DNA of 64,000 nt from Auanema rhodensis (taxonomy: Eukaryota; Animalia; Nematoda), in assembly GCA_964057225.1 (NCBI GenBank), contig OZ059896.1:18848001-18912000 (forward strand), in the 5' to 3' direction. Made by a program: the position numbers and the translations under genes. The notes under the pieces were generated by a model. It had not been told where the DNA came from and made no database searches. It saw only the letters and a program-made list of their open reading frames with translations. This document shows, in pieces, positions 1 to 64,000 of this stretch. Each line of letters opens with the position of its first letter. The first letter of the stretch is position 1.

Positions 1-417
1 ACTATTAATGGCCCTTATCTCGTCCACTATCTCACTTTCATTGAGTTGGAAAATCTCACAAATGAATTTAGTTGTTTCCGCTCGTTTATCAGCTAACTTC
101 AGAGTATTACCCAACTCTGAAGGCTTTTTGAGCCCACTCTTGTTCATTACTGTAATAATGGACTGGATAAATCTCCAATTTTGCCCTTTTCGCAATTCAC
201 TAGCTAAATTTTGCTTCATTGAGTTTATCAAATTAGCAACTTTCTGCTCTGCTCTCCTTTTCTCAGCAGAATTTCTGATTTTTTCCGTAAAATCTTTACG
301 TAAACAATCATTCAACGGCTCAATAGCCGATAATATTTCAGAGATGAATGAATTCAACATTACCTCTTCAAATGCGCTCTCGAAGTCCATATCGAGCAAT
401 TCATTCACAAATGACAT
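1..417 (-). CDS. Unknown, probably helical protein (MSFVNELLDMDFESAFEEVMLNSF...), at least 139 aa, runs off the left edge; absent from the ORF track
   Basis: Manual translation: ATG at 417 and no stop in 139 codons to position 1. It is preceded by a T-rich acceptor-like TTTTTTTTCATTGATAG 5 nt upstream. The + strand ORF 8..511 looks like its antisense shadow. Confidence 0.6.
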   Translation of the reverse strand, partial: MSFVNELLDMDFESAFEEVMLNSFISEILSAIEPLNDCLRKDFTEKIRNSAEKRRAEQKVANLINSMKQNLASELRKGQNWRFIQSIITVMNKSGLKKPSELGNTLKLADKRAETTKFICEIFQLNESEIVDEIRAINS

Positions 418-2006
418 TTCACCTATCAATGAAAAAAAATTACTAGAAATTCCTCTACTAATTTATTGCTATTTGAAAGAACCAAACAAGCACTTATATC
501 AAGAAAATTGAATTTACTTGATATTAGTTACTACTACCCAAGTTCTGAATGTAGTTCACAGCGGAAGAAATCAGAAAAAGTGTTTAAAAGAAAACACTTT
601 AACCAAAAACAACCGTACAACAATATACCAAGAGACACTGTTGTTACCAACACTGTCAAATGATAATTGTTCTGTAAACTTCACTTTTATTCGGCAAATA
701 CCAAACAAAATTGAATGAATACAAACAGAACCCTATTCAGGTAGCAGTGACTTTTTCACCAAACTCTATTCGAGCTTTCAAACAGGGTTATATGAGCAAT
801 TAGCTCAACCCAAACAATAAAATAGTGAAGACCGGTTCGGCCCCCAAATCAAAGAACGAAAAATAAAAAGAGAAAGATTTATTAAAGAAAACAAAAAAAA
901 ATACAAAAAAATTCAAGAGAAAATTCCAAACTGAAAAAAATATAAAAAAATTCCTTATCACAATAATTTTAGGACAAAAAACAACTAAATATTGTTTTAA
1001 TCAGATTACGGTAGTTGATTATCAACAGTTCACTGTTTACCAACAATCTCTAAATGGAGCGCGATTACTATGGATTGTTTTATCAATGGGTCATTTTATT
1101 CAAATTATTCATTTTATTTAATTTTTTCATGAATAATTGTTATCTTAATATTTTATATAAATTATATTATATATTTATCTTTATTTATACTATTCATTTT
1201 AGTATCTATAGCCATATTCTTGACACTCCTTTATATATATATATATATTTATGTACAAAACTATTCTATACTAGTACTATATTCCTACTATATTCCTACT
1301 ATATTCCTATTTTATTTTTCTTTTATCTTCTTTTAAATTTTATCTTTTTCCCTCTCTTATTACTATTATTTTTTCTCTTCTTCCTAATATAACCCAGAAA
1401 ACAGCCAAATAATTTTGAAATTTTTTATCTGAATCCCGAACCTAAGATTTACAATTTTGCATTTTGATCCTAAAAGTAGCCCGTGAGAAGCAATACCAGA
1501 CTGTCTCGAGAACTGAGCGGAGGCAACCACTATTTTTGATATAAGACGTACGCATTCCTGATTTTGAAGATCCCTTTTTGGTCCTATTTTTGCAAATTTG
1601 AAAATTACGACAGAATTAGTCGAGAATGAAAGTGTTAGAGTGGTCTCACCATGAAAAATCAGGGGAGCAGAATTTCGTTAAGGGGGCGATTTCTGTGATT
1701 TTTCATAGGCAAGAGAAGTCTGGGAAAGTGAATGTACGAGGCCTGAGCACCTAATCTTGTCGAAAGACTGAAAGGGAATACTGCTTAGATCACCGTCGTA
1801 TATTTCACGCCTATTCGAGAGATGGGAACTTGATCCTAGAAAGGGCGCACCGGTCACAGGCCCGTGTATGTACCCGATTGAGCAATTCTCCGTTAGAAGA
1901 TTCGCTGCAGGCTGGCCCCCTAGCAAGCGTCACGCATACAACCCCATATTGCCTCTCACGTTGTATATATATTTTTATAAGATTCGCATCGTTGGTATAA
2001 TAATTT

Positions 2007-2767
2007 CCTTTCCAGGAAAACCAACAAGATGACGGACTCGAAGAGTAAAAATCCTCCGCAGGATAAAACAAATCCACAGAGCGCAGCCCCCCGTAATGAT
2101 ACGCACGTCGAGCCAGTACTCGAGCAGAATCAAAGAAAGAGAGGACCTCCAAATGTTTATGAGCCGGACACGAAGCGCCGACCTACTGCTGCAAAAAAAA
2201 ACCACCCGCTATACCGGGTACCCCCACGAAAAAAATAGGCACAACAGTTATCAAAACTTCTCGCCACGCTATTACTCTTAGAAAAATTAAAACGTCTGTT
2301 AACAAACAAACTCCTAAACGCAATTCTAACGTTATCAAAAGCTCTAGCTATGTTAGCACAAATACTTCCCCTTGTAAAGATTATTCTCAAATATCATTTT
2401 CATACCCAAATACTGCTATTCTTTCTTCTCCGCTTCCTCGAAATTCACCAAACTATCAGAGAAAATAGAAGAAAACGCAAGAAAAGAATTATATGAGGAA
2501 CGGAAGAAGGAGCCACCCACAATTAAGAAATGGAGTTCAGCACTTAAATTGGCATTGGGATTAGAAGATAATTCCCCTACAACGCCGGCAAAACCTTATC
2601 ATGTGCCGATAAGGTATCACAGCACCATACCAGTAACAGAGCCGAAGAAGAGAGTTTCGAAGAGTCAGATCCCGGACCCAAACTTCGTGGCACCAACAGT
2701 ACCAGTCATCCATAAGAAAAGACTATCAACAGTTATTGGGACTACAAGTAAGAAGCTAGAACAATAG
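2007..2767 (+). other. Possible spliced or frameshifted basic, Pro-rich coding region
   Basis: TTTCCAG acceptor 15 nt before ATG 2029 (69-aa ORF, stop directly after an A-run); a second open frame at about 2378-2767. No recognisable domain. Confidence 0.25.
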
Positions 2768-3130
2768 TAAAAATCCATAATTTCTATATAAAAATCACAA
2801 AAAGTATAATACCATTTTCATAATTTTCATCTAAACTTGAACCTATATATAATTTTTTTTTCTCATTTAAGTAATACATAAAATTCTACACAAATTATTA
2901 TACATTTTTATTTTTCACTCTCATAAAAATATTGTATTAATAACCAAAAAATTTCAAAAAAAAATTATACATCATACTTGGAATCTTTCAAAAATCACTG
3001 CAAAGTTTTAATCAACAATCTTCATCACTTTTTCACCTAACTGGTCAAAAAGGAGGCGACAAAAAGGAAGGAACAGACCGACCTAGTTTTAAAAAGGATA
3101 AAAGGACAGAAAACAGTAACAAAGATAACA

Positions 3131-3733
3131 ATGTCCACCCAACTTCCTGAAGCCGTCGAAATTCCCCTCATGATGGCCAAAAAGAGATGGCTTTCAATTC
3201 AACTATTAGTAAGAGAATTGAAGCAGCTAGGCGCCAATACCATCGCCAACCGCCCCAGGAAAGAGAAGATCCTGAAAGAGTTAGTTCAAGGACTAACAAG
3301 AGCGAACACCAGTACTGAAACGCTCAAAATCCTATGTTACCAATACGACAAGGATCAACTGTCGGAGGTTGACCACTGCATAGGACCATGGACCAACACA
3401 GCAGGAGTCATCCGAGATGCCATTGCTGAACTAAGGGACCAACTAGGTTATTCACCTAGTTGCGATTTACCAGAACAGCAGACACCAAACTGGATTATTG
3501 CCGAGACCCATTCGGCCTATCAAGAATGGAGCCTGCAACATTGCAGCGAACTGCCATCCACAGAGGCAAGAAAAAGCATTATAAATGCTCTACAAATATT
3601 TCTGGCATCACCAGCAACCACCAAGGAAGATATGGAAAGAAAAACGGATTTATGCAACAAGACTATGGATCTTCTCCACGACCTAGGGTCATCACCATTA
3701 CCAGAGATACACCAGTATTATGAAGAAGACTAA
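3131..3733 (+). CDS. 200-aa protein of unknown function, putative accessory ORF of element A
   Basis: True ATG with A at -3, GC content above the AT-rich flanks, normal globular composition; ends about 200 bp before the LTR. Confidence 0.6.
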   Translation: MSTQLPEAVEIPLMMAKKRWLSIQLLVRELKQLGANTIANRPRKEKILKELVQGLTRANTSTETLKILCYQYDKDQLSEVDHCIGPWTNTAGVIRDAIAELRDQLGYSPSCDLPEQQTPNWIIAETHSAYQEWSLQHCSELPSTEARKSIINALQIFLASPATTKEDMERKTDLCNKTMDLLHDLGSSPLPEIHQYYEED

Positions 3734-3935
3734 AAAGAACTTTTGAAAGATTCCCAGTATGATATATGATATATTATTTTGTAATTACATTGTTTTCCTT
3801 TATTTTTTCTCATAAAAGTGTTCTGTATTATCAGTATTCTTTTATTTTTTGAAACATTTCATACAACTTTCACATTTGCATGGAATTTCACTTTCTCGAT
3901 GTAGCTGAGGTCAGCTACTTTTTAGATATTAGGCA

Positions 3936-4348
3936 TGTTCCATACGTGTCCTATGAGTAGAGCGATTGACAACGTCAATCGCTTATAAAACGGAACATTA
4001 TAAAAACAAATAGCTGACGCTACATTTGAGAAACAGGAATTCAATGCAACAATGAACGAACACTTTTTCATATTAAGTTTAATTAAAGAAAGCCCAATTC
4101 AAGCGGAACCAAGTTCCGCGGACCTGATATAACCACTTTTTATGCTCGTAAGGAATACTATATAAGGTTTCCTTACGAGTCCTTTGGGCTGCGACTAGGA
4201 ATCATTATGTAACTTTTATTATTGTAATTTGTATACTTTATCATAAATAAACCTTTCTCTCTATACTCTTTATCATTTATATTTGGAAGAAAAGAAAATA
4301 ATTCCATGTGGTTACCCAGCCGGAACCCTGGGGAACCACCATGGAACG
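3936..4348 (+). repeat. 3' LTR of family A (413 bp; TGTTCCAT...ATGGAACG)
   Basis: 7/8 terminal inverted repeat; preceded by GGCA like the family C 3' LTR; TATATAA near 4159; AATAAACCTTT at 4246-4256; U5 hairpin; abuts array spacer. No second copy in the window. Confidence 0.75.
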
Positions 4349-4593
4349 GTAGTTAATTTTTTTTATCGATTCTAGGTCTGAAAAAATAATAATATGAAAT
4401 AATACTTTTATTTTAGTACCTTATGAGAAAACCTTCTTGAAATTTTAGATATTTTCTCACTCTGAATAGGAACATTCTCGAGAATATTAACACTACATTT
4501 GTTTTACTGCTAGTATTTTTTTCAATTGTTTGAGATAATACAGAATAACACATGTAAACTATCAGGTAATGATTTTTTTAAAACAAAAAATAA

Positions 4594-4666
4594 CGACCCT
4601 GGCAGGACTCGAACCTACAATCTTCGGATCCGAAGTCCGACGCCTTATCCATTAGGCCACAAGGCC
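4594..4666 (-). tRNA. tRNA-Arg(TCG), first copy
   Basis: 73 nt, full cloverleaf, anticodon loop CT-TCG-GA, A box TGGCCTAATGG, B box GGTTCGAGTCC, no encoded CCA, T6 trailer. Confidence 0.97.
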
Positions 4667-4969
4667 ATGTAAATCGCATTCAAATTAGACAATTTGTATA
4701 ACCCAACCCAGTAACTCACTAAAATGTAGTTGATTTTTTCATCGATTCTAGGTCTGAAAAAAGAATAATATGAAATAATACTTTTATTTTAGTACCTTAT
4801 GAGAAAACCTTCGGAGAATTTTTGATATTTTCTCACTCTGAATAGGAACATTCTCGAGAATATTATCACTGCATTTGTTTTACTGCTAGTATTTTTTTCA
4901 ATTGTATGAGATAATACAGAATAAAACATGTAATTTATCAGGTAATGATTTTTTTAAAACAAAAAATAA

Positions 4970-4999
4970 CGACCCTGGCAGGACTCGAACCTACAATCT
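4970..4999 (-). pseudogene. tRNA-Arg 3' fragment (nt 44-73) fused to pol
   Basis: CGACCCTGGCAGGACTCGAACCTACAATCT runs directly into pol sequence at 5000. Confidence 0.9.
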
Positions 5000-5032
5000 A
5001 CGACAGCACATTTAAAAGATATTGAAGAAGTC

Positions 5033-6418
5033 TTGGAAGCAGTAACTCAAATAGGATTCAAAATAAAACTGAAGAAATGCGCATTCGCAAGAAAGGAAGT
5101 AAAATTTCTAGGATACATAGTTGGACAAGAAGGAATTAAACCGGACCCACATAAAATTAAGGCAATACAAGATTATCCCCAACCAAAATCAACAACAGGA
5201 GTAAGAGCTTTCATGGGAGTAGTAAACTACTTCAGAAGGTTCATAAAGAACGCTGCAGGAATAGCAACACCACTCTACAACCTCACTCGGAAAGACACTC
5301 CGTTCAAATGGACAGAAGAAGAAGAAATTGCTTTTAATACTTTGAAGAAAACATTGACTCAAGCACCTGTGTTACAAGCACCAATCCCGAAGCGACCATA
5401 TGTTATTGAAAGTGATGGAAGTATGATAGCAGTTGGCGCTGTACTACTTCAAGCGAAAGACGATCAAGAACCATTACATCCAATAGCTTTTGCTAGTCGG
5501 AAACTCAACAAAGCTGAAAGGAATTATCCACCAATAGAAGTAGAAGCATTAGCTCTTACATTCGCCGTCAAACAATTTCGCACCTACATACTAGGAACAG
5601 CAACCAAAATTATCACGGACCATAGACCACTCACTAGTTTAATGACTAGAAAGGATTTAATAGGTCGTTTAGCAAAATTTCAAATTGTTTTACAAGAATA
5701 CGATATTGAAATTATCTACAGACCAGGAAAATTAAACAGTGTATGTGACGCATTATCACGATATTTTGAAGATGAAATCAACGAAGCAAAACCACCAGCA
5801 AAGAAGAAAAACGAAAGAAAAACGACGGAAGATACTATTCATCAGATAAACACCTTCACGATAGCAGATATTCGATCAGTTCAGAATCAATCAAATTGGA
5901 TAAAAGAAACTATGGATAAAATAAAGAATAATACAGCTGGACGACAACTGACGGACAGATATATTGTGTACAACGATGTACTATACTCAAAACCAAAAAG
6001 AAGCCTACAAGTACCACGAACAATTTTACCACGAGAAGAGCACATAATTAATCCAATTATGAAGAAATTTCATGAAGATCCGACACTCGGAGCTCATCTA
6101 GGAATAAACAAAACAATGGACTCAATATCAAGACGATTTACATGGACTGGAATGCAAGAAGACATTACAAACTACATCAACAGATGTCTTGCTTGTGCGA
6201 AAAGAAAGAACAACCCTCACGAAGCAACGGTGAAACCAATGAAAAATTTTCCAACATCAACAAAACCATGGCAAAGAGTACACATGGATATACTCGGACC
6301 ATTACCTAGGACAGAACAAGAAAACAGATATGTTCTTTCAATTCAAGATTCTTTTTCAAAATGGATAATCGCAATTCCGCTAATCAGACAAACAGATTCA
6401 GATAATATGATAAGATGA
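5033..6418 (+). pseudogene. pol: Truncated Ty3/gypsy pol: RT C-terminus, RNase H, integrase HHCC and start of the core
   Basis: KKCAFARKEVKFLG, VIESDGS...EALAL...TDHRPL, FHEDP..AHLG..CLAC, WQRVHMDILGPL. Lacks the YxDD region and most of the IN core. Confidence 0.93.
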
Positions 6419-6829
6419 TTAAGATTGAGAGGTATAGAAGCAATATTCTTTTTTTATTTCTTAATTCTAAATTAATTTTATAAAGAACTTAACTATTTTT
6501 GTTCAAAAAATGTGAAAATAAACTTATAATTCTTAGAAAAGTTAATTATTGAATTTGAATAATTTTCGTATATAGGATTTTGGATAGAGAGAATGATAAA
6601 TGATATAAGTACTCTTATGAATAATTGAAAATGATTTATGAGAATATAATGAATGGAAAACTGAGTTTTTGTAAAGAGTTTTTGGATATAATTTTTTAAT
6701 AGAAAAGTTTTAGAGTTTTTAAGAAAATATTATAAGCTAACTTTAAGAGAGAGATAAGATTTTTAATTGAATGAGAGATGTAGACGGTAGCGCTTGAGTT
6801 CCTTTACGAGATCCTGTCCAAAAGGAAGG

Positions 6830-6847
6830 ATCTCGGTGGAACCTCCA
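6830..6847 (-). promoter_or_regulatory. Primer-binding site for tRNA-Gln (18 nt)
   Basis: The + strand ATCTCGGTGGAACCTCCA equals the 3' end plus CCA of metazoan tRNA-Gln (tRNA sequence recalled from memory). Confidence 0.9.
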
Positions 6848-7264
6848 CGTTCCATTTAGATTCCCAATGGTTCCATGTTGAGAGATCCAAACAGACTATG
6901 AGACGATGAGTATGATTTTAAATATAAGTGTGTAATGTAAGGTGAAATAAGAAACAAAAGATGAAATATATAAAGGTTTATTGTTCGCATTATAATATAA
7001 TTATACAAAGATTAAAGCTAAAGTTAAGAAAGAGAATATAAAGAAGATAAAGAGAAAGTAAGATAATGAGATAATGAGATGCCTGAGTCTTGAGGACTCA
7101 GGTTTATATATCCATACAACTCCTACTCAGTTTACACAAATTGTTACAAAGCTTATAAAAAGTGCATCTAGAATATTCTCAGAATTGCTTAAAAACTATC
7201 TGCATTAGTTTAATAATAGCAGCTGCCATGGTCAGCTGCTTTCCTTTGAGATATGTATGTAACA
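6848..7264 (-). repeat. 5' LTR of family B (417 bp; TGTTACAT...ATGGAACG on minus)
   Basis: Bounded by the PBS and array spacer; TATATAAA near 7105 and AATAAACCTTT at 6972-6982 on minus. Confidence 0.85.
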
Positions 7265-8639
7265 AATGTAGTTGATTTTTTCATCGATTCTAGGTCTGAA
7301 AAAATAATAATATGCAATAATACTTTTATTTTAGTACCTTATGAGAAAACCTTCGGAGAATTTTTGAAATTTTCTCACTCTGAATAGGAACATTCTCGAG
7401 AATATTATCACTGCATTTGTTTTACTGCTAGTATTTTTTTCAATTGTATGAGATAATACAGAATAAAACATGTAATTTATCAGGTAATGTTTTTTTTAAA
7501 ACAAAAAATCACGACCCTGGCAGGACTCGAACCTACAATCTTCGGATCCGAAGTCCGACGCCTTATCCATTAGGCCACAAGGCCATGTAAATCGCATTCA
7601 AATTAGACAATTTGTATAACCCAACCCAGTAACTCACTAAAATGTAGTTGATTTTTTCATCGATTCTAGGTCTGAAAAAATAATAATATGCAATAATACT
7701 TTTATTTTAGTACCTTATGAGAAAACCTTCGGAGAATTTTTGAAATTTTCTCACTCTGAATAGGAACATTCTCGAGAATATTATCACTGCATTTGTTTTA
7801 CTGCTAGTATTTTTTTCAATTGTATGAGATAATACAGAATAAAACATGTAATTTATCAGGTAATGATTTTTTTAAAACAAAGAATAACGACCCTGGCAGG
7901 ACTCGAACCTACAATCTTCGGATCCGAAGTCCGACGCCTTATCCATTAGGCCACAAGGCCATGCAAATCGCATTCAAATTAGACAATTTGTATAACCCAA
8001 CCCAGTAACTCACTAAAATGTAGTTGATTTTTTCATCGATTCTAGGTCTGAAAAAATGATAATATGAAATAATACTTTTATTTTAGTACCTTATGAGAAA
8101 ACCTTCTTGAAATTTTAGATATTTTCTCACTCTGAATAGGAACATTCTCGAGAATATTAACACTACATTTGTTTTACTGCTAGTATTTTTTTCAATTGTT
8201 TGAGATAATACAGAATAACACATGTAAACTATCAGGTAATGATTTTTTTAAAACAAAAAATAACGACCCTGGCAGGACTCGAACCTACAATCTTCGGATC
8301 CGAAGTCCGACGCCTTATCCATTAGGCCACAAGGCCATGTAAATCGCATTCAAATTAGACAATTTGTATAACCCAACCCAGTAACTCACTAAAATGTAGT
8401 TGATTTTTTCATCGATTCTAGGTCTGAAAAAATAATAATATGCAATAATACTTTTATTTTAGTACCTTATGAGAAAACCTTCGGAGAATTTTTGATATTT
8501 TCTCACTCTGAATAGGAACATTCTCGAGAATATTATCACTGCATTTGTTTTACTGCTAGTATTTTTTTCAATTGTATGAGATAATACAGAATAAAACATG
8601 TAATTTATCAGGTAATGATTTTTTTAAAACAAAAAATAA

Positions 8640-8669
8640 CGACCCTGGCAGGACTCGAACCTACAATCT
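8640..8669 (-). pseudogene. tRNA-Arg 3' fragment fused to pol (duplicate)
   Basis: Same junction as 4970-4999, offset by 3670. Confidence 0.9.
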
Positions 8670-10934
8670 ACGACAGCACATTTAAAAGATATTGAAGAAG
8701 TCTTGGAAGCAGTAACTCAAATAGGATTCAAAATAAAACTGAAGAAATGCGCATTCGCAAGAAAGGAAGTAAAATTTCTAGGATACATAGTTGGACAAGA
8801 AGGAATTAAACCGGACCCACATAAAATTAAGGCAATACAAGATTATCCCCAACCAAAATCAACAACAGGAGTAAGAGCTTTCATGGGAGTAGTAAACTAC
8901 TTCAGAAGGTTCATAAAGAACGCTGCAGGAATAGCAACACCACTCTACAACCTCACTCGGAAAGACACTCCGTTCAAATGGACAGAAGAAGAAGAAATTG
9001 CTTTTAATACTTTGAAGAAAACATTGACTCAAGCACCTGTGTTACAAGCACCAATCCCGAAGCGACCATATGTTATTGAAAGTGATGGAAGTATGATAGC
9101 AGTTGGCGCTGTACTACTTCAAGCGAAAGACGATCAAGAACCATTACATCCAATAGCTTTTGCTAGTCGGAAACTCAACAAAGCTGAAAGGAATTATCCA
9201 CCAATAGAAGTAGAAGCATTAGCTCTTACATTCGCCGTCAAACAATTTCGCACCTACATACTAGGAACAGCAACCAAAATTATCACGGACCATAGACCAC
9301 TCACTAGTTTAATGACTAGAAAGGATTTAATAGGTCGTTTAGCAAAATTTCAAATTGTTTTACAAGAATACGATATTGAAATTATCTACAGACCAGGAAA
9401 ATTAAACAGTGTATGTGACGCATTATCACGATATTTTGAAGATGAAATCAACGAAGCAAAACCACCAGCAAAGAAGAAAAACGAAAGAAAAACGACGGAA
9501 GATACTATTCATCAGATAAACACCTTCACGATAGCAGATATTCGATCAGTTCAGAATCAATCAAATTGGATAAAAGAAACTATGGATAAAATAAAGAATA
9601 ATACAGCTGGACGACAACTGACGGACAGATATATTGTGTACAACGATGTACTATACTCAAAACCAAAAAGAAGCCTACAAGTACCACGAACAATTTTACC
9701 ACGAGAAGAGCACATAATTAATCCAATTATGAAGAAATTTCATGAAGATCCGACACTCGGAGCTCATCTAGGAATAAACAAAACAATGGACTCAATATCA
9801 AGACGATTTACATGGACTGGAATGCAAGAAGACATTACAAACTACATCAACAGATGTCTTGCTTGTGCGAAAAGAAAGAACAACCCTCACGAAGCAACGG
9901 TGAAACCAATGAAAAATTTTCCAACATCAACAAAACCATGGCAAAGAGTACACATGGATATACTCGGACCATTACCTAGGACAGAACAAGAAAACAGATA
10001 TGTTCTTTCAATTCAAGATTCTTTTTCAAAATGGATAATCGCAATTCCGCTAATCAGACAAACAGATTCAGATAATATGATAAGATGATTAAGATTGAGA
10101 GGTATAGAAGCAATATTCTTTTTTTATTTCTTAATTCTAAATTAATTTTATAAAGAACTTAACTATTTTTGTTCAAAAAATGTGAAAATAAACTTATAAT
10201 TCTTAGAAAAGTTAATTATTGAATTTGAATAATTTTCGTATATAGGATTTTGGATAGAGAGAATGATAAATGATATAAGTACTCTTATGAATAATTGAAA
10301 ATGATTTATGAGAATATAATGAATGGAAAACTGAGTTTTTGTAAAGAGTTTTTGGATATAATTTTTTAATAGAAAAGTTTTAGAGTTTTTAAGAAAATAT
10401 TATAAGCTAACTTTAAGAGAGAGATAAGATTTTTAATTGAATGAGAGATGTAGACGGTAGCGCTTGAGTTCCTTTACGAGATCCTGTCCAAAAGGAAGGA
10501 TCTCGGTGGAACCTCCACGTTCCATTTAGATTCCCAATGGTTCCATGTTGAGAGATCCAAACAGACTATGAGACGATGAGTATGATTTTAAATATAAGTG
10601 TGTAATGTAAGGTGAAATAAGAAACAAAAGATGAAATATATAAAGGTTTATTGTTCGCATTATAATATAATTATACAAAGATTAAAGCTAAAGTTAAGAA
10701 AGAGAATATAAAGAAGATAAAGAGAAAGTAAGATAATGAGATAATGAGATGCCTGAGTCTTGAGGACTCAGGTTTATATATCCATACAACTCCTACTCAG
10801 TTTACACAAATTGTTACAAAGCTTATAAAAAGTGCATCTAGAATATTCTCAGAATTGCTTAAAAACTATCTGCATTAGTTTAATAATAGCAGCTGCCATG
10901 GTCAGCTGCTTTCCTTTGAGATATGTATGTAACA
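8670..10934. mobile_element. Fragment B, copy 2 (pol 8703-10088, PBS 10500-10517, LTR 10518-10934)
   Basis: Same 461-aa translation and same junctions as copy 1, offset by 3670 bp. Confidence 0.9.
8703..10088 (+). pseudogene. pol: Truncated Ty3/gypsy pol (duplicate)
   Basis: Identical translation to 5033..6418. Confidence 0.93.
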
Positions 10935-13900
10935 AATGTAGTTGATTTTTTCATCGATTCTAGGTCTGAAAAAATAATAATATGCAATAATACTTTTATT
11001 TTAGTACCTTATGAGAAAACCTTCGGAGAATTTTTGAAATTTTCTCACTCTGAATAGGAACATTCTCGAGAATATTATCACTGCATTTGTTTTACTGCTA
11101 GTATTTTTTTCAATTGTATGAGATAATACAGAATAAAACATGTAATTTATCAGGTAATGTTTTTTTTAAAACAAAAAATCACGACCCTGGCAGGACTCGA
11201 ACCTACAATCTTCGGATCCGAAGTCCGACGCCTTATCCATTAGGCCACAAGGCCATGTAAATCGCATTCAAATTAGACAATTTGTATAACCCAACCCAGT
11301 AACTCACTAAAATGTAGTTGATTTTTTCATCGATTCTAGGTCTGAAAAAATAATAATATGCAATAATACTTTTATTTTAGTACCTTATGAGAAAACCTTC
11401 GGAGAATTTTTGAAATTTTCTCACTCTGAATAGGAACATTCTCGAGAATATTATCACTGCATTTGTTTTACTGCTAGTATTTTTTTCAATTGTATGAGAT
11501 AATACAGAATAAAACATGTAATTTATCAGGTAATGATTTTTTTAAAACAAAGAATAACGACCCTGGCAGGACTCGAACCTACAATCTTCGGATCCGAAGT
11601 CCGACGCCTTATCCATTAGGCCACAAGGCCATGCAAATCGCATTCAAATTAGACAATTTGTATAACCCAACCCAGTAACTCACTAAAATGTAGTTGATTT
11701 TTTCATCGATTCTAGGTCTGAAAAAATGATAATATGAAATAATACTTTTATTTTAGTACCTTATGAGAAAACCTTCTTGAAATTTTAGATATTTTCTCAC
11801 TCTGAATAGGAACATTCTCGAGAATATTAACACTACATTTGTTTTACTGCTAGTATTTTTTTCAATTGTTTGAGATAATACAGAATAACACATGTAAACT
11901 ATCAGGTAATGATTTTTTTAAAACAAAAAATAACGACCCTGGCAGGACTCGAACCTACAATCTTCGGATCCGAAGTCCGACGCCTTATCCATTAGGCCAC
12001 AAGGCCATGTAAATCGCATTCAAATTAGACAATTTGTATAACCCAACCCAGTAACTCACTAAAATGTAGTTGATTTTTTCATCGATTCTAGGTCTGAAAA
12101 AATAATAATATGCAATAATACTTTTATTTTAGTACCTTATGAGAAAACCTTCGGAGAATTTTTGAAATTTTCTCACTCTGAATAGGAACATTCTCGAGAA
12201 TATTATCACTGCATTTGTTTTACTGCTAGTATTTTTTTCAATTGTATGAGATAATACAGAATAAAACATGTAATTTATCAGGTAATGATTTTTTTAAAAC
12301 AAAAAATAACGACCCTGGCAGGACTCGAACCTACAATCTTCGGATCCGAAGTCCGACGCCTTATCCATTAGGCCACAAGGCCATGTAAATCGCATTCAAA
12401 TTAGACAATTTGTATAACCCAACCCAGTAACTCACTAAAATGTAGTTGATTTTTTCATCGATTCTAGGTCTGAAAAAATAATAATATGCAATAATACTTT
12501 TATTTTAGTACCTTATGAGAAAACCTTCGGAGAATTTTTGAAATTTTCTCACTCTGAATAGGAACATTCTCGAGAATATTATCACTGCATTTGTTTTACT
12601 GCTAGTATTTTTTTCAATTGTATGAGATAATACAGAATAAAACATGTAATTTATCAGGTAATGATTTTTTTAAAACAAAGAATAACGACCCTGGCAGGAC
12701 TCGAACCTACAATCTTCGGATCCGAAGTCCGACGCCTTATCCATTAGGCCACAAGGCCATGCAAATCGCATTCAAATTAGACAATTTGTATAACCCAACC
12801 CAGTAACTCACTAAAATGTAGTTGATTTTTTCATCGATTCTAGGTCTGAAAAAATGATAATATGAAATAATACTTTTATTTTAGTACCTTATGAGAAAAC
12901 CTTCTTGAAATTTTAGATTTTTTCTCACTCTGAATAGGAACATTCTCGAGAATATTAACACTACATTTGTTTTACTGCTAGTATTTTTTTCAATTGTTTG
13001 AGATAATACAGAATAACACATGTAAACTATCAGGTAATGATTTTTTTAAAACAAAAAATAACGACCCTGGCAGGACTCGAACCTACAATCTTCGGATCCG
13101 AAGTCCGACGCCTTATCCATTAGGCCACAAGGCCATGTAAATCGCATTCAAATTAGACAATTTGTATAACCCAACCCAGTAACTCACTAAAATGTAGTTG
13201 ATTTTTTCATCGATTCTAGGTCTGAAAAAATAATAATATGAAATAATACTTTTATTTTAGTACCTTATGAGAAAACCTTCGGGAAATTTTTGATATTTTC
13301 TCACTCTGAATAGGAACATTCTCGAGAATATTATCACTGCATTTGTTTTACTGCTAGTATTTTTTTCAATTGTTTGAGATAATACAGAATAAAACATGTA
13401 ATTTATCAGGTAATGATTTTTTTAAAACAAAAAATAACGACCCTGGCAGGACTCGAACCTACATTCTTCGGATCCGAAGTCCGACGCCTTATCCATTAGG
13501 CCACAAGGCCATGTAAATCGCATTCAAATTAGACAATTTGTATAACCCAACCCAGTAACTCACTAAAATGTAGTTGATTTTTTCATCGATTCTAGGTCTG
13601 AAAAAATAATAATATGCAATAATACTTTTATTTTAGTACCTTATGAGAAAACCTTCGGAGAATTTTTGAAATTTTCTCACTCTGAATAGGAACATTCTCG
13701 AGAATATTATCACTGCATTTGTTTTACTGCTAGTATTTTTTTCAATTGTATGAGATAATACAGAATAAAACATGTAATTTATCAGGTAATGATTTTTTTA
13801 AAACAAAGAATAACGACCCTGGCAGGACTCGAACCTACAATCTTCGGATCCGAAGTCCGACGCCTTATCCATTAGGCCACAAGGCCATGCAAATCGCATT

Positions 13901-16281
13901 CAAATTAGACAATTTGTATAACCCAACCCAGTAACTCACTAAAATGTAGTTGATTTTTTCATCGATTCTAGGTCTGAAAAAATGATAATATGAAATAATA
14001 CTTTTATTTTAGTACCTTATGAGAAAACCTTCTTGAAATTTTAGATTTTTTCTCACTCTGAATAGGAACATTCTCGAGAATATTAACACTACATTTGTTT
14101 TACTGCTAGTATTTTTTTCAATTGTTTGAGATAATACAGAATAACACATGTAAACTATCAGGTAATGATTTTTTTAAAACAAAAAATAACGACCCTGGCA
14201 GGACTCGAACCTACAATCTTCGGATCCGAAGTCCGACGCCTTATCCATTAGGCCACAAGGCCATGTAAATCGCATTCAAATTAGACAATTTGTATAACCC
14301 AACCCAGTAACTCACTAAAATGTAGTTGATTTTTTCATCGATTCTAGGTCTGAAAAAATAATAATATGAAATAATACTTTTATTTTAGTACCTTATGAGA
14401 AAACCTTCGGGAAATTTTTGATATTTTCTCACTCTGAATAGGAACATTCTCGAGAATATTATCACTGCATTTGTTTTACTGCTAGTATTTTTTTCAATTG
14501 TTTGAGATAATACAGAATAAAACATGTAATTTATCAGGTAATGATTTTTTTAAAACAAAAAATAACGACCCTGGCAGGACTCGAACCTACAATCTTCGGA
14601 TCCGAAGTCCGACGCCTTATCCATTAGGCCACAAGGCCATGTAAATCGCATTCTAATTAGACAATTTGTATAACCCAACCCAGTAACTCACTAAAATGTA
14701 GTTAATTTTTTTTATCGATTCTAGGTCTGAAAAAATAATAATATGCAATAATACTTTTATTTTAGTACCTTATGAGAAAACCTTCGGAGAATTTTTGAAA
14801 TTTTCTCACTCTGAATAGGAACATTCTCGAGAATATTATCACTGCATTTGTTTTACTGCTAGTATTTTTTTCAATTGTATGAGATAATACAGAATAAAAC
14901 ATGTAATTTATCAGGTAATGATTTTTTTAAAACAAAAAATAACGACCCTGGCAGGACTCGAACCTACAATCTTCGGATCCGAAGTCCGACGCCTTATCCA
15001 TTAGGCCACAAGGCCATGTAAATCGCATTCAAATTAGACAATTTGTATAACCCAACCCAGTAACTCACTAAAATGTAGTTGATTTTTTCATCGATTCTAG
15101 GTCTGAAAAAATAATAATATGAAATAATACTTTTATTTTAGTACCTTATGAGAAAACCTTCGGGAAATTTTTGATATTTTCTCACTCTGAATAGGAACAT
15201 TCTCGAGAATATTATCACTGCATTTGTTTTACTGCTAGTATTTTTTTCAATTGTTTGAGATAATACAGAATAAAACATGTAATTTATCAGGTAATGATTT
15301 TTTTAAAACAAAAAATAACGACCCTGGCAGGACTCGAACCTACAATCTTCGGATCCGAAGTCCGACGCCTTATCCATTAGGCCACAAGGCCATGTAAATC
15401 GCATTCTAATTAGACAATTTGTATAACCCAACCCAGTAACTCACTAAAATGTAGTTAATTTTTTTTATTGATTCTAGGTCTGAAAAAATAATAATATGAA
15501 ATAATACTTTTATTTTAGTACCTTATGAGAAAACCTTCGGAAAATTTTTGTTATTTTCTCACTCTGTATAGGAACATTCTCGAGAATATTATCACTGCAT
15601 TTTTTTCAATTGTATGAGATAATACAGAATAAAACATGTAAACTATCAGGTAATAATTTTTTTAAAACAAAAAATAACGACCCTGGCAGGACTCGAACCT
15701 ACAATCTTCGGATCCGAAGTCCGACGCCTTATCCATTAGGCCACAAGGCCATGTAAATCGCATTCAAATTAGACAATTTGTATAACCCAACCCAGTAACT
15801 CACTAAAATGTAGTTGAATTTTTTTATCGATTCTAGGTCTGAAAAAATAATAATATGAATTAATTCTTTTATTTTAGTACCTTATGAGAAAACCTTCGGG
15901 AAATTTTTGATATTATCACTGCATTTTCTTCAATTGTATGAGATAATACAGAATAAAACATGTAAACTATCAGGTAATAACTGTTTGTTTCAAAAAAATC
16001 ATTACCTGATAGTTTACATGTTTTATTCTGTATTATCTCATACAATTGAAAAAAATACTAGCAGTAAAACAAATGCAGTGATAATATTCTCGAGAATGTT
16101 CCTATACAGAGTGAGAAAATATCAAAAATTTCCCGAAGGTTTTCTCATAAGGTACTAAAATAAAAGTATTAATTCATATTATTATTTTTTCAGACCTAGA
16201 ATCGATAAAAAAAATAAACTACATTTTAGTGAGTTACTGGGTTGGGTTATACAAATTGTCTAATTTGAATGCGATTTACAT

Positions 16282-16354
16282 GGCCTTGTGGCCTAATGGA
16301 TAAGGCGTCGGACTTCGGATCCGAAGATTGTAGGTTCGAGTCCTGCCAGGGTCG
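16282..16354 (+). tRNA. tRNA-Arg(TCG), first plus-strand copy (consensus)
   Basis: GGCCTTGTGGCCTAATGGATAAGGCGTCGGACTTCGGATCCGAAGATTGTAGGTTCGAGTCCTGCCAGGGTCG; all four stems pair. Confidence 0.97.
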
Positions 16355-16357
16355 TTA

Positions 16358-16363
16358 TTTTTT
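16358..16363 (+). terminator. Pol III terminator (T6), representative of most units
   Basis: TTTTTT 3 nt after the discriminator base. Confidence 0.85.
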
Positions 16364-19300
16364 GTTTCAAAAAAATCATTACCTGATAGTTTACATGTTT
16401 TATTCTGTATTATCTCATACAATTGAAAAAAATACTAGCAGTAAAACAAATGCAGTGATAATATTCTCGAGAATGTTCCTATACAGAGTGAGAAAATATC
16501 AAAAATTTCCCGAAGGTTTTCTCATAAGGTACTAAAATAAAAGTATTATTTCATATTATTATTTTTTCAGACCTAGAATCGATAAAAAAAATCAACTACA
16601 TTTTAGTGAGTTACTGGATTGGGTTATACAAATTGTCTAATTTGAATGCGATTTAGATGGCCTTGTGGTCTAATGGATAAGGCGTCGGACTTCGGATCCG
16701 AAGATTGTAGGTTCGAGTCCTGCCAGGGTCGTTATTTTTTGTTTTAAAAAAATCATTACCTGATAGTTTACATGTGTTATTCTGTATTATCTCAAACAAT
16801 TGAAAAAAATACTAGCAATAAAACAAATGCAGTGATAATATTCTCGAAAATGTTCCTATTCAGAGTGAGAAAACATCAAAAATTTCCCGAAGGTTTTCTC
16901 ATAAGGTACTAAAATAAAAGTATTATTTCATATTATTATTTTTTCAGACCTAGAATCGATAAAAAAAATCAACTACATTTTAGTGAGTTACTGCATTGGG
17001 TTATACAAATTGTCTAATTTGAATGCGATTTAGATGGCCTTGTGGTCTAATGGATAAGGCGTCGGACTTCGGATCCGAAGATTGTAGGTTCGAGTCCTGC
17101 CAGGGTCGTTATTTTTTGTTTTAAAAAAATCATTACCTGATAGTTTACATGTGTTATTCTGTATTATCTCAAACAATTGAAAAAAATACTAGCAATAAAA
17201 CAAATGCAGTGATAATATTCTCGAAAATGTTTCTATTCAGAATGAGAAAACATCAAAAATTTCCCGAAGGTTTTCTCATAAGGTACTAAAATAAAAGTAT
17301 TATTTCATATTATTATTTTTTCAGACCTAGAATCGATAAAAAAAATCTACTACTTTTTAGTGAGTTACTGGGTTGGGTTATACAAATTGTCTAATTTGAA
17401 TGCGATTTACATGGCCTTGTGGCCTAATGGATAAGGCGTCGGACTTCGGATCCGAAGATTGTAGGTTCGAGTCCTGCCAGGGTCGTTATTTTTTGTTTCA
17501 AAAAAATCATTACCTGATAGTTTACATGTTTTATTCTGTATTATCTCATACAATTGAAAAAAATACTAGCAGTAAAACAAATGCAGTGATAATATTCTCG
17601 AGAATGTTCCTATACAGAGTGAGAAAAAATCAAAAATTTCCCGAAGGTTTTCTCATAAGGTACTAAAATAAAAGTATTATTTCATATTATTATTTTTTCA
17701 GACCTAGAATCGATAAAAAAATTAACTACATTTTAGTGAGTTACTGGGTTGGGTTATACAAATTGTCTAATTAGAATGCGATTTACATGGCCTTGTGGCC
17801 TAATGGATAAGGCGTCGGACTTCGGATCCGAAGATTTTAGGTTCGAGTCCTGCCACGGTCGTTATTTTTTGTTTCAAAAAAATCATTACCTGATAGTTTA
17901 CATGTTTTATTCTGTATTATCTCATACAATTGAAAAAAATACTAGCAGTAAAACAAATACAGTGATAATATTCTCGAGAATGTTCCTATACAGAGTGAGA
18001 AAATATCAAAAATTCTCCGAAGGTTTTCTCATAAGGTACTAAAATAAAAAAATTATTTCATATTATTATTTTTCCAGACCTAGAATCGATAAAAAAAATC
18101 AACTACATTTCAGTGAGTTACTGGGTTGGGTTATACAAATTGTCTAATTTGAATGCGATTTACATGGCCTTGTGGCCTAATGGATAAGGCGTCGGACTTC
18201 GGATCCGAAGATTGTAGGTTCGAGTCCTGCCAGGGTCGTTATTTTTTGTTTTAAAAAAATCATTACCTGATAGTTTACATGTTTTATTCTGTATTATCTC
18301 ATACAATTGATAAAAATACTAGCAGTAAAACAAATGCAGTGATAATATTCTCGAGAATGTTCCTATACAGAGTGAGAAAATATCAAAAATTTCCCGAAGG
18401 TTTTCTCATAAGGTACTAAAATAAAAGTATTAATTCATATTATTATTTTTTCAGACCTAGAATCGATAAAAAAAATAAACTACATTTTAGTGAGTTACTG
18501 GGTTGGGTTATACAAATTGTCTAATTTGAATGCGATTTACATGGCCTTGTGGCCTAATGGATAAGGCGTCGGACTTCGGATCCGAAGATTGTAGGTTCGA
18601 GTCCTGCCAGGGTCGTTATTTTTTGTTTCAAAAAAATCATTACCTGATAGTTTACATGTTTTATTCTGTATTATCTCATACAATTGATAAAAATACTAGC
18701 AGTAAAACAAATGCAGTGATAATATTCTCGAGAATGTTCCTATACAGAGTGAGAAAATATCAAAAATTTCCCGAAGGTTTTCTCATAAGGTACTAAAATA
18801 AAAGTATTATTTCATATTATTATTTTTTCAGACCTAGAATCGATAAAAAAAATCAACTACATTTTAGTGAGTTACTGGATTGGGTTATACAAATTGTCTA
18901 ATTTGAATGCGATTTAGATGGCCTTGTGGTCTAATGGATAAGGCGTCGGACTTCGGATCCGAAGATTGTAGGTTCGAGTCCTGCCAGGGTCGTTATTTTT
19001 TGTTTTAAAAAAATCATTACCTGATAGTTTACATGTGTTATTCTGTATTATCTCAAACAATTGAAAAAAATACTAGCAATAAAACAAATGCAGTGATAAT
19101 ATTCTCGAAAATGTTCCTATTCAGAGTGAGAAAACATCAAAAATTTCCCGAAGGTTTTCTCATAAGGTACTAAAATAAAAGTATTATTTCATATTATTAT
19201 TTTTTCAGACCTAGAATCGATAAAAAAAATCAACTACATTTTAGTGAGTTACTGGATTGGGTTATACAAATTGTCTAATTTGAATGCGATTTAGATGGCC

Positions 19301-22300
19301 TTGTGGTCTAATGGATAAGGCGTCGGACTTCGGATCCGAAGATTGTAGGTTCGAGTCCTGCCAGGGTCGTTATTTTTTGTTTTAAAAAAATCATTACCTG
19401 ATAGTTTACATGTGTTATTCTGTATTATCTCAAACAATTGAAAAAAATACTAGCAATAAAACAAATGCAGTGATAATATTCTCGAAAATGTTTCTATTCA
19501 GAGTGAGAAAACATCAAAAATTTCCCGAAGGTTTTCTCATAAGGTACTAAAATAAAAGTATTATTTCATATTATTATTTTTTCAGACCTAGAATCGATAA
19601 AAAAAATCTACTACTTTTTAGTGAGTTACTGGGTTGGGTTATACAAATTGTCTAATTTGAATGCGATTTACATGGCCTTGTGGCCTAATGGATAAGGCGT
19701 TGGACTTCGGATCCGAAGATTGTAGGTTCGAGTCCTGCCAGGGTCGTTATTTTTTGTTTCAAAAAAATCATTACCTGATAGTTTACATGTTTTATTCTGT
19801 ATTATCTCATACAATTGAAAAAAATACTAGCAGTAAAACAAATGCAGTGATAATATTCTCGAGAATGTTCCTATACAGAGTGAGAAAATATCAAAAATTT
19901 CCCGAAGGTTTTCTCATAAGGTACTAAAATAAAAGTATTATTTCATATTATTATTTTTTCAGACCTAGAATCGATAAAAAAAATCAACTACATTTTAGTG
20001 AGTTACTGCATTGGGTTATACAAATTGTCTAATTAGAATGCGATTTACATGGCCTTGTGGCCTAATGGATAAGGCGTCGGACTTCGGATCCGAAGATTTT
20101 AGGTTCGAGTCCTGCCACGGTCGTTATTTTTTGTTTCAAAAAAATCATTACCTGATAGTTTACATGTTTTATTCTGTATTATCTCATACAATTGAAAAAA
20201 ATACTAGCAGTAAAACAAATGCAGTGATAATATTCTCGAGAATGTTCCTATACAGAGTGAGAAAATATCAAAAATTCTCCGAAGGTTTTCTCATAAGGTA
20301 CTAAAATAAAAAAATTATTTCATATTATTATTTTTCCAGACCTAGAATCGATAAAAAAAATCAACTACATTTCAGTGAGTTACTGGGTTGGGTTATACAA
20401 ATTGTCTAATTTGGATGCGATTTACATGGCCTTGTGGCCTAATGGATAAGGCGTCGGACTTCGGATCCGAAGATTGTAGGTTCGAGTCCTGCCAGGGTCG
20501 TTATTTTTTGTTTTAAAAAAATCATTACCTGATAGTTTACATGTTTTATTCTGTATTATCTCATACAATTGGAAAAAATACTAGCAGTAAAACAAATGCA
20601 GTGATAATATTCTCGAGAATGTTCCTATTCAGAGTGCGAAAGTATCAAAAATTTCCCGAAGGTTTTCTCATAAGGTATTAAAATAAAAGTATTATTTCAT
20701 ATTATTATTTTTCCAGACCTAGAATAGATAAAAAAAATTAACTACATTTTAGTGAGTTACTGGGTTGGGTTATACAAATTGTCTAATTTGAATGCGATTT
20801 ACATGGCCTTGTGGCCTAATGGATAAGGCGTCGGACTTCGGATCCGAAGATTGTAGGTTCGAGTCCTGCCAGGGTCGTTATTTTTTGTTTCAAAAAAATG
20901 ATTACCTGATAGTTTACATGTTTTATTCTGTATTATCTCATACAATTGAAAAAAATACTAGCAGTAAAACAAATGCAGTGATAATATTCTCGAGAATGTT
21001 CCTATACAGAGTGAGAAAATATCAAAAATTCTCCGAAGGTTTTCTCATAAGGTACTAAAATAAAAAAATTATTTCATATTATTATTTTTCCAGACCTAGA
21101 ATCGATAAAAAAAATCAACTACATTTCAGTGAGTTACTGGGTTGGGTTATACAAATTGTCTAATTTGAATGCGATTTACATGGCCTTGTGGCCTAATGGA
21201 TAAGGCGTCGGACTTCGGATCCGAAGATTGTAGGTTCGAGTCCTGCCAGGGTCGTTATTTTTTGTTTTAAAAAAATCATTACCTGATAGTTTACATGTTT
21301 TATTCTGTATTATCTCATACAATTGAAAAAAATACTAGCAGTAAAACAAATGCAGTGATAATATTCTCGAGAATGTTCCTATTCAGAGTGCGAAAGTATC
21401 AAAAATTTCCCGAAGGTTTTCTCATAAGGTATTAAAATAAAAGTATTATTTCATATTATTATTTTTCCAGACCTAGAATCGATAAAAAAAATTAACTACA
21501 TTTTAGTGAGTTACTGGGTTGGGTTATACAAATTGTCTAATTTGAATGCGATTTACATGGCCTTGTGGCCTAATGGATAAGGCGTCGGACTTCGGATCCG
21601 AAGATTGTAGGTTCGAGTCCTGCCAGGGTCGTTATTTTTTGTTTAAAAAAAATCATTACCTGATAGTTTACATGTTTTATTCTGTATTATCTCATACAAT
21701 TGAAAAAAATACTAGCAGTAAAACAAATGCAGTGATAATATTCTCGAAAATGTTCCTATTCAGAGTGCGAAAGTATCAAAAATTTCCCGAAGGTTTTCTC
21801 ATAAGGTACTAAAATAAAAGTATTATTTCATATTATTATTTTTTCAGACCTAGAATCGATAAAAAAAATTAACTACATTTCAGTGAGTTACTGGGTTGGG
21901 TTATACAAATTGTCTAATTTGAATGCGATTTACATGGCCTTGTGGCCTAATGGATAAGGCGTCGGACTTCGGATCCGAAGATTGTAGGTTCGAGTCCTGC
22001 CAGGGTCGTTATTTTTTGTTTCAAAAAAATGATTACCTGATAGTTTACATGTTTTATTCTGTATTATCTCATACAATTGAAAAAAATACTAGCAGTAAAA
22101 CAAATGCAGTGATAATATTCTCGAGAATGTTCCTATACAGAGTGAGAAAATATCAAAAATTCTCCGAAGGTTTTCTCATAAGGTACTAAAATAAAAAAAT
22201 TATTTCATATTATTATTTTTCCAGACCTAGAATCGATAAAAAAAATCAACTACATTTCAGTGAGTTACTGGGTTGGGTTATACAAATTGTCTAATTTGAA

Positions 22301-25300
22301 TGCGATTTACATGGCCTTGTGGCCTAATGGATAAGGCGTCGGACTTCGGATCCGAAGATTGTAGGTTCGAGTCCTGCCAGGGTCGTTATTTTTTGTTTCA
22401 AAAAAATGATTACCTGATAGTTTACATGTTTTATTCTGTATTATCTCATACAATTGAAAAAAATACTAGCAGTAAAACAAATGCAGTGATAATATTCTCG
22501 AGAATGTTCCTATACAGAGTGAGAAAATATCAAAAATTCTCCGAAGGTTTTCTCATAAGGTACTAAAATAAAAAAATTATTTCATATTATTATTTTTCCA
22601 GACCTAGAATCGATAAAAAAAATCAACTACATTTCAGTGAGTTACTGGGTTGGGTTATACAAATTGTCTAATTTGAATGCGATTTACATGGCCTTGTGGC
22701 CTAATGGATAAGGCGTCGGACTTCGGATCCGAAGATTGTAGGTTCGAGTCCTGCCAGGGTCGTTATTTTTTGTTTTAAAAAAATCATTACCTGATAGTTT
22801 ACATGTTTTATTCTGTATTATCTCATACAATTGAAAAAAATACTAGCAGTAAAACAAATGCAGTGATAATATTCTCGAGAATGTTCCTATTCAGAGTGCG
22901 AAAGTATCAAAAATTTCCCGAAGGTTTTCTCATAAGGTATTAAAATAAAAGTATTATTTCATATTATTATTTTTCCAGACCTAGAATCGATAAAAAAAAT
23001 TAACTACATTTCAGTGAGTTACTGGGTTGGGTTATACAAATTGTCTAATTTGAATGCGATTTACATGGCCTTGTGGCCTAATGGATAAGGCGTCGGACTT
23101 CGGATCCGAAGATTGTAGGTTCGAGTCCTGCCAGGGTCGTTATTTTTTGTTTCAAAAAAATGATTACCTGATAGTTTACATGTTTTATTCTGTATTATCT
23201 CATACAATTGAAAAAAATACTAGCAGTAAAACAAATGCAGTGATAATATTCTCGAGAATGTTCCTATACAGAGTGAGAAAATATCAAAAATTCTCCGAAG
23301 GTTTTCTCATAAGGTACTAAAATAAAAAAATTATTTCATATTATTATTTTTCCAGACCTAGAATCGATAAAAAAAATCAACTACATTTCAGTGAGTTACT
23401 GGGTTGGGTTATACAAATTGTCTAATTTGAATGCGATTTACATGGCCTTGTGGCCTAATGGATAAGGCGTCGGACTTCGGATCCGAAGATTGTAGGTTCG
23501 AGTCCTGCCAGGGTCGTTATTTTTTGTTTTAAAAAAATCATTACCTGATAGTTTACATGTTTTATTCTGTATTATCTCATACAATTGAAAAAAATGCAGT
23601 GATAATATTCTCGAGAATGTTCCTATACAGAGTGAGAAAATATCAAAAATTTCCCGAAGGTTTTCTCATAAGGTACTAAAATAAAAGTATTATTCCATAT
23701 TATTATTTTTTCAGACCTAGAATCGATAAAAAAATTAACTACATTTTAGTGAGTTACTGGGTTGGGTTATACAAATTGTCTAATTTGATTGCGATTTACA
23801 TGGCCTTGTGGCCTAATGGATAAGGCGTCGGACTTCGGATCCGAAGATTGTAGGTTCGAGTCCTGCCAGGGTCGTTATTTTTTGTTTCAAAAAAATCATT
23901 ACCTGATAGTTTACATGTTTTATTCTGTATTATCTCATACAATTGAAAAAAATACTAGCAGTAAAACAAATGCAGTGATAATATTCTCGAGAATGTTCCT
24001 ATACAGAGTGAGAAAATATCAAAAATTTCCCGAAGGTTTTCTCATAAGGTACTAAAATAAAAGTATTAATTCATATTATTATTTTTTCAGACCTAGAATC
24101 GATAAAAAAAATAAACTACATTTTAGTGAGTTACTGGGTTGGGTTATACAAATTGTCTAATTTGAATGCGATTTACATGGCCTTGTGGCCTAATGGATAA
24201 GGCGTCGGACTTCGGATCCGAAGATTGTAGGTTCGAGTCCTGCCAGGGTCGTTATTTTTTGTTTCAAAAAAATGATTACCTGATAGTTTACATGTTTTAT
24301 TCTGTATTATCTCATACAATTGAAAAAAATACTAGCAGTAAAACAAATGCAGTGATAATATTCTCGAGAATGTTCCTATACAGAGTGAGAAAATATCAAA
24401 AATTCTCCGAAGGTTTTCTCATAAGGTACTAAAATAAAAAAATTATTTCATATTATTATTTTTCCAGACCTAGAATCGATAAAAAAAATCAACTACATTT
24501 CAGTGAGTTACTGGGTTGGGTTATACAAATTGTCTAATTTGAATGCGATTTACATGGCCTTGTGGCCTAATGGATAAGGCGTCGGACTTCGGATCCGAAG
24601 ATTGTAGGTTCGAGTCCTGCCAGGGTCGTTATTTTTTGTTTTAAAAAAATCATTACCTGATAGTTTACATGTTTTATTCTGTATTATCTCATACAATTGA
24701 AAAAAATACTAGCAGTAAAACAAATGCAGTGATAATATTCTCGAGAATGTTCCTATTCAGAGTGCGAAAGTATCAAAAATTTCCCGAAGGTTTTCTCATA
24801 AGGTATTAAAATAAAAGTATTATTTCATATTATTATTTTTCCAGACCTAGAATCGATAAAAAAAATTAACTACATTTTAGTGAGTTACTGGGTTGGGTTA
24901 TACAAATTGTCTAATTTGAATGCGATTTACATGGCCTTGTGGCCTAATGGATAAGGCGTCGGACTTCGGATCCGAAGATTGTAGGTTCGAGTCCTGCCAG
25001 GGTCGTTATTTTTTGTTTTAAAAAAATCATTACCTGATAGTTTACATGTTTTATTCTGTATTATCTCATACAATTGAAAAAAATACTAGCAGTAAAACAA
25101 ATGCAGTGATAATATTCTCGAAAATGTTCCTATTCAGAGTGCGAAAGTATCAAAAATTTCCCGAAGGTTTTCTCATAAGGTACTAAAATAAAAGTATTAT
25201 TTCATATTATTATTTTTTCAGACCTAGAATCGATAAAAAAAATCAACTACATTTCAGTGAGTTACTGGGTTGGGTTATACAAATTGTCTAATTTGAATGC

Positions 25301-28300
25301 GATTTACATGGCCTTGTGGCCTAATGGATAAGGCGTCGGACTTCGGATCCGAAGATTGTAGGTTCGAGTCCTGCCAGGGTCGTTATTTTTTGTTTCAAAA
25401 AAATGATTACCTGATAGTTTACATGTTTTATTCTGTATTATCTCATACAATTGAAAAAAATACTAGCACTAAAACAAATGCAGTGATAATATTCTCGAGA
25501 ATGTTCCTATACAGAGTGAGAAAATATCAAAAATTCTCCGAAGGTTTTCTCATAAGGTACTAAAATAAAAAAATTATTTCATATTATTATTTTTCCAGAC
25601 CTAGAATCGATAAAAAAAATCAACTACATTTCAGTGAGTTACTGGGTTGGGTTATACAAATTGTCTAATTTGAATGCGATTTACATGGCCTTGTGGCCTA
25701 ATGGATAAGGCGTCGGACTTCGGATCCGAAGATTGTAGGTTCGAGTCCTGCCAGGGTCGTTATTTTTTGTTTTAAAAAAATCATTACCTGATAGTTTACA
25801 TGTTTTATTCTGTATTATCTCATACAATTGAAAAAAATACTAGCAGTAAAACAAATGCAGTGATAATATTCTCGATAATGTTCCTATTCAGAGTGCGAAA
25901 GTATCAAAAATTTCCCGAAGGTTTTCTCATAAGGTATTAAAATAAAAGTATTATTTCATATTATTATTTTTCCAGACCTAGAATCGATAAAAAAAATTAA
26001 CTACATTTTAGTGAGTTACTGGGTTGGGTTATACAAATTGTCTAATTTGAATGCGATTTACATGGCCTTGTGGCCTAATGGATAAGGCGTCGGACTTCGG
26101 ATCCGAAGATTGTAGGTTCGAGTCCTGCCAGGGTCGTTATTTTTTGTTTTAAAAAAATCATTACCTGATAGTTTACATGTTTTATTCTGTATTATCTCAT
26201 ACAATTGAAAAAAATACTAGCAGTAAAACAAATGCAGTGATAATATTCTCGATAATGTTCCTATTCAGAGTGCGAAAGTATCAAAAATTTCCCGAAGGTT
26301 TTCTCATAAGGTATTAAAATAAAAGTATTATTTCATATTATTATTTTTCCAGACCTAGAATCGATAAAAAAAATTAACTACATTTTAGTGAGTTACTGGG
26401 TTGGGTTATACAAATTGTCTAATTTGAATGCGATTTACATGGCCTTGTGGCCTAATGGATAAGGCGTCGGACTTCGGATCCGAAGATTGTAGGTTCGAGT
26501 CCTGCCAGGGTCGTTATTTTTTGTTTAAAAAAAATCATTACCTGATAGTTTACATGTTTTATTCTGTATTATCTCATACAATTGAAAAAATACTAGCAGT
26601 AAAACAAATGCAGTGATAATATTCTCGAGAATGTTCCTATTCAGAGTGAGAAAATTTCAAAAATTTCCCGAAGGTTTTCTCATAAGGTACTAAAATAAAA
26701 GTATTATTTCATATTATTATTTTTTCAGACCTAGAATCGATAAAAAAAATCAACTACATTTTAGTGAGTTACTGGGTTGGGTTATACAAATTGTCTAATT
26801 AGAATGCGATTTACATGGCCTTGTGGCCTAATGGATAAGGCGTCGGACTTCGGATCCGAAGATTGTAGGTTCGAGTCCTGCCAGGGTCGTTATTTTTTGT
26901 TTTAAAAAAATCATTACCTGATAGTTTACATGTTTTATTCTGTATTATCTCATACAATTGAAAAAATACTAGCAGTAAAACAAATGCAGTGATAATATTC
27001 TCGAGAATGTTCCTATTCAGAGTGCGAAAGTATCAAAAATTTCCCGAAGGTTTTCTCATAAGGTATTAAAATAAAAGTATTATTTCATATTATTATTTTT
27101 CCAGACCTAGAATCGATAAAAAAAATTAACTACATTTTAGTGAGTTACTGGGTTGGGTTATACAAATTGTCTAATTTGAATGCGATTTACATGGCCTTGT
27201 GGCCTAATGGATAAGGCGTCGGACTTCGGATCCGAAGATTTTAGGTTCGAGTCCTGCCACGGTCGTTATTTTGTTTCAAAAAAATCATTACCTGATAGTT
27301 TACATGTTTTATTCTGTATTATCTCATACAATTGAAAAAAATACTAGCAGTAAAACAAATGCAGTGATAATATTCTCGAGAATGTTCCTATACAGAGTGA
27401 GAAAATATCAAAAATTCTCCGAAGGTTTTCTCATAAGGTACTAAAATAAAAAAATTATTTCATATTATTATTTTTCCAGACCTAGAATCGATAAAAAAAA
27501 TTAACTACATTTTAGTGAGTTACTGGGTTGGGTTATACAAATTGTCTAATTTGAATGCGATTTACATGGCCTTGTGGCCTAATGGATAAGGCGTCGGACT
27601 TCGGATCCGAAGATTGTAGGTTCGAGTCCTGCCAGGGTCGTTATTTTTTGTTTTAAAAAAATCATTACCTGATAGTTTACATGTTTTATTCTGTATTATC
27701 TCATACAATTGAAAAAAATACTAGCAGTAAAACAAATGCAGTGATAATATTCTCGATAATGTTCCTATTCAGAGTGCGAAAGTATCAAAAATTTCCCGAA
27801 GGTTTTCTCATAAGGTATTAAAATAAAAGTATTATTTCATATTATTATTTTTCCAGACCTAGAATCGATAAAAAAAATTAACTACATTTTAGTGAGTTAC
27901 TGGGTTGGGTTATACAAATTGTCTAATTTGAATGCGATTTACATGGCCTTGTGGCCTAATGGATAAGGCGTCGGACTTCGGATCCGAAGATTGTAGGTTC
28001 GAGTCCTGCCAGGGTCGTTATTTTTTGTTTAAAAAAAATCATTACCTGATAGTTTACATGTTTTATTCTGTATTATCTCATACAATTGAAAAAATACTAG
28101 CAGTAAAACAAATGCAGTGATAATATTCTCGAGAATGTTCCTATTCAGAGTGAGAAAATTTCAAAAATTTCCCGAAGGTTTTCTCATAAGGTACTAAAAT
28201 AAAAGTATTATTTCATATTATTATTTTTTCAGACCTAGAATCGATAAAAAAAATCAACTACATTTTAGTGAGTTACTGGGTTGGGTTATACAAATTGTCT

Positions 28301-31300
28301 AATTAGAATGCGATTTACATGGCCTTGTGGCCTAATGGATAAGGCGTCGGACTTCGGATCCGAAGATTGTAGGTTCGAGTCCTGCCAGGGTCGTTATTTT
28401 TTGTTTTAAAAAAATCATTACCTGATAGTTTACATGTTTTATTCTGTATTATCTCATACAATTGAAAAAAATACTAGCAGTAAAACAAATGCAGTGATAA
28501 TATTCTCGAGAATGTTCCTATTCAGAGTGCGAAAGTATCAAAAATTTCCCGAAGGTTTTCTCATAAGGTATTAAAATAAAAGTATTATTTCATATTATTA
28601 TTTTTCCAGACCTAGAATCGATAAAAAAAATTAACTACATTTTAGTGAGTTACTGGGTTGGGTTATACAAATTGTCTAATTTGAATGCGATTTACATGGC
28701 CTTGTGGCCTAATGGATAAGGCGTCGGACTTCGGATCCGAAGATTGTAGGTTCGAGTCCTGCCAGGGTCGTTATTTTTTGTTTCAAAAAAATCATTACCT
28801 GATAGTTTACATGTTTTATTCTGTATTATCTCATACAATTGAAAAAAATACTAGCAGTAAAACAAATGCAGTGATAATATTCTCGAAAATGTTCCTATTC
28901 AGAGTGCGAAAGTATCAAAAATTTCCCGAAGGTTTTCTCATAAGGTACTAAAATAAAAGTATTATTTCATATTATTATTTTTTCAGACCTAGAATCGATA
29001 AAAAAAATCAACTACATTTCAGTGAGTTACTGGGTTGGGTTATACAAATTGTCTAATTTGAATGCGATTTACATGGCCTTGTGGCCTAATGGATAAGGCG
29101 TCGGACTTCGGATCCGAAGATTGTAGGTTCGAGTCCTGCCAGGGTCGTTATTTTTTGTTTCAAAAAAATCATTACCTGATAGTTTACATGTTTTATTCTG
29201 TATTATCTCATACAATTGAAAAAAATACTAGCAGTAAAACAAATGCAGTGATAATATTCTCGAGAATGTTCCTATTCAGAGTGCGAAAGTATCAAAAATT
29301 TCCCGAAGGTTTTCTCATAAGGTATTAAAATAAAAGTATTATTTCATATTATTATTTTTCCAGACCTAGAATCGATAAAAAAAATTAACTACATTTTAGT
29401 GAGTTACTGGGTTGGGTTATACAAATTGTCTAATTTGAATGCGATTTACATGGCCTTGTGGCCTAATGGATAAGGCGTCGGACTTCGGATCCGAAGATTG
29501 TAGGTTCGAGTCCTGCCAGGGTCGTTATTTTTTGTTTCAAAAAAATCATTACCTGATAGTTTACATGTTTTATTCTGTATTATCTCATACAATTGAAAAA
29601 AATACTAGCAGTAAAACAAATGCAGTGATAATATTCTCGAAAATGTTCCTATTCAGAGTGCGAAAGTATCAAAAATTTCCCGAAGGTTTTCTCATAAGGT
29701 ACTAAAATAAAAGTATTATTTCATATTATTATTTTTTCAGACCTAGAATCGATAAAAAAAATCAACTACATTTCAGTGAGTTACTGGGTTGGGTTATACA
29801 AATTGTCTAATTTGAATGCGATTTACATGGCCTTGTGGCCTAATGGATAAGGCGTCGGACTTCGGATCCGAAGATTGTAGGTTCGAGTCCTGCCAGGGTC
29901 GTTATTTTTTGTTTCAAAAAAATCATTACCTGATAGTTTACATGTTTTATTCTGTATTATCTCATACAATTGAAAAAAATACTAGCAGTAAAACAAATGC
30001 AGTGATAATATTCTCGAGAATGTTCCTATTCAGAGTGCGAAAGTATCAAAAATTTCCCGAAGGTTTTCTCATAAGGTATTAAAATAAAAGTATTATTTCA
30101 TATTATTATTTTTCCAGACCTAGAATCGATAAAAAAAATTAACTACATTTTAGTGAGTTACTGGGTTGGGTTATACAAATTGTCTAATTTGAATGTGATT
30201 TACATGGCCTTGTGGCCTAATGGATAAGGCGTCGGACTTCGGATCCGAAGATTGTAGGTTCGAGTCCTGCCAGGGTCGTTATTTTTTGTTTAAAAAAAAT
30301 CATTACCTGATAGTTTACATGTTTTATTCTGTATTATCTCATACAATTGAAAAAAATACTAGCAGTAAAACAAATGCAGTGATAATATTCTCCAGAATGT
30401 TCCTATTCAGAGTGCGAAAGTATCAAAAATTTCCCGAAGGTTTTCTCATAAGGTATTAAAATAAAAGTATTATTTCATATTATTATTTTTCCAGACCTAG
30501 AATCGATAAAAAAAATTAACTACATTTTAGTGAGTTACTGGGTTGGGTTATACAAATTGTCTAATTTGAATGCGATTTACATGGCCTTGTGGCCTAATGG
30601 ATAAGGCGTCGGACTTCGGATCCGAAGATTGTAGGTTCGAGTCCTGCCAGGGTCGTTATTTTTTGTTTAAAAAAAATCATTACCTGATAGTTTACATGTT
30701 TTATTCTGTATTATCTCATACAATTGAAAAAATACTAGCAGTAAAACAAATGCAGTGATAATATTCTCGAAAATGTACCTATTCAGAGTGCGAAAGTATC
30801 AAAAATTTCCCGAAGGTTTTCTCATAAGGTACTAAAATAAAAGTATTATTTCATATTATTATTTTTTCAGACCTAGAATCGATAAAAAAAATCAACTACA
30901 TTTCAGTGAGTTACTGGGTTGGGTTATACAAATTGTCTAATTTGAATGCGATTTACATGGCCTTGTGGCCTAATGGATAAGGCGTCGGACTTCGGATCCG
31001 AAGATTGTAGGTTCGAGTCCTGCCACGGTCGTTATTTTTTGTTTCAAAAAAATCATTACCTGATAGTTTACATGTTTTATTCTGTATTATCTCATACAAT
31101 TGAAAAAAATACTAGCAGTAAAACAAATGCAGTGATAATATTCTCCAGAATGTTCCTATTCAGAGTGCGAAAGTATCAAAAATTTCCCGAAGGTTTTCTC
31201 ATAAGGTATTAAAATAAAAGTATTATTTCATATTATTATTTTTCCAGACCTAGAATCGATAAAAAAAATTAACTACATTTTAGTGAGTTACTGGGTTGGG

Positions 31301-32084
31301 TTATACAAATTGTCTAATTTGAATGCGATTTACATGGCCTTGTGGCCTAATGGATAAGGCGTCGGACTTCGGATCCGAAGATTGTAGGTTCGAGTCCTGC
31401 CAGGGTCGTTATTTTTTGTTTAAAAAAAATCATTACCTGATAGTTTACATGTTTTATTCTGTATTATCTCATACAATTGAAAAAAATACTAGCAGTAAAA
31501 CAAATGCAGTGATAATATTCTCGAGAATGTTCCTATTCAGAGTGAGAAAATATCAAAAATTTCCCGAAGGTTTTCTCATAAGGTACTAAAATAAAAGTAT
31601 TATTTCATATTATTATTTTTTCAGACCTAGAATCGATAAAAAAAATCAACTACATTTTAGTGAGTTACTGGGTTGGGTTATACAAATTGTCTAATTAGAA
31701 TGCGATTTACATGGCCTTGTGGCCTAATGGATGAGGCGTCGGACTTCGGATCCGAAGATTTTAGGTTCGAGTCCTGCCACGGTCGTTATTTTTTGTTTCA
31801 AAAAAATCATTACCTGATAGTTTACATGTTTTATTCTGTATTATCTCATACAATTGAAAAAAATACTAGCAATAAAACAAATGCAGTGATAATATTCTCG
31901 AAAATGTTCCTATTCAGAGTGAGAAAATATCAAAAATTTCCCGAAGGTTTTCTCATAAGGTACTAAAATAAAAGTATTATTTCATATTATTATTTTTTCA
32001 GACCTAGAATCGATAAAAAAATTAACTACATTTTAGTGAGTTACTGGGTTGTGTTATACAAATTGTCTAATTAGAATGCGATTT

Positions 32085-32421
32085 CGTTCCGTTATGCTCT
32101 CACGTCGATCCTATAGACCAATAAAGCCTACAAGATGAGTGTGATAATATTCCAGATGTAGCGGTAGATAAAGAGCATAATGGATAAACATAAGACTCGA
32201 GAAAGAAAGGTTTATTATGTCTACATGATTACAATAAGTTATATAAGTCTACATAAAGATATAAAGTGAAAGAGAGCTAAGAAAGGAAGACCAACCATCC
32301 ATAGTCATTCCATAAGGCAAAGCTGAAGTCTGTGTTCCATATGAAGGGCGTGTCGTCCTCTCTCAGCCTCATGTCGTCTGATTCTAACCCGCCTGCTACG
32401 TATTGATTTCCGAATGGAACG
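32085..32421 (-). repeat. 3' LTR of element C
   Basis: No differences seen by eye versus 42171-42507; termini CGTTCC...GGAACG; preceded on minus by GAAAAAATGGCA (weak PPT). Confidence 0.97.
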
Positions 32422-32918
32422 TGCCATTTTTTCGAGTTTATGTCGCGTCCTCGCGAATAGCAAAATATGTGGCTTGTTCCAATCGTAGCAGAAGGTTTAG
32501 TTTTAAAAAATAAAAATTACAATGTTAACATAAAAATAGTAAAGATAAATTACAATATAGTGTTAAACAATATTATCTGAAAATAATTTAATAAAAATTA
32601 TTTGAAAATACATGAATATTAAGGAATAAAACAATCTTTTAGAATACCAGGGCTATATTTTGTCAGCGAGAGTACGCAAAATAGCTTTTTAGGCACGACA
32701 CTGCATGTCTAACTTGTTTGAGTATAGAGAAACAAGAGTCATGCTATATTATCGATGGAGCTAGCATGTTTCTTCAGCGTATTCAAAGCGAATTGTAATA
32801 ATAAAAAAAAATTAAATTAAATCCCATATAATTTCCGGAATTGAATCATTAACTACTTGATAAGGACTGTTGCTCAAATGAATATGCAATATAATGTCTC
32901 TTATCTTTCATTTCTTCT

Positions 32919-35900
32919 TTATTTACGGGAAATTATTTGAAATTGATGAAGTTTTATAATCATATATGCTTTGAAACTGAAATGCTTTTTGATTATAATA
33001 ATATCCATATGTATTCTCTCAAATGGTTTTGATGGTATTTCAAATTGACCCATAGGCTGAACGGTCATAGCGTGAGGATCTTTCTTCCTTTGTGCGCATT
33101 TAACGCATTGTTTCACAAAAATTGCTATGTCCGTTTGCATGTTTGTCCAGCAGAATCTTCGTAGTATGGCTTCTTTAGTTTTGTTAATTCCTTGATGTGC
33201 TCCAATTGCTGGGTCTTCGTGAAATTCTTCGATAACCTTGTTGATAAGTTCGCTTTCCCTTGGTAAAATCAAAGCTGGGTGTGGTCGTTTTCTGCTTGGT
33301 TTTGTGTATAACATGTTGTCAATAACACAATAACGATCATTAGAAAGCATGTTCTTTTTCGTTCTGTATTCTATTTCGGCGATAGTTCTCTTTATCCAAG
33401 GTGTATCCTCTTGAATTGCTCTAATGTCAGGTACATTAACGAAATTAATTTGAGCTTTCGGAATTTCTTTTGTTTTCTTTTTCTTTTCCGGTTTAGGATC
33501 GTTTGCTTCATCTCCAATGTATCGTGAGAGAGCATCACAGACTTTGTTTAGTCTGCCTTCTCGGTATCTTATCTCGATATCGTATTCCTGTATGACTAAT
33601 TGAAATTTTGCTAGTCTTCCAAAAAGGTCTCTACGAGTCAATAAGCTTGTTAATGGTCGATGGTCTGTGATACAGATTGTATGTGATCCAAGTATATATG
33701 TTCGAAACTGAGCTAAAGCGTATACGAGTCCTAACGCTTCTATTTCAATAGGAGCATAGTTGCGTTCCGCTTTTACAAGTTTACGGCTTGCAAATGCAAT
33801 TGGATGTAAATTTTTGAGTGGTTCATTGGGATCTTCAGGTTGTAATAACACTGCTCCCACTGCGATATTACTACCGTCACTTTCTATAATGAACATACGG
33901 TCTGATCTTGGTGGTTTTAAGACCGGTGCTTGGATCAATTTTCTTTTTAGTGTATCAACAGCTTGTTGACTTTTGTCATTCCATTGAAATTCCACATCAA
34001 GTTTTGTAAGGTCGTATAAAGGGCTTGCGATGTGTGCAAAATCCTTAATAAATTTCCGAAAGAATCCTACCATTCCCAAAAATGCTCTTACTCCTGTAGG
34101 TGACTTTGGAGCAGGATAGTCTTGAATGGCGGAGACTTTCTGTGGATCTGGTTTGACCCCATCTCTTCCGACAATTAAACCAAGAAATTTTACTTCAGGT
34201 CTTGCAAAAGCGCATTTCTTGAGTTTTATTTTCATGCCTAATTTCTTTACTTCTCTGAGAATCTCAGCTATATCGTCAAGATGTTGTTCTGCAGTGTCTG
34301 ATATAACGAGTAGATCATCCAAATAAACAAAGAGTCGGCATTTACATCGGCTTTGAAGGTATCGTACTGCTGTTTGAAAGGTATGTGGCGCTCCACATAA
34401 CCCCATAGGCATCCTTCTATATTGATAAGTACCGGTGTTTGTTGTAAATGCTGTTAATGGTCGATCTGATTTCTTTAATGCTATTTGGAAGAATCCGGAT
34501 ACTAAATCAAAGTTAGAAAAATATTGTGATCCGGCTGCCATATCGACAATGTCAGAGATGTTAGGTATGATGTACGTTTGCTTGCGAGTGACGTTATTTA
34601 GAGCACGGAAATCGGTTACGAAACGGAATGTTTCATCTTTCTTTTTGACTAAAACTACAGGACTATTGAAAAGAGATGTGGATGGTTCAATTATATTTTG
34701 CTTCAGCATCTCCTGTACCTGTCTTTCGACTTCTTCTTGTTTGCCTATAGGGATACGCGTTATACGCGGTCTAGGCATGTCCATATCTGTTCTTAGAGGT
34801 ATTGAATGCTCTACAGGTCCTTTAAATAGTCCTATTTGTTTATCCTCATTTAAAAATGCATCTCTATTACGGAGAATACAAAGCTGAAGAAGATCTTTTT
34901 GTTCTTTAGTTAGGTCGGCGTCTTTTAAATCAAGATCGTTCATAAAGTCCTGAGGAAAATGAGGTAATTTATTTTCCCAATCCGCTTCGGGTGGTATATA
35001 GTCTGGATTGTGTTCGGTCGTAAAGATCTCGTATTGTGGCAGTACGCCTATTTTTGCTTTGTCAATAATGTTTCCGGGTGATAGATCTATAGGATGATCA
35101 GTGTTGTTTTTGAATGGCATGGTAATTGAATTGACGTCTCGAAATGCTGTTTCGTAGGTGGTAGATATCGTCTTTTCTTCATCGGGTTGTAGCATGGCGG
35201 CTTCGTTGTGTGATATGGGTTCAGCTAACCTTACTGGTATTCTACAGGTCTGATGAGGAAAGATACATTGTGGATTTAAGTTTATCAAATTAATGACAAA
35301 TGATGTTTTTCTAATATTCCCGTTATTTCCATTGGCTAACGGTACTACGCGGTTTCCGATTTCTAACGTTTGTTTGAATGGTCGAAGTTTCATACCGATA
35401 TTTTGACGATCGAGTGTTTTCATAAAATCTAATCCAATTAATGCTGGTGATGGACAGTCTTCATCTCTTGAAATGAAGAATGTATGATCTATTTCATATC
35501 CAGCAATTTCTACGGTTAAATCAATTGTTCCCAGAAATCGAAATGCTGATCCGTTTGCTGTCGTTGCAACTGATTTATCCTTTTTTACAAAATCATTCAA
35601 AGTTAAGTAATGTAATGTCGAGAGTCTGATATAACTAATCGATGATCCTGAATCCCAAAGAGTTAGGATTAGTCTATCGTTAACAGTCATCAATAGCAGT
35701 GGTAGAGATTGGTCTTTGCGATTGGAAACTGAACAAACTATGGGCATAGCTAGTGGAACTAAAGTGAGAAACGATGGATAGTACTGTTTCATTATGTTCC
35801 TTGGTATTGGCTGATCAGGTTGACTTACTAGCTCTAATGTTTCTTCATATGTGGGAAGATCGTTGGTTTGATCTCGGAGTTCGATATGCATGACTTGCAT

Positions 35901-36203
35901 GCCTATTGGTTTGAAGAAATATATTTTCGCAACGAAGGCTAGTACGATCAGTATAACTACAATAATTGTAATTGCTCCGATAGTGATGAGTGTTCGTTCA
36001 ATCGTTCCTGCTATTGTATCGACAAATGAATTCCATATACTTTTGGTGAATTCATTGGCTTTGGAGATGTAATCACTACTTTTCTTCAATATGCTGAATG
36101 CTGATGATATTTTTGGATCATGATGAATTGTGTGAAGCACGTGATTTTGACGAATCGATGCTAAACTAGCACCATAAGCAATGGCTGTTGTCATTGAGTA
36201 CAC
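32919..36203 (-). CDS. pol: C-terminal half of the broken polyprotein: Env stem and TM, protease, RT, RNase H, IN zinc finger; IN core deleted
   Basis: TM ITIGAITIIVVILIVLAFVA; LWDSGS; YRRMPMGL; YLDD; IIESDGS/EALGL/TDH; H-H-C-C; homology stops at RIHMDI near 33000. Confidence 0.95.
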   Translation of the reverse strand: MYSMTTAIAYGASLASIRQNHVLHTIHHDPKISSAFSILKKSSDYISKANEFTKSIWNSFVDTIAGTIERTLITIGAITIIVVILIVLAFVAKIYFFKPIGMQVMHIELRDQTNDLPTYEETLELVSQPDQPIPRNIMKQYYPSFLTLVPLAMPIVCSVSNRKDQSLPLLLMTVNDRLILTLWDSGSSISYIRLSTLHYLTLNDFVKKDKSVATTANGSAFRFLGTIDLTVEIAGYEIDHTFFISRDEDCPSPALIGLDFMKTLDRQNIGMKLRPFKQTLEIGNRVVPLANGNNGNIRKTSFVINLINLNPQCIFPHQTCRIPVRLAEPISHNEAAMLQPDEEKTISTTYETAFRDVNSITMPFKNNTDHPIDLSPGNIIDKAKIGVLPQYEIFTTEHNPDYIPPEADWENKLPHFPQDFMNDLDLKDADLTKEQKDLLQLCILRNRDAFLNEDKQIGLFKGPVEHSIPLRTDMDMPRPRITRIPIGKQEEVERQVQEMLKQNIIEPSTSLFNSPVVLVKKKDETFRFVTDFRALNNVTRKQTYIIPNISDIVDMAAGSQYFSNFDLVSGFFQIALKKSDRPLTAFTTNTGTYQYRRMPMGLCGAPHTFQTAVRYLQSRCKCRLFVYLDDLLVISDTAEQHLDDIAEILREVKKLGMKIKLKKCAFARPEVKFLGLIVGRDGVKPDPQKVSAIQDYPAPKSPTGVRAFLGMVGFFRKFIKDFAHIASPLYDLTKLDVEFQWNDKSQQAVDTLKRKLIQAPVLKPPRSDRMFIIESDGSNIAVGAVLLQPEDPNEPLKNLHPIAFASRKLVKAERNYAPIEIEALGLVYALAQFRTYILGSHTICITDHRPLTSLLTRRDLFGRLAKFQLVIQEYDIEIRYREGRLNKVCDALSRYIGDEANDPKPEKKKKTKEIPKAQINFVNVPDIRAIQEDTPWIKRTIAEIEYRTKKNMLSNDRYCVIDNMLYTKPSRKRPHPALILPRESELINKVIEEFHEDPAIGAHQGINKTKEAILRRFCWTNMQTDIAIFVKQCVKCAQRKKDPHAMTVQPMGQFEIPSKPFERIHMDIIIIKKHFSFKAYMIIKLHQFQIISRK

Positions 36204-36528
36204 TCGAGATGATAAGTTGGTGTATAAGTGTGCTCCGGTGAATTTTAATGGCGTGATCTTTTCATGATGAAGTCCGAAAGAAATAAGCTGTGATCACGTA
36301 CCAACAGATATCTGGTCTAGCGAAGGTGAATGGAAAGGAATTAATGGGACTGCAGACGTCAGTCTTGTATCAATGTGGGACGGACTTCATCATGAAAAGA
36401 TCACGCCATTAAAATTCACCGGAGCACACTTATACACCAACTTATCATCTCGAGTGTACTCAATGACAACAGCCATTGCTTATGGTGCTAGTTTAGCATC
36501 GATTCGTCAAAATCACGTGCTTCACACA
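36129..36528. repeat. Perfect 148-bp inverted repeat (36129-36276 and 36381-36528) with a 104-bp spacer
   Basis: The arms are reverse complements; spacer plus right arm reads as env coding sequence on the + strand. Confidence 0.95.
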
Positions 36529-39500
36529 GTGCCATTCACAGTGTGATTGTGATATATAGTCTTTTGTAATACTACCGGGCAAACATGTATATGTAATATC
36601 TCGCTGCCTACAAATCTTGCGGCTATATCTTCTCTTCCCAGTATTGTACGCATAGCTATTGTTGGTTCAATTTGTAAAATTGATCTCCATAATTCAAGAT
36701 ACCTATTTTGGATCTCACATATTGATTCGTATGACTCTTTAAAATGTTTCTGCAGTTCTTCTTGAATCATAGTTGTAGCATATTGCAAATGATCTTGTGC
36801 AATTCTGCTTGTTATGTTTTGGCGAAACTGTTGTTCGGAGTCAATTTTTGTGGCAATGTATTGAGCATTAGCCTGTACAGACTCTATATCGGTGGCTGTA
36901 GGCGTTGATGATGCTCTATGTTTACGAATCAAAGATATTGGTGTATATGTAGTTTCTTCCATTATTGGAATTTGTTGATCTTGATGAACAGCGTAGAGAA
37001 TAGTCGTTGGCGGCGCGCGGGTCGATATTGTTGCGCGCGCGGTTGTCGTTGCGGTTGTATGGCGCGCCGTTGTTTCGGGCTGGGCCATCGATGAAGGCGC
37101 GCGCGCGGTAGTTGCTGCGGCTGCCCGAGGGCTTGTAGATGTTTGCGGCAGTATTGCGGGATCTGTTGTGATCAGCGCCTCACGATCGATTATAGGGAGG
37201 GCTGCCATCTCGGCCGCGCCGCCTGCCGCGTTGCTTGGCGCACGCGTCGTGGTTTGCAACGATTTAAGTTGGATTTTCTCTGTCATTAATCTTTTTAACT
37301 GTTCTGATGATATTCTACTAGATGTATTAGGCAAAATATTATCGTTTAGTAGTGGTAAAAATATTTCCAATAATAAGTCCTTAGAGATGTTGTTGGGCTC
37401 TATGAGCTTGGGATGTGGTCCAATTGGTATTCCAAAATTATTCTTGATGTCATAGAACAATTTATCAGTATCAAGTACAAACATTCGTGAAGATGGAATG
37501 TTTATAAATTTTATGTCATCAATATCAGCTGCTGTTTTATTTCTTCTAAGCGTAACGAGAGTTTTTAGCTCATGTACAAGGTCAATTGTATCTTTTATAA
37601 ATTTGCTGTTTCTTTCTTCTTGATCAGTTAATAATTGTTTCCTTATTGGTGGCATTTTTACGAATGCTTTTAATATTTCTTGTCTTGATGGAACTGTTAA
37701 TTTGTCTTCAATTATAACTGGTGTATTGGCTAAATCAAGAGCGATAGTTTCAGCACGCTCTCGATAAGTGCCTTCTTTTGTACGAATTAACCGATCAAAT
37801 TCAATAACGGTCAAACGATCTGATATTTGTTGAAGAAGTTGCCTGGATGTTAAATAAGATATTCCAGCTTTAGTAGCTAAAGCTAATTCTCTTTGAGCAA
37901 CATATTGTAAAATGGCTTCGTCTTTATCACGGAAATCATATTGTTTGAGAAAATGTCTTAAAGATTTCTCATAAATTTGAATTTTAAAGAAAAATTCAAA
38001 ATTTTCACGATGGGCTATTATCCATTCTTTCAAGGAATATGTAGGGTCTACCATACGTCTTCCTTTAATTAGAGGAATAATTTGTGTAATTCCTGGATTA
38101 CTCATAAGTGGTCTTAAAAATGGATATGGGCAAATTCGAAGCGTGTACGTTTCAAAATCTTCAACATCATTTATTCTATCCTGATCGAATGGGAATGAGC
38201 ATTTTGTAGAAGTTGCGCGTTTAGGTCTTTTGAACGGCAATTTCTTAAATTCTCGTTCAATTAGGAGTGTGATATTGTTATCATTAGGATATTTGGGGAA
38301 TGTTATATAATTTCCTGATGTTGTATGGAATGCTGGTTGTCTAAAGCAGGATGCAATTGGTTTTGGTGTTATTTTACTCGAGAGGATAAGCGCTGATTGT
38401 GTACTTGGAATCAAAATAGTTTCTTTGCTTATTATAGCATCGTAGTAATGCATATCGATATAATTACAACGGGAATCCGATGTTTGGGGATCCCATATAA
38501 TTATTGATGTATTTGATTTGCAATTACCATGATGAGCACTACAACCTTCAGTGTTTAGTATTAAATTGGATAATATTGTATCATCGGGCATGCGGGTCAT
38601 GACTCCGCGCTCTAGTACTAAACGCGGCCGCTCCTCGCACTCGTCGCGGCTAAACGCGCGCGCCGGATCATAGGAGGGCTCTGGGGTTGCTTGTGCTATA
38701 CTATCGATTCTCTCCAGCTCCATGTTATTCCATTTGCGATCGCGAATCGCCTGCCTGCACTCGTGCGCCGCTATAGGCTGCACCCTATCGATTGTTCTGT
38801 TTGTGTCGCGGAGGAATAACAAATCGCATACACACAGCTTGTGTACTTCCTTCGAGCAGCGCCACGCGTCCCACTCGTAAGCCGTGTGGTTTCGCGTGTA
38901 TAAATGGATTTGTGTACGTAGCACATGATTTGTTTCTGTTAATTTACATTTCTTTACTACTGGTGGAACTAATAAGGCTCCTCCAGTTGCTTTTGTGCAA
39001 ATTTGATATGAAGTTACACATGGCAGGAAAATTGCTACTGTGATTGCCATTACAACCGTTAGTGATAACGGTGAAAGGGTCACAGAGTTAATTCGTGGTG
39101 TGCTTCTATCTCGTCCTCTTGATTGATCTCTTTGATTGTTAAAATGGACTCTTCTTTGTCCGTTATGTTCATTAGTCCTTCCTCTTCTACTATTGTTTGA
39201 AGGATTAAAATTGTTTGAATGCCAGTTGTTATTAAATCGTCCCGAATTTCGTTCATGATTATTGTTACGGCGATAATTAGCAAAAGAGCCGTTACGATTT
39301 TGGTTGTTATTATATTTTGAAAAGTTTTTATTTTTCTGATAATTTTGATAATTATGATAATTTTTATTGTTTTGGTTATCACGTGGATAATTACGGTCGA
39401 AATTTCGGTTATCTCGTCTCTCGTTTGTGCGCGCGAAAGGAGCTAGTGCTTTGTTTACAGCATTGACTAGCATGGACTGCGTGTCTGTTGTCTGGTTCAT

Positions 39501-40760
39501 TATCGATTCTTCCCAGCGAGCGGCCTCAATCGCATCCGTGAAGGATTTTGGCTTCGCTCGAATCACAGCTGGTTTCAGAGTATTTTTTAGTCCTCTGAGG
39601 AAAGTTGATCTTAATATGTAATCTTTGTGAGGGTCATCCGTGGCAAAAGCGCTTAGTGCAATCGTTCTCAGTGATTGAGCGTAAGCGTCAATTGTCAGAT
39701 CCCCTTGGGTTGTATTTTGGAGATTGATCAGCGCGGGGTCTTGATTATATTCAGGACACAGCTTAGATGTTAAAGCTCTTAACAGGTCATTCCATGAACC
39801 GGTGGTTTTTAATTGTTCAGGTACTTGTCTGTACGCTTCTTCCGCTGCTTCGTTTTTAAGAAGCAAAGGTAGAAGGGCCAATCTCTCCGGGATTACCAGA
39901 CCTACAGCGTTGGCAAATAGGTTGAATTTAGCCGTGAAATCTCGAAAGTTGCGACTGCCATCATAAGTTGGGCAGTAGGGTGATAACAAGGCTTGCGCTA
40001 TGGTAGTTTTCCCTGCCCCAGGTAAAGAAGGTTCAGTTGCCATATTATTTGTACGGGCAGATGGCATTTTTATCACTCTGCCTGTTGTTAATGAGTTCTC
40101 AGACACAGGGGTTGTGTGTACTGAGCGGCTGGGTTGGTTTGGTGCTTTTGAACTTCCTGTTTTTGTATTTGATAAAATTGGGGTTGAAGTTTGGTTATCA
40201 GTAATAGCAAGATGTGTATGTTCGGGTGGTTGTATGGGAGATAAATTAATGTTTGGAACCGACGAGTATCTATTCGTGTGGCTGGTGTTCAAGTTTCGAT
40301 CTTTTGGTGAACGATTGAAGAGATCAGAAACTATGTTTTTAAAAGTTTGTAAACCGCCTGCACTAGTAGTGGCTACTGAAGGTGAAACTGTTGGTTCAGG
40401 GATGGACAGAGAGAGAGATGCGTCCGATTTGCTTGAGTTTTTATTTTTATTTTTCTTATTTTTATTTGAATTAGAGGAGCGTACCTTTTTAGCAGTAACT
40501 GGTGTTTGTTCTTCCACTATGACGGATGTTTCTTCTCCTCCTGGTGGTACGTAATCCTCGTCGCTTAATCGTTCAGTAGGTGAATAAGTGCCTGCACGAG
40601 GAGTAAAGAATTTGTCGGTTTTGTGCTCGGCTTTCTGCTCGTCTTCGATTATAGCGATGCTCTGTGCGCGAGCTCGGCTTCTGGTGAGTGGAGCTGAGTC
40701 TCGCAGATCAAAATCAGTTCGTGTACTGAGAGGTACAGCTGATCGAAATCGCTTGTCCAC
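36522..40760 (-). CDS. gag-env: N-terminal half of the broken polyprotein: Gag (capsid and N/R-rich tail) fused in frame to a signal sequence and class III (gB-like) glycoprotein ectodomain
   Basis: PTYDGS..F, QG.LTIDAY...FLRGL capsid motifs; hydrophobic LTVVMAITVAIFLPC; Cys-rich ectodomain with NxS/T sites; LWRSILQIEPTIAMRTILGREDIAARFVGSEILHIHVC. Confidence 0.9.
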   Translation of the reverse strand: MDKRFRSAVPLSTRTDFDLRDSAPLTRSRARAQSIAIIEDEQKAEHKTDKFFTPRAGTYSPTERLSDEDYVPPGGEETSVIVEEQTPVTAKKVRSSNSNKNKKNKNKNSSKSDASLSLSIPEPTVSPSVATTSAGGLQTFKNIVSDLFNRSPKDRNLNTSHTNRYSSVPNINLSPIQPPEHTHLAITDNQTSTPILSNTKTGSSKAPNQPSRSVHTTPVSENSLTTGRVIKMPSARTNNMATEPSLPGAGKTTIAQALLSPYCPTYDGSRNFRDFTAKFNLFANAVGLVIPERLALLPLLLKNEAAEEAYRQVPEQLKTTGSWNDLLRALTSKLCPEYNQDPALINLQNTTQGDLTIDAYAQSLRTIALSAFATDDPHKDYILRSTFLRGLKNTLKPAVIRAKPKSFTDAIEAARWEESIMNQTTDTQSMLVNAVNKALAPFARTNERRDNRNFDRNYPRDNQNNKNYHNYQNYQKNKNFSKYNNNQNRNGSFANYRRNNNHERNSGRFNNNWHSNNFNPSNNSRRGRTNEHNGQRRVHFNNQRDQSRGRDRSTPRINSVTLSPLSLTVVMAITVAIFLPCVTSYQICTKATGGALLVPPVVKKCKLTETNHVLRTQIHLYTRNHTAYEWDAWRCSKEVHKLCVCDLLFLRDTNRTIDRVQPIAAHECRQAIRDRKWNNMELERIDSIAQATPEPSYDPARAFSRDECEERPRLVLERGVMTRMPDDTILSNLILNTEGCSAHHGNCKSNTSIIIWDPQTSDSRCNYIDMHYYDAIISKETILIPSTQSALILSSKITPKPIASCFRQPAFHTTSGNYITFPKYPNDNNITLLIEREFKKLPFKRPKRATSTKCSFPFDQDRINDVEDFETYTLRICPYPFLRPLMSNPGITQIIPLIKGRRMVDPTYSLKEWIIAHRENFEFFFKIQIYEKSLRHFLKQYDFRDKDEAILQYVAQRELALATKAGISYLTSRQLLQQISDRLTVIEFDRLIRTKEGTYRERAETIALDLANTPVIIEDKLTVPSRQEILKAFVKMPPIRKQLLTDQEERNSKFIKDTIDLVHELKTLVTLRRNKTAADIDDIKFINIPSSRMFVLDTDKLFYDIKNNFGIPIGPHPKLIEPNNISKDLLLEIFLPLLNDNILPNTSSRISSEQLKRLMTEKIQLKSLQTTTRAPSNAAGGAAEMAALPIIDREALITTDPAILPQTSTSPRAAAATTARAPSSMAQPETTARHTTATTTARATISTRAPPTTILYAVHQDQQIPIMEETTYTPISLIRKHRASSTPTATDIESVQANAQYIATKIDSEQQFRQNITSRIAQDHLQYATTMIQEELQKHFKESYESICEIQNRYLELWRSILQIEPTIAMRTILGREDIAARFVGSEILHIHVCPVVLQKTIYHNHTVNGTV

Positions 40761-42157
40761 TTTGGTAGCGCTCTTGGTTTGGAAAAACCTTGAGTGTTTA
40801 GTAACGTGGGGGATTTTGAGACGTTAATGAGTGTTATGGATAAGGGGTTTTGGAAAAGGGTTGAGAAAGCTGTGAGTAACTGGTTTGTATAGTCGGCGTT
40901 AAGGAATGAATCTAAGTTGTGGCCTTTAACAGAGATCCGCCTACTACCGTATGAAAATTTGGACTTTGTTCGCTTTCCAATTTAATATTCTTAAATGTAT
41001 ATAATTCAACCAGTTTGTATATGTTCAAAAATGTTCAGTGCTCACTTGATTGGTGCCTGAGCAATCTCATTAGTCCTTATTCCCATTTTTTTTTCTTTTT
41101 CTGACGATTCTGATCTTCTTGGACTCACGAGTGATCGAAAATGCCACGAAAATGGACTTTGGTAAATGTTCAAAGGATTTTAGCGGTTTTCATAATGTAC
41201 ATTCGTAATAGCATTACTCTTTTAAGGAAGCAATTTGGAAAACGAATGAGTACCGTAGTCCCATCATGATCAGAAATCTAGTTTTAAAATTATGGCTAGG
41301 AATAGATGACTAAAGATTACAATAACTATATTTAAAGAATTATGGTGTTTAGGAATGAGTCTTATGCTTCAAAACAACAATAACGGTATGAGGAAGGTGA
41401 CATATAGTAAGGGGAGAAAATCCAAACTGATATGCTTAAGCCAACACGACCTGATAGACAATCACTAATAATAATTCAGTTCGTAAAATTGTACAGGATT
41501 TTTCGGACTATAGCGATCTTAAATTTCACTTTTCATAATATTCCTCCCATTTAGGTGAGGTTTCCCGTGTAAATTCAATGCGTTATCAAAATATTTTTGG
41601 ATGTTAATGGCAAAAAGTTGTCTGAACAGAAATGTAACGCAAAATAAAATAGTCCTGATCGCAAAATATGAAATAATCTCAATTTGGTGCGCAAAGTTGT
41701 TTCATCCACAAAAAATAAAGAAATAACCGTGGCTATTCTTTCCTCGAAGCCAAAATCAATCCTTAAAAGGAGAAAGTGTGGGCATAAATCTCAATAAAAA
41801 TTATCCTTGGGTGAATTTGTTCACTAATTCATCCTAGGGTCCTCAAAAATGCTTCGAGTTCGGGTAACAGAGTATTCGATTTTAACAGCAAGGTTATAAA
41901 AATTGTTGGGTTCAGACAGACAGAAAATTGTGAACAAACGGGAAAATATAACTTCAGTTTCAAAAAATATAAAATATCCATCTCCAAAAGGAGTGGTCCT
42001 TGCATCTGTTCCCTTTTAAACGTTGTTGGCCCCACCGTATTGTGTTAAGACATGGAGTAGATGGTTTAGAGATATAAGAGAATTCAGATTCAATGAAATA
42101 TTGAAAATAACGACATATAAGAGAAAATAGTCAAGAAATCAAGATAAAAATGTTCGA

Positions 42158-42170
42158 GGTGGAACCTCCA
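42158..42170 (-). promoter_or_regulatory. Primer-binding site for tRNA-Gln (13 nt)
   Basis: TGGAGGTTCCACC directly after the 5' LTR on minus; same core as the family B PBS. Confidence 0.88.
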
Positions 42171-42507
42171 CGTTCCGTTATGCTCTCACGTCGATCCTAT
42201 AGACCAATAAAGCCTACAAGATGAGTGTGATAATATTCCAGATGTAGCGGTAGATAAAGAGCATAATGGATAAACATAAGACTCGAGAAAGAAAGGTTTA
42301 TTATGTCTACATGATTACAATAAGTTATATAAGTCTACATAAAGATATAAAGTGAAAGAGAGCTAAGAAAGGAAGACCAACCATCCATAGTCATTCCATA
42401 AGGCAAAGCTGAAGTCTGTGTTCCATATGAAGGGCGTGTCGTCCTCTCTCAGCCTCATGTCGTCTGATTCTAACCCGCCTGCTACGTATTGATTTCCGAA
42501 TGGAACG
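42171..42507 (-). repeat. 5' LTR of element C
   Basis: Direct repeat of 32085-32421, followed on minus by the PBS. Confidence 0.97.
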
Positions 42508-42515
42508 ATTTACAT

Positions 42516-42588
42516 GGCCTTGTGGCCTAATGGATAAGGCGTTGGACTTCGGATCCGAAGATTGTAGGTTCGAGTCCTGCCACGGTCG
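42516..42588 (+). tRNA. tRNA-Arg(TCG) next to element C (C28T, G68C variant)
   Basis: Begins 8 bp from the LTR end; has lost its native upstream flank beyond -8. Confidence 0.85.
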
Positions 42589-43646
42589 TTATTTTTTGTT
42601 TCAAAAAAATCATTACCTGATAGTTTACATGTTTTATTCTGTATTATCTCATACAATTGAAAAAAATACTAGCAGTAAAACAAATGCAGTGATAATATTC
42701 TCGAGAATGTTCCTATACAGAGTGAGAAAATATCAAAAATTCTCCGAAGGTTTTCTCATAAGGTACTAAAATAAAAAAATTATTTCATATTATTATTTTT
42801 CCAGACCTAGAATCGATAAAAAAAATCAACTACATTTTAGTGAGTTACTGGGTTGGGTTATACAAATTGTCTAATTTGAATGCGATTTAGATGGCCTTGT
42901 GGTCTAATGGATAAGGCGTTGGACTTCGGATCCGAAGATTTTAGGTTCGAGTCCTGCCAGGGTCGTTATTTTTTGTTTCAAAAAAATCATTACCTGATAG
43001 TTTACATGTTTTATTCTGTATTATCTCATACAATTGAAAAAAATACTAGCAGTAAAACAAATGCAGTGATAATATTCTCGAGAATGTTCCTATACAGAGT
43101 GAGAAAATATCAAAAATTTCCCGAAGGTTTTCTCATAAGGTACTAAAATAAAAGTATTATTTCATATTATTATTTTTTCAGACCTAGAATCGATAAAAAA
43201 AATCTACTACTTTTTAGTGAGTTACTGGGTTGGGTTATACAAATTGTCTAATTTGAATGCGATTTACATGGCCTTGTGGCCTAATGGATAAGGCGTCGGA
43301 CTTCGGATCCGAAGATTGTAGGTTCGAGTCCTGCCAGGGTCGTTATTTTTTGTTTCAAAAAAATCATTACCTGATAGTTTACATGTTTTATTCTGTATTA
43401 TCTCATACAATTGAAAAAAATACTAGCAGTAAAACAAATGCAGTGATAATATTCTCGAGAATGTTCCTATACAGAGTGAGAAAATATCAAAAATTCTCCG
43501 AAGGTTTTCTCATAAGGTACTAAAATAAAAAAATTATTTCATATTATTATTTTTCCAGACCTAGAATCGATAAAAAAAATCAACTACATTTTAGTGAGTT
43601 ACTGGGTTGGGTTATACAAATTGTCTAATTTGAATGCGATTTAGAT

Positions 43647-43719
43647 GGCCTTGTGGTCTAATGGATAAGGCGTTGGACATCGGATCCGAAGATTTTAGGT
43701 TCGAGTCCTGCCAGGGTCG
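43647..43719 (+). pseudogene. Probable tRNA-Arg pseudogene (C12T, C28T, T33A, G49T)
   Basis: Loss of the invariant U33 and of the 49-65 pair. Confidence 0.7.
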
Positions 43720-45506
43720 TTATTTTTTGTTTCAAAAAAATCATTACCTGATAGTTTACATGTTTTATTCTGTATTATCTCATACAATTGAAAAAAATAC
43801 TAGCAGTAAAACAAATGCAGTGATAATATTCTCGAGAATGTTCCTATACAGAGTGAGAAAATATCAAAAATTTCCCGAAGGTTTTCTCATAAGGTACTAA
43901 AATAAAAGTATTATTTCATATTATTATTTTTTCAGACCTAGAATCGATAAAAAAAATCTACTACTTTTTAGTGAGTTACTGGGTTGGGTTATACAAATTG
44001 TCTAATTTGAATGCGATTTACATGGCCTTGTGGCCTAATGGATAAGGCGTCGGACTTCGGATCCGAAGATTGTAGGTTCGAGTCCTGCCAGGGTCGTTAT
44101 TTTTTGTTTCAAAAAAATCATTACCTGATAGTTTACATGTTTTATTCTGTATTATCTCATACAATTGAAAAAAATACTAGCAGTAAAACAAATGCAGTGA
44201 TAATATTCTCGAGAATGTTCCTATACAGAGTGAGAAAATATCAAAAATTCTCCGAAGGTTTTCTCATAAGGTACTAAAATAAAAAAATTATTTCATATTA
44301 TTATTTTTCCAGACCTAGAATCGATAAAAAAAATCAACTACATTTTAGTGAGTTACTGGGTTGGGTTATACAAATTGTCTAATTTGAATGCGATTTAGAT
44401 GGCCTTGTGGTCTAATGGATAAGGCGTTGGACTTCGGATCCGAAGATTTTAGGTTCGAGTCCTGCCAGGGTCGTTATTTTTTGTTTCAAAAAAATCATTA
44501 CCTGATAGTTTACATGTTTTATTCTGTATTATCTCATACAATTGAAAAAAATACTAGCAGTAAAACAAATGCAGTGATAATATTCTCGAGAATGTTCCTA
44601 TACAGAGTGAGAAAATATCAAAAATTTCCCGAAGGTTTTCTCATAAGGTACTAAAATAAAAGTATTATTTCATATTATTATTTTTTCAGACCTAGAATCG
44701 ATAAAAAAAATCTACTACTTTTTAGTGAGTTACTGGGTTGGGTTATACAAATTGTCTAATTTGAATGCGATTTACATGGCCTTGTGGCCTAATGGATAAG
44801 GCGTCGGACTTCGGATCCGAAGATTGTAGGTTCGAGTCCTGCCAGGGTCGTTATTTTTTGTTTCAAAAAAATCATTACCTGATAGTTTACATGTTTTATT
44901 CTGTATTATCTCATACAATTGAAAAAAATACTAGCAGTAAAACAAATGCAGTGATAATATTCTCGAGAATGTTCCTATACAGAGTGAGAAAATATCAAAA
45001 ATTCTCCGAAGGTTTTCTCATAAGGTACTAAAATAAAAAAATTATTTCATATTATTATTTTTCCAGACCTAGAATCGATAAAAAAAATCAACTACATTTT
45101 AGTGAGTTACTGGGTTGGGTTATACAAATTGTCTAATTTGAATGCGATTTAGATGGCCTTGTGGTCTAATGGATAAGGCGTTGGACTTCGGATCCGAAGA
45201 TTTTAGGTTCGAGTCCTGCCAGGGTCGTTATTTTTTGTTTCAAAAAAATCATTACCTGATAGTTTACATGTTTTATTCTGTATTATCTCATACAATTGAA
45301 AAAAATACTAGCAGTAAAACAAATGCAGTGATAATATTCTCGAGAATGTTCCTATACAGAGTGAGAAAATATCAAAAATTTCCCGAAGGTTTTCTCATAA
45401 GGTACTAAAATAAAAGTATTATTTCATATTATTATTTTTTCAGACCTAGAATCGATAAAAAAAATATAAAAAAAAATAAAAAAAAAAATAACGACCCTGG
45501 CAGGAC

Positions 45507-46686
45507 ATAACGCATTGAATTTACACGGGAAACCTCACCTAAATGGGAGGAATATTATGAAAAGTGAAATTTAAGATCGCTATAGTCCGAAAAATCCTGT
45601 ACAATTTTACGAACTGAATTATTATTAGTGATTGTCTATCAGGTCGTGTTGGCTTAAGCATATCAGTTTGGATTTTCTCCCCTTACTATATGTCACCTTC
45701 CTCATACCGTTATTGTTGTTTTGAAGCATAAGACTCATTCCTAAACACCATAATTCTTTAAATATAGTTATTGTAATCTTTAGTCATCTATTCCTAGCCA
45801 TAATTTTAAAACTAGATTTCTGATCATGATGGGACTACGGTACTCATTCGTTTTCCAAATTGCTTCCTTAAAAGAGTAATGCTATTACGAATGTACATTA
45901 TGAAAACCGCTAAAATCCTTTGAACATTTACCAAAGTCCATTTTCGTGGCATTTTCGATCACTCGTGAGTCCAAGAAGATCAGAATCGTCAGAAAAAGAA
46001 AAAAAAATGGGAATAAGGACTAATGAGATTGCTCAGGCACCAATCAAGTGAGCACTGAACATTTTTGAACATATACAAACTGGTTGAATTATATACATTT
46101 AAGAATATTAAATTGGAAAGCGAACAAAGTCCAAATTTTCATACGGTAGTAGGCGGATCTCTGTTAAAGGCCACAACTTAGATTCATTCCTTAACGCCGA
46201 CTATACAAACCAGTTACTCACAGCTTTCTCAACCCTTTTCCAAAACCCCTTATCCATAACACTCATTAACGTCTCAAAATCCCCCACGTTACTAAACACT
46301 CAAGGTTTTTCCAAACCAAGAGCGCTACCAAAGTGGACAAGCGATTTCGATCAGCTGTACCTCTCAGTACACGAACTGATTTTGATCTGCGAGACTCAGC
46401 TCCACTCACCAGAAGCCGAGCTCGCGCACAGAGCATCGCTATAATCGAAGACGAGCAGAAAGCCGAGCACAAAACCGACAAATTCTTTACTCCTCGTGCA
46501 GGCACTTATTCACCTACTGAACGATTAAGCGACGAGGATTACGTACCACCAGGAGGAGAAGAAACATCCGTCATAGTGGAAGAACAAACACCAGTTACTG
46601 CTAAAAAGGTACGCTCCTCTAATTCAAATAAAAATAAGAAAAATAAAAATAAAAACTCAAGCAAATCGGACGCATCTCTCTCTCTG
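45507..46686 (+). mobile_element. 1180-bp inverted copy of the element C leader and gag 5' end (source 40407-41586)
   Basis: Reverse-complement match with equal length; no LTR and no TSD. ORF 46333..46752 is the gag start running into array spacer. Confidence 0.95.
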
Positions 46687-49600
46687 ACATGTTTTATTCT
46701 GTATTATCTCATACAATTGAAAAAAATACTAGCAGTAAAACAAATGCAGTGATAATATTCTCGAGAATGTTCCTATTCAGAGTGCGAAACTATCAAAAAT
46801 TTCCCGAAGGTTTTCTCATAAGGTATTAAAATAAAAGTATTATTTCATATTATTATTTTTCCAGACCTAGAATCGATAAAAAAAATCAAGTACATTTTAG
46901 TGAGTTACTGGGTTGGGTTATACAAATTGTCTAATTTGAATGCGATTTACATGGCCTTGTGGCCTAATGGATAAGGCGTCGGACTTCGGATCCGAAGATT
47001 GTAGGTTCGAGTCCTGCCAGGGTCGTTATTTTTTGTTTTAAAAAAATCATTACCTGATAGTTTACATGTTTTATTCTGTATTATCTCATACAATTGAAAA
47101 AAATACTAGCAGTAAAACAAATGCAGTGATAATATTCTCGAGAATGTTCCTATACAGAGTGAGAAAATATCAAAAATTTCCCGAAGGTTTTCTCATAAGG
47201 TACTAAAATAAAAGTATTATTTCATATTATTATTTTTTCAGACCTAGAATCGATAAAAAAAATTAACTACATTTTAGTGAGTTACTGGGTTGGGTTATAC
47301 AAATTGTCTAATTTGAATGCGATTTACATGGCCTTGTGGCCTAATGGATAAGGCGTCGGACTTCGGATCCGAAGATTGTAGGTTCGAGTCCTGCCAGGGT
47401 CGTTATTTTTTGTTTTAAAAAAATCATTACCTGATAGTTTACATGTTTTATTCTGTATTATCTCATACAATTGAAAAAAATACTAGCAGTAAAACAAATG
47501 CAGTGATAATATTCTCGAGAATGTTCCTATTCAGAGTGCGAAAGTATCAAAAATTTCCCGAAGGTTTTCTCATAAGGTATTAAAATAAAAGTATTATTTC
47601 ATATTATTGTTTTTCCAGACCTAGAATCGATAAAAAAAATCAAGTACATTTTAGTGAGTTACTGGGTTGGGTTATACAAATTGTCTAATTTGAATGCGAT
47701 TTACATGGCCTTGTGGCCTAATGGATAAGGCGTCGGACTTCGGATCCGAAGATTGTAGGTTCGAGTCCTGCCAGGGTCGTTATTTTTTGTTTTAAAAAAA
47801 TCATTACCTGATAGTTTACATGTTTTATTCTGTATTATCTCATACAATTGAAAAAAATACTAGCAGTAAAACAAATGCAGTGATAATATTCTCGAAAATG
47901 TTCCTATTCAGAGTGCGAAAGTATCAAAAATTTCCCGAAGGTTTTCTCATAAGGTACTAAAATAAAAGTATTATTACATATTATTATTTTTTCAGACCTA
48001 GAATCGATAAAAAAAATCAACTACATTTTAGTGAGTTACTGGGTTGGGTTATACAAATTGTCTAATTTGAATGCGATTTACATGGCCTTGTGGCCTAATG
48101 GATAAGGCGTCGGACTTCGGATCCGAAGATTGTAGGTTCGAGTCCTGCCAGGGTCGTTATTTTTTGTTTTAAAAAAATCATTACCTGATAGTTTACATGT
48201 TTTATTCTGTATTATCTCATACAATTGAAAAAAATACTAGCAGTAAAACAAATGCAGTGATAATATTCTCGAGAATGTTCCTATTCAGAGTGCGAAAGTA
48301 TCAAAAATTTCCCGAAGGTTTTCTCATAAGGTACTAAAATAAAAGTATTATTTCATATTATTATTTTTTCAGACCTAGAATCGATAAAAAAAATCAACTA
48401 CATTTTAGTGAGTTACTGGGTTGGGTTATACAAATTGTCTAATTTGAATGCGATTTACATGGCCTTGTGGCCTAATGGATAAGGCGTCGGACTTCGGATC
48501 CGAAGATTGTAGGTTCGAGTCCTGCCAGGGTCGTTATTTTTTGTTTTAAAAAAATCATTACCTGATAGTTTACATGTTTTATTCTGTATTATCTCATACA
48601 ATTGAAAAAAATACTAGCAGTAAAACAAATGCAGTGATAATATTCTCGAGAATGTTCCTATTCAGAGTGCGAAAGTATCAAAAATTTCCCGAAGGTTTTC
48701 TCATAAGGTATTAAAATAAAAGTATTATTTCATATTATTATTTTTCCAGACCTAGAATCGATAAAAAAAATCAAGTACATTTTAGTGAGTTACTGGGTTG
48801 GGTTATACAAATTGTCTAATTTGAATGCGATTTACATGGCCTTGTGGCCTAATGGATAAGGCGTCGGACTTCGGATCCGAAGATTGTAGGTTCGAGTCCT
48901 GCCAGGGTCGTTATTTTTTGTTTTAAAAAAATCATTACCTGATAGTTTACATGTTTTATTCTGTATTATCTCATACAATTGAAAAAAATACTAGCAGTAA
49001 AACAAATGCAGTGATAATATTCTCGAGAATGTTCCTATTCAGAGTGCGAAAGTATCAAAAATTTCCCGAAGGTTTTCTCATAAGGTATTAAAATAAAAGT
49101 ATTATTTCATATTATTATTTTTCCAGACCTAGAATCGATAAAAAAAATCAAGTACATTTTAGTGAGTTACTGGGTTGGGTTATACAAATTGTCTAATTTG
49201 AATGCGATTTACATGGCCTTGTGGCCTAATGGATAAGGCGTCGGACTTCGGATCCGAAGATTGTAGGTTCGAGTCCTGCCAGGGTCGTTATTTTTTGTTT
49301 TAAAAAAATCATTACCTGATAGTTTACATGTTTTATTCTGTATTATCTCATACAATTGAAAAAAATACTAGCAGTAAAACAAATGCAGTGATAATATTCT
49401 CGAGAATGTTCCTATTCAGAGTGCGAAAGTATCAAAAATTTCCCGAAGGTTTTCTCATAAGGTACTAAAATAAAAGTATTATTTCATATTATTATTTTTT
49501 CAGACCTAGAATCGATAAAAAAAATCAACTACATTTTAGTGAGTTACTGGGTTGGGTTATACAAATTGTCTAATTTGAATGCGATTTACATGGCCTTGTG

Positions 49601-52600
49601 GCCTAATGGATAAGGCGTCGGACTTCGGATCCGAAGATTGTAGGTTCGAGTCCTGCCAGGGTCGTTATTTTTTGTTTTAAAAAAATCATTACCTGATAGT
49701 TTACATGTTTTATTCTGTATTATCTCATACAATTGAAAAAAATACTAGCAGTAAAACAAATGCAGTGATAATATTCTCGAGAATGTTCCTATTCAGAGTG
49801 CGAAAGTATCAAAAATTTCCCGAAGGTTTTCTCATAAGGTATTAAAATAAAAGTATTATTTCATATTATTATTTTTCCAGACCTAGAATCGATAAAAAAA
49901 ATCAAGTACATTTTAGTGAGTTACTGGGTTGGGTTATACAAATTGTCTAATTTGAATGCGATTTACATGGCCTTGTGGCCTAATGGATAAGGCGTCGGAC
50001 TTCGGATCCGAAGATTGTAGGTTCGAGTCCTGCCAGGGTCGTTATTTTTTGTTTTAAAAAAATCATTACCTGATAGTTTACATGTTTTATTCTGTATTAT
50101 CTCATACAATTGAAAAAAATACTAGCAGTAAAACAAATGCAGTGATAATATTCTCGAGAATGTTCCTATTCAGAGTGCGAAAGTATCAAAAATTTCCCGA
50201 AGGTTTTCTCATAAGGTATTAAAATAAAAGTATTATTTCATATTATTATTTTTCCAGACCTAGAATCGATAAAAAAAATCAAGTACATTTTAGTGAGTTA
50301 CTGGGTTGGGTTATACAAATTGTCTAATTTGAATGCGATTTACATGGCCTTGTGGCCTAATGGATAAGGCGTCGGACTTCGGATCCGAAGATTGTAGGTT
50401 CGAGTCCTGCCAGGGTCGTTATTTTTTGTTTTAAAAAAATCATTACCTGATAGTTTACATGTTTTATTCTGTATTATCTCATACAATTGAAAAAAATACT
50501 AGCAGTAAAACAAATGCAGTGATAATATTCTCGAGAATGTTCCTATTCAGAGTGCGAAAGTATCAAAAATTTCCCGAAGGTTTTCTCATAAGGTATTAAA
50601 ATAAAAGTATTATTTCATATTATTATTTTTCCAGACCTAGAATCGATAAAAAAAATCAAGTACATTTTAGTGAGTTACTGGGTTGGGTTATACAAATTGT
50701 CTAATTTGAATGCGATTTACATGGCCTTGTGGCCTAATGGATAAGGCGTCGGACTTCGGATCCGAAGATTGTAGGTTCGAGTCCTGCCAGGGTCGTTATT
50801 TTTTGTTTTAAAAAAATCATTACCTGATAGTTTACATGTTTTATTCTGTATTATCTCATACAATTGAAAAAAATACTAGCAGTAAAACAAATGCAGTGAT
50901 AATATTCTCGAGAATGTTCCTATTCAGAGTGCGAAACTATCAAAAATTTCCCGAAGGTTTTCTCATAAGGTATTAAAATAAAAGTATTATTTCATATTAT
51001 TATTTTTCCAGACCTAGAATCGATAAAAAAAATCAAGTACATTTTAGTGAGTTACTGGGTTGGGTTATACAAATTGTCTAATTTGAATGCGATTTACATG
51101 GCCTTGTGGCCTAATGGATAAGGCGTCGGACTTCGGATCCGAAGATTGTAGGTTCGAGTCCTGCCAGGGTCGTTATTTTTTGTTTTAAAAAAATCATTAC
51201 CTGATAGTTTACATGTTTTATTCTGTATTATCTCATACAATTGAAAAAAATACTAGCAGTAAAACAAATGCAGTGATAATATTCTCGAGAATGTTCCTAT
51301 ACAGAGTGAGAAAATATCAAAAATTTCCCGAAGGTTTTCTCATAAGGTACTAAAATAAAAGTATTATTTCATATTATTATTTTTTCAGACCTAGAATCGA
51401 TAAAAAAAATTAACTACATTTTAGTGAGTTACTGGGTTGGGTTATACAAATTGTCTAATTTGAATGCGATTTACATGGCCTTGTGGCCTAATGGATAAGG
51501 CGTCGGACTTCGGATCCGAAGATTGTAGGTTCGAGTCCTGCCAGGGTCGTTATTTTTTGTTTTAAAAAAATCATTACCTGATAGTTTACATGTTTTATTC
51601 TGTATTATCTCATACAATTGAAAAAAATACTAGCAGTAAAACAAATGCAGTGATAATATTCTCGAGAATGTTCCTATTCAGAGTGCGAAAGTATCAAAAA
51701 TTTCCCGAAGGTTTTCTCATAAGGTATTAAAATAAAAGTATTATTTCATATTATTATTTTTCCAGACCTAGAATCGATAAAAAAAATCAAGTACATTTTA
51801 GTGAGTTACTGGGTTGGGTTATACAAATTGTCTAATTTGAATGCGATTTACATGGCCTTGTGGCCTAATGGATAAGGCGTCGGACTTCGGATCCGAAGAT
51901 TGTAGGTTCGAGTCCTGCCAGGGTCGTTATTTTTTGTTTTAAAAAAATCATTACCTGATAGTTTACATGTTTTATTCTGTATTATCTCATACAATTGAAA
52001 AAAATACTAGCAGTAAAACAAATGCAGTGATAATATTCTCGAGAATGTTCCTATTCAGAGTGCGAAACTATCAAAAATTTCCCGAAGGTTTTCTCATAAG
52101 GTATTAAAATAAAAGTATTATTTCATATTATTATTTTTCCAGACCTAGAATCGATAAAAAAAATCAAGTACATTTTAGTGAGTTACTGGGTTGGGTTATA
52201 CAAATTGTCTAATTTGAATGCGATTTACATGGCCTTGTGGCCTAATGGATAAGGCGTCGGACTTCGGATCCGAAGATTGTAGGTTCGAGTCCTGCCAGGG
52301 TCGTTATTTTTTGTTTTAAAAAAATCATTACCTGATAGTTTACATGTTTTATTCTGTATTATCTCATACAATTGAAAAAAATACTAGCAGTAAAACAAAT
52401 GCAGTGATAATATTCTCGAGAATGTTCCTATACAGAGTGAGAAAATATCAAAAATTTCCCGAAGGTTTTCTCATAAGGTACTAAAATAAAAGTATTATTT
52501 CATATTATTATTTTTTCAGACCTAGAATCGATAAAAAAAATTAACTACATTTTAGTGAGTTACTGGGTTGGGTTATACAAATTGTCTAATTTGAATGCGA

Positions 52601-55600
52601 TTTACATGGCCTTGTGGCCTAATGGATAAGGCGTCGGACTTCGGATCCGAAGATTGTAGGTTCGAGTCCTGCCAGGGTCGTTATTTTTTGTTTTAAAAAA
52701 ATCATTACCTGATAGTTTACATGTTTTATTCTGTATTATCTCATACAATTGAAAAAAATACTAGCAGTAAAACAAATGCAGTGATAATATTCTCGAGAAT
52801 GTTCCTATTCAGAGTGCGAAAGTATCAAAAATTTCCCGAAGGTTTTCTCATAAGGTATTAAAATAAAAGTATTATTTCATATTATTATTTTTCCAGACCT
52901 AGAATCGATAAAAAAAATCAAGTACATTTTAGTGAGTTACTGGGTTGGGTTATACAAATTGTCTAATTTGAATGCGATTTACATGGCCTTGTGGCCTAAT
53001 GGATAAGGCGTCGGACTTCGGATCCGAAGATTGTAGGTTCGAGTCCTGCCAGGGTCGTTATTTTTTGTTTTAAAAAAATCATTACCTGATAGTTTACATG
53101 TTTTATTCTGTATTATCTCATACAATTGAAAAAAATACTAGCAGTAAAACAAATGCAGTGATAATATTCTCGAAAATGTTCCTATTCAGAGTGCGAAAGT
53201 ATCAAAAATTTCCCGAAGGTTTTCTCATAAGGTACTAAAATAAAAGTATTATTACATATTATTATTTTTTCAGACCTAGAATCGATAAAAAAAATCAACT
53301 ACATTTTAGTGAGTTACTGGGTTGGGTTATACAAATTGTCTAATTTGAATGCGATTTACATGGCCTTGTGGCCTAATGGATAAGGCGTCGGACTTCGGAT
53401 CCGAAGATTGTAGGTTCGAGTCCTGCCAGGGTCGTTATTTTTTGTTTTAAAAAAATCATTACCTGATAGTTTACATGTTTTATTCTGTATTATCTCATAC
53501 AATTGAAAAAAATACTAGCAGTAAAACAAATGCAGTGATAATATTCTCGAGAATGTTCCTATTCAGAGTGCGAAAGTATCAAAAATTTCCCGAAGGTTTT
53601 CTCATAAGGTACTAAAATAAAAGTATTATTTCATATTATTATTTTTTCAGACCTAGAATCGATAAAAAAAATCAACTACATTTTAGTGAGTTACTGGGTT
53701 GGGTTATACAAATTGTCTAATTTGAATGCGATTTACATGGCCTTGTGGCCTAATGGATAAGGCGTCGGACTTCGGATCCGAAGATTGTAGGTTCGAGTCC
53801 TGCCAGGGTCGTTATTTTTTGTTTTAAAAAAATCATTACCTGATAGTTTACATGTTTTATTCTGTATTATCTCATACAATTGAAAAAAATACTAGCAGTA
53901 AAACAAATGCAGTGATAATATTCTCGAGAATGTTCCTATTCAGAGTGCGAAAGTATCAAAAATTTCCCGAAGGTTTTCTCATAAGGTATTAAAATAAAAG
54001 TATTATTTCATATTATTATTTTTCCAGACCTAGAATCGATAAAAAAAATCAAGTACATTTTAGTGAGTTACTGGGTTGGGTTATACAAATTGTCTAATTT
54101 GAATGCGATTTACATGGCCTTGTGGCCTAATGGATAAGGCGTCGGACTTCGGATCCGAAGATTGTAGGTTCGAGTCCTGCCAGGGTCGTTATTTTTTGTT
54201 TTAAAAAAATCATTACCTGATAGTTTACATGTTTTATTCTGTATTATCTCATACAATTGAAAAAAATACTAGCAGTAAAACAAATGCAGTGATAATATTC
54301 TCGAAAATGTTCCTATTCAGAGTGCGAAAGTATCAAAAATTTCCCGAAGGTTTTCTCATAAGGTACTAAAATAAAAGTATTATTACATATTATTATTTTT
54401 TCAGACCTAGAATCGATAAAAAAAATCAACTACATTTTAGTGAGTTACTGGGTTGGGTTATACAAATTGTCTAATTTGAATGCGATTTACATGGCCTTGT
54501 GGCCTAATGGATAAGGCGTCGGACTTCGGATCCGAAGATTGTAGGTTCGAGTCCTGCCAGGGTCGTTATTTTTTGTTTTAAAAAAATCATTACCTGATAG
54601 TTTACATGTTTTATTCTGTATTATCTCATACAATTGAAAAAAATACTAGCAGTAAAACAAATGCAGTGATAATATTCTCGAGAATGTTCCTATTCAGAGT
54701 GCGAAAGTATCAAAAATTTCCCGAAGGTTTTCTCATAAGGTACTAAAATAAAAGTATTATTTCATATTATTATTTTTTCAGACCTAGAATCGATAAAAAA
54801 AATCAACTACATTTTAGTGAGTTACTGGGTTGGGTTATACAAATTGTCTAATTTGAATGCGATTTACATGGCCTTGTGGCCTAATGGATAAGGCGTCGGA
54901 CTTCGGATCCGAAGATTGTAGGTTCGAGTCCTGCCAGGGTCGTTATTTTTTGTTTTAAAAAAATCATTACCTGATAGTTTACATGTTTTATTCTGTATTA
55001 TCTCATACAATTGAAAAAAATACTAGCAGTAAAACAAATGCAGTGATAATATTCTCGAGAATGTTCCTATTCAGAGTGCGAAAGTATCAAAAATTTCCCG
55101 AAGGTTTTCTCATAAGGTACTAAAATAAAAGTATTATTTCATATTATTATTTTTTCAGACCTAGAATCGATAAAAAAAATCAACTACATTTTAGTGAGTT
55201 ACTGGGTTGGGTTATACAAATTGTCTAATTTGAATGCGATTTACATGGCCTTGTGGCCTAATGGATAAGGCGTCGGACTTCGGATCCGAAGATTGTAGGT
55301 TCGAGTCCTGCCAGGGTCGTTATTTTTTGTTTTAAAAAAATCATTACCTGATAGTTTACATGTTTTATTCTGTATTATCTCATACAATTGAAAAAAATAC
55401 TAGCAGTAAAACAAATGCAGTGATAATATTCTCGAAAATGTTCCTATTCAGAGTGCGAAAGTATCAAAAATTTCCCGAAGGTTTTCTCATAAGGTACTAA
55501 AATAAAAGTATTATTACATATTATTATTTTTTCAGACCTAGAATCGATAAAAAAAATCAACTACATTTTAGTGAGTTACTGGGTTGGGTTATACAAATTG

Positions 55601-58600
55601 TCTAATTTGAATGCGATTTACATGGCCTTGTGGCCTAATGGATAAGGCGTCGGACTTCGGATCCGAAGATTGTAGGTTCGAGTCCTGCCAGGGTCGTTAT
55701 TTTTTGTTTTAAAAAAATCATTACCTGATAGTTTACATGTTTTATTCTGTATTATCTCATACAATTGAAAAAAATACTAGCAGTAAAACAAATGCAGTGA
55801 TAATATTCTCGAGAATGTTCCTATTCAGAGTGCGAAAGTATCAAAAATTTCCCGAAGGTTTTCTCATAAGGTACTAAAATAAAAGTATTATTTCATATTA
55901 TTATTTTTTCAGACCTAGAATCGATAAAAAAAATCAACTACATTTTAGTGAGTTACTGGGTTGGGTTATACAAATTGTCTAATTTGAATGCGATTTACAT
56001 GGCCTTGTGGCCTAATGGATAAGGCGTCGGACTTCGGATCCGAAGATTGTAGGTTCGAGTCCTGCCAGGGTCGTTATTTTTTGTTTTAAAAAAATCATTA
56101 CCTGATAGTTTACATGTTTTATTCTGTATTATCTCATACAATTGAAAAAAATACTAGCAGTAAAACAAATGCAGTGATAATATTCTCGAGAATGTTCCTA
56201 TTCAGAGTGCGAAAGTATCAAAAATTTCCCGAAGGTTTTCTCATAAGGTATTAAAATAAAAGTATTATTTCATATTATTATTTTTCCAGACCTAGAATCG
56301 ATAAAAAAAATCAAGTACATTTTAGTGAGTTACTGGGTTGGGTTATACAAATTGTCTAATTTGAATGCGATTTACATGGCCTTGTGGCCTAATGGATAAA
56401 GCGTCGGACTTCGGATCCGAAGATTGTAGGTTCGAGTCCTGCCAGGGTCGTTATTTTTTGTTTTAAAAAAATCATTACCTGATAGTTTACATGTTTTATT
56501 CTGTATTATCTCATACAATTGAAAAAAATACTAGCAGTAAAACAAATGCAGTGATAATATTCTCGAGAATGTTCCTATTCAGAGTGCGAAAGTATCAAAA
56601 ATTTCCCGAAGGTTTTCTCATAAGGTATTAAAATAAAAGTATTATTTCATATTATTATTTTTCCAGACCTAGAATCGATAAAAAAAATCAAGTACATTTT
56701 AGTGAGTTACTGGGTTGGGTTATACAAATTGTCTAATTTGAATGCGATTTTCATGGCCTTGTGGCCTAATGGATAAGGCGTCGGACTTCGGATCCGAAGA
56801 TTGTAGGTTCGAGTCCTGCCAGGGTCGTTATTTTTTGTTTCAAAAAAATCATTACCTGATAGTTTACATGTTTTATTCTGTATTATCTCATACAATTGAA
56901 AAAAATACTAGCAGTAAAACAAATGCAGTGATAATATTCTCGAGAATGTTCCTATTCAGAGTGCGAAAGTATCAAAAATTTCCCGAAGGTTCTCTCATAA
57001 GGTATTAAAATAAAAGTATTATTTCATATTATTATTTTTCCAGACCTAGAATCGATAAAAAAAATCAAGTACATTTTAGTGAGTTACTGGGTTGGGTTAT
57101 ACAAATGGTCTAATTTGAATGCGATTTACATGGCCTTGTGGCCTAATGGATAAGGCGTCGGACTTCGGATCCGAAGATTGTAGGTTCGAGTCCTGCCAGG
57201 GTCGTTATTTTTTGTTTCAAAAAAATCATTACCTGATAGTTTACATGTTTTATTCTGTATTATCTCATACAATTGAAAAAAATACTAGCAGTAAAACAAA
57301 TGCAGTGATAATATTCTCGAAAATGTTCCTATTCAGAGTGCGAAAGTATCAAAAATTTCCCGAAGGTTTTCTCATAAGGTACTAAAATAAAAGTATTATT
57401 TCATATTATTATTTTTTCAGACCTAGAATCGATAAAAAAAATCAACTACATTTTAGTGAGTTACTGGGTTGGGTTATACAAATTGTCTAATTTGAATGCG
57501 ATTTACATGGCCTTGTGGCCTAATGGATAAGGCGTCGGACTTCGGATCCGAAGATTGTAGGTTCGAGTCCTGCCAGGGTCGTTATTTTTTGTTTTAAAAA
57601 AATCATTACCTGATAGTTTACATGTTTTATTCTGTATTATCTCATACAATTGAAAAAAATACTAGCAGTAAAACAAATGCAGTGATAATATTCTCGAGAA
57701 TGTTCCTATACAGAGTGAGAAAATATCAAAAATTTCCTGAAGGTTTTCTCAGAAGGTACTGAAATAAAAGTATTATTTCATATTATTATTTTTTCAGACC
57801 TAGAATCGAGACCAAAAAAACCACTACATTTTAGTGAGTTACTGGGTTGGGTTATACAAATTGTCTAATTAGAATGCGATTTACATGGCCTTGTGGCCTA
57901 ATGGATAAGGCGTCGGACTTCGGATCCGAAGATTGTAGGTTCGAGTCCTGCCAGGGTCGTTACTTTTTGTTTTAAAAAAATCATTACCTGATAAATTACA
58001 TGTTTTATTCTGTATTATCTCATACAATTGAAAAAAATACTAGCAATAAAACAAATGCAGTGATAATATTCTCGAAAATGTTCCTATTCAGAGTGAGAAA
58101 ATATCAAAAATTTCCCGAAGGTTTTCTCATAAGGTACTAAAATAAAAGTATTATTTCATATTATTATTTTTTCAGACCTAGAATTGATAAAAAAAATCAA
58201 CTACATTTTAGTGAGTTACTGGGTTGGGTTATACAAATTGTCTAATTAGAATGCGATTTACATGGCCTTGTGGCCTAATGGATAAGGCGTCGGACTTCGG
58301 ATCCGAAGATTGTAGGTTCGAGTCCTGCCAGGGTCGTTATTTTTTGTTTTAAAAAAATCATTACCTGATAGTTTACATGTTTTATTCTGTATTATCTCAT
58401 ACAATTGAAAAAAATACTAGCAATAAAACAAATGCAGTGATAATATTCTCGAAAATGTTCCTATTCAGAGTGAGAAAATATCAAAAATTTCCCGAAGGTT
58501 TTCTCATAAGGTACTAAAATAAAAGTATTATTTCATATTATTATTTTTTCAGACCTAGAATCGATAAAAAAAATTAACTACATTTTAGTGAGTTACTGGG

Positions 58601-61600
58601 TTGGGTTATACAAATTGTCTAATTTGAATGCGATTTACATGGCCTTGTGGCCTAATGGATAAGGCGTCGGACTTCGGATCCGAAGATTGTAGGTTCGAGT
58701 CCTGCCAGGGTCGTTATTTTTTGTTTTAAAAAAATCATTACCTGATAGTTTACATGTTTTATTCTGTATTATCTCATACAATTGAAAAAAATACTAGCAG
58801 TAAAACAAATGCAGTGATAATATTCTCGAGAATGTTCCTATTCAGAGTGAGAAAATATCAAAAATTTCCTGAAGGTTTTCTCAGAAGGTACTGAAATAAA
58901 AGTATTATTTCATATTATTATTTTTTCAGACCTAGAATCGAGACCAAAAAAACCACTACATTTTAGTGAGTTACTGGGTTGGGTTATACAAATTGTCTAA
59001 TTAGAATGCGATTTACATGGCCTTGTGGCCTAATGGATAAGGCGTCGGACTTCGGATCCGAAGATTGTAGGTTCGAGTCCTGCCAGGGTCGTTACTTTTT
59101 GTTTTAAAAAAATCATTACCTGATAAATTACATGTTTTATTCTGTATTATCTCATACAATTGAAAAAAATACTAGCAATAAAACAAATGCAGTGATAATA
59201 TTCTCGAAAATGTTCCTATTCAGAGTGAGAAAATATCAAAAATTTCCCGAAGGTTTTCTCATAAGGTACTAAAATAAAAGTATTATTTCATATTATTATT
59301 TTTTCAGACCTAGAATCGATAAAAAAAATCAACTACATTTTAGTGAGTTACTGGGTTGGGTTATACAAATTGTCTAATTTGAATGCGATTTACATGGCCT
59401 TGTGGCCTAATGGATAAGGCGTCGGACTTCGGATCCGAAGATTGTAGGTTCGAGTCCTGCCAGGGTCGTTATTTTTTGTTTTAAAAAAATCATTACCTGA
59501 TAGTTTACATGTTTTATTCTGTATTATCTCATACAATTGAAAAAAATACTAGCAGTAAAACAAATGCAGTGATAATATTCTCGAGAATGTTCCTATTCAG
59601 AGTGCGAAAGTATCAAAAATTTCCCGAAGGTTTTCTCATAAGGTATTAAAATAAAAGTATTATTTCATATTATTATTTTTCCAGACCTAGAATCGATAAA
59701 AAAAATCAAGTACATTTTAGTGAGTTACTGGGTTGGGTTATACAAATTGTCTAATTTGAATGCGATTTACATGGCCTTGTGGCCTAATGGATAAGGCGTC
59801 GGACTTCGGATCCGAAGATTGTAGGTTCGAGTCCTGCCAGGGTCGTTATTTTTTGTTTTAAAAAAATCATTACCTGATAGTTTACATGTTTTATTCTGTA
59901 TTATCTCATACAATTGAAAAAAATACTAGCAGTAAAACAAATGCAGTGATAATATTCTCGAGAATGTTCCTATTCAGAGTGCGAAAGTATCAAAAATTTC
60001 CCGAAGGTTTTCTCATAAGGTATTAAAATAAAAGTATTATTTCATATTATTATTTTTCCAGACCTAGAATCGATAAAAAAAATCAAGTACATTTTAGTGA
60101 GTTACTGGGTTGGGTTATACAAATTGTCTAATTTGAATGCGATTTTCATGGCCTTGTGGCCTAATGGATAAGGCGTCGGACTTCGGATCCGAAGATTGTA
60201 GGTTCGAGTCCTGCCAGGGTCGTTATTTTTTGTTTCAAAAAAATCATTACCTGATAGTTTACATGTTTTATTCTGTATTATCTCATACAATTGAAAAAAA
60301 TACTAGCAGTAAAACAAATGCAGTGATAATATTCTCGAGAATGTTCCTATTCAGAGTGCGAAAGTATCAAAAATTTCCCGAAGGTTCTCTCATAAGGTAT
60401 TAAAATAAAAGTATTATTTCATATTATTATTTTTCCAGACCTAGAATCGATAAAAAAAATCAAGTACATTTTAGTGAGTTACTGGGTTGGGTTATACAAA
60501 TGGTCTAATTTGAATGCGATTTACATGGCCTTGTGGCCTAATGGATAAGGCGTCGGACTTCGGATCCGAAGATTGTAGGTTCGAGTCCTGCCAGGGTCGT
60601 TATTTTTTGATTCAAAAAAATCATTACCTGATAGTTTACATGTTTTATTCTGTATTATCTCATACAATTGAAAAAAATACTAGCAGTAAAACAAATGCAG
60701 TGATAATATTCTCGAAAATGTTCCTATTCAGAGTGCGAAAGTATCAAAAATTTCCCGAAGGTTTTCTCATAAGGTACTAAAATAAAAGTATTATTTCATA
60801 TTATTATTTTTTCAGACCTAGAATCGATAAAAAAAATCAACTACATTTTAGTGAGTTACTGGGTTGGGTTATACAAATTGTCTAATTTGAATGCGATTTA
60901 CATGGCCTTGTGGCCTAATGGATAAGGCGTCGGACTTCGGATCCGAAGATTGTAGGTTCGAGTCCTGCCAGGGTCGTTATTTTTTGTTTTAAAAAAATCA
61001 TTACCTGATAGTTTACATGTTTTATTCTGTATTATCTCATACAATTGAAAAAAATACTAGCAGTAAAACAAATGCAGTGATAATATTCTCGAGAATGTTC
61101 CTATACAGAGTGAGAAAATATCAAAAATTTCCTGAAGGTTTTCTCAGAAGGTACTGAAATAAAAGTATTATTTCATATTATTATTTTTTCAGACCTAGAA
61201 TCGAGACCAAAAAAACCACTACATTTTAGTGAGTTACTGGGTTGGGTTATACAAATTGTCTAATTAGAATGCGATTTACATGGCCTTGTGGCCTAATGGA
61301 TAAGGCGTCGGACTTCGGATCCGAAGATTGTAGGTTCGAGTCCTGCCAGGGTCGTTACTTTTTGTTTTAAAAAAATCATTACCTGATAAATTACATGTTT
61401 TATTCTGTATTATCTCATACAATTGAAAAAAATACTAGCAATAAAACAAATGCAGTGATAATATTCTCGAAAATGTTCCTATTCAGAGTGAGAAAATATC
61501 AAAAATTTCCCGAAGGTTCTCTCATAAGGTATTAAAATAAAAGTATTATTTCATATTATTATTTTTCCAGACCTAGAATCGATAAAAAAAATCAAGTACA

Positions 61601-64000
61601 TTTTAGTGAGTTACTGGGTTGGGTTATACAAATGGTCTAATTTGAATGCGATTTACATGGCCTTGTGGCCTAATGGATAAGGCGTCGGACTTCGGATCCG
61701 AAGATTGTAGGTTCGAGTCCTGCCAGGGTCGTTATTTTTTGATTCAAAAAAATCATTACCTGATAGTTTACATGTTTTATTCTGTATTATCTCATACAAT
61801 TGAAAAAAATACTAGCAGTAAAACAAATGCAGTGATAATATTCTCGAAAATGTTCCTATTCAGAGTGCGAAAGTATCAAAAATTTCCCGAAGGTTTTCTC
61901 ATAAGGTACTAAAATAAAAGTATTATTTCATATTATTATTTTTTCAGACCTAGAATCGATAAAAAAAATCAACTACATTTTAGTGAGTTACTGGGTTGGG
62001 TTATACAAATTGTCTAATTTGAATGCGATTTACATGGCCTTGTGGCCTAATGGATAAGGCGTCGGACTTCGGATCCGAAGATTGTAGGTTCGAGTCCTGC
62101 CAGGGTCGTTATTTTTTGTTTTAAAAAAATCATTACCTGATAGTTTACATGTTTTATTCTGTATTATCTCATACAATTGAAAAAAATACTAGCAGTAAAA
62201 CAAATGCAGTGATAATATTCTCGAAAATGTTCCTATTCAGAGTGCGAAAGTATCAAAAATTTCCCGAAGGTTTTCTCATAAGGTACTAAAATAAAAGTAT
62301 TATTTCATATTATTATTTTTTCAGACCTAGAATCGATAAAAAAAATCAACTACATTTTAGTGAGTTACTGGGTTGGGTTATACAAATTGTCTAATTTGAA
62401 TGCGATTTACATGGCCTTGTGGCCTAATGGATAAGGCGTCGGACTTCGGATCCGAAGATTGTAGGTTCGAGTCCTGCCAGGGTCGTTATTTTTTGTTTTA
62501 AAAAAATCATTACCTGATAGTTTACATGTTTTATTCTGTATTATCTCATACAATTGAAAAAAATACTAGCAGTAAAACAAATGCAGTGATAATATTCTCG
62601 AGAATGTTCCTATACAGAGTGAGAAAATATCAAAAATTTCCTGAAGGTTTTCTCAGAAGGTACTGAAATAAAAGTATTATTTCATATTATTATTTTTTCA
62701 GACCTAGAATCGAGACCAAAAAAACCACTACATTTTAGTGAGTTACTGGGTTGGGTTATACAAATTGTCTAATTAGAATGCGATTTACATGGCCTTGTGG
62801 CCTAATGGATAAGGCGTCGGACTTCGGATCCGAAGATTGTAGGTTCGAGTCCTGCCAGGGTCGTTACTTTTTGTTTTAAAAAAATCATTACCTGATAAAT
62901 TACATGTTTTATTCTGTATTATCTCATACAATTGAAAAAAATACTAGCAATAAAACAAATGCAGTGATAATATTCTCGAAAATGTTCCTATTCAGAGTGA
63001 GAAAATATCAAAAATTTCCCGAAGGTTTTCTCATAAGGTACTAAAATAAAAGTATTATTTCATATTATTATTTTTTCAGACCTAGAATCGATAAAAAAAA
63101 TTAACTACATTTTAGTGAGTTACTGGGTTGGGTTATACAAATTGTCTAATTTGAATGCGATTTACATGGCCTTGTGGCCTAATGGATAAGGCGTCGGACT
63201 TCGGATCCGAAGATTGTAGGTTCGAGTCCTGCCAGGGTCGTTATTTTTTGTTTTAAAAAAATCATTACCTGATAGTTTACATGTTTTATTCTGTATTATC
63301 TCATACAATTGAAAAAAATACTAGCAGTAAAACAAATGCAGTGATAATATTCTCGAGAATGTTCCTATTCAGAGTGAGAAAATATCAAAAATTTCCTGAA
63401 GGTTTTCTCAGAAGGTACTGAAATAAAAGTATTATTTCATATTATTATTTTTTCAGACCTAGAATCGATAAAAAAAATTAACTACATTTTAGTGAGTTAC
63501 TGGGTTGGGTTATACAAATTGTCTAATTTGAATGCGATTTACATGGCCTTGTGGCCTAATGGATAAGGCGTCGGACTTCGGATCCGAAGATTGTAGGTTC
63601 GAGTCCTGCCAGGGTCGTTACTTTTTGTTTTAAAAAAATCATTACCTGATAAATTACATGTTTTATTCTGTATTATCTCATACAATTGAAAAAAATACTA
63701 GCAATAAAACAAATGCAGTGATAATATTCTCGAAAATGTTCCTATTCAGAGTGAGAAAATATCAAAAATTTCCCGAAGGTTTTCTCATAAGGTACTAAAA
63801 TAAAAGTATTATTTCATATTATTATTTTTTCAGACCTAGAATTGATAAAAAAAATCAACTACATTTTAGTGAGTTACTGGGTTGGGTTATACAAATTGTC
63901 TAATTAGAATGCGATTTACATGGCCTTGTGGCCTAATGGATAAGGCGTCGGACTTCGGATCCGAAGATTGTAGGTTCGAGTCCTGCCAGGGTCGTTATTT
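46687..64000 (+). repeat. tRNA-Arg array plus block 3 (about 46 genes; continues past the window)
   Basis: First gene at 46953, last at 63922-63994. Confidence 0.97.

Follow-up and report, generated by a model that had tools for sequence, protein, structure and literature searches.

Ends of three Ty3/gypsy families in the 5' flanks of a nematode tRNA-Arg array: possible guidance by Pol III promoter factors

The window analysed here, i.e., the whole 64-kb stretch of Auanema rhodensis DNA, contains a tandem array of 113 tRNA-Arg(TCG) genes with a measured unit of 376/377 bp, which agrees with the 377-bp unit given in the preliminary description. The array comprises a minus-strand arm of 17 genes (4349..15979) that is split by two cassettes of a long terminal repeat (LTR) family, B, and plus-strand arms to the left (15984..32084) and right (42508..64000) of an LTR element, C. 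Array orientation inverts at ~15980, and fold-back joints are seen in the window at 15980, in the env of C, at the pol/UTR of B, and at 45466-46686. Within each unit, the 240-bp 3' spacer is the AT-richest part (24% GC). A TATA-like element, TATACAAA, lies at unit phase -34 relative to the mature tRNA 5' end; the copy at 32055..32062 (+) starts 30 bp before the C junction. All foreign DNA within the array matches the nematode GAG-ENV-POL element group, and no unrelated elements were found there in the window.

Among the three families A, B, and C, only C has both ends, a target-site duplication (TSD), and env visible in the window. Its 3' LTR (32085..32421, minus strand, 337 bp, CGTTCC...GGAACG) and 5' LTR (42171..42507, minus strand) are identical, and the latter adjoins a tRNA-Gln-type primer-binding site (PBS; 42153..42170, minus strand). 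The 4-bp TSD, ATTT, is present on the plus strand at 32081..32084 and at 42508..42511, the right copy occupying -8..-5 relative to the tRNA-Arg gene immediately downstream (42516..42588, +), as described before; the left junction is at phase -5 and the right one at phase -8. One ORF piece (36522..40823, minus strand) encodes gag followed in frame by a herpesvirus-gB-like env, and another (32919..36293, minus strand) encodes the C-terminal part of env, protease, reverse transcriptase (RT), RNase H, and an integrase zinc finger; the integrase core and C-terminus are absent from this second piece. The env break (36129..36528) is a 148-bp perfect inverted duplication (36129-36276/36381-36528). The 5' UTR and the beginning of gag (C 40407-41586) recur in inverted form, at 100% identity and between non-LTR breakpoints, at 45507..46686 (+). 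The LTRs, the PBS, and the pol order PR-RT-RH-IN are those of Ty3/gypsy elements (Metaviridae), and the position of the gB-like env between gag and pol is that of the gB-type group. For env, Pfam Glycoprotein_B was matched at E 1.9e-8, a score below the curated cut-off, 41 of 42 PDB matches were herpesvirus gB-type chains (best E 0.0015), and a protein from Auanema that carries gB and protease domains was 56% identical.

Family A is represented by a 3' LTR (3936..4348, +, 413 bp, TGTTCC...GGAACG), the right end of which meets the array at 4348/4349, phase -60; strand was assigned from the positions of TATA/AATAAA, PBS, and the PPT side. This is a true LTR end, as contigs in two of four public sequencing runs continue from 4348 into a Gln PBS. 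The DNA 5' of this LTR (1..3935, +), with ORFs at 3131-3733 (+) and 1-417 (-), probably corresponds to family A's 3' internal region; high-depth contigs from all four runs extend over its final ~240 bp. The ORFs yielded no Pfam family, Atlas match, or homologue apart from one weak, uninformative match, and 1..3935 holds no pol or env; no coding gene was identified for family A, which shows an LTR and a PBS as its only Ty3/gypsy features. No remnant of its target tRNA survives in the window.

The 5' LTR of family B (6848..7264, minus strand, 417 bp, TGTTAC...GGAACG) adjoins a tRNA-Gln-type PBS (6830..6847, minus strand), and its outer end meets the array at 7264/7265, phase -57, the strand being assigned by the same positions as for A. 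For both A and B, the tRNA-proximal end is missing and no TSD is visible. A 3' remnant (~+44 onward) of the tRNA presumably behind B (4967..4999, minus strand) joins, at a non-LTR breakpoint, a pol fragment (5000..6418, +) that is inverted relative to LTR B and encodes the RT end, RNase H, and the integrase zinc finger, ending where the integrase core begins. The RT-RH-IN order, the LTR, and the PBS are Ty3/gypsy features. A second, identical cassette copy lies at 8670..10934 (tandem duplication, offset 3,670 bp), and the cassette pair represents an exact 3,722-bp duplication and counts as one insertion event. No env DNA of A or B occurs in the window, although B may have carried env, judging from the adjacent pol fragment, which is possibly not its own. 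Of the earlier statement that all three families are env-class, the part on C is borne out, env being seen in the window in C only.

Since the three LTRs are alike only in their termini and in weak similarity (local scores of 77-90 versus shuffle maxima of 65-78, with A versus B not above shuffles), they are distinct families; for A, the shared features are limited to the termini and the type of PBS. A midpoint-rooted pol tree with 35 rows places the sequences of B and C inside a 12-row clade (100/100) that holds all named nematode matches; the env-bearing row P0003 is the sister (99/99) of the pol in the B cassette, which is, however, inverted relative to LTR B. The best pol and env matches come from Auanema, Heterorhabditis, and Caenorhabditis. 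Nematode GAG-ENV-POL elements with HSV/gB-type env were reportedly described by Sacco et al. in 2022. By their tRNA-Gln PBS and by pol sequences within the nematode clade, the elements are assigned to this published GAG-ENV(gB)-POL group. Gag-env-pol order, a gB-like env, and an LTR length of 300-420 bp are common to the window elements and the nematode GAG-ENV-POL errantiviruses/metaviruses (PMC13524379), and among the nematode rows listed there, 8 of 15 have a tRNA-Gln PBS, two of these sharing their 12-mer with B and C. The window copies are broken, unlike those elements. The main text of that paper does not contain 'target site', 'integration site', or 'insertion site' and describes no tRNA association; its supplement 1 gives the coordinates of the nematode relatives, those in Caenorhabditis latens, remanei, nigoni, and tropicalis among them.

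The precise LTR ends lie at phases -60 (A), -57 (B), and -8..-5 (C). The preliminary description placed every junction in a tRNA 5' flank, which holds directly for C; for A and B, the reported -60 and about -57 were recovered, but as unit phases, the visible junctions being the tRNA-distal ones, ~245 bp away on the 3' side of the closest intact tRNA. It was likewise borne out that A and B are different families in opposite orientations (distinct LTRs, plus versus minus strand) that landed about 3 bp apart; they reside in different unit copies yet are 3 bp apart in phase. A single event giving rise to both was rejected, as LTRs, orientation, and unit copies differ, and the three insertions are likely independent.

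Chance expectations were obtained by Monte Carlo simulation of junction phases, either uniform or with the tRNA body excluded (latter values in parentheses), for windows picked after the data had been seen. The probability that all three ends fall within 63 bp upstream is 0.46% (0.90%), within 100 bp upstream 1.9% (3.6%), and within any 55-bp arc 6.5% (8.8%); that of any pair within 3 bp is 5.5% (6.8%). The 63-bp upstream window contains three of three LTR ends versus none of six non-LTR breakpoints (phases +41, -67, +59, +112, +96, and +80; Fisher p 0.012), and the 100-bp window three of three versus one of six (p 0.048), the six not being independent of one another. The target 4-mers (ATTT, GTAG, and AATG) have no consensus. 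A simple AT-rich preference, raised earlier as an alternative, was rejected because the 24%-GC 3' spacer holds none of the three LTR ends; PBS-mediated recombination with the array tRNA was rejected because the PBS is of Gln type and the array of Arg type. With assumed sizes, the probability that a family of 20-100 copies strikes a 47-kb stretch is 1-8% in a genome of 60-100 Mb. The 5'-flank positional bias is real and modestly above chance, with three events, one per family in the window, at two positions 50 bp apart.

In public contigs, taken from five of the 15 runs listed and with flanks of at most 30 letters next to LTR ends, C is high-copy and its flanks are unrelated to one another; two weak hints of a tie to tRNA genes were seen. 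With depth as a rough guide, the main C LTR contig reaches 5,688 versus 48-99 for long diverged-copy contigs in run X3, and 1,790 versus 15-24 in run X4; C-related LTRs also occur in long low-depth contigs (4,655, 2,080, and 1,979 bp). The first hint is another A flank (two contigs, run X4) in which a TATA begins at a distance of exactly 30 bp from the same end of the LTR, for which chance over four flanks is 13-21%; the second is one X8 contig that, by eye, joins a C LTR to an apparent 3' part of a tRNA-Gln gene plus a T-run, and that is maybe a chimera. A flank recurring at the C 5' end in three of four runs is absent from the window and has no recognisable tRNA start at -8, and pooled C 3'-end flanks (3-5 contigs per run) agree at 0.52-0.56 versus 0.53-0.59 expected for unrelated flanks. 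The LTR-end plus PBS pattern had no match in viral contigs and four in metagenome contigs, all without pol homology or tRNA genes and taken as chance. Searches for related loci by pol gave 14 pattern matches in viral contigs and 47 in prokaryote genomes, none of them confirmed.

As the most probable explanation, favoured at slightly less than an even chance, three related nematode GAG-ENV-POL-type Ty3/gypsy families were guided to the 5' flanks of array units by Pol III promoter factors; such guidance of the integration complex would likely be why the LTR ends lie there. TBP/TFIIIB would bind the TATA-like element at -34, with transcription starting near -4. C, which has its junction 30 bp away from this element's first T, would then sit at or just upstream of the predicted start, i.e., where a Ty3-like element would be placed, and would have been delivered to the promoter-proximal edge in the manner of Ty3 and DGLT-A, with A and B placed on the distal side at a TRE5-like distance. 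The yeast TFIIIB footprint covers -40 to -5 from the transcription start site (PMC6673722). That the two positions bracket this footprint, as had been proposed, holds loosely, as a yeast-based footprint would end near -44, 13-16 bp short of A and B. An array of 100+ copies would tolerate losing one unit, and later deletions, inversions, and the tandem duplication would have led to the present broken copies.

The integrase C-terminus had been suggested as the place to look for a tether. Because both window integrases are incomplete, the chromodomain was looked for in relatives, and one of the Ty3 Brf1-binding type was not found. The integrase of the C. japonica relative aligns to Ty3 up to residue 1437 of 1547, after which ~40 residues remain; from this alignment, the intact relative appears to have no room for that domain. 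Pfam detected a chromodomain in none of four relatives, the gene models of which may be incomplete and in which a vestigial domain could escape Pfam. A tether would be convergent, the candidates being RNase H and the integrase N- or C-terminus.

Less probable, and on balance unlikely, is passive accessibility, in which the families insert widely and favour nucleosome-free or bent DNA beside occupied promoters, so that the edges of Pol III complexes are hit without a protein tether. This accounts for the 5'-flank bias, for two positions instead of one, and for unrelated flanks elsewhere; it is consistent with relatives that lack a Ty3-like chromodomain, and the TATA of the X4 flank, with its 30-bp spacing, suits a Pol II promoter equally. 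However, so broad a preference predicts neither two families 3 bp apart nor the exact TATA spacing of C. It is more doubtful still that high-copy, untargeted families built up in a large, redundant, unstable array that tolerates them, with three ends clustered by luck. The abundance of C by contig depth, the any-arc probability, and the selection of this finding from a very large scan fit such a course; the absence of unrelated elements inside the array, the absence of all three ends from the AT-richest spacer, and an arc already known from Ty3, DGLT-A, and TRE5 argue against it. Finally, it is very improbable that C is the sole event and that the A and B junctions stem from rearrangement or misassembly, despite several fold-back joints, the exact 3.7-kb duplication, and the lack of a piece bridging 4348/4349 among the contig pieces listed, as both junctions coincide exactly with LTR termini and show no microhomology with the array, which is rare from random breakage.

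If guidance by Pol III promoter factors holds, the safe-haven strategy would extend to animals and env-bearing elements, another independent solution to Pol III tethering would be added, and insertions would mark nematode Pol III start sites; if not, what remains is an unstable tRNA array of the ordinary kind that holds three elements from an already known group of families. The wider proposition, that an env-bearing nematode endogenous virus clade uses the Pol III initiation machinery as its tether, sister families taking opposite sides of it, as the first Ty3-like tRNA-promoter targeting by an animal LTR element and convergent without Ty3's chromodomain, is put forward tentatively, as somewhat short of probable. 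Table 1 of PMC5911963 lists only yeast and social amoeba hosts for position-specific integration upstream of tRNA genes, and no animal LTR element targeting such sites was found in the full texts searched, which included a minority of the subscription papers.

Among known systems, Cer1, the best-studied nematode gypsy element (Pro primer), is located in the protein gene plg-1, which counts against targeting. Dewa elements are animal non-LTR elements that target tRNA genes. Dada DNA transposons insert inside the tRNA by sequence recognition (PMC8869645). Dada and Dewa share with the window elements multicopy tRNA genes as animal insertion sites; unlike A, B, and C, for which no shared target sequence was seen, they are not LTR elements. 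Ty3 of S. cerevisiae integrates 2-3 bp upstream of where transcription begins (bioRxiv 2021.07.27.453949), and like it, C is a Ty3/gypsy LTR element that follows a TATA-like element and sits where Pol III is predicted to start. In Ty3 the TSD measures 5 bp, the element stands ~15 bp ahead of the mature tRNA, env is lacking, and Brf1 is bound by the integrase chromodomain, whereas the window elements have a 4-bp TSD at -8..-5 (C), a second site at -57/-60, and a relative without room for the chromodomain. A and B do not lie at or just upstream of the start, as Ty3 and DGLT-A do. The dictyostelid LTR element DGLT-A and the non-LTR elements TRE5, NLTR-A, and NLTR-B insert upstream of tRNA genes, at distances of 13-33, 40-54, 2-6, and 39-64 bp (PMC5911963). 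These elements differ in their amoeba hosts, lack of env, and dispersed target genes, and in a preference documented by many copies versus three here; together, their distances span those of A, B, and C, and DGLT-A achieves its targeting without a chromodomain, through RNase H that binds TFIIIC.

The window consists mostly of a tandem tRNA-Arg(TCG) array of 113 genes with a 376/377 bp unit, oriented on the minus strand to ~15980 and on the plus strand thereafter. The tRNA sequence is identical in 95 of the 112 extracted copies, and the median divergence between array units is 9 changes per 310 bp; more than 110 near-identical genes (4349-64000), organised in higher-order sub-repeats, are unusually many for one anticodon. 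After array masking, the only non-array DNA was 1-4348, 5003-7263, its copy at 8673-10933, 32085-42505, and 45507-46686. A single TATA-like element is present in the last 70 bp of the unit, at -34 relative to the mature tRNA 5' end.

Three related Ty3/gypsy families (A, B, and C) end inside this array. Element C (32085-42507, minus strand) is bounded by identical 337-bp LTRs, with the TSD ATTT at -8..-5; it carries a Gln-type PBS and is ordered gag, gB-like env, protease, RT, RNase H, and integrase zinc finger, with the integrase core missing. Its env matches Pfam gB (E 1.9e-8, below the curated cut-off), a best PDB entry (E 0.0015), and an Auanema protein (56%, env query residues 1-330), and is broken, containing a 148-bp inverted duplication. 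The junction of C lies 30 bp from the first T of the TATA-like element; as the usual TATA-to-start spacing is ~30 bp, transcription is predicted to start near -4, which would place C immediately upstream of the start. The 3' LTR of A (3936-4348, plus strand) joins the array at -60, and contigs from two of four public sequencing runs pass directly from this base into a Gln PBS, which identifies the end as a true LTR terminus. At least 3.9 kb before this LTR (1-3935) are devoid of pol or env; orphan ORFs occur there on both strands (200 aa, 3131-3733; at least 139 aa, 1-417 minus) and are possible accessory genes. The 5' LTR of B (6848-7264, minus strand) has a Gln PBS, and its outer end joins the array at -57. 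The terminus GGAACG is common to all three LTRs, the rest being barely alignable. This end is not the canonical CA, and C also begins with CG (CG...CG); Drosophila errantiviruses have non-canonical LTR ends too.

In tRNA sense order, the array runs to -57, is followed by the B cassette (LTR, PBS, and an inverted pol fragment), and resumes from ~+44 inside the tRNA, as expected if insertion of B at -57 had been followed by a deletion that took the 3' end of B and the 5' half of the gene. The cassette was then copied exactly (3,722 bp duplication). In a 35-row tree made up of the adjoining pol fragment and the top 34 region-covering matches of 122 stored proteins, this fragment, which may belong to B or to A, groups with the env-bearing Auanema protein P0003 as its sister (99/99). 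The flank of A is the third unit after B, hence A and B are separate events. The preliminary description, in which env-class families lie just upstream of tRNA genes and A and B land ~3 bp apart in opposite orientations, is largely right as an observation: the junctions at -60, -57, and -8..-5 hold, but env was seen only in C, and neither TSD, tRNA-proximal end, nor env was seen for A or B within the window.

The window sequence was found in 15 public runs, always as contigs, and five of these runs were examined. For A, 24 of 47 loose ends were listed, comprising the PBS, one flank (run X4), and one second LTR-like end (run X6). In the X4 flank, a TATA begins at precisely the distance seen for C, 30 bp from the corresponding LTR end; this is weak, since chance gives it in 13-21% over four flanks. 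In X6, behind 4350, the second LTR-like end lies 20 bp from the A LTR end, with four PBS-like bases, reflecting either a local insertion cluster or a rearranged copy. The C LTR is abundant, its depth exceeding that of long diverged-copy contigs ~60- to 120-fold, although depth is only a rough guide. Among the 24 of 63 loose ends listed for C, the 3'-end flanks are mutually unrelated, diverged relatives occur in contigs of 2-4.7 kb, and one 5'-end flank recurs in three of four runs. This flank is not in the window and has no recognisable tRNA start; unless the copy is oppositely oriented, it argues against C being strictly fixed at -8. In one contig of run X8, LTR sequence of C adjoins what resembles the 3' half of a tRNA-Gln gene. 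No related copies were found in scans of viral contigs, metagenome contigs, and prokaryote genomes.

Pol III targeting is a plausible interpretation, resting on three events, and insertion guided by a factor at Pol III promoters would be our tentatively favoured reading of these sequences. In Monte Carlo runs on the 377-bp unit (uniform, tRNA body excluded, and AT-weighted, respectively), all three ends fell ≤63 bp upstream in 0.46%, 0.90%, and 0.09%, and ≤100 bp upstream in 1.9%, 3.6%, and 1.6%. Compared with six non-LTR breakpoints (+41, -67, +59, +112, +96, and +80), Fisher p was 0.012 (63-bp window) and 0.048 (100 bp), to be read knowing that these breakpoints stem from three or four events. 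Passive accessibility, instead of factor guidance, is a less probable account of the same upstream positions. A simple sequence preference, previously named as an alternative, is unlikely, because the AT-richest part of the unit (3' spacer, 24% GC) holds no LTR ends and the target 4-mers of A, B, and C share no common motif. Chance in a tolerant array is unlikely too; under the same three schemes, any 55-bp arc held all three ends in 6.5%, 8.8%, and 11.8%, and any pair lay ≤3 bp apart in 5.5% (uniform). Artefact is very improbable. Four fold-back or inverted joints (~6410, 15980, 36129-36528, and 45466-46686) lie beside the exact 3.7-kb duplication in the same 64 kb, so that either the locus is very unstable or chimeras arose during amplification or assembly. 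Both pol copies (32919-33000; 6290-6418) end shortly past the integrase core start, and the two truncations look independent.

The best pol matches come from Auanema (59-64%), Heterorhabditis (57%), and Caenorhabditis (50-61%), which makes a rhabditid nematode the probable host. The nematode GAG-ENV-POL gB-type group was reportedly first described by Sacco et al. 2022. The gene order and PBS of C are those described for such elements in the available text of PMC13524379, and a Gln PBS occurs in 8 among 15 of the 36 nematode rows of its supplement; the element class is already known, and A, B, and C are new members. Targeting is not general among nematode gypsy elements, as Cer1 of C. elegans is located in a protein gene (PMC3315495, in part). 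The literature searched, which did not extend to Sacco et al. 2022 and the bioRxiv supplements, yielded no LTR element of an animal that targets tRNA promoters, and the accessible part of a 2026 review names only yeast (PMC13269885); Pol III targeting would, if it is real, represent a new variant. According to the available sections, the insertion site of Ty3 lies 2-3 bp ahead of the TSS (bioRxiv 10.1101/2021.07.27.453949; PMC6673722), and C likewise lies immediately upstream of its, here predicted, start. The Brf1-binding chromodomain of Ty3 is located after the CTD, whereas the alignment of a C. japonica relative with Ty3 Gag-Pol ends at residue 1437 of 1547, leaving ~40 residues of the relative, and Pfam detected no chromodomain in four of four relatives; guidance would therefore differ from Ty3's device. 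It is feasible without a chromodomain, as DGLT-A targets via RNase H contact with TFIIIC (excerpts of PMC6101501; PMC5006619), and upstream distances of 2-6, 13-33, and 39-64 bp are documented for dictyostelid elements (PMC5911963, in part). In animals, Dada elements target tRNA genes, but these are DNA transposons that insert inside the gene (PMC8869645, available text), whereas A, B, and C are LTR elements.
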